A stretch of 20,000 nt of DNA. Origin: an uncultured virus (IMG/VR IMGVR_UViG_3300038441_002670) (taxonomy: Duplodnaviria > Heunggongvirae > Uroviricota > Caudoviricetes). The notes beneath the pieces are model-generated. The model saw only the letters and a list, made by a program, of their open reading frames with translations, was not told the DNA's origin and searched no databases. Positions within the stretch are counted from its first letter, which is position 1; each line of letters opens with the position of its first letter. This document shows positions 1 to 20,000 of the stretch, one piece after another. Position numbers and translations under genes: made by a program. The stretch lies in the IMG/VR virus record IMGVR_UViG_3300038441_002670. One strand, written 5' to 3'.

Positions 1-546
1 CTCAAGATTGCCGAGTCTCAAATTGCATCGCGTACAGAGGAGCCCGCGTACGACACCTGTGGTGTGATCATGATCAACCGCAAGAGATCTGGTGTATTCG
101 GGACGTCCACAAATCGCACAGGCACCACCTTGGGCATTGAAGAGTGTTTCATAGGCCTCTAGCGTGATAGCAAATCTGCGGCGTAGCCAACCCTGCCGCT
201 TTATACGCTCTGTGCGCTCTGGGTCGCGTTCGTCCCGTTGCTGTCGTAGCTTTTTTACACAATCCCGGCATTGCCCTCGATGTTTCCCGGTTTTCTTGTC
301 AAAAAAGAAGACTTCCCATGGCAGCATCGTTTGGCACGAATTACATAGCCGCTTGGTGCCATCTTCAGAAATAGGGATAAAAGGCCACTTCACGACGTGA
401 GGATCGCCATGACGTTTCCAACGGTAGTAGTGTTTCTGACAATAACCAAAAGAAGCCCATGGCGTAGAACAGCCATCAACAAGACACGGCGCACCAGTCT
501 TCGGTCGGTTTGCGGGAGGTGGTGTGATAAACTTAGAGATAGCCAT
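1..546 (-). CDS. Recombination endonuclease VII-family (His-Me/HNH) nuclease with N-terminal Zn-binding domains, homing-endonuclease-like; 3' end outside window
   Basis: Not in the ORF track because no stop lies in the window. Manual translation from ATG 546: MAISKFITPPPANRPKTGAPCLVDGC...GYCQKHYYRWKRHGDP...CNSC...CRDC...FAITLEAYETLFNAQGGACAICGRPEYTRSLAVDHDHTTGVVRGLLCTRCNLRLGNLE. CxxC...VDHDH..G.VRGLLC..CN is the Endo VII signature. AGGAG RBS at 557-561. Confidence 0.9.
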   Translation of the reverse strand, partial: MAISKFITPPPANRPKTGAPCLVDGCSTPWASFGYCQKHYYRWKRHGDPHVVKWPFIPISEDGTKRLCNSCQTMLPWEVFFFDKKTGKHRGQCRDCVKKLRQQRDERDPERTERIKRQGWLRRRFAITLEAYETLFNAQGGACAICGRPEYTRSLAVDHDHTTGVVRGLLCTRCNLRLGNLE

Positions 547-623
547 GGCACCTGTGCTCCTATCACAGCGTGAAATGGTTAGAGTCCTAGCAGTGTGTCG
601 AGCACTACTAGGACTTGTTTTTT
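540..623 (+). ncRNA. Candidate cis-antisense RNA to the Endo VII leader
   Basis: Plus-strand extended -10 TGaTAAACT at 525-533 inside the start of the CDS. The hairpin at 583-615 is followed by TGTTTTTTG, which is terminator-like on the + strand. Anti-SD CTCCT is exposed in a loop. Transcription is inferred only. Confidence 0.35.
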
Positions 624-641
624 GTAGCCTACAGTATAACA
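541..641 (-). promoter_or_regulatory. Extended -10 promoter plus structured two-hairpin leader of the Endo VII gene
   Basis: TGtTATACT at 641-633 (minus). A 13-bp stem AGTCCTAGTAGTG/CACTGCTAGGACT with 7-nt loop CTCGACA spans 583-615. A second hairpin (541-580) puts AGGAG in its loop and pairs the ATG. Confidence 0.6.
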
Positions 642-722
642 TATTTTAGCACCACATAAGAATAAAAATACAAAAATTTCAAATAGTTATGCGTCCCTGG
701 GTGGGTTCATCGTGCCCTCCTC

Positions 723-914
723 TCAGGCATGGGTCTGGTGATACTGGTGGCAGTAGGGACAGCGGTATACCTTCGCCTTCCTGGGCTTGTGCCGCTGCTG
801 CTGCTGCGCCTGGAGGACGCGATGCGCCGCCTGGGCGCTCGGGTAGGCGATCTTGCCCGCGCACCCGCTCGTGGGATCAGTCGGGAGCGCGTCGGGGGAG
901 GCCGTGAGTCTCAT
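723..914 (-). CDS. Small phage-type Zn-finger protein (63 aa)
   Basis: MRLTASPDAL...CAGKIAYPSAQAA...VYRCPYCHQYHQTHA, with C...CxxC..H ligands. AGGAG RBS at 923-927. Confidence 0.7.
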   Translation of the reverse strand: MRLTASPDALPTDPTSGCAGKIAYPSAQAAHRVLQAQQQQRHKPRKAKVYRCPYCHQYHQTHA

Positions 915-927
915 GAGAAGGGCTCCT

Positions 928-1167
928 CTAGAAGCCGAGGGGGAGTTGGCGCGGGTCCGCGTCTTCCGTGCTCGGTGCGTCCTGGCAGCGGTGACAGACC
1001 GTGATGCCGGGCCACGCATAGGGCTGGACCCGTGCCCATTCCGCCTCGGTGACGCTGGTACAGGCGGCCTTGGGGCCACGGCCGAACGCACAGAGCCAGG
1101 TGAGGTCGCGGCCCAGGAGCGTCTGGACCCGGGTGCGGGCGCGGTGGGAGGCGAGCGCGATGTTCAT
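928..1167 (-). CDS. Hypothetical Cys-containing protein (79 aa)
   Basis: MNIALASHRARTR...WLC...TVCHRC...QLPLGF. GGAGG RBS and ATGA overlap with the upstream ORF stop (1164-1167). Confidence 0.65.
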   Translation of the reverse strand: MNIALASHRARTRVQTLLGRDLTWLCAFGRGPKAACTSVTEAEWARVQPYAWPGITVCHRCQDAPSTEDADPRQLPLGF

Positions 1168-1520
1168 GATGCGGCCTCCTTCGCGTCTTGGGGGTGGCGT
1201 TCCCACACGACCCCGCCGGACGCCGCGCGATAGGGATTGGTCGAGCCCCACAGGATGCCGCAGTGGGGGCATTCCATCAGCGTCACCTGCTCCAAGTCGG
1301 GACTCTGCCGCAGCGTGGCCGTGGTTACGACCGCCCGGCAGGCATGGCACCGCGCCTGCCTCGGCTCGTGCGCTGGCACGATGGCCGTGTTCTCCGGGTT
1401 GCAGCGCTCGCATAGGCTGCCAGCCAGCGCCAGGGTTTCCTCCTGGCACGAGGGACACCGAAGCAGGACGGGCTCGGCGGGTGCGGCGGTCGGGATGTGG
1501 AGATGCGTGCGATGCTTCAT
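1164..1520 (-). CDS. Double zinc-ribbon hypothetical protein (118 aa)
   Basis: Four CxxC pairs (CPSC, CERC, CHAC, CPHC). ATGA-coupled to its neighbours at both ends. Confidence 0.7.
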   Translation of the reverse strand: MKHRTHLHIPTAAPAEPVLLRCPSCQEETLALAGSLCERCNPENTAIVPAHEPRQARCHACRAVVTTATLRQSPDLEQVTLMECPHCGILWGSTNPYRAASGGVVWERHPQDAKEAAS

Positions 1521-2062
1521 AGGGCGGGAATCTCCTGTTCGAGAAAACGCTGCTGCTGCGTATCCCACGTACAGAGCTTGAATCGCACCATGGGATACAG
1601 ACTTGCCGCCGTCTTCAGGCGATCCAAGGCCCGGCGGTGGTCGAACATGAACGTGTGTTTCACCTCGATCAGCGTGAGCCCATAGCTGCCAAAGCGACAC
1701 AGGCTCTCGGCAAAGGCCGGGCTCAGCGTGATGGGCTGGCTCGCGGGAAAGGTCAGGACGTCAGGGCCACGCGCCTGCGTGAGAAAGTCCGCGGTGTAGG
1801 ACATGCGAGGCGCGATCCAGAGGCGGAGGGGGCACGGCCACCACGCCTTGAGGTGCCCCTCCTGCTTGGCGACGTCAAGAACCGTGGCATAGCGCTGCTC
1901 CGTCTTGGAGACGTTGCGCCCCGGGGTGCGGGCGCGGGTGACCTCCACGTCCTGCGCCGTAGGGGCGGGTGCCGTCCGCACGGTCAGCGCCGGGTCGAGG
2001 GCCAGGCCGTGTCGCTGCGCATGGGCAATGGCGTCGGCTTCCGTCATGACAAGGCCGCGCAT
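1517..2062 (-). CDS. DUF1064-like phage PD-(D/E)xK nuclease
   Basis: Motifs SKTEQRY...SYTADFL...LIEVKH...LKTAASLYP..F match the phage DUF1064-type restriction-fold pattern. GGAGGAGG RBS before ATG 2062; alternative start at 2047. Confidence 0.7.
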   Translation of the reverse strand: MRGLVMTEADAIAHAQRHGLALDPALTVRTAPAPTAQDVEVTRARTPGRNVSKTEQRYATVLDVAKQEGHLKAWWPCPLRLWIAPRMSYTADFLTQARGPDVLTFPASQPITLSPAFAESLCRFGSYGLTLIEVKHTFMFDHRRALDRLKTAASLYPMVRFKLCTWDTQQQRFLEQEIPAL

Positions 2063-2397
2063 GGAGCCTCCTCCTGCGCGGCGGGGAGCACGCCGAGCAC
2101 GCGCCGACAACAGGCGGCCACGAGGATTTGCGGCTTCCCTGGCAGCACTAAGATGGGATGGAGTGTGCCACCGCAGCAGGCGATCAGGTTGCTCCCTGGG
2201 GCTGCCCACTGCGCCTCGCGGGCCTGGCGTGCCGCCGCCAGGAGGGCCGCGCGGTGGCGCGCACGGTACGCCCGCTTGTGGCGGTTCTGCTGGGTGGCGC
2301 ATTCGTCGCACAGGACGCTTCTGCCCCTCGGACGGGCGCACCGTACACAGCGCCCGGCGGCTTTGTGCTGCGCATACGTGGCTTTGTCGTGGGGCAT
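2044..2397 (-). CDS. Zn-finger hypothetical protein (117 aa)
   Basis: GRCVRC...LCDEC followed by a basic helix and two CC pairs. Its ATG directly follows the upstream TAG. Confidence 0.7.
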   Translation of the reverse strand: MPHDKATYAQHKAAGRCVRCARPRGRSVLCDECATQQNRHKRAYRARHRAALLAAARQAREAQWAAPGSNLIACCGGTLHPILVLPGKPQILVAACCRRVLGVLPAAQEEAPCAALS

Positions 2398-2613
2398 CTA
2401 CGGGGCCTCCTCTGGCTGGGGGAGCCGATACATGCCCTCACCACACCAGCGCAGCCGTCCGTCGTGCAGCATGCGGTAACAGGCGCGGTGCGTGGCCAGG
2501 AACGGCGCCTTGATGTGCTTGGCGATGACGCGGTAATGCTGCGGCCCCTCAGCCTGGCGGAGGTACGCGGTAATGCGCAGCGGGAGGGGCGTACGATGGC
2601 GAGTGGGGGTCAT
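2398..2613 (-). CDS. Small winged-helix-like protein, paralog 1 (71 aa)
   Basis: MTPTRHRTPLPLRITAYLRQAEGPQHYRVIAKHI...RACYRMLHDGRLRW..GMYRLP has three-helix plus wing patterning. ATGA overlap and G-rich RBS. Confidence 0.7.
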   Translation of the reverse strand: MTPTRHRTPLPLRITAYLRQAEGPQHYRVIAKHIKAPFLATHRACYRMLHDGRLRWCGEGMYRLPQPEEAP

Positions 2614-2822
2614 GTGTCCCCTCCCCCCTGATGGGGGAGGCAATACGTGCCGTCCTCCGACCACAGGAGCCGTCCCTCGTGCAGCATCCGCAGGCAGGCG
2701 CGATACGTCGCCAGGCGCGGGGCCTGAATGTGCTTGGCGATGACGCGGTAGTGCTGCGGGCTCTCGGTGCGGCGTAAGTAGGCAGCAATGCGCAAGGACA
2801 AGGGGATATGGGTCGCGGTCAT
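2610..2822 (-). CDS. Small winged-helix-like protein, paralog 2 (70 aa)
   Basis: MTATHIPLSLRIAAYLRRTESPQHYRVIAKHI...; 40/56 identical to paralog 1 over the core (manual count). AAGGAG RBS and ATGA overlap. Confidence 0.7.
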   Translation of the reverse strand: MTATHIPLSLRIAAYLRRTESPQHYRVIAKHIQAPRLATYRACLRMLHEGRLLWSEDGTYCLPHQGGGDT

Positions 2823-3746
2823 GGTGTCTCCTTCTCGGGATGCGGGCGCGGGCCTTCGCGCATGTTTCCCAGTTGCGCGGGGTCGCGGCCATAGTAGGGG
2901 TCCGCAATGCTCTTGTCGTGCAGGATGCGGCGGCCACCGCCGCGGTCGCGCTTGGCGTGGTCGGCATAGGTATGCTCTTTGCCCAGGCCGTGACAATGGG
3001 GTGGACTCGCCAGGCAGGCGTCGAGCGTGCCGGGGGGGAGGGACCCGAGCTGGCCCTCGGTGGTGCCGTAGGAGTGGCCCATTTTGCGTAACATTGTTCG
3101 CACGCGCGTATCAATGTCTCTGCTTGTCTGGTCGCGCGCATTGTCTCGAAGGGCACAGATACGGGCTTGTTCTTCTGTCAGCGTGCCACTATTGAGGCTG
3201 CCCTGAAACGGTGGACTTGCCACACAAGCGCTGACCTGCTCCCGCAGTATCTTGCCCAGTTCCCGCGAATCGCCTTGGAGCAGCGTGGGCGCCACGTACT
3301 GCGGCAGGTGCCCGTAGCGTCTTGCCCACAATTCCAGGTTGCCGGTGACGTGGTGCGCCGCGTGATCGCCCTGCTGGCTACACGCCTCGTGCTTGGCCGC
3401 ACTGCCGCCACAGTCGAAGCCGTGGGCGATGGCATGAAAGCGCAGCTCCAACTCGCACCCGATGAACCGATACCCGGCGAGGGCGGCATCGAGCCCGCCA
3501 AGTCCCGTGCCAGAAAAGCAATCGAGGACGGTGTCTCCCGGCTTCAGCCATCCTTCCTCAGCACAGTGCTTATAGATAGTTTGTATCAAACTACGAGAAA
3601 ATTTAGCTGGGTCCTCAGTGGGCGAAGGCTTCAGGACACAACAGCCCGGCCCAAGTGCTGGAATAGCACTTCTCCCAGACGTCCTGAAGCACTTCGCCCC
3701 TATCCTTCCTTGTACTTTGCATGGTTTTCCTCGCTGGCCGCCTCAT
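2819..3746 (-). pseudogene. Phage-type N4-C/N6-A DNA methyltransferase, split by a 7-nt insertion and apparently C-terminally truncated
   Basis: The N-terminal piece 3746-3615 ends ...CPEAFAH*. After TGAGGAC (3617-3611) another frame continues PAKFSRSLIQ...VLDCFSGTG (motif I)...GCELE...QGDSREL...ASPPF...YG....QLG...ASPPH...YG....QLGNM and then stops. The usual post-motif-IV region (e.g. LKPGG-type) is absent. Confidence 0.75.
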
Positions 3747-4030
3747 TTTCCTGTCCCTTCCTCGGCCGTCAGCGCAGCATGCCAGCGCGCCTCACACGCC
3801 GCACAGAGCGGGGCGGGCCAGGTCGTGGGGGGTGGGAAGCGGAGGAACCGCACCAGATCCCAGGGGTGCACGTCGTACACGCGGGCGAAGCGCACCAGGT
3901 CGTTGAGCGTGAGGGGGCGCTCGCGGCTCTCCTTGCGCGAGACCCACGTTTTGGAGCGCTTCAGCACCTCGGCCACGGCTGCTTGCTGCAACCCCCGGTC
4001 ATCCCGCACGGCCTGCAAGAGCAACTGCAT
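3743..4030 (-). CDS. XRE-family HTH regulator (Cro-like position, first gene of leftward operon)
   Basis: LQAVRDDRGLQQAAVAEVLKRSKTWVSRKESRERPLTLNDLVRFARVYDV fits the HTH_3 pattern. GGGAGG RBS. Confidence 0.85.
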   Translation of the reverse strand: MQLLLQAVRDDRGLQQAAVAEVLKRSKTWVSRKESRERPLTLNDLVRFARVYDVHPWDLVRFLRFPPPTTWPAPLCAACEARWHAALTAEEGTGK

Positions 4031-4058
4031 GAGCCCCTCCCTCCCTGCATAAGCATGA

Positions 4059-4184
4059 TTGCCACTGTGGCATCATAGCGGATTTTGCCCCAGAAGCAAA
4101 CATCAAGATCCCGCCATGTGACACACCGAACGCGTAAATGATTGCATTTGGTACATGGATGGCGTAGAGTTGCCAGAGCGGCAA
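4059..4184. promoter_or_regulatory. Three operator-like 15-bp palindromes TTGCC-N5-(G/A)GCA(A/T) between divergent XRE genes
   Basis: TTGCCACTGTGGCAT 4059-4073; TTGCCCCAGAAGCAA 4085-4099; TTGCCAGAGCGGCAA 4170-4184. Confidence 0.6.
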
Positions 4185-4222
4185 CTGTGTGTCTAACAGC
4201 AACTCTGGGGAGGCCCTCGTGC

Positions 4223-4585
4223 ATGGCGCACTGCTTTGAACGTCCCCTCCGCCCCGAGGAGGATTTGCCGTATTGCGGGCGCGTGGTCCGTGCCGCCCGT
4301 CACCTTTGCGGGCTGACCATGAAAGAGTTGAGTAGAGAGGCCCGCGTCTCGCGGGGACCCTTGAATCGCTTGGAACTCGGCCATTCGTTCCCCCAGCTGC
4401 CCCATTTCGTGTCGATCTGTCGAGAGCTCCACCTGTCGATGGATGCGCTGTTCGGCCTAGAGGCAGATCCCACGGAAAAGCAACTGTTTCTCGAATTGCG
4501 GAAGCGTCCTGGCCTGGCCCAGGCGTTCCTCGGCATGCTCGAAGTGGAGCATCCCCTTCGCGTACAGTCACGGAGCGCGTCGTAA
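4223..4585 (+). CDS. XRE-family HTH regulator (CI-like position; no peptidase domain)
   Basis: GRVVRAARHLCGLTMKELSREARVSRGPLNRLELGHSFPQLPHFVSICRELHLSMDALFG. GGGAGG RBS at 4208-4213. Divergent from 3743-4030. Confidence 0.85.
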   Translation: MAHCFERPLRPEEDLPYCGRVVRAARHLCGLTMKELSREARVSRGPLNRLELGHSFPQLPHFVSICRELHLSMDALFGLEADPTEKQLFLELRKRPGLAQAFLGMLEVEHPLRVQSRSAS

Positions 4586-4603
4586 GCCTCTATGGGCTTT
4601 TTT
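4584..4603 (+). terminator. Short intrinsic terminator after the XRE gene
   Basis: AAGCCT-CTAT-GGGCTT stem-loop running into a T6 tract immediately at the stop codon. Confidence 0.45.
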
Positions 4604-4712
4604 CTGGTGTGCTATCGGGAAAGGGGCTAGCTATTCTGTAAATAAGGTGCTAATCTCGCTGCAACACAGACAAACCACGCTGAGGTTGGCCTTCCCCCTG
4701 GTGGAGGTGCGG

Positions 4713-4913
4713 ATGGGAAGATCTGTCTTGTTGCATGACGAGGACACCGGAGAGGGCACGGTCCCGTCTCCACGAACCCAACTCCATGACCTGGTCGAAA
4801 ACCTTACCGAGGAGGCCGTGCCTCCGGTGTTGGCCTTGTTGGCGCTCTGGCTGGAAGGGCCGCGCGCCCTGCTCCCCGTGGTGGGGCTGGCCTTTGTCGT
4901 CGGCACCTCTTAA
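4713..4913 (+). CDS. Hypothetical protein (66 aa), hydrophobic C-terminus
   Basis: GGAGGT RBS then ATG 4713. RTQLHDLVENLTEEAVPPVLALL. Confidence 0.55.
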   Translation: MGRSVLLHDEDTGEGTVPSPRTQLHDLVENLTEEAVPPVLALLALWLEGPRALLPVVGLAFVVGTS

Positions 4914-4986
4914 GCGATGTCTGGGGCGACGGGCCGGGAGGGATCGGCCTTTGTGCCTTCCCGCATGCGCTCGTGGAGAATGCCCT

Positions 4987-5115
4987 ATGGCTCTGTTCAA
5001 ACGTGCGCCCGCCGTGCGCATGCCCCCACGCTATACGTGGCTCTGGATCGCCTGGGTGATCGCGTTCGGGCTGCTCGGGCTGCTCTCGACCTGCCCTGGT
5101 GTGATTGTCTACTAA
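4987..5115 (+). CDS. Small single-TM protein (42 aa)
   Basis: MALFKRAPAVRMPPRYTWLWIAWVIAFGLLGLLSTCPGVIVY. GGAG RBS. Confidence 0.5.
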   Translation: MALFKRAPAVRMPPRYTWLWIAWVIAFGLLGLLSTCPGVIVY

Positions 5116-5133
5116 CCTGTACGGAGGTCTGCG

Positions 5134-5355
5134 ATGGCCCTGTTCCCCGCGTCGGCAAGCCCGTCCGCCCTGGCCGTCCTCGGCGTCGTGGTGCTCCTGC
5201 CCCTCACCCTTGCCGCGTGGGGCATTGGCCTTGCCGCGCTCTGGCTCTGTGACCGCGTGTGCTGGCCGCTGTCGCCACCTGCCGCGCCGCTCGTGCCAGA
5301 CGTGGACACCGAGACGGAGTATGGTTGGGCACAGTCGTCTCCCACTGAGCGCTAG
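5134..5355 (+). CDS. Small membrane protein (73 aa)
   Basis: GGAGG RBS. Long hydrophobic stretch ALAVLGVVVLLPLTLAAWGIGLAALWL. Confidence 0.6.
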   Translation: MALFPASASPSALAVLGVVVLLPLTLAAWGIGLAALWLCDRVCWPLSPPAAPLVPDVDTETEYGWAQSSPTER

Positions 5356-5379
5356 ACGCTCGACACAGGGAGGTGTCTG

Positions 5380-5598
5380 GTGACACCCATGGACGATCTT
5401 CACGCGGCGCTCGTGGCCGCTCTCGCCGCCGCAGAGGCGGAACTGTGTACCGTCGAGGCGGCCGTCGTGCATCTCCAGCGCCTGGCCTATGCCCTTGAGT
5501 GCCACGCGGCCGTGTTACGGAGTTTTATGGGCGTCGGACACACGCTGCTTGAGCAAAAAGATGCGTACGCGATGGGTGATGCCACGCCAGGGGGATAA
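5380..5598 (+). CDS. Small coiled-coil hypothetical protein (72 aa)
   Basis: GGGAGG RBS. Heptad-like LAAAEAELCTVEAAVVHLQRLAYALE. Confidence 0.55.
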   Translation: MTPMDDLHAALVAALAAAEAELCTVEAAVVHLQRLAYALECHAAVLRSFMGVGHTLLEQKDAYAMGDATPGG

Positions 5599-5604
5599 CG
5601 TCCC

Positions 5605-5760
5605 ATGCTGCCAACCCTCGCGCTGCTGGTGCTGCTGGTGGGCGTCGCTGGATACTTCGGGACGCGCTACCGTCAGGCCCACGACCGCCATGGCCTTACC
5701 GGGCGTGCGGCCCTGCGCTGGATGCTGACGGGTGTCGTGCGGCCTACGGACGACTGTTGA
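5605..5760 (+). CDS. Small single-TM protein (51 aa)
   Basis: Manual translation MLPTLALLVLLVGVAGYFGTRYRQAHDRHGLTGRAALRWMLTGVVRPTDDC*. Starts 6 bp after the previous stop; below the ORF-track cutoff. Confidence 0.55.
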   Translation: MLPTLALLVLLVGVAGYFGTRYRQAHDRHGLTGRAALRWMLTGVVRPTDDC

Positions 5761-5854
5761 CGGTCTCTCCGGTCTCTCCGCTCTTTCCCTTTCTATTTTA
5801 CTATGAGTAAATAACACTTCGCCTTTCGCATAAATCACTTCATGCATTTTTTAT

Positions 5855-5882
5855 TTGCACATTGCGAGAAATGGTGTATGCT
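5855..5882 (+). promoter_or_regulatory. Putative sigma70-type promoter for the XRE/transfer region
   Basis: TTGCAC-16 bp-TATGCT in an AT-rich intergenic stretch. Palindrome TTTACT-ATG-AGTAAA lies upstream at 5797-5811. Confidence 0.4.
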
Positions 5883-5955
5883 CTGCTTAAACGTGGGAAA
5901 GTTCGTATCCTTTTCTCGTAGCTCACCGACACATCACTGTGGAAAGACGGGAGGG

Positions 5956-6420
5956 ATGACCGAACCGCAAGTACATGATCCGCGTGATGAGATCGCTCGG
6001 CGGCTCGATGACCTGCGCGAGGCCAAGGGGCTCTCGATGTCCGAGGTCGCCAGCCTGGCAGGTGTCAAAATTGGCGTCCTCTCCAATCTCCATACGGGGA
6101 GGCGAAAGGGACGCAATATGAAATTGGGGGTGGCGGCGGCTGTCTGTCGTGCGCTCGGGGCCAGGGTCGGTCGGGACCTGCTCGGAGAAGAGGAGTTGCC
6201 GCTACCGCCGGGGTTCGACCTCGGGAAGATGACCCCGACGGAGAAAGACAATTTACTGATTCGCCTGATGGCGGAGGTGCTGCGTCAGGGGCTGCAAATT
6301 CCCCCGACGCTCGTGCCGAGGAGCAATGATGCCGACGAAACCGGACGACGAACACGTGCTCGCGCTACCCCCAGATCCCGAAGGCGAGGCCGAGGAAGCA
6401 CGGGTGATGGAAATGTCTGA
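5956..6420 (+). CDS. XRE-family HTH regulator heading the transfer region
   Basis: IARRLDDLREAKGLSMSEVASLAGVKIGVLSNLHTGRR...AAVCRALG. GGGAGG RBS. Confidence 0.85.
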   Translation: MTEPQVHDPRDEIARRLDDLREAKGLSMSEVASLAGVKIGVLSNLHTGRRKGRNMKLGVAAAVCRALGARVGRDLLGEEELPLPPGFDLGKMTPTEKDNLLIRLMAEVLRQGLQIPPTLVPRSNDADETGRRTRARATPRSRRRGRGSTGDGNV

Positions 6421-6488
6421 GGAAGAGTTCGCCAGGTACATGACCGAAGGGGAGGATGGTCTCGCCTTCGGCGCGTGAATCGACAGGA

Positions 6489-6579
6489 AGCACGGGGAGG
6501 GAGGCTACCAACCGTCTCCCCATGCTGGAGGTCTCGCAGCCCATCTCCCTTGAAAGGAGACTGTGTGGCTAGTGTACCA
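6489..6579 (+). promoter_or_regulatory. Structured two-hairpin leader of traF with a putative antisense -10
   Basis: Hairpin 6489-6526 (AGCAcGGGGAG.../...CTCCCCaTGCT, loop CTACCAA). TCTCC pairs with the GGAGA RBS and AGCC pairs with GGCT at the start codon. Minus-strand TGgTACACT at 6579-6571. Confidence 0.45.
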
Positions 6580-7089
6580 TCTTTTTCCTCCATACCACTA
6601 GCCAGTCGTGCGCGCACGACCCGCCCTCAGCGCAGCACCCTGCTCCTCGCGGGCTTCCTGTGCCTCGTTGTGGGCAGTACGCGCTGGCTGCGCTTCAACG
6701 TCAGCCACAGCCTCCCCTACGGTCTCTATCGCCTGCATGCGGTGCCTCCCACGCTGACCCGGGGCATGCTCGTCCTCATGCCAGTACCGCCGAGCGTACA
6801 GCATGTCTGGTCGCGTTGGGTGCCGCTCCTCAAGCCTATCGCCGGGGTGCCGGGGGACCGTATTGAGCTGCTCGGTGAGGACCTCCGCATTCATGACGTG
6901 TCTTTTGGTCCGGTGCTTGTGCACGCGCACGGCCAGGCGCTCCCCCAGATACGAGGTAGTTGGATCGTGGCAGACGATGAAATCTTTGTCGCGTCCACCG
7001 TCCCGCGCAGTCTGGACGGTCGCTATTTCGGTTGTACCAAGGTGGCGGCGCTTACGGCGGTCGCTACCCCTTTGCTGACCTGGAGGTAA
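6565..7089 (+). CDS. traF: Conjugative transfer S26 peptidase (pilin maturase/cyclase)
   Basis: FNVSHSLPYGLY (catalytic Ser), LLKPIAGVPGD (catalytic Lys), SLDGRYFG, and an N-terminal TM. AAAGGAG RBS before GTG 6565. Confidence 0.92.
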   Translation: MASVPSFSSIPLASRARTTRPQRSTLLLAGFLCLVVGSTRWLRFNVSHSLPYGLYRLHAVPPTLTRGMLVLMPVPPSVQHVWSRWVPLLKPIAGVPGDRIELLGEDLRIHDVSFGPVLVHAHGQALPQIRGSWIVADDEIFVASTVPRSLDGRYFGCTKVAALTAVATPLLTWR

Positions 7090-7094
7090 CGTCA

Positions 7095-7298
7095 ATGGCT
7101 CATCCATTCCTACGCCAACGCGCCGCGCACTTTGTCGCGTGGTGCATGAGCAAGGCCTTTACCCGTGACCAGGACCCGTCGCGGGACCCTCGGCAGGAGC
7201 CTGGTGCGCTGGAGCGGTTCCAGGATCGCCGCTCTGAGGCCGAGCGTCAACGCGAGATGGTGACTCGTCACTACCACGGGGGGCGCTATGGCCGATAG
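7095..7298 (+). CDS. Hypothetical protein (67 aa)
   Basis: GGAGG RBS, 5 bp after the traF stop. MAHPFLRQRAAHFVAWCMSKAF... Confidence 0.6.
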   Translation: MAHPFLRQRAAHFVAWCMSKAFTRDQDPSRDPRQEPGALERFQDRRSEAERQREMVTRHYHGGRYGR

Positions 7299-7509
7299 CT
7301 TAGGCGAAACCTTTGCCGCCTTTCATACGCGCTGGGAGGCGCTCTTTGCGAGTCAGCAGCAGCACTGGCAGGAGTACGACGCTGCGAATCCGACCCTCCT
7401 TGATACGCTGGAAGGGTTGCAAGAGCGTATGGACGACCTGAGCCACAGCACGGACGACCAGCAGCACGAGCGTGATCAGGACCGCGATCAGGGCGTGGCG
7501 TATGGGTGA
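7288..7509 (+). CDS. Acidic helical protein (73 aa) with a relaxase-like C-terminal tail
   Basis: Overlaps both neighbours. Ends QQHERDQDRDQGVAYG. Confidence 0.65.
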   Translation: MADSLGETFAAFHTRWEALFASQQQHWQEYDAANPTLLDTLEGLQERMDDLSHSTDDQQHERDQDRDQGVAYG

Positions 7510-7789
7510 GCGCTATATTGTGGCTACCGATAGGGACGGGATGATCCTGGAGAAACTGGCGAACATCGAAGACGCCCTCGCCACGCTGGGGCCACTCCTC
7601 ACCAAGATTATTGCGCACCTCGAAGCGCAGACGAAGCCGCCGGTGGTGGCGGTGGCGTCCTACGACGATCTGTATACACCGATTGAGGCCGGACCGCCGG
7701 AAGGGGAGCAGGTGGCCGAGGTCTTCGGTCCTGTTTTGCCACAACAGGGCGGCTGGCGCCGCCTATTTCCTGTGAGGAAAAACGTATGA
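7502..7789 (+). CDS. Hypothetical protein (95 aa)
   Basis: Coupled to both neighbours. Amphipathic helix ILEKLANIEDALATLGPLLTKIIAHLE. Confidence 0.65.
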   Translation: MGERYIVATDRDGMILEKLANIEDALATLGPLLTKIIAHLEAQTKPPVVAVASYDDLYTPIEAGPPEGEQVAEVFGPVLPQQGGWRRLFPVRKNV

Positions 7790-7938
7790 CATCCTGGCTT
7801 ATGACTCTCAGCCGTGCAGACGTCGATGTGCTCATCGTGGTCGTCTCGACGGTGCTTCTCCTGTGTTCGTTGGGGACGATCAGTCTCCTCGCGCTGTGCG
7901 TGCGTCAGTCCCCGCGCACGAGTGAGCCGTCGATATGA
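7786..7938 (+). CDS. Small single-TM protein (50 aa)
   Basis: Manual translation MTSWLMTLSRADVDVLIVVVSTVLLLCSLGTISLLALCVRQSPRTSEPSI*. ATGA overlaps at both ends; GAGGA RBS. Confidence 0.65.
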   Translation: MTSWLMTLSRADVDVLIVVVSTVLLLCSLGTISLLALCVRQSPRTSEPSI

Positions 7939-8141
7939 AAACCTGGCTCAGTGGTCTCAGCCAAGCCGCCATCGATGGGCTCCTGGTGGGCTTCTGGGCG
8001 GTGCTGTTCCTGGGGTGTGTGCTCGTCTTCGGCTTCGTGGCATGGCGCAAGAGGGCTTCGAAGCCCGTGCGTCCTCGTATGGTGCACACGGCCTCGACCT
8101 TTTGCCGCAACCAGCAGGGACGCGAGTATGAACGCGCTTGA
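7935..8141 (+). CDS. Small single-TM protein (68 aa), probable paralog of 7786-7938
   Basis: MKTWLSGLSQAAIDGLLVGFWAVLFLGCVLVFGFVAWRKR. ATGA overlap. Confidence 0.65.
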   Translation: MKTWLSGLSQAAIDGLLVGFWAVLFLGCVLVFGFVAWRKRASKPVRPRMVHTASTFCRNQQGREYERA

Positions 8142-9630
8142 CCTTATCATGGATCTGGGGCGCTGGGGGCAAACCCATCAGACGGCGGTGATGGCAGGAG
8201 CCGCCGCGATGCCGCTCCTGCTGGGTGCCATCGCCCTGCTCCGCCGCACGCCCTATGGGGGCCTGACGACCTATGGTTCAGGGCGCTGGGCCACACTGCG
8301 GGAAGCGCGCAAGGCCGGGCTCTGTGCAGAATGGGGCGTGGTACTGGGACGCTTGCAGGGACAACTCCTCATCGACCAGAGCGAGACGCATGTATTACTA
8401 GTAGCGCCAACCCGTTCAGGAAAAGGCATAGGCGTTATTATACCAACTCTCCTCTCCTGGCTTGGCAGTGCGCTCGTAACAGATCCCAAGGACGGAGAGA
8501 ACTACGACGTGACGTGTAGGTGGCGCAGCCGTGTGGCGCAGAATCAGATTGCCTACTTTACGCCGTGCCGCTCGCCGCATACGTGCATCAATGTTGTGGA
8601 CACGATCCGGCTGCACACACCCCAGGAATTTGGCGATGCGCTGACCATTGCCCAGAGCTTGACCGCGCCGGAAAAGCTGGCACGGGAATCAGGCACGTCG
8701 CTGCATTTTCGAGAACTCGCGGCGCTGCTCCTCACCGCGAGTCTGCTCCATGTGGCGTACAGCGCCTCGCACGCCTCGTTGGCTGGACTGTGGCACTTTC
8801 TGACGCAGCAGCACGCCTCGCTCGCCGCCTGTCTCACGACGCTGAGCAAGACCGCGCATCACTCCTCGGGGGTGCATCAAGCGATCGTGTCGCTCACGGC
8901 GGCGATCCGCAATATTACCGGGGACCGCGAACTCGGGAGTGTCTGGAGCACGGCGATTCGCCCACTGGTGTTGTACAACGACCCCCTCGTGGCCCGCAGT
9001 ACCGACACGTCCACGTTTCCCCTGGAGGCGCTTCAGTACGGGCTGATGCCGCTGTCGCTGTATCTCGTGGCGCCGTCGCCCCGGGTGTTGACGCGCCTGC
9101 ATCCGCTCTACCGGGTGATTCTCGATGTCGCCATGGCGCGACTCATGGATCACAAGGTCCGCACCTGGCAGCACCCGCTGCTGGTGTGCGCTGACGAGCT
9201 GCCAGCCCATGGCTATGTGCACGCGATGGACCAGGGCGCCGCCGATATGGCGGGGTACGGCATGAAAGGGCTCTTTGTGGCGCAGGACATCGAGCAAATT
9301 GAGGAGGTCTATGGCGAGAAGAATAACCTGTGGGGGAATACGGATGTGAAGGTGTTTCACACCCCCACGAACGACACGACGGCGCACAGGATTGCTGAGA
9401 GATTGATGGGCAAAGGGACCGTCGAGAACCCGGTCTCGCAACAGCAAGAGGGGCTGCTGGGACGGGGCTCGACCTCGTATGGCCGGGTGGCGCGCTCCCA
9501 GATGACCCATGATGAAGTCATGGAGATGCCCGCAGAGCACCAGATTCTGCGGGTAAAGGGGCTGAAGCCTGTGCTGGCGCACAAACTCGATTACCGGATA
9601 GACCCCGCCTTTCGCGGGAAGCTTGGATGA
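8128..9630 (+). CDS. virD4: Type IV coupling protein VirD4/TraG (500 aa)
   Basis: TYGSGRWAT, HVLLVAPTRSGKGIGVIIPTLLSW (Walker A), VTDPKDGEN, VCADELP (Walker B), MAGYGMK..VAQDIEQIEEVYG. Confidence 0.95.
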   Translation: MNALDLIMDLGRWGQTHQTAVMAGAAAMPLLLGAIALLRRTPYGGLTTYGSGRWATLREARKAGLCAEWGVVLGRLQGQLLIDQSETHVLLVAPTRSGKGIGVIIPTLLSWLGSALVTDPKDGENYDVTCRWRSRVAQNQIAYFTPCRSPHTCINVVDTIRLHTPQEFGDALTIAQSLTAPEKLARESGTSLHFRELAALLLTASLLHVAYSASHASLAGLWHFLTQQHASLAACLTTLSKTAHHSSGVHQAIVSLTAAIRNITGDRELGSVWSTAIRPLVLYNDPLVARSTDTSTFPLEALQYGLMPLSLYLVAPSPRVLTRLHPLYRVILDVAMARLMDHKVRTWQHPLLVCADELPAHGYVHAMDQGAADMAGYGMKGLFVAQDIEQIEEVYGEKNNLWGNTDVKVFHTPTNDTTAHRIAERLMGKGTVENPVSQQQEGLLGRGSTSYGRVARSQMTHDEVMEMPAEHQILRVKGLKPVLAHKLDYRIDPAFRGKLG

Positions 9631-9642
9631 AAGGAGCGAATC

Positions 9643-9948
9643 ATGCGACGACGATGGACGGTGGTTGGCACGCTGGTACTGACGATGCTGCTCCTTCAGG
9701 GGCGGGCGCACGCGGCAGCGATGGGGATTCCGCTCGATGGCTTTCTCCAGCAATTCCAGCTCTTTGTGGTGGGTTTGGGCCTGGTGATGGGGCTGGTCGG
9801 ACTCACCGGGTACGTGGGCAGTTTGTTCGACAATCCCTTCAGCAACATCCTGGCGGGGAGTGTCGGGTTTTTTAGCAAGGCCGGGCTTCTCGGCGGCGGC
9901 ACGATTCTGCTGGGGCTGGTTGGCCTCACAGGCGGAGCGGTCGTATGA
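9643..9948 (+). CDS. trbC: Major pilin TrbC/VirB2
   Basis: Signal peptide ending AHA, then GIPLD, two hydrophobic helices and C-terminal GGAVV as in TraF-processed P-type pilins. Lies before trbD; AAAGGAG RBS. Confidence 0.8.
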   Translation: MRRRWTVVGTLVLTMLLLQGRAHAAAMGIPLDGFLQQFQLFVVGLGLVMGLVGLTGYVGSLFDNPFSNILAGSVGFFSKAGLLGGGTILLGLVGLTGGAVV

Positions 9949-10253
9949 CCGGGGCACGCGAGCGTACGAGCGGGGCAGAAGGCTATGAGGCGGAGATTAA
10001 ACGCTCCATGTGGGAGCGGATCACGAGTTTTGGCGTGCCGCGTCTCTGGGCTGGGCTCTGGGGGGCGCTCTGCCTCTACCTGGGGCTCCTCATGCTCTAC
10101 GCCTTCGGGATGGCGATGGTGCTCATCCCGGCCCTGCTGTGGATGTGCGGCCATGGGGCGCTGATGGCGCTGACGCTCTACGACCCGCACTGGGACGACA
10201 TCTTTCTGGCGCAACTGACGCGGCGCTACCGCGCCTATTACGACGCAGGATGA
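9945..10253 (+). CDS. trbD: TrbD/VirB3 inner-membrane protein
   Basis: GYEAEIKRSMWERITSFGVPR, two TMs, then YDPHWDDIF. Position between pilin and VirB4. Confidence 0.85.
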   Translation: MTGARERTSGAEGYEAEIKRSMWERITSFGVPRLWAGLWGALCLYLGLLMLYAFGMAMVLIPALLWMCGHGALMALTLYDPHWDDIFLAQLTRRYRAYYDAG

Positions 10254-10263
10254 GAGGAGACAC

Positions 10264-10485
10264 ATGCACCAGATAACGGTTCCCACATGGTTTCTGCTGC
10301 TGGGTTTGTACAACATCATCACGGGGCTGTGTGATGCGCTGTTCTGGGGGCCGCAGCCCATGACGCCCTTGCGCAGTCTGGTGAGCGGCCTCGTGATGGT
10401 CGTGCTGAGTGGCGTGGGGGTCCTGTGCAGGATGGGGTGGCAGTGGATGCGCCACGGGAGGCACATGCGCCATGCCGGTTTATGA
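10264..10485 (+). CDS. Unknown two-TM protein inserted between trbD and trbE
   Basis: GAGAGGAG RBS, two hydrophobic segments, basic C-tail. Overlaps the trbE start. Confidence 0.65.
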   Translation: MHQITVPTWFLLLGLYNIITGLCDALFWGPQPMTPLRSLVSGLVMVVLSGVGVLCRMGWQWMRHGRHMRHAGL

Positions 10486-13153
10486 GGAATACTATGCGCG
10501 ACGTGGCCCCCGCCCGGCGCTGGTGTCTGAGGTCATTCCGTGGCGTGGGATGATCGCCCCTGGTGTGCTCCTCCAGAAGTACCGCCATGGGCTCCAGCGC
10601 TCCTATGCTGTGCGTGGGCCGGATGTGCAGGGCGAAAGCCCCGAAGTGCAAGGCGCGCTCATGCTCCGCGCCAACGAGGCCTTCAAACGCTTAGGCGGAC
10701 GCTGGATGCTCCAGAGTGAAGCCCAGCGCCAGCGCGTGACCACACTCCCGCAGGTCGCGTGGCCTGATCCCGTGTTGCAGCTCCTCGACGACGAACACCG
10801 GGCGCAGCTCATCCAGGACCCTGGGAGTCGAGAGACGGTGTACTACGCCACGCTGACCTGGTGGCCTCCGCCCACGAGTACCCGGCGTGCGGCGCGGCTC
10901 ATCATGTCGGGCCAGCGCCCGGACCTGGAGCGGCAGGCGGCAGAGAGCCTGGACGAGGCGCAGCGTGTGTCGCTCCTCGAATTTGTGCAGCAAGCCGATG
11001 CCTTTATGGACCTCCTCAAAGGCATGCTGGCGGTGTGTCGCCCGCTCAGTATCGAGGAAACGCTCACCTACTTGCACAACTGCGTGTCGGATCGCTGGTA
11101 TGCGCTCGGGCCAATGGCGTTTTATCAGGACCTCGACAGCCAACTCTGTGACACGCCGTTTGCGGGGGGCTGGTATCCGCAGTTGGGCGACTGGCATGTC
11201 CGCACCTGCTCGATCCTGGGCTACCCCGCGCATTCCTCGGTGGGGATCGTGCGCCACCTCGACGCGGCGAATCTGGACTATCGCTGGTGTACGCGCTGGG
11301 TCGGCCTCGAAAAGCACCTCCAGGCCAGTCTGCTGCGCAAAACCCAAGGGGCGTGGATTGGGCAGGAAAAGTCGCTCGCCGGGCGTCTGGCGGAAAACTG
11401 GTCGGGGCAGGCACAGCGCATTGTCAATACCGACGCCACGAACAAAGCCGAGGAGGTCGATGCGGCGAGACAGGAAGTGGGCGCGGACATTGTGGCGTAT
11501 GGCGAGTTCACCAGTACCGTGACGGTGTGGGACCCTGATCCGCAGGAGGCCGAGGCCAAGCTGCGCCATGTCATGCAGACGCTCGCGGGACAAGGCTTCA
11601 CCGCCACAGCAGAGCGGCAACACGCCACCGCGGCCTGGCTCTCCTCACACCCCGGCAACCGCCTTGATAATGTGCACCGCTCCCACCATCACAGCCTCTT
11701 TCTGGCGCATGTCTCGCCTGGCGTCACAGCGGCGTGGCCTGGCCCGGACCGCGATGCGCATTTCCAGGCAGGGCCATGGTTTTACGTGCACACGGAGCAC
11801 AATACGCTCTTTCGCGTCATTAACCATATCCGTGACGTTGGGCATTTTCTTATACTTGGAAGTACTGGTTCTGGTAAGAGTACATTCGGGAATTTCCTCC
11901 GTGCCTGCTGGATGCAGTACCCCAATGCGCAAGCGAAAGTGTTTGACCTCGATGGGCACGCGCGGTTGCTCACCTACTTGCTCGGGGGCACGTGGCACGA
12001 TCTGGGGAGCAGTACGCTCCGCTTTCAGCCGCTGCGCTACAGTGATGATCCGGAGCGCTTTGGCACGATGCTGAGCTGGCTGGTGGATCTCTGCGAGGAC
12101 GCCGGGCAGGACCAGGGGCTGCTCACCCAGCAGTACCTGTCGGGGGGCTTACGGAAGCTGGCGCTCCGTCCGCTGGTGGAGCGGACGTTTAGCGGGTTGC
12201 TCCGGGTGTTTTCGGAGCCCCCACCGGGCCAGCACGCGGCGTTTAACCGGCAGCGGGTCAAAGTCGATGGCACGGGCGTGGCGCACCTCGACACCACCCT
12301 CAGCGAGCTTGACCGCGTGCAACAGCACGTGCGCTGGGTGCTGCAACGCTATGCCGACGGGGGCGACTATGGCGGCATTTTTGATGGCACGGAGGATGTC
12401 CTGGAGGCGCATCCGGTGCAGACCTTTGAGTTGCGCCACCTCCTGGCACAGCCACGGCTCGTGGGGCCGGTGCTGGGCTATGTCTTTCCCGAGGTCGAGC
12501 GGCAGATGCGGACGACGCACCCCATGCTGCTCCTCCTCGACGATGCCGCCGTGGCCTGGCTCACGCCCCGGCAGGAGGCCAGTGAGACGCTGGACATCCG
12601 CAAGAAGCTGGAGAATCGCTGTCGGGATTGGCTCATGACCACCCGCAAAAAGAACGTGAGCCTGGGCTTTGCCACGCACAGCCTGAGTCAGGTGTTTAGT
12701 AGTGCCCTGGGGCCGCTGCTGGAAGAGGGCTGTCCGTCGCGGTTCTTTCTGCCCATGACGGCGGCCCTGGAGCCCAACATTGCGGAGATTTTTCTGCGCC
12801 TGGGGCTCACCGAGAACGCGCTACGTACGATCGCCACGAGTCGCCCGCAACGCGACGTCTATTATGTCTGTAAGGAACTGGGGCAGCGGAGCTTTAGCCT
12901 GCCGCTGGGACCGCTCGGCGTGCGGTGCCTGGCGAGTAATCGGGTGGAAGATCATGCCCTGATGGATCGTCTCTTGGCGCAGGAAGGTCGTGAAGGCTTT
13001 GCAGCGGCCTTCCTGCGCGCCCATGGCTTTACCAAGGAGGCCGACTATGTGGAAGCGATGCACAGAGACGCCGGAACAAGTAGAGGCGCAGTGCCAGCGG
13101 AATCAGGCGCGGCTTGGGATGCGCTGGCAGGGGCGGGAGCGCTCTTGGGATGA
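10472..13153 (+). CDS. trbE: VirB4/TrbE ATPase (893 aa)
   Basis: TrbE N-terminus (VIPWRGMIAPGVLLQK...RGPD), DVGHFLILGSTGSGKS (Walker A), VFDLDG, LLLLDDA (variant Walker B), WLMTTRKKNVSLGFATHS, CPSRFFLP. Confidence 0.95.
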   Translation: MPVYEEYYARRGPRPALVSEVIPWRGMIAPGVLLQKYRHGLQRSYAVRGPDVQGESPEVQGALMLRANEAFKRLGGRWMLQSEAQRQRVTTLPQVAWPDPVLQLLDDEHRAQLIQDPGSRETVYYATLTWWPPPTSTRRAARLIMSGQRPDLERQAAESLDEAQRVSLLEFVQQADAFMDLLKGMLAVCRPLSIEETLTYLHNCVSDRWYALGPMAFYQDLDSQLCDTPFAGGWYPQLGDWHVRTCSILGYPAHSSVGIVRHLDAANLDYRWCTRWVGLEKHLQASLLRKTQGAWIGQEKSLAGRLAENWSGQAQRIVNTDATNKAEEVDAARQEVGADIVAYGEFTSTVTVWDPDPQEAEAKLRHVMQTLAGQGFTATAERQHATAAWLSSHPGNRLDNVHRSHHHSLFLAHVSPGVTAAWPGPDRDAHFQAGPWFYVHTEHNTLFRVINHIRDVGHFLILGSTGSGKSTFGNFLRACWMQYPNAQAKVFDLDGHARLLTYLLGGTWHDLGSSTLRFQPLRYSDDPERFGTMLSWLVDLCEDAGQDQGLLTQQYLSGGLRKLALRPLVERTFSGLLRVFSEPPPGQHAAFNRQRVKVDGTGVAHLDTTLSELDRVQQHVRWVLQRYADGGDYGGIFDGTEDVLEAHPVQTFELRHLLAQPRLVGPVLGYVFPEVERQMRTTHPMLLLLDDAAVAWLTPRQEASETLDIRKKLENRCRDWLMTTRKKNVSLGFATHSLSQVFSSALGPLLEEGCPSRFFLPMTAALEPNIAEIFLRLGLTENALRTIATSRPQRDVYYVCKELGQRSFSLPLGPLGVRCLASNRVEDHALMDRLLAQEGREGFAAAFLRAHGFTKEADYVEAMHRDAGTSRGAVPAESGAAWDALAGAGALLG

Positions 13154-13370
13154 GCGGTGTGGCGACTATGGCCCGGCCCTTCCACTCCTCCCGCTCGTCT
13201 GTACCGGGCTCATGCTCGCGGTCGTCGTGATGCTGGCCCTGGCGCTTGGGGGCTGCCTGGAATATGGCTACAAGATGAACGAGCTCTATGGCCTGAATTG
13301 TCGGCCTGAAGCCTTGCAAGATGGGAAGTGTGTGGCGACAAATTCCGCCACGAAGGAGGCCAAGAAATGA
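13047..13370 (+). CDS. Small putative lipoprotein (VirB7/TrbK-like slot); start uncertain
   Basis: AAGGAGG RBS before ATG 13047. The hydrophobic stretch ends in lipobox LGGC, followed by a ~38-aa tail with two more Cys. ATGA-coupled to trbJ. Confidence 0.55.
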   Translation: MWKRCTETPEQVEAQCQRNQARLGMRWQGRERSWDERCGDYGPALPLLPLVCTGLMLAVVVMLALALGGCLEYGYKMNELYGLNCRPEALQDGKCVATNSATKEAKK

Positions 13371-14059
13371 GACTCCGCACGGGGCTGGTCATTGGGGTGT
13401 TGGTTGCGACTCCGCTTCCTAGCAGTGCCCAGATACTCGGGACCGGAATTGTACCTGTTACCGAGGTCGGACCTCAACTCGGCCAAAATACAATAACTGC
13501 GGTGCAGAGTGTCATCACGGCGGCACAGACGACGCTCATCCAACTCAACCAGATCCTGGACCTCACTCCTGTGAAATCTCTGACTGCGGCGGACGGCATT
13601 CTCGAGGACATGGAACTCCTCTGCGACCTCATCAAGCAGACCGAGGCGATCAACACCGACCTCCAGAGCCTGGAGGCGCAGATGGCCGCGCTCCTCGATG
13701 TCCAGCAAGCCCCCCGGACCCGGCCAGACCTGCAACGCCGTATGGACGAACTGAAGCAGATGCGCCAGCAAGCCCGCGTGTATGCGATGCGGACGCAGAC
13801 CTTGATTAAGACGCTCCTGCGCACCGGGGATCACATGAAGGCTCTCCTCACGGACGTGACGAAGCTGGTGGGGAACCTTTCCGGACAGCAACGGTTGGCC
13901 GAGCTACAGACGACGATCCACAAAACGCTGGCCGTGCAGGCGGCGCAGGCGGCGGCCTGGCAGCGCATGGATACGCTCGACAAGATGAGCGATGTGCTCG
14001 TGGTCGAAAGTATCACGCTCATTGAACGCAGCCGCATGGACGGCTGGCCGCGCTGGTAG
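13367..14059 (+). CDS. trbJ: TrbJ/VirB5-like minor pilin
   Basis: Signal peptide, QNTITAVQS...QLNQI, Gln-rich coiled coils, GNLSGQQ. Directly upstream of trbL; AAGGAGG RBS. Confidence 0.75.
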   Translation: MRLRTGLVIGVLVATPLPSSAQILGTGIVPVTEVGPQLGQNTITAVQSVITAAQTTLIQLNQILDLTPVKSLTAADGILEDMELLCDLIKQTEAINTDLQSLEAQMAALLDVQQAPRTRPDLQRRMDELKQMRQQARVYAMRTQTLIKTLLRTGDHMKALLTDVTKLVGNLSGQQRLAELQTTIHKTLAVQAAQAAAWQRMDTLDKMSDVLVVESITLIERSRMDGWPRW

Positions 14060-14072
14060 CAAAGGAGCCCGT

Positions 14073-15014
14073 ATGCCGCTCACCGTCGAGTTGGTCGATA
14101 CGATCACCCAGGGCTTCCTGGGTGCCCTGGAGATGGGCGCCACGAGTTTGTCGCGCTTCGCCCTGCCGATCCTGGCGGTCTGTGCGACCATTAGTTTTTA
14201 CCGGGAGTATGGCGCCATGGTCATGCAAGGCGGGGCCGCGCTCGGGGATGCGCTGGCGAGTGTGGTGCTGATCTTTGTGGGCATTGGCGGCTACTACTGG
14301 TTTCTCGTCACCCTCATGCCGCTCTCCACCGCAGCGCTCGCCACCGTGGTCGAGTGGGGGCTCACGCCGGGCGGGGGGGCCCTCACGGCTGATCTTATCC
14401 GCAAGCCGTCGATTATCCTCGATGTCGGCTTTAAGGCTGCCGGGGGTATCGCGGAATTTGATACGTGGTTCAAAGCCATCAAGAGCACGGTGAAAATGGC
14501 GTCGAATCCTTCGGACCTCCTGACGTGGTGGTTTATCGTCCTGAGCTTTCTGGCCATTACCGCGCACCACATGATGATGCTCATTGAATATCAACTGGCG
14601 GTCATGTGTGCCGCCGTCCTCATTCCCTGGGGCGTCTGGCGCTCCACCGCCGGGGTGGCGGAGTTTGCCCTGGGTTGGCTCACGGGTGGCCTCATTCGTG
14701 CGCTCGTGGGGACGGCCATGGTGGGCATCGCCTTGCCGCTGTTCTCGCTCCTCCAGGTGGAAGACAAAGGGTTTTTTACCCTGTATGAAAACCTCGTGCT
14801 GGTGGGCGGGTCCTTTGTGTTTATGGTGCTCTGTCTCGTGATCCCCGCCCGGGCGGCGCGCATGGCGGGACAGGCCTCGCTGGGGCTCACCGGGAGCACG
14901 CTCATGTCAGGGGCGATGACCCTTGGCCGGTTTGCCACGATGGGCACCAACCTGATGCGTACAGGCGCGGGTGTCATCCGTGGCACCTCCTCACTGCTGG
15001 GAGGCCGAGCATGA
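14073..15014 (+). CDS. trbL: TrbL/VirB6 polytopic inner-membrane protein
   Basis: Multiple TMs, PSIILDVGFKAA, LIEYQL...LIPWG...AE, IPARAA. AAAGGAG RBS. Confidence 0.88.
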   Translation: MPLTVELVDTITQGFLGALEMGATSLSRFALPILAVCATISFYREYGAMVMQGGAALGDALASVVLIFVGIGGYYWFLVTLMPLSTAALATVVEWGLTPGGGALTADLIRKPSIILDVGFKAAGGIAEFDTWFKAIKSTVKMASNPSDLLTWWFIVLSFLAITAHHMMMLIEYQLAVMCAAVLIPWGVWRSTAGVAEFALGWLTGGLIRALVGTAMVGIALPLFSLLQVEDKGFFTLYENLVLVGGSFVFMVLCLVIPARAARMAGQASLGLTGSTLMSGAMTLGRFATMGTNLMRTGAGVIRGTSSLLGGRA

Positions 15015-15748
15015 GCGACCTCCAGACCACTACGAGCCAGCTCCCGTTGAACGGGCATGCCGTGCCTCCTGCGTGGCAGGGCGTACCCCTCGATACCTTG
15101 GAGCGTATGGAACTCGCCTACCAGGAAATCCAGCGCCGCGATGCGCAGGCGGAAGCCCGGGCGGCGCGCAAGGATCGCCTCGTGCATTTCCTCTGTGGCC
15201 TCCTGGCGGTCTTCGCGGGGCTCCTCGTGTGGATGGCGGTGGACAAGCAGCACATCAAGACGTTTGTCCAGACCGTGCAGGTGACACCGGAGGGCACGCT
15301 GGTGCAACTCGGCGTGCCGCAAAATCTCTACGACTACCAGCCGACCGAGGGGGCCTACCTGGACATGCTGGCGCAGTGGGTGCGCTGGACGCGCTGGCGC
15401 GGGGGCGATGAGCGCATGGCGCGGGTGCAGTGGGCGTGGGCCTATCGGCACGCCTGCGGGATGGCGCACAAACTGCTGAAGGCGGCGGAAGACCGGGAGA
15501 AGCCGTTTAAGCCATCAGGCAGGCGCGTGGCGGTGGAGGTCAAAAGCGTCACGAAGATTGCCGCGCCGGAGAGTTACCAGGTGCTGTGGGAGGAAACTGC
15601 CACGGAACCCAATGCGCCCGCGTCCAAGTCGCAACTCTGGACGGGGACGTATACCGTGGGACGTCGCACCCTGACCTCGATGGACGATGTGCTCGATAAT
15701 CGGCTGGGTATCTGTGTGGCGGCCTACGAAGCCTCTGCTCAGCCCTAG
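15011..15748 (+). CDS. trbF: TrbF/VirB8
   Basis: Single N-terminal TM, FVQTVQV, LAQWVRWTR, WAWAY, SYQVLWEE, NRLGICV. Confidence 0.9.
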   Translation: MSDLQTTTSQLPLNGHAVPPAWQGVPLDTLERMELAYQEIQRRDAQAEARAARKDRLVHFLCGLLAVFAGLLVWMAVDKQHIKTFVQTVQVTPEGTLVQLGVPQNLYDYQPTEGAYLDMLAQWVRWTRWRGGDERMARVQWAWAYRHACGMAHKLLKAAEDREKPFKPSGRRVAVEVKSVTKIAAPESYQVLWEETATEPNAPASKSQLWTGTYTVGRRTLTSMDDVLDNRLGICVAAYEASAQP

Positions 15749-15758
15749 GGAGGGTCCT

Positions 15759-16718
15759 ATGCGCTGCTGGTATTTGCTGCTCGTGGTGGGACTGCTCGGT
15801 GGTTGTCCGTCGCCAGAGCCCCCACCGCCACCCGTGCCGCCCCCAGCCGAGGACCTCTCGACCTGGACCGTGCCAGTGCTGGTGCAGCCCGAGCGCTCTG
15901 TCCCGCGTCCGCAGGCGGTGCGCCCTGCGACGCTCCCCGTCGGGGCCGCTGAGAAAGTGCTGGCCTACAAGCCGGGCGTGGTGGTCGAGGTGTCGGTCGC
16001 TCCAGGGGCGCCCCTCGATATCGTCTTCGAGGAAGGGGAGCAAGTGCGGCAGATTGTGGACGGCGATCGTGCCCCCGCCGCCGAGGGCCAGCATCGCCGC
16101 TGGGAGGTGAAAGAAGGCGCGGACGGCGCAGGCCCCACGCTGAGGCCGCACGTGTTTGTCACGACGACCGAGCCGGGCCTGGTGAACGGCCTGACGATTA
16201 CGACGACGCGGCGCACGTATCTCGTCACCTGCAAGAGCGTAGCGCACACCCCGGTTCGCGTGCTGCGCTGGCTCTATGCCCCAGACAGCCGTCCCCCGAC
16301 GCCAGAGGCGCCTACCGACGCGCCCGGGCTCCTGCCGCATCCCGAGCAGCCCATGCGCTACCACATCGGCTATCGCCTGGAGGCGCAGGGGCGCATGCCC
16401 GACTGGACCCCGCGTGGCCTGTTTGACGACGGCAAGAAAATGTACATCGTGTATCCCGAGGTGACCCTCTTTGGGACCGTGCCGCTCGTGCGGAAGGTGG
16501 GCCCCAATGGCCCCCAACTCATCAATGCCCGGCAGTACCTCAGCGTGGTCATTCTTGATGAACTCGCAGGGCGTTTGGAGCTTCGCGTGGGCCTGGGTGA
16601 GACCGCAGAGGTTGTGACGATCTCGCGCGGCAATTTACGGACCATTGACTGTCCCAGCCATCCTGAGTGTCCACAATGGCCAGCGGCGGCGGCGGTCCTG
16701 GCCGGGGGCACGCCATGA
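15759..16718 (+). CDS. trbG: TrbG/VirB9 outer-membrane core protein (lipoprotein signal)
   Basis: Lipobox LGGC, YKPG.V.EV..APG...DIVFEEGE, LTITTTRRTY, WTPRGLFDDGKKMYI. Confidence 0.92.
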   Translation: MRCWYLLLVVGLLGGCPSPEPPPPPVPPPAEDLSTWTVPVLVQPERSVPRPQAVRPATLPVGAAEKVLAYKPGVVVEVSVAPGAPLDIVFEEGEQVRQIVDGDRAPAAEGQHRRWEVKEGADGAGPTLRPHVFVTTTEPGLVNGLTITTTRRTYLVTCKSVAHTPVRVLRWLYAPDSRPPTPEAPTDAPGLLPHPEQPMRYHIGYRLEAQGRMPDWTPRGLFDDGKKMYIVYPEVTLFGTVPLVRKVGPNGPQLINARQYLSVVILDELAGRLELRVGLGETAEVVTISRGNLRTIDCPSHPECPQWPAAAAVLAGGTP

Positions 16719-17860
16719 ACCCGGCCACGTATACCCACACGGCGTCGGCCCCGCGCGTGGTGCACCTGCGGGCGGGTCGGCTCCTCCTCCTCGCCTTCCT
16801 CGTGCTGGCGCTCATGGCAGCGGTCGCGTTCTGGCTGGTGTCCCGACCGAAGCCGCCCTCCTCGCAGCCGCTGCCCGAGGCCACGACGACCAATCCCGCA
16901 TGGATGAAACAGGCGACCGCGTATCTCCCCGAGGACCCGTTCCAGGTCAAAGCGGCGGTCGCTGCGCCACCACCCACGCCGGATCGCAGCGAGGAGGTGC
17001 TCCACGCGCTCGCTGGGCTGCGCACCGAGTCGCAGGCGACGCGGGAGGCCCTGGCGAAGATGCAGCAAGACAGTCATGCGTTGCGGCAAGACGTCGAAGC
17101 GCTGAAGCAACGGCCCGCGCCGCTGCCCCCGCCACGCACCCCGCCACCGCCTCCAGCACCAGCGAAGACGCCCACTCCGCCCAGCAAGCCGGGGGGCATG
17201 CTCTTTATCACGCACGATCTCAAGGAAGTGCCACCGCCACCGGCCCGGCCCGAGTACACGCTGGCACCCGGGGCTACGAAACTACCCTGTATTATTGAAT
17301 CTGCCATGAATAGCGACGTACCCGGCTACTTTACGGCCAAGGTCACGGCCAATGTCTTCGACACCGCCACCGGTCGCCATCTCCTGGTCCCGCAGGGCTC
17401 GACCATCCTGGGCCATGACCAGACAGGGAGTCTTGTCTATGGCAATGAGCGCATGGATACCGTGAGTCTCAAGCTCGCGCTCCCCGATGGTCGGACGGTC
17501 GATCTGGGACGAGCCCCGGTGACGGATCAGCGAGGCATCGCCGGTGTGACCCAGCGGGTTTCTCAACACTACGGTAGATTACTTGCCGCTGTGCTGATTC
17601 AGGGCGCCCTGCGGGGTGGCGCAACTGCGGTGACCACGGCGGCGGCGGGGGCATCAGGGGCCAGTGCCATCGTGTCCGGGGTGGCGACGCAGGGCTCCCA
17701 GACAGGGACTACAGTTACCGGCCCCCTCCTAAGCACTCGCCCAACGATAGAGGTGGATAGCGGCTATCTCTGCCAGACGATTCTCCTAGAGCCGCTGCGG
17801 CTGCCCGCGATGTGGCAAGACGGCGAACCGCGTGAACCTGTGCAGACAAAGAAGAGGTGA
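16715..17860 (+). CDS. trbI: TrbI/VirB10
   Basis: N-terminal TM, Pro-rich linker, AMNSDVPG..TAKVTANVFDTATGRHLLVPQGSTILG, D..GIAG, RPTIEV..G. Confidence 0.93.
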   Translation: MNPATYTHTASAPRVVHLRAGRLLLLAFLVLALMAAVAFWLVSRPKPPSSQPLPEATTTNPAWMKQATAYLPEDPFQVKAAVAAPPPTPDRSEEVLHALAGLRTESQATREALAKMQQDSHALRQDVEALKQRPAPLPPPRTPPPPPAPAKTPTPPSKPGGMLFITHDLKEVPPPPARPEYTLAPGATKLPCIIESAMNSDVPGYFTAKVTANVFDTATGRHLLVPQGSTILGHDQTGSLVYGNERMDTVSLKLALPDGRTVDLGRAPVTDQRGIAGVTQRVSQHYGRLLAAVLIQGALRGGATAVTTAAAGASGASAIVSGVATQGSQTGTTVTGPLLSTRPTIEVDSGYLCQTILLEPLRLPAMWQDGEPREPVQTKKR

Positions 17861-17863
17861 ACC

Positions 17864-18235
17864 ATGACAAGCACTGACCGTGTAACGAAGCTCGAACGTG
17901 CCGCAGAGAAAGCGCGTAGAGAGAAAGCGAAGCTCGAAGAGATCGAGCGCCTGGCGAAAGAGAGCCGGGCGGCTCAGCGCAAGACGATCCTCCAGGCCGA
18001 GGCGGCGGTCCGGGAAGAGACCCGGAAGGCCACCAACAAACGCCGCTACTACGTGGGCTTTCTGGCGGAGGAAGCCGGGCTGTTTACGTGGAGCAACGCC
18101 GACCTTCAGAAAATCTTTCTGGCCGTCGCACGCCTGGGGGAGACGCCCAGTCCTGGGGCGGTCCTAGAGAGCCTGCTCCTCGATGTTCCTGCTGGCAGTG
18201 TCGGTATCACCTCAGAGGGTATGGCAACGCCATAG
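17864..18235 (+). CDS. TraD/MobS-like relaxosome accessory protein
   Basis: Coiled coil followed by RKATNKRRYYVGFLAEEAGL, resembling the R..RTR.LI.LG.LV.KAGL motif of the TraD/TraC accessory proteins of MobQ systems. Adjacent to oriT and relaxase. Confidence 0.7.
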   Translation: MTSTDRVTKLERAAEKARREKAKLEEIERLAKESRAAQRKTILQAEAAVREETRKATNKRRYYVGFLAEEAGLFTWSNADLQKIFLAVARLGETPSPGAVLESLLLDVPAGSVGITSEGMATP

Positions 18236-18250
18236 CCTTAACGCGCCAGG
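18216..18250 (+). other. Putative MobQ-type origin of transfer (oriT)
   Basis: AGGGTATGGC-AAC-GCCATAGCCT (10-bp arms, one mismatch, 3-nt loop) directly followed by TAACGCG^CC. Same architecture as the RSF1010 oriT (IR then TAAATGCG^CCCT). About 145 bp upstream of the relaxase. Confidence 0.65.
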
Positions 18251-18392
18251 TTTTCTTTTCCCACACGACCAAAGGGAGAGAACTCCGAACTCCGCTCCTA
18301 GAGACTTCTGAGGAATCTGACCGAAGGGAAGTGACGAAGAAGGGACCAGCGGTAGCGAAAGTTTGCATCCAATGGGGAGGAGGTAGGGCCTC

Positions 18393-19469
18393 GTGGTCCA
18401 TTTTTATATGCGCCGGGATGTCTACAAAAGTGGGGGACAGCAGGCGGTCGGACGGGTGGCCTACATCACCCGCGAACCTGTGCGCAGTCGGGCGGCAGAG
18501 CAGATCGCGTATGTCAGTGGCGCACGAGAAGATTGCGTCGTGAGTGCGAGCCTCAACCTGCCTACCTGGTGTGCGAACGATCCCTATGTCTACTTTGCGG
18601 CGGCGGAGAAACATGAGGGGGTCGGGTGGGTGGCCTTTGAGGAACTCAAGATAGGCCTCCCCGTCGAGTTGACGCATGAGCAAAACATCGCCCTCATCCG
18701 GGACATGGTGCACACGATTGCCGGGGAGCGTTTGCCCATCACCTACGCCTTTCATGCGCCACGGACGATGGATGGGAGCCAGGAACAACCGCATGTGCAT
18801 GTGATCTTCTCCCGGCGACAAACTGATGGGATTGACCGGAGTGCGGCGCAGCATTTTCGCAAATATAACGCGGCGCATCCTGAGCAGGGCGGTGCCCAGA
18901 AAGATCCCTTCTTTGCGGAGCGGCTCGTCCAGCGCCATCTGCGGGTGATGCTGACGGATGTGGTCAATCTCCGTCTGGAGCAGCAGGGCACAGTTGTGCG
19001 GGTAGACCCGCGCTCCTTGCGTGACCGGGGGATTGACCGTGCGCCGGAACCGAAGCTCTTTCCCAAAGAGAGTCGAGAGTACCGGGAGGAGCGCAAGGTC
19101 AGTGCCACAATGGCCGAGGTCCTCGCCATCCGCCAGACGCGCGCCACGCAGCCGCCCCGCGAGCAGAACAACGCCCGGCAGTATTGGGAACAGCGCAAGG
19201 GAGTGCTGGGCCTCACCCGCGACATGCCCCACGAGCAGAAGCTCGCCCAGGTGCTCCTGCGGCGCCATGGCACGATCGAGCGCGTGCCTGAGCGCTACCG
19301 CCCCCTCGTGGCACCGACCACGCACCAGGCCACTACGCGCACGACAGACTTGGTGCAGCAGCTCAAGCGGCTGACGCGACGACTCGCCCCGACACTGGAC
19401 GACAGTGCGACGCAGGGACGGCTCGCCATTCGGCTGCATGAGGAACGCGGGCAGGGGGTCAGTTGGTGA
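18393..19469 (+). CDS. mobA: MobQ-family (MobA/MobL) relaxase, no fused primase/helicase
   Basis: Motif I AVGRVAYITRE (Tyr), motif II FAAAEKHE...EELKIGLPVELT, motif III YAFHAP...QPHVHVIFSRR, plus VDPRSLRDRGIDR. GGAGGAGG RBS. Confidence 0.93.
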   Translation: MVHFYMRRDVYKSGGQQAVGRVAYITREPVRSRAAEQIAYVSGAREDCVVSASLNLPTWCANDPYVYFAAAEKHEGVGWVAFEELKIGLPVELTHEQNIALIRDMVHTIAGERLPITYAFHAPRTMDGSQEQPHVHVIFSRRQTDGIDRSAAQHFRKYNAAHPEQGGAQKDPFFAERLVQRHLRVMLTDVVNLRLEQQGTVVRVDPRSLRDRGIDRAPEPKLFPKESREYREERKVSATMAEVLAIRQTRATQPPREQNNARQYWEQRKGVLGLTRDMPHEQKLAQVLLRRHGTIERVPERYRPLVAPTTHQATTRTTDLVQQLKRLTRRLAPTLDDSATQGRLAIRLHEERGQGVSW

Positions 19470-19495
19470 GGATGCGACACGGAAAGGAGGCGGCG

Positions 19496-20000
19496 ATGCA
19501 ACTGAGAACATGGGTAGCGTTGGCGGTGTGGCTGCTGGCCGCTCCAGCCTGGTCGGCCACGTACTTTGTCGCGCCGTCTGGGTCCGATGGCGCGGGCGGC
19601 GGTGAGGGGTCCCCCTTCCAGACGATTGCGCGCGGCGTGCGGGCGCTTCAGTCCGGTGACACGCTGTACCTGCGTGGTGGCACGTACAACGAAGACCTCG
19701 TGTTCAGCCAGGGCGAGATTCCCAATGGTGGGGGGTCCTGGGCCACAGCCACGACGATCGCCGGGTATCCCGGCGAGAAGGCGATCGTCAAACCACCCCC
19801 GCCATCAGGCCCACAATTTGGCGTGCTCTACTTAGGCGAGGGTGGGGGCTTCAACTGGATGATCTTCGACAATTTGACGTTGGACGGGACGCTCGCCCAG
19901 GGCCAGGTGGCCTTGCTGGGCGGTGACTCGCATCACATCCGCATCAGCAACAGTGATCTGTTTCGGCTGGGGCCGAACGGGGGCGAGACGCAGGGGGGCA
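19496..20000 (+). CDS. Secreted right-handed parallel beta-helix (pectate-lyase-like/DUF1565-type) protein, 3' end outside window
   Basis: Manual translation MQLRTWVALAVWLLAAPAWS|ATYFVAPSGSD...SPFQTIARGVRALQSGDTLYLRGGTYNE...TIAGYPGE...IFDNLTLDG...HHIRISNS. AAGGAGG RBS. Confidence 0.85.
   Translation, partial: MQLRTWVALAVWLLAAPAWSATYFVAPSGSDGAGGGEGSPFQTIARGVRALQSGDTLYLRGGTYNEDLVFSQGEIPNGGGSWATATTIAGYPGEKAIVKPPPPSGPQFGVLYLGEGGGFNWMIFDNLTLDGTLAQGQVALLGGDSHHIRISNSDLFRLGPNGGETQGG

What the first reader, a model, noticed from the sequence alone, without database searches (positions are those of the whole stretch)
1..19469. Temperate-phage-like early module joined directly to a conjugation system
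Seen: a cI/cro-like divergent XRE pair with operator-like sites heads a translationally coupled operon of Endo VII, DUF1064-like nuclease, MTase and Zn-finger ORFs. It lies within 2 kb of a T4SS-relaxase-oriT cluster, with no visible att site, integrase or IS between them and similar GC and RBS style. Established: these left-hand families are typical of prophage early/middle regions, and phages normally lack mating-pair systems. Inference: this may be a phage-conjugative hybrid, or a conjugative element that captured a phage regulatory/replication-accessory arm.
Basis: partly seen in the sequence, partly recalled or inferred. Interest (0 to 1): 0.8.

Follow-up and report, generated by a model that had tools for sequence, protein, structure and literature searches.

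The report
Conjugation genes joined to a phage
A soil mobile element joins a phage-style genetic switch and early genes directly to a complete bacterial mating (conjugation) machine, and a related contig carries phage capsid-building genes too, so it may be a temperate phage able to spread both as a virus and by cell-to-cell mating.

Summary
A divergent XRE pair (3743-4030 minus, 4223-4585 plus) flanks three clustered TTGC-N7-GCAA sites. The minus-strand regulator heads a translationally coupled operon of nine genes down to 723 (MTase fragment, two wHTH paralogues, Cys/Zn proteins, a PD-(D/E)XK-like nuclease), with Endo VII next on the same strand. A Trb/VirB-type T4SS, coupling protein, oriT-like block and MobA/MobL relaxase start within 1.9 kb. 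"DUF1064-like" stayed unverified, and the MTase is only the first ~40% of its phage homologues.

The join is real: contig L002 (100% identity) and diverged relative L003 keep the synteny. The MTase gene is 78% nucleotide-identical to the early region of a siphovirus lineage in IMG/VR (G002, G003). G003 carries capsid, portal, terminase, primase and RecT on one 41-kb contig with a homologous relaxase, oriT-like block and TrbC-TrbI; a contig from another sample bridges the critical junction. Thirteen exact window proteins lie on a 76,569-nt contig, and a terminase 75% identical to G003's has a longest contig of that same length.

Best reading (0.55): one composite element of a phage-conjugation hybrid lineage. 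Rivals: a conjugative element with a captured or decayed phage arm, or a tandem. No integrase was found. A 2025 review says no conjugative phage-plasmid is known.

The parts
1..546 (-). Endonuclease VII / HNH-type nuclease, last visible gene on the leftward strand; C-terminus cut by the window edge; low GC
   Evidence: PF02945 1.4e-19 to 1.9e-19; phrog_2633 1.4e-29. GC of 1-1000 is 0.544 against about 0.64-0.68 elsewhere. A 176-nt gap separates it from the previous stop.
723..914 (-). 63-aa C-terminal CxxC zinc-ribbon-like protein
   Evidence: phrog_15216 7.4e-05. Exact gene call in the protein collection, longest contig 76,569 nt.
928..1167 (-). 79-aa protein of unknown function, 4-bp overlap with the upstream gene
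   Evidence: Frame-specific GC3; junction; exact gene call, longest contig 76,569 nt.
1164..1520 (-). 118-aa multi-CxxC zinc-finger protein
   Evidence: Weak HypA/zinc-ribbon hits, all below cut-off; exact gene call, longest contig 76,569 nt.
1517..2062 (-).
   Evidence: 9-member family with no Pfam domain; invariant S-x-T-E, S-Y-x-x-D, E-V-K. No Pfam hit at E<=1. Model pLDDT 46. Residues encoded by 2044-1976 are 95.7% identical to L083:6866-7669, which hits VRR_NUC at 2.2e-05.
2044..2397 (-). 117-aa Cys-rich protein
   Evidence: GC3 frame; exact gene call, longest contig 76,569 nt; no family hit.
2398..2822 (-). Two tandem paralogous ~70-aa proteins (2398-2613 and 2610-2822). 'Winged-helix' is my reading by eye and no tool supports it.
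   Evidence: 163-nt tandem duplication, 77% identity; 4-bp overlaps; exact gene calls; no Pfam hit.
2819..3589 (-). 5' fragment (256 aa) of a phage-type N6/N4 DNA methyltransferase gene; likely truncated
   Evidence: N6_N4_Mtase motif-I region 1.1e-06. 65% / 55% identity to residues 1-232 / 3-240 of the 643- and 588-aa MTases of L083 and L084. 78% nt identity over 490 nt, running ~118 nt upstream of the start.
3743..4030 (-). cro-like XRE regulator, first gene of the leftward operon
   Evidence: HTH_31 1.6e-10; 76% identical in L003; seen on one contig only, 76,569 nt.
4031..4222 (.). Divergent control region with three TTGC-N7-GCAA operator-like sites (4059, 4085, 4170)
4223..4585 (+). cI-like XRE regulator (120 aa, no S24 peptidase domain) followed by a terminator-like hairpin at 4584-4599
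   Evidence: HTH_3 3.8e-05; hairpin; 65% identical in L003.
4647..5355 (+). Three small ORFs (4647-4913, 4987-5115, 5134-5355); the last two look hydrophobic by eye; function unknown
   Evidence: Conserved in L003 at 63-73%; no family hits.
5842..6420 (+). Third XRE regulator, directly upstream of the transfer genes
   Evidence: HTH_31 1.8e-06; present in L002-L004. An XRE gene next to TraF recurs in L065 and L024.
6475..7089 (+). TraF-type S26 pilin-processing peptidase
   Evidence: Peptidase_S26 2.4e-12; TraF_Ti 4.7e-20, below cut-off; found in 33 of 81 loci.
8128..9630 (+). Type IV coupling protein (TraG/VirD4)
   Evidence: PF02534 8.3e-67; 303 relatives, about 500 aa each.
9643..17860 (+). 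Mating-pair formation genes: TrbC, TrbD, TrbE/VirB4, orf12990, TrbJ-like, TrbL/VirB6, TrbF/VirB8, TrbG/VirB9, TrbI/VirB10. No TrbB/VirB11.
   Evidence: all NCBIfam hits below curated cut-offs; order conserved in L005, L034/35, L049, L067 and G003. No PF00437 in G001-G003.
18296..18364 (+). Conserved non-coding block upstream of mobA: oriT candidate
   Evidence: 90% over 70 nt to G003; 83% over 58 nt to G001 (E 0.001, inverted orientation). The overlapping reading frame is only 63% conserved.
18393..19469 (+). MobA/MobL (MOBQ-like) relaxase
   Evidence: PF03389 6.3e-17; MobQ 1.6e-15, below cut-off; 49.6% identical to G003's.
19463..19999 (+). Secreted right-handed beta-helix (DUF1565/pectate-lyase-like) protein with a signal peptide; runs off the window
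   Evidence: Weak Pel9A/DUF1565/PelN hits. 62% identical to the G003 gene next to mobA, which hits Beta_helix at 9.1e-20. The signal peptide is read by eye in both translations.

Best explanation
The window is 20 kb of a roughly 76.6-kb soil-metagenome contig. It belongs to a lineage in which a temperate, siphovirus-type phage genome with no visible integrase (phage-plasmid-like) and a complete Trb/VirB-type conjugation module are parts of one composite element.

Shown:
- A divergent XRE pair with three clustered 15-bp operator-like sites sits between two arms.
- The leftward arm is a tightly coupled operon of phage-type DNA-processing genes. It shares mosaic, nucleotide-level homology with the early region of bona fide phage contigs.
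- The rightward arm holds a monocistronic cI-like gene with its own terminator-like hairpin, three small ORFs and a third XRE gene. Then come TraF, the coupling protein, TrbC-TrbI, an oriT-like block, a MOBQ-like relaxase and a secreted beta-helix enzyme.

Inferred mechanism:
- The cI-like protein binds the TTGC-N7-GCAA sites and keeps the leftward early operon off during carriage.
- The cro-like protein is made first when repression lifts, and leads into the nucleases, including Endo VII, which resolves branched DNA before packaging.
- The transfer operon is governed separately by the third XRE regulator. The element could therefore move by mating, without killing its host, while the lytic genes are silent.
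- Virion genes lie elsewhere on the same molecule: terminase by contig fingerprint here; capsid, portal and terminase directly in relative G003.
For: Physical join of the two arms:
- L002 is 100% identical across window ~3851-10150, and L003 (coupling protein 91%) keeps the order with left-arm proteins at 56-76%.

Phage origin of the left arm:
- The MTase is 65% / 55% identical to those of IMG/VR contigs G002 / G003. Identity is 78% nt over 490 nt including upstream non-coding DNA, plus a 69-nt patch at 82-88%.
- G002 has tail fibre J, tape measure, major tail, connectors, scaffold, MCP and portal.

Direct linkage in a relative (G003, 40,992 nt):
- It holds MCP (phrog_212, 9e-80), Mu-F, portal (1e-104), TerL (phrog_2, 2e-38), MTases, primase and RecT.
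- It also holds beta-helix2 (62%), MobA (49.6%), TrbI/G/F/L/J/E/D/C (34-63%; orf12990 66%) and the oriT-like block at 90% nt.
- G002 and G003 are close kin (MCP 95%, TerL 87%), and G002 ends exactly where G003 continues into the transfer genes.

G003 junction:
- In non-source run X5, a 2573-nt contig with no differences spans MobA, beta-helix2 and beta-helix1.
- Per-contig depths are similar on both sides in 4 of 4 runs laid.

The window's own contig:
- 13 of 15 window proteins looked up are exact matches with a 76,569-nt longest contig.

No site-specific recombination genes:
- No PF00589, PF00239 or PF00665 in G001-G003, and none in the window.

Third case:
- G001 (67 kb) has the T4SS, MobA and a weaker oriT-like match. 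Its primase is 67% and its RecT 43% identical to G003's. It also has tail-fibre-like genes.
Against: - No virion gene lies in the window itself.
Its distance and orientation are unknown.
- Only one contig (G003) directly joins virion genes to the T4SS. At the beta-helix1/beta-helix2 boundary, contigs of X3 and X4 stop at 11153, and loose ends at 11120 show an alternative neighbour, so it is a branch point between variants.
- Module order differs between the window and G003.
- Of 16 T4SS-relative loci with at least 3.6 kb upstream, 14 lack the left arm. In 10 upstream arms scanned by Pfam (90 ORFs) no virion gene appeared.
- The MTase looks truncated, a sign of decay.
- G001 has no recognisable terminase, portal or capsid at Pfam 1e-4 or PHROG 1e-5.
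- No replication or partition gene was identified in the window, and no ParB in G001-G003.
- All records are partial, so a missing integrase is weak evidence.
- No function was tested.
Confidence: 0.55

Rival explanations
1. A conjugative plasmid or ICE that captured a phage regulatory/early arm by recombination. Any phage structural genes on the same contig are then a decaying remnant or an unrelated neighbour, and the element moves only by conjugation.
For: - The T4SS clade is large (116 metagenome stretches encode relatives, 80 kept) and mostly seen without this arm: 14 of 16 informative loci.
- Relatives carry other swapped-in DNA-metabolism genes in the same position: ERF in L043, primase-helicase in L039, Bro-N in L065, a weak RepA-like hit in L047.
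- The MTase is a 5' fragment of the phage gene and homology is patchy: 490, 196 and 69 nt.
- The Endo VII gene has foreign-looking GC.
- The review read says phage-plasmid-derived lineages that lost phage genes and gained oriTs are known.
Against: - Terminase P0168 shares the window contig's exact length.
- G003 has an apparently full head/packaging set contiguous with the T4SS.
- The left arm is a compact, coupled operon with intact ORFs and conserved operators, not debris.
Confidence: 0.25
2. Two independent elements lying side by side or nested: a prophage next to an ICE (a phage-ICE tandem formed by site-specific accretion), or a prophage integrated into a conjugative plasmid.
For: - Phage-ICE tandems are reported in 612 cases across seven phyla (abstract of PMC13651849).
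- Conjugative megaplasmids carrying prophages are described (PMC12934698, search listing and abstract start only).
- The G003 beta-helix1/beta-helix2 boundary is an assembly-graph branch point with an alternative neighbour in X3 and X4.
- Module order differs between the window and G003.
- IMG/VR labels G002 a provirus.
Against: - No tyrosine integrase, serine recombinase or rve transposase in G001-G003 or in the window.
- No tRNA or att-like repeats in the window.
- In the window, phage-homologous genes and the T4SS share one control region only 1.3-1.9 kb apart.
- The fetched left end of G002 is still tail-fibre-like, not host DNA.
- Depths are equal across the G003 junction in 4 of 4 runs.
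Confidence: 0.15
3. Metagenome assembly chimera joining a phage and a plasmid through shared sequence.
For: All data come from short-read metagenome assemblies. Phages and these elements share 69-490-nt patches at 75-88% identity that could mislead an assembler.
Against: - The window junction is reproduced at 100% in L002 and, diverged, in L003, from other metagenomes.
- The G003 junction is reproduced by a different assembler in a non-source sample, X5.
- Three diverged element types (window, G003, G001) each link the T4SS to phage-type modules.
Confidence: 0.03

Closest known systems
Phage-plasmids (P1, N15, SSU5 types). Nearest sequenced example by terminase: Pseudomonas juntendi plasmid p2463-1 (NZ_CP091089.1).
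   Same: Temperate tailed-phage gene sets with no integrase seen. Early region with RecT, HNH, MTase and nucleases. p2463-1 is circular, 65.6 kb, with ParA, and its TerL is 52% identical to G003's against about 35% for the other listed PLSDB hits.
   Different: p2463-1 is typed non-mobilizable and shows no T4SS or relaxase in the 50 kb displayed; it shares only TerL and a weak RecT match with G003 and the window. [quoted passage not shown] Here a full T4SS, coupling protein and relaxase are present.
IncP/Ti-type Trb (P-type, MPF-T) conjugation systems
   Same: Same families in the same order: TraF peptidase, TraG coupling protein, TrbC, D, E, J, L, F, G, I.
   Different: - Every NCBIfam hit is below its curated cut-off.
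- The best listed PLSDB TrbE matches are 34-35% identical, and all 2254 matching records are under 60%.
- No TrbB/VirB11 in the window or in G001-G003.
- The relaxase is MobA/MobL (MOBQ-like), not IncP TraI.
- The system is embedded beside phage genes.
Phage-ICE tandems (PMC13651849, abstract read)
   Same: A phage and a conjugation machine co-located and potentially co-transferred.
   Different: The abstract describes site-specific accretion driven by integrases and says 'Rather than a hybrid element'. Here no integrase or att repeat was found in the visible parts, and phage-homologous genes share a control region with the T4SS.
E. coli p1002-1, called a 'conjugative phage-plasmid' (bioRxiv 10.1101/2025.03.14.643293, passages read)
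   Same: One replicon with phage-plasmid and conjugative-plasmid gene sets.
   Different: It is described as a cointegrate of two recognisable parent plasmids in closely related isolates. Here at least three diverged members (window, G003, G001; T4SS proteins 34-66% identical) suggest an older association. No parental separate forms were identified.
SXT/R391 ICEs, with a lambda-cI-like SetR and lambda-Red-like recombination genes (recalled; no call)
   Same: A phage-type repressor and phage-type recombination genes inside a conjugative element.
   Different: As recalled, SXT has an integrase, an F-type T4SS and no virion genes. Here no integrase is seen, the T4SS is P-type, and a terminase is linked to the contig.

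Membership tests
P-type (Trb/VirB, MPF-T) conjugative T4SS | VirB4/TrbE ATPase | tested here: met
   NF010447 TrbE 5.7e-183 (below the curated cut-off) and PF03135 4.5e-06.
P-type (Trb/VirB, MPF-T) conjugative T4SS | Core channel: VirB6, VirB8, VirB9, VirB10 | tested here: met
   VirB8 1.6e-18, CagX 5.5e-30 and TrbI 6.1e-34 are above Pfam cut-offs. TrbL 3.8e-4 is below the Pfam cut-off; NCBIfam TrbL 1.1e-12.
P-type (Trb/VirB, MPF-T) conjugative T4SS | VirB11/TrbB traffic ATPase | tested here: not met
   No T2SSE hit among the 78 window ORFs, and no PF00437 in G001-G003 by six-frame search. It could lie outside the window.
P-type (Trb/VirB, MPF-T) conjugative T4SS | Pilin (TrbC/VirB2) with TraF maturation peptidase | tested here: inconclusive
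   TraF is clear (Peptidase_S26 2.4e-12; TraF_Ti 4.7e-20). The TrbC pilin hit, 4.6e-4, is below the cut-off.
Self-transmissible conjugative element | Relaxase, coupling protein and oriT together with the MPF genes | tested here: inconclusive
   Relaxase PF03389 6.3e-17 and coupling protein PF02534 8.3e-67 are met. The oriT is only a conserved 69-nt candidate. Transfer was not assayed.
Tailed temperate phage / phage-plasmid | Terminase, portal, major capsid and tail genes on the same molecule | tested here: inconclusive
   None in the window. Terminase P0168 shares the window contig's length of 76,569 nt. Relative G003 has MCP, portal, TerL and Mu-F on the T4SS contig; G002 supplies tail genes.
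Tailed temperate phage / phage-plasmid | Plasmid replication and partition functions, no integrase | tested here: inconclusive
   No integrase families in the window or G001-G003. No ParB in G001-G003. DUF3987 primase is present in G001 and G003. No rep or par gene was identified in the window.
Lambda-type cI/cro switch | Divergent HTH repressor pair with multiple operators in the shared intergenic region | tested here: met
   Binding was not tested.
Lambda-type cI/cro switch | Repressor with an S24 (LexA-like) autocleavage domain | tested here: not met
   The cI-like protein is 120 aa with only HTH hits at E<=1.
DUF1064 (PF06356) nuclease | Match to the family profile | tested here: not met
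   No Pfam hit at E<=1, and none precomputed for its 9 homologues. The fold could not be tested (pLDDT 46). That the invariant motif fits a PD-(D/E)XK nuclease is my reading, and the accession is recalled.
N6/N4 DNA methyltransferase | Complete catalytic domain | tested here: inconclusive
   Only the AdoMet motif-I region matches the profile (residues 15-55). SPPF/SPPH motifs are seen by eye. The ORF ends where the 588-643-aa homologues continue for about 350-400 residues.
Phage-ICE tandem / ICE | Integrase(s) and att repeats bounding the elements | tested here: not met
   None in the window or in G001-G003. All records are partial.
Anti-phage defence island | Match to a known defence system | tested here: not met
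   PADLOC gave only generic MTase motif-I and HTH hits for 19 proteins.

The most novel reading that the evidence does not exclude
A self-transmissible temperate phage. One replicon, conserved as a soil lineage (window contig, G002/G003, perhaps G001), encodes both a complete virion (terminase, portal, capsid, tail) and a complete conjugation machine (T4SS, coupling protein, relaxase, oriT). They sit either side of a cI/cro-type switch, so the element can choose between spreading by lysis and spreading by mating.
Probability: 0.35. Interest if true: 0.9.

Novelty: new variant of a known kind. Interest (0 to 1): 0.8.

Why it matters
Phages and conjugative elements are treated as the two separate engines of horizontal gene transfer. 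They trade off differently: lysis gives many progeny but kills the host and is limited by receptor range and capsid size, whereas mating is slow but harmless and has a broad range. [quoted passage not shown]

A natural lineage combining both routes would show that the two strategies can coexist in one genome. It would raise a testable question: how does one switch allocate between them? It would also matter for tools that sort contigs into 'virus' or 'plasmid'. IMG/VR lists G001 and G003 as viruses although both carry a T4SS.

Even under the more ordinary reading, the locus is a clear case of nucleotide-level gene flow between phages and conjugative elements in uncultured soil bacteria.

Tried and rejected
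- Whole genome: none is held. The window's flanks could not be read.
- Megablast of the whole window against PLSDB and INPHARED: no match.
- Genome contigs: one distant relative only (27%, a Fimbriiglobus MAG).
- NCBI names of coupling-protein relatives gave only 'Candidatus ...' labels. The host is unresolved.
- Sigma-70-like promoters: 3 found against 3.5 expected. Terminator-like sites: 15 against 11.0. Neither exceeds chance. Only the hairpin at 4584-4599 is used, as a positional hint.
- TTGC-N7-GCAA at up to 1 mismatch is not enriched window-wide (7 against 9.0). Only the clustering and conservation are used.
- Nuclease query in IMG/VR: none. Pfam at E<=1: no DUF1064 or VRR-NUC. The AlphaFold model was too poor for a fold search, so none was run.
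- IMG/VR scans with the coupling protein, TrbE, relaxase, primase and the oriT core found only G001 and G003, plus an unrelated 10-kb contig, L103, with a 32% relaxase.
- The three other terminase-lineage IMG/VR contigs (L094, L095, L097) break within about 5 kb on the early-gene side of TerL or inside it (L094), so they say nothing about a T4SS.
- MTase fragment against INPHARED proteins: no match.
- Tetranucleotide composition is alike for the phage-like and T4SS parts (0.56-0.88) but also for the T4SS-free phage G004, so it does not discriminate.
- Protein atlas: the G001 1290-aa protein scored 0.83 or less, which is uninformative. The 702-aa protein resembles viral tail-fibre/baseplate clusters at 0.92, a lead only.
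- Rfam: no family. tRNA: none. PADLOC: no defence system.
- Earlier scan notes: nothing in three look-ups.
- Read laying: the joint 12532->4490 and several loose ends rest on ~20-nt matches and were ignored. Stretches without a listed piece in X3, X4 or X6 are not taken as absence.
- 27 of 788 PLSDB records with a terminase homologue are typed conjugative. I did not examine them.

Full report
**1. What is in the window**

Gene calls come from frame-specific GC3, Pfam on 78 ORFs, PHROGs and NCBIfam. Independent support is strong: of the 15 window proteins I looked up, 14 exist as exact gene calls in the protein collection.

On the minus strand, nine genes run from 4030 to 723:
- a cro-like XRE regulator (3743-4030; HTH_31, 1.6e-10);
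- after a 153-nt gap, an MTase ORF (2819-3589);
- two tandem ~70-aa paralogues (2398-2822), made by a 163-nt duplication at 77% identity;
- a Cys-rich ORF (2044-2397);
- a putative nuclease (1517-2062);
- a multi-CxxC protein (1164-1520);
- a 79-aa ORF (928-1167);
- a zinc-ribbon-like ORF (723-914).

After a 176-nt gap comes Endo VII (<1-546; PF02945, 1.9e-19; phrog_2633, 1.4e-29).

The junctions show four 4-bp overlaps, one abutting pair and one 19-nt overlap. Each downstream start follows a GGAGG-type RBS.

On the plus strand lie:
- a 120-aa cI-like XRE protein (4223-4585), with a terminator-like hairpin at its stop;
- three small ORFs (4647-5355);
- a third XRE gene (5842-6420);
- TraF (6475-7089);
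- two small conserved ORFs;
- the coupling protein (8128-9630; PF02534, 8.3e-67);
- TrbC, D, E, J-like, L, F, G, I (9643-17860);
- a 123-aa ORF;
- a MobA/MobL relaxase (18393-19469; 6.3e-17);
- a beta-helix gene with a signal peptide that runs off the window.

No TrbB/VirB11, integrase, transposase, tRNA, Rfam family or att-like repeat was found.

**2. The control region**

The 190-nt region between the divergent XRE genes holds both exact TTGC-N7-GCAA matches of the whole 20 kb (4085, 4170) and a one-mismatch site (4059). At up to one mismatch the motif is not enriched window-wide (7 found, 9.0 expected). The evidence is therefore the clustering: by my own binomial estimate, 3 of 7 matches in 1% of the sequence has a probability of about 3e-5, judged post hoc.

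Conservation adds to this. L003 has its two exact sites in the equivalent region. In the alignment the arms are kept while the spacers differ. This fits operators of a dimeric HTH protein. Binding is inferred, not shown.

**3. The join is real**

The coupling protein has 303 relatives at E<=1e-20. Of the metagenome stretches that matched, 116 encode a relative, and the best 80 were kept as loci. I mapped all window proteins onto the 81 loci by tblastn.
- L002 is 100% identical over window ~3851-10150.
- L003 (coupling protein 91%) keeps the order MTase, cro-like, cI-like, small ORFs, third XRE, TraF, T4SS, with left-arm proteins at 56-76%.
- Both come from metagenome records other than the window's own contig. 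Misassembly at 4600-6500 is therefore excluded for practical purposes.

Against a universal link: of 16 loci with at least 3.6 kb upstream of the coupling-protein gene, only these 2 carry the left arm. The conserved block is TraF, a variable stretch, then coupling protein and Trb genes. The variable arm elsewhere holds XRE genes, an ERF recombinase (L043), a primase-helicase (L039), a Bro-N protein (L065), a weak RepA-like hit (L047), or the relaxase (90 ORFs from 10 loci; no virion gene seen).

**4. The left arm is phage DNA**

The MTase query found three IMG/VR contigs: G002 (65%), G003 (55%) and G004.

At nucleotide level the window matches G002 at 78% over 490 nt (window 3219-3707, about 118 nt of it upstream of the start) and at 78% over 196 nt. 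A 69-nt patch (1977-2045) matches at 82-88%.

That patch encodes the first 23 residues of the window's nuclease. They are 95.7% identical to the N-terminus of a different nuclease in the phage contigs, one that hits VRR_NUC at 2.2e-05.

The phage MTases are 588-643 aa. The window's ORF covers only their first 232-240 residues and then diverges into the duplicated small genes, so it is probably a truncated remnant (inference).

G002 is a full siphovirus-type genome piece: tail fibre J (9e-88), tape measure, major tail, connectors, scaffold, MCP, portal and TerL.

**5. A relative joins virion genes and the T4SS on one contig**

Fetching the rest of G003 (40,992 nt) gave two sets of genes.
- Phage genes: MCP (phrog_212, 9.4e-80), Mu-F (3.1e-47), portal (1.2e-104), TerL (phrog_2, 2.2e-38), two MTases, DUF3987 primase, RecT and a beta-helix gene.
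- Then, convergently, the transfer genes: a second beta-helix gene (62% to the window's right-end ORF), MobA (49.6%), an orf17864 homologue (48%), TrbI (47%), TrbG (57.5%), TrbF (39%), TrbL (45%), TrbJ (63%), orf12990 (66%), TrbE (48%), TrbD and TrbC (34%), up to the contig end.

This explains why a PF02534 search of G003 found nothing: the contig ends before the coupling-protein gene.

G002 and G003 are close kin (MCP 95%, portal 93% over the stretch held in L091, TerL 87%). G002 ends in the first beta-helix gene, exactly where G003 continues.

A 69-nt non-coding block just upstream of mobA (window 18296-18364) is 90% identical in G003 and 83% identical over 58 nt in G001 (E 0.001; inverted there). 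The overlapping reading frame is only 63% conserved. This is the oriT candidate.

**6. Is the G003 junction an artefact?**

Twelve rhizosphere runs hold at least half of the junction's sampled words. I laid the contigs of four non-source runs on the stretch.
- In X5, a 2573-nt contig with no differences covers 9324-11896 of L099. That spans MobA, beta-helix2 (ends ~11126) and beta-helix1 (starts ~11171).
- In X3 and X4, contigs stop at 11153, and loose ends at 11120 show another neighbour.
- Per-contig depths are alike on both sides in all four runs (X3 18-21; X4 7-13; X5 5.5-7.6; X6 15-23).

So the junction exists in an independent assembly, but it is also a branch point between variants.

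**7. The window's own contig**

Exact look-ups put 13 of 15 window proteins on a 76,569-nt longest contig. The cro-like protein is seen on that contig only.

An exact length match by chance among the 120 listed hits is very unlikely (my estimate: below 1e-2). I therefore take it that the window's contig also encodes this terminase. I could not read that DNA, so its position and neighbours are unknown.

A 24,079-nt contig carries close variants of the nuclease, TrbF and TrbD.

**8. Tandem or hybrid?**

No tyrosine integrase, serine recombinase or rve transposase was found in G001-G003 by six-frame search, and none in the window. ParB was found only in G004. The fetched left end of G002 is still tail-fibre-like. 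All these records are partial, so this is weak negative evidence.

G001 (67 kb, listed as viral) has the T4SS and MobA, a primase 67% and a RecT 43% identical to G003's, and a block of Laminin_G_3, beta-helix and Peptidase_S74 tail-fibre-like genes. It has no recognisable terminase, portal or capsid.

**9. Comparison with what is known**
- All 2254 PLSDB records matching TrbE are under 60% identical; the best listed are 34-35%.
- The nearest deposited phage terminases are 35-40% identical.
- The best plasmid terminase (52%) is on P. juntendi p2463-1, a circular 65.6-kb phage-plasmid. It is typed non-mobilizable and shares little else.

Literature:
- A preprint (10.1101/2025.11.07.687105, passages read) finds T4SS domains only sporadically in putative phage-plasmids.
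- Another preprint (10.1101/2025.03.14.643293, passages read) describes one E. coli cointegrate as a 'conjugative phage-plasmid'.
- A third (10.64898/2025.12.20.690322, passage read; its supplementary table was not seen) mentions such hybrids in passing.
- PMC13651849 (abstract read) describes phage-ICE tandems made by integrase-driven accretion.
- PMC7969092 (passages read) screened phages for conjugation genes but, in the passages I saw, reports no conjugative phage-plasmid.
- My searches for the phrases 'conjugative phage-plasmid', 'conjugative prophage', 'phage-conjugative' and 'conjugative phage' returned 36 papers. None of the 20 listed describes a phage lineage with a complete T4SS.

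**10. Verdict**

The left arm is demonstrably phage-derived. The link to the T4SS recurs at two evolutionary depths. Virion genes are tied to the same lineage directly in G003, and to the window's own contig by fingerprint.

I favour one composite phage-conjugation element (0.55). The alternatives are a conjugative element with a captured or decaying phage arm (0.25), a tandem or nested pair (0.15) and a chimera (0.03). Function is untested throughout.

Noticed in passing
window:2398-2822: Two tandem ~70-aa paralogous genes made by a 163-nt duplication (77% identity). They sit exactly where the phage MTase homology breaks off, as if they replaced the 3' 60% of that gene. No family hit.
   Followed up: partly
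window:1976-2045; L083:7267-7336; L084:9237-9306: A 69-nt patch (82-88% nt; 23 residues at 95.7%) forms the N-terminus of two different nucleases: the window's PD-(D/E)XK-like protein and a VRR-NUC protein in the phage contigs. It could be a shared docking peptide or a recombination linker between modules.
   Followed up: partly
window:1-642: The Endo VII gene has much lower GC (about 0.50-0.54) and low GC3 compared with the rest of the operon (0.64-0.69), suggesting recent acquisition or a homing-endonuclease-like history.
   Followed up: no
window:6475-17860; G001; G003: This whole T4SS clade seems to lack a VirB11/TrbB ATPase: none in the window, and none in 67 kb of G001 or 41 kb of G003.
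   Followed up: partly
window:19463-19999; L099:10161-11126: A secreted DUF1565/pectate-lyase-like beta-helix protein is conserved directly downstream of the relaxase in the window and in G003 (62%). It may be a polysaccharide-degrading aid to mating.
   Followed up: partly
G001 (L082, L086-L088): A 67-kb contig listed as a complete virus carries a full T4SS, relaxase, primase and RecT, plus large Laminin_G_3 / beta-helix / Peptidase_S74 tail-fibre-like proteins. No recognisable terminase, portal or capsid was found.
   Followed up: partly
relatives of G003 TerL (P0183, P0189, P0193, P0199, P0206, P0233, P0234, P0263): Several terminase relatives are 562-854 aa and carry PF14528 or PF13403 domains. 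My reading (from recall) is that these are intein or homing-endonuclease insertions in the terminase gene.
   Followed up: no
L083:10001-11932; L084:9977-11743: The full-length phage MTases contain several repeats of a '...DPAQLGNLPAGS..A..SSPPY' module between the AdoMet motif and the C-terminal part of the fold. This is an unusual repeated-catalytic-motif architecture.
   Followed up: no
L092:14076-14849: G002 has its own Endo VII/HNH gene (phrog_1035, 2.5e-29) inserted on the opposite strand inside the tail gene block. It is not detectably similar to the window's Endo VII.
   Followed up: no
window:5356-5841 and 7790-8127: Two long gaps (486 and 338 nt) lie upstream of the third XRE gene and of the coupling-protein gene. 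The ORFs at 5380-5728 are not conserved in L003. These may be regulatory regions.
   Followed up: no

What the first reader, a model, noticed from the sequence alone, without database searches (positions are those of the whole stretch)
11843..11884. A/T-ending synonymous codon patch precisely on the VirB4 Walker A
Seen: codons for HFLILGSTGSGKST are cat ttt ctt ata ctt gga agt act ggt tct ggt aag agt aca. 13 of 14 end in A/T in a gene otherwise dominated by G/C-ending codons, while the protein motif is conserved. Inference: selection for nucleotide divergence at a site whose protein sequence cannot change. Possible causes are escape from a homing endonuclease or intein (P-loops are favoured intein sites), escape from CRISPR spacers hitting conserved sequence, or patch recombination with a low-GC donor.
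Basis: partly seen in the sequence, partly recalled or inferred. Interest (0 to 1): 0.7.

Follow-up and report, generated by a model that had tools for sequence, protein, structure and literature searches.

The report
A/T-recoded P-loops in conjugation ATPases
Two conjugation ATPase genes of a GC-rich soil plasmid-like element spell their ATP-binding loops almost wholly in A/T-ending codons, and in one of them the patch is centred on the spot where relatives carry a self-splicing intein with a DNA-cutting enzyme, so the recoding may protect against that enzyme.

Summary
In trbE/virB4 (10409-13153, +), codons HFLILGSTGSGKST (11843-11884) are 13/14 A/T-ending, against a gene GC3 of 0.756. This is the lowest 14-codon window in the gene. 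Only 1 of 20,000 synonymous shuffles reached it anywhere in the gene, and none at this site.

Three new findings:
1. A 68%-identical homolog (P0016) and seven more distant TrbE/VirB4 proteins carry a Hint + LAGLIDADG intein at ...TG|C...HN|SGKS. That maps to window 11869|11870, inside the patch.
2. The neighbouring traG/virD4 gene has a second patch on its own Walker A (8389-8448). It is 16/20 A/T-ending, matched in 2 of 20,000 shuffles.
3. Both patches are confined to a small clade (window, L001, L064). Of the other relatives, 47 trbE loci show 1-6/15 A/T-ending codons, and 9 of 10 traG loci show 2-5/20 (L066, 11/20).

Intein-occupied P-loop sites are not A/T-rich, which argues against a co-conversion footprint. 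Synonymous turnover in the patches is raised.

Best reading (about 0.4): DNA-level recoding that escapes P-loop-specific homing endonucleases. This is unproven. No traG intein was found among its relatives, and empty helicase sites are not recoded.

The parts
10409..13153 (+). trbE/virB4 type IV secretion ATPase gene. The likely true start is the ATG at 10472, because relatives begin MxVYEEY.
   Evidence: NCBIfam TrbE PRK13873 E = 5.7e-183 (610 bits, below the 1020 cut-off); VirB4_CagE TIGR00929 E = 6e-62. Pfam CagE_TrbE_VirB 27.2 bits, above the cut-off of 21. 228 homologs found, best 90% identical.
11843..11884 (+). The reported A/T-ending synonymous patch: beta-strand plus Walker A, HFLILGSTGSGKST. 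13/14 codons end in A/T.
   Evidence: Weaker enrichment continues upstream to about 11825 (cat, cgt, gtt).
11869..11870 (+). Position homologous to the intein insertion point of relatives, between Gly GGT 11867-11869 and Ser TCT 11870-11872. The patch runs 27 nt upstream and 15 nt downstream of it. The site is empty here, and the +1 residue is Ser, which permits splicing.
   Evidence: BLASTP of the window protein against P0016 breaks at ...LGATG / SGKST... with a 357-aa insert C...HN. All 8 intein-bearing TrbE show the same C-junction, HN|SGKS, and Cys1 is invariant in their alignment.
7951..9630 (+). traG/virD4 coupling-protein gene. The likely start is the ATG at 8125, giving 501 aa; relatives are about 500 aa.
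   Evidence: NCBIfam IncP-type TraG E = 8.5e-87. P0390 is 91% identical over 100% of the 8125-9630 product.
8389..8448 (+). Second A/T-ending patch, on the TraG Walker A, HVLLVAPTRSGKGIGVIIPT. 16/20 codons end in A/T in a gene with GC3 0.74. The equivalent R|S junction lies at 8415|8416.
   Evidence: The gene-wide 20-codon minimum was <=4 in 2 of 20,000 synonymous shuffles, and the lowest count at the site was 8. Among the lowest-GC 60-nt stretches of the operon (0.43).
6475..19469 (+). P-type conjugative transfer operon that holds both genes: traF (6475-7089), traG, two small ORFs in the trbC/trbD position (9643-9948, 9945-10253), trbE, trbL (13992-15014), trbF (15011-15748), trbG (15687-16718), trbI (16667-17860), and a MobQ/TraA-like relaxase (18393-19469).
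   Evidence: NCBIfam hits, all below the curated cut-offs, so this is a divergent system. The two small ORFs have no family hit; they are named by position only, which is an inference.

Best explanation
The two patches are DNA-level recodings of the P-loop-coding segments of the element's two type IV secretion (T4SS) ATPases. They most likely make those segments poor substrates for sequence-specific nucleases that recognise the usual G/C-ending spelling of P-loops, chiefly the LAGLIDADG homing endonucleases carried by P-loop inteins.

Shown:
- The patches are non-random.
- They are confined to the two Walker A segments.
- They are shared by a small clade.
- They turn over fast at synonymous sites.
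- In trbE, the patch is centred on a documented intein insertion point.

Inferred:
- An endonuclease resident in a competing element or recipient cell cuts the G/C-spelled site of an incoming element.
- Variants whose site was rewritten survive. The rewriting could come from accumulated changes or, more economically, from break repair copied from a diverged A/T-rich template.
- A/T endings follow because they are the only synonymous alternative at two-fold codons and two of three alternatives at four-fold codons when the target is G/C-ending.
For: 1. Significance. trbE: 1 of 20,000 shuffles. traG: 2 of 20,000. Within traG and trbE, every 14-codon window with <=4 G/C-ending codons lies on the Walker A.
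2. Intein at the site. P0016 carries Hom_end_hint (57.5 bits) and LAGLIDADG_3 (27.3 bits), both above cut-off, inserted at TG|C...HN|SGKS. Seven further TrbE/VirB4 proteins and locus L085 have it at the same site.
3. The intein family is P-loop-specific across many host genes. 78 of 80 viral-contig loci have a called insertion in a Walker A, and 57 distinct sites have the same G|[STC]GK position. A coupling protein can also be hit: TraD of the IncC plasmid pKAZ5 carries one after GSGK.
4. Occupied sites are not A/T-rich. Flank GC3 is 0.68 against extein 0.65 over 68 sites, and 0.80 against 0.79 in 39 GC-rich hosts. L085 has flank 0.71 against 0.69. The window's spelling is therefore unlike the sites these inteins sit in within GC-rich DNA.
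5. Not a conserved codon feature. 47 other trbE loci show 1-6/15 A/T-ending codons, and 9 of 10 other traG loci show 2-5/20 (L066, 11/20). Only L001 (9/15 and 18/20) and L064 (10/20) share it. Three GC-rich plasmid coupling-protein genes are ordinary.
6. Raised synonymous turnover. trbE patch 9/12 against 0.37. traG patch 9/18, 11/16 and 12/18 against 0.36. Columns where all three close relatives differ: 5/16 inside against 21/415 outside (Fisher p = 0.0015). This includes Ser TCA/AGT/TCT and Arg CGT/AGA family switches.
7. The element shows other nuclease-avoidance signs. GCCGGC occurs 0 times against 20.5 +/- 4.6 expected, and RCCGGY 10 times against 44 +/- 6.9.
Against: - No cleavage or resistance was measured.
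- No intein-bearing TraG was found: 0 of 120 relatives, and 0 of the 150 best representatives by junction motif, with the 8 longest also checked by Pfam.
- Only 1 of 120 listed trbE relatives has the intein, so the pressure looks low, and most unrecoded relatives are nevertheless intein-free.
- No intein-bearing variant of this allele appeared in four soil runs (no joints; contigs only).
- In a helicase family heavily used by the same inteins, 61 distinct empty sites show only 0-7/14 A/T-ending codons, so recoding is not a general response.
- Distance of the 18-nt core from the consensus of occupied GC-rich sites does not single out the window (7 mismatches; relatives 3-7).
- Occupied sites in A/T-rich hosts are spelled much like the window's, so the recoding would not protect against every endonuclease of the family.
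- The patches (42 and 60 nt) are longer than a typical LAGLIDADG footprint (recalled).
- A/T-ending codons inside the traG patch change no faster than A/T-ending codons elsewhere (6/10 against 47/87, p = 1.0). This fits decay after a single past event as well as ongoing selection.
Confidence: 0.4

Rival explanations
1. Short gene-conversion patches copied from a low-GC homologous T4SS (or another low-GC P-loop gene), with no nuclease involved. The P-loops are the only segments conserved enough for such exchange. The patches have since been drifting back to high GC.
For: All the changes go towards A/T. Two conservative residue changes also go towards A/T-rich codons (Val to Ile ATA, Ala to Ser AGT, compared with the consensus of relatives). 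The 20-nt core is identical to the P-loop of a Bacillus cereus plasmid VirB4-like gene. The serine codon-family switches look like replacement rather than point mutation. The decay rate of A/T codons inside the patch equals that outside.
Against: No donor was found. The best PLSDB matches are 20-28 nt at E = 0.007-4, and identity falls to 24/42 across the patch. A low-GC donor and a high-GC recipient share little nucleotide identity at the patch edges to start an exchange (inference). It has to happen at two genes, and the excess of three-way different columns suggests more than one event.
Confidence: 0.2
2. Selection for local A/T-richness or rare codons for expression reasons: a translational pause while the beta1-P-loop-alpha1 unit folds, weaker local mRNA structure, or a binding site for an A/T-seeking nucleoid protein.
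For: Both patches are clusters of the genes' rarest codons. They sit on the same structural element in two different ATPases.
Against: The feature is not conserved among orthologs of similar GC content: 47 of 48 other trbE loci and 7 of 12 other traG loci lack it. Three GC-rich plasmid coupling-protein genes and a VirB11 gene also lack it. Synonymous sites in the patch change faster, not slower. There is no promoter-like site in either patch and no Rfam match.
Confidence: 0.15
3. Footprint of past intein occupancy: A/T-rich flanks were co-converted when an intein homed in from a low-GC donor, and were kept after precise loss of the intein.
For: Inteins of this family have lower GC3 than their hosts (0.54 against 0.65). 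2 of the 39 GC-rich hosts (L133, L153) do carry A/T-rich flanks beside an A/T-rich intein. The occupied-site consensus in A/T-rich hosts resembles the window's spelling.
Against: Occupied sites in GC-rich hosts are normally G/C-spelled. Precise loss that keeps both flanks has no known route for inteins (recalled), and it would have to happen twice. No TraG intein was seen in 270 relatives.
Confidence: 0.1
4. Escape from another sequence-directed defence aimed at conserved plasmid DNA, such as CRISPR spacers or Argonaute guides.
For: The patch lengths (42-60 nt) are closer to spacer length than to an endonuclease site. The element shows restriction-site avoidance.
Against: Not tested here. One or two changes are enough for CRISPR escape, and nothing ties spacers to P-loops in particular (inference). 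Restriction avoidance would also need only one change per site, and CCGG and GCWGC are common in the window.
Confidence: 0.08
5. Chance or assembly artefact.
For: None beyond the small size of the patch.
Against: Shuffle tests. An identical contig in another run. A second allele from another metagenome (L001) has the traG patch at 18/20.
Confidence: 0.02

Closest known systems
P-loop inteins with LAGLIDADG homing endonucleases (DnaB-b, MCM-a, RFC-a type sites). VirB4 inteins are listed in Novikova et al. 2016, PMC4760082 (passages read: Table 3 gives 5 VirB4 inteins in Firmicutes and Proteobacteria).
   Same: Relatives of this trbE carry such an intein in the Walker A, at the position homologous to window 11869|11870.
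   Different: The window's own gene has no intein. What is unusual is the synonymous spelling of the empty site. The passages read do not give the VirB4 insertion point.
Invasion-resistant empty alleles in the homing cycle, for example mcm alleles with Pro after the MCM-d site (PMC10643990, passages read).
   Same: An empty target that differs from occupied ones in a way that could block invasion. In the helicase family studied here, 51 of 61 distinct empty sites have Ala or Phe at +1, where all occupied sites have Ser, Thr or Cys.
   Different: Those cases change the protein. Here the residues that matter are kept (+1 Ser) and only the DNA spelling changes, over 14-20 codons and in two genes.
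Co-conversion tracts beside homing introns and inteins (recalled: the plant cox1 intron literature).
   Same: A short tract of foreign-looking sequence centred on a homing site.
   Different: No mobile element is present, and occupied sites of this intein family in GC-rich hosts are not A/T-rich.
Restriction-site avoidance in broad-host-range conjugative plasmids (recalled: RP4 / IncP).
   Same: Synonymous-site sculpting of plasmid DNA by nucleases. This window lacks GCCGGC and five other 6-bp palindromes.
   Different: That avoidance removes single short sites across the whole plasmid. It does not produce a 42-60 nt recoded block on a protein motif.
Conserved rare-codon clusters (recalled).
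   Same: A cluster of the gene's rarest codons at a defined structural element.
   Different: Not conserved among orthologs.

Membership tests
TrbE/VirB4 T4SS ATPase | Family profile match and Walker A | tested here: met
   Pfam CagE_TrbE_VirB scores 27.2 against a cut-off of 21. NCBIfam TrbE and VirB4 models match at E = 5.7e-183 and 6e-62 but below their curated cut-offs. GSTGSGKST is present.
TrbE/VirB4 T4SS ATPase | Operon context with other mating-pair-formation genes | tested here: met
   traF, traG, trbL, trbF, trbG, trbI and a relaxase lie on the same strand.
TraG/VirD4 coupling protein | Family profile match and Walker A APTRSGKG | tested here: met
   NCBIfam IncP-type TraG matches at E = 8.5e-87, below the cut-off. 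Relatives carry PF02534, PF10412 and PF12696. Motif found.
Empty homing site of a P-loop intein | Homologs carry an intein at the homologous position | tested here: met
   For trbE: P0016, P0125-P0127, P0161, P0185, P0201, P0209 and L085. For traG: not met, with 0 of 120 and 0 of 150 relatives.
Empty homing site of a P-loop intein | +1 residue able to act as the splicing nucleophile (Ser, Thr or Cys) | tested here: met
   Ser at 11870-11872 (trbE) and at 8416-8418 (traG).
Endonuclease-resistant (immune) allele | The cognate endonuclease cuts the common spelling but not this one | not testable with these tools
   Needs a cleavage or plasmid-protection assay.
Endonuclease-resistant (immune) allele | The site differs from occupied or cognate sites at recognised positions | tested here: inconclusive
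   Over 14 codons the window has GC3 0.07, against 0.80 in occupied sites of GC-rich hosts. Over the 18-nt core it has 7 mismatches, within the 3-7 range of relatives. DNA of the closest intein-bearing allele (P0016) could not be obtained.
Endonuclease-resistant (immune) allele | An intein-bearing allele co-occurs in the same populations | tested here: not met
   No joints at 11869|11870 in four soil runs. These are contigs only, which drop rare variants, so the evidence is weak.
Co-conversion footprint of a lost intein | Occupied alleles carry the same A/T-rich flanks | tested here: not met
   Flank GC3 is 0.80 against 0.79 in 39 GC-rich hosts, with 2 exceptions. L085 has 0.71.
Conserved rare-codon or pause cluster | Conserved among orthologs with similar codon usage | tested here: not met
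   47 of 48 other trbE loci show 1-6/15. 9 of 12 other traG loci show 2-5/20.

The most novel reading that the evidence does not exclude
P-loop-specific intein endonucleases act like a restriction barrier between competing conjugative elements. One lineage answered by rewriting the DNA of both of its T4SS ATPase P-loops without changing the motif. The rewriting probably happened in one step per site, by repairing the endonuclease-made break from a diverged A/T-rich template. If so, this is a natural synonymous 'immunised' target of the kind engineered for gene-drive rescue.
Probability: 0.25. Interest if true: 0.8.

Novelty: new variant of a known kind. Interest (0 to 1): 0.6.

Why it matters
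If the recoding is anti-homing immunity, it shows three things. Inteins and their endonucleases impose measurable selection on plasmids. Synonymous sites of the most conserved protein motifs can record that conflict. And wholesale silent recoding, the trick used to make drive-resistant rescue genes, also arises in nature. It would also give a simple sequence signature for finding past endonuclease pressure in metagenomes: a local GC3 collapse on an intein hot-spot motif. If the cause is something else, two independent P-loops recoded in the same clade still need an explanation.

Tried and rejected
- The window's genome is not held.
- A single-protein scan of genome contigs found nothing. The alignment scan gave only distant loci of 33-44% identity.
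- PLSDB holds no close relative of the gene. It holds no intein-bearing TrbE: 0 of 1,472 records cover >=80% of P0016.
- Donor searches for both patches gave only short P-loop look-alikes. The Bacillus 20-nt identity does not extend beyond the core.
- The Methylocystis, Ketogulonicigenium and Rhizobium coupling-protein genes that matched the traG patch have ordinary P-loops: 5/20, 7/20 and 9/20.
- The intein sequence found nothing in the 84 trbE loci.
- Laying four soil runs showed no joint at the insertion point. In run X3 a roughly 90%-identical traG contig stops aligning at 8411 and goes on with a mostly G/C-ending P-loop. All of this is contig data only.
- Core-mismatch scoring against the occupied-site consensus did not discriminate.
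- Restriction avoidance as the cause of the patches was rejected: CCGG (115) and GCWGC (106) are common in the window.
- Rfam found no match, and there is no promoter-like site in either patch.
- The earlier-findings index had nothing.
- Literature searches found no report of natural multi-codon synonymous recoding of an intein site. Only listings, abstracts and the passages cited were read. Supplementary tables of PMC4760082, which may list VirB4 insertion points, were not opened.
- CRISPR-spacer matching was not attempted.
Full report
**What is there.** The finding lies in ORF 10409-13153 (+), a divergent TrbE/VirB4 type IV secretion ATPase.
- Pfam CagE_TrbE_VirB scores above its cut-off. 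The NCBIfam TrbE and VirB4 models give strong matches below their curated cut-offs.
- The gene sits in a P-type transfer operon with traF, traG/virD4, trbL, trbF, trbG, trbI and a MobQ-like relaxase.
- No genome is held for the window.
- The gene is present in 13 soil-metagenome runs. Its relatives are almost all metagenomic.

- It is the single lowest 14-codon window in the gene.
- Permuting synonymous codons 20,000 times gave a window this low anywhere in the gene once. At this site the count never fell below 4 G/C-ending codons.
- A contig from a different run is identical across the patch.

**An intein sits exactly here in relatives.**
- Among the 120 listed relatives, one (P0016, 68% identical, 1,221 aa) has Hint and LAGLIDADG domains.
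- Alignment to the window protein breaks at LGATG / SGKST, with a 357-residue insert that begins with Cys and ends with His-Asn.
- Searching with that insert found seven more TrbE/VirB4 proteins, two of them named by NCBI as Acidithiobacillus TrbE. All have the junction HN|SGKS.
- A viral-contig scan added a TrbE locus with DNA, L085.
- The homologous point in the window is 11869|11870. The patch spans 27 nt upstream and 15 nt downstream of it.
- VirB4 inteins are in print as a count: 5, in Table 3 of PMC4760082 (passages read).

**A second patch.**
- A scan of the operon's genes for GC3 dips showed that, besides trbE, only traF (near its uncertain 5' end) and traG fall to 3 G/C-ending codons in 14. 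Two ORFs outside the operon (orf3167, orf5842) also have windows of <=4.
- The traG dip is on its Walker A, HVLLVAPTRSGKGIGVIIPT (8389-8448). It is 16 of 20 A/T-ending in a gene with GC3 0.74.
- Only 2 of 20,000 shuffles reach it anywhere in the gene.
- So both P-loop ATPases of the element are recoded, each at its P-loop and nowhere else.

**Distribution.**
- I obtained DNA for 48 other trbE P-loops and 12 other traG P-loops.
- trbE: the closest relative, L001 (88% identical), has 9/15. The other 47 have 1-6/15.
- traG: L001 has 18/20, L064 has 10/20, and the distant L066 has 11/20. The other nine have 2-5/20.
- Three GC-rich plasmid coupling-protein genes that weakly matched the traG patch are ordinary.
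- The feature therefore belongs to a small clade. It is not a property of the protein family or of GC-rich hosts.

**Footprint or avoidance?**
- The same intein family occupies Walker A motifs of many genes in viral contigs (80 loci).
- Over 68 non-duplicate occupied sites, the 14 flanking codons are slightly richer in G/C endings than the rest of the host gene (0.68 against 0.65, Wilcoxon p = 0.02). In the 39 GC-rich hosts the two are equal (0.80 against 0.79). L085 has 0.71 against 0.69.
- The inteins themselves are poorer in G/C endings (0.54).
- Two GC-rich hosts (L133, L153) do have A/T-rich flanks, so co-conversion from low-GC donors happens but is uncommon.
- On balance this argues against the patches being tracts left by a departed intein. 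That reading would also need two precise losses.

**Turnover.**
- Between the window and L001, 37% of identical-residue codons differ gene-wide in both genes.
- In the trbE patch 9 of 12 differ (p = 0.009).
- In the traG patch the three close relatives differ at 9/18, 11/16 and 12/18 (p = 0.17, 0.009, 0.009).
- Columns in which all three carry different codons are 5 of 16 inside the patch and 21 of 415 outside (p = 0.0015). They include serine and arginine codon-family switches.
- As a caution, A/T-ending codons inside the patch change no more often than A/T-ending codons elsewhere (6/10 against 47/87). Part of the raised divergence is what an A/T-rich tract drifting back to high GC would show.

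**Results that weaken the endonuclease reading.**
- No intein-bearing TraG was found among 120 close clusters. None was found among the 150 best 50%-identity representatives by junction motif, and the eight longest were also checked by Pfam.
- A coupling protein of another family, TraD of the IncC plasmid pKAZ5, does carry a P-loop intein, inserted after GSGK.
- Only one trbE relative in 120 is occupied.
- No occupied variant of this allele appeared in four soil runs (contigs only).
- In the SF2 helicase family that hosts most of these inteins, 61 distinct empty sites have 0-7 of 14 A/T endings in genes with GC3 0.63-0.91. Recoding is therefore not a general answer to these inteins. Instead, 51 of the 61 carry Ala or Phe at +1, which cannot support splicing.
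- The 18-nt core does not stand out by mismatches to the occupied-site consensus.
- Occupied sites in A/T-rich hosts are spelled much like the window's.

**Other rivals.**
- No low-GC donor was found.
- No RNA family or promoter-like site lies in the patches.
- The window lacks GCCGGC (0 against 20.5 +/- 4.6) and is depleted in RCCGGY (10 against 44 +/- 6.9). Five other 6-bp palindromes are also absent. This shows that nucleases have shaped the element's synonymous sites. It cannot explain a 14-20-codon block, because one change per site would be enough.

**Verdict.**
It remains an inference.
- I put escape from P-loop-specific homing endonucleases at about 0.4. That figure includes the variant in which the break was repaired from a diverged A/T-rich template.
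- Plain low-GC patch conversion: 0.2. An expression-related need for A/T or rare codons: 0.15. A footprint of lost inteins: 0.1. Other sequence-directed defences: 0.08.
- The searches made found no report of a multi-codon silent recoding of an intein site.

Noticed in passing
window 8389-8448: Second A/T-ending synonymous patch, on the Walker A of traG/virD4 (16/20 codons). It is shared by the closest relatives, L001 (18/20) and L064 (10/20).
   Followed up: yes
whole window: GCCGGC is absent (0 against 20.5 +/- 4.6 expected) and RCCGGY is depleted (10 against 44 +/- 6.9). CTGCAG, TCGCGA, GGATCC, GGTACC and GTCGAC are also absent. This looks like restriction-site avoidance, as recalled for broad-host-range plasmids.
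   Followed up: partly
L169-L248 (viral contigs, SF2 helicase family): Of 61 distinct intein-free P-loop sites, 45 have Ala and 6 have Phe at the +1 position, where every intein-occupied allele has Ser, Thr or Cys. Only 10 empty sites have Ser or Thr. This may be protein-level immunity to intein invasion, or simply the family's usual residue.
   Followed up: partly
L165 1355-4327 (plasmid pKAZ5, KR827394.1): The annotated 991-aa TraD coupling protein of this IncC plasmid holds an intein-like insert with LAGLIDADG motifs directly after the Walker A GSGK, ending in HN|T. Five other enterobacterial plasmids gave the same match.
   Followed up: partly
L085-L164: One family of inteins (40-57% identical) occupies the Walker A of many unrelated host genes, at two positions: G|[STC]GK and GK|[ST]. 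Their GC3 is on average lower than that of the host gene (0.54 against 0.65).
   Followed up: partly
window 8314-8411 versus a contig of run X3: A roughly 90%-identical traG variant in another soil sample stops aligning in the middle of the traG patch and continues with a mostly G/C-ending P-loop. Both spellings therefore co-exist among close relatives in soil.
   Followed up: no
window 631-690, 3546-3605, 5797-5856: Very low-GC stretches (0.20-0.37) outside the transfer genes. They are probably intergenic or regulatory. The ORFs in 1-6400 have no NCBIfam match.
   Followed up: no
window 10409-10471: The long ORF begins 21 codons upstream of the Met at which relatives start (MPVYEEYY, 10472). 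The annotated start is probably 10472. Similarly, traG probably starts at 8125, not 7951.
   Followed up: partly
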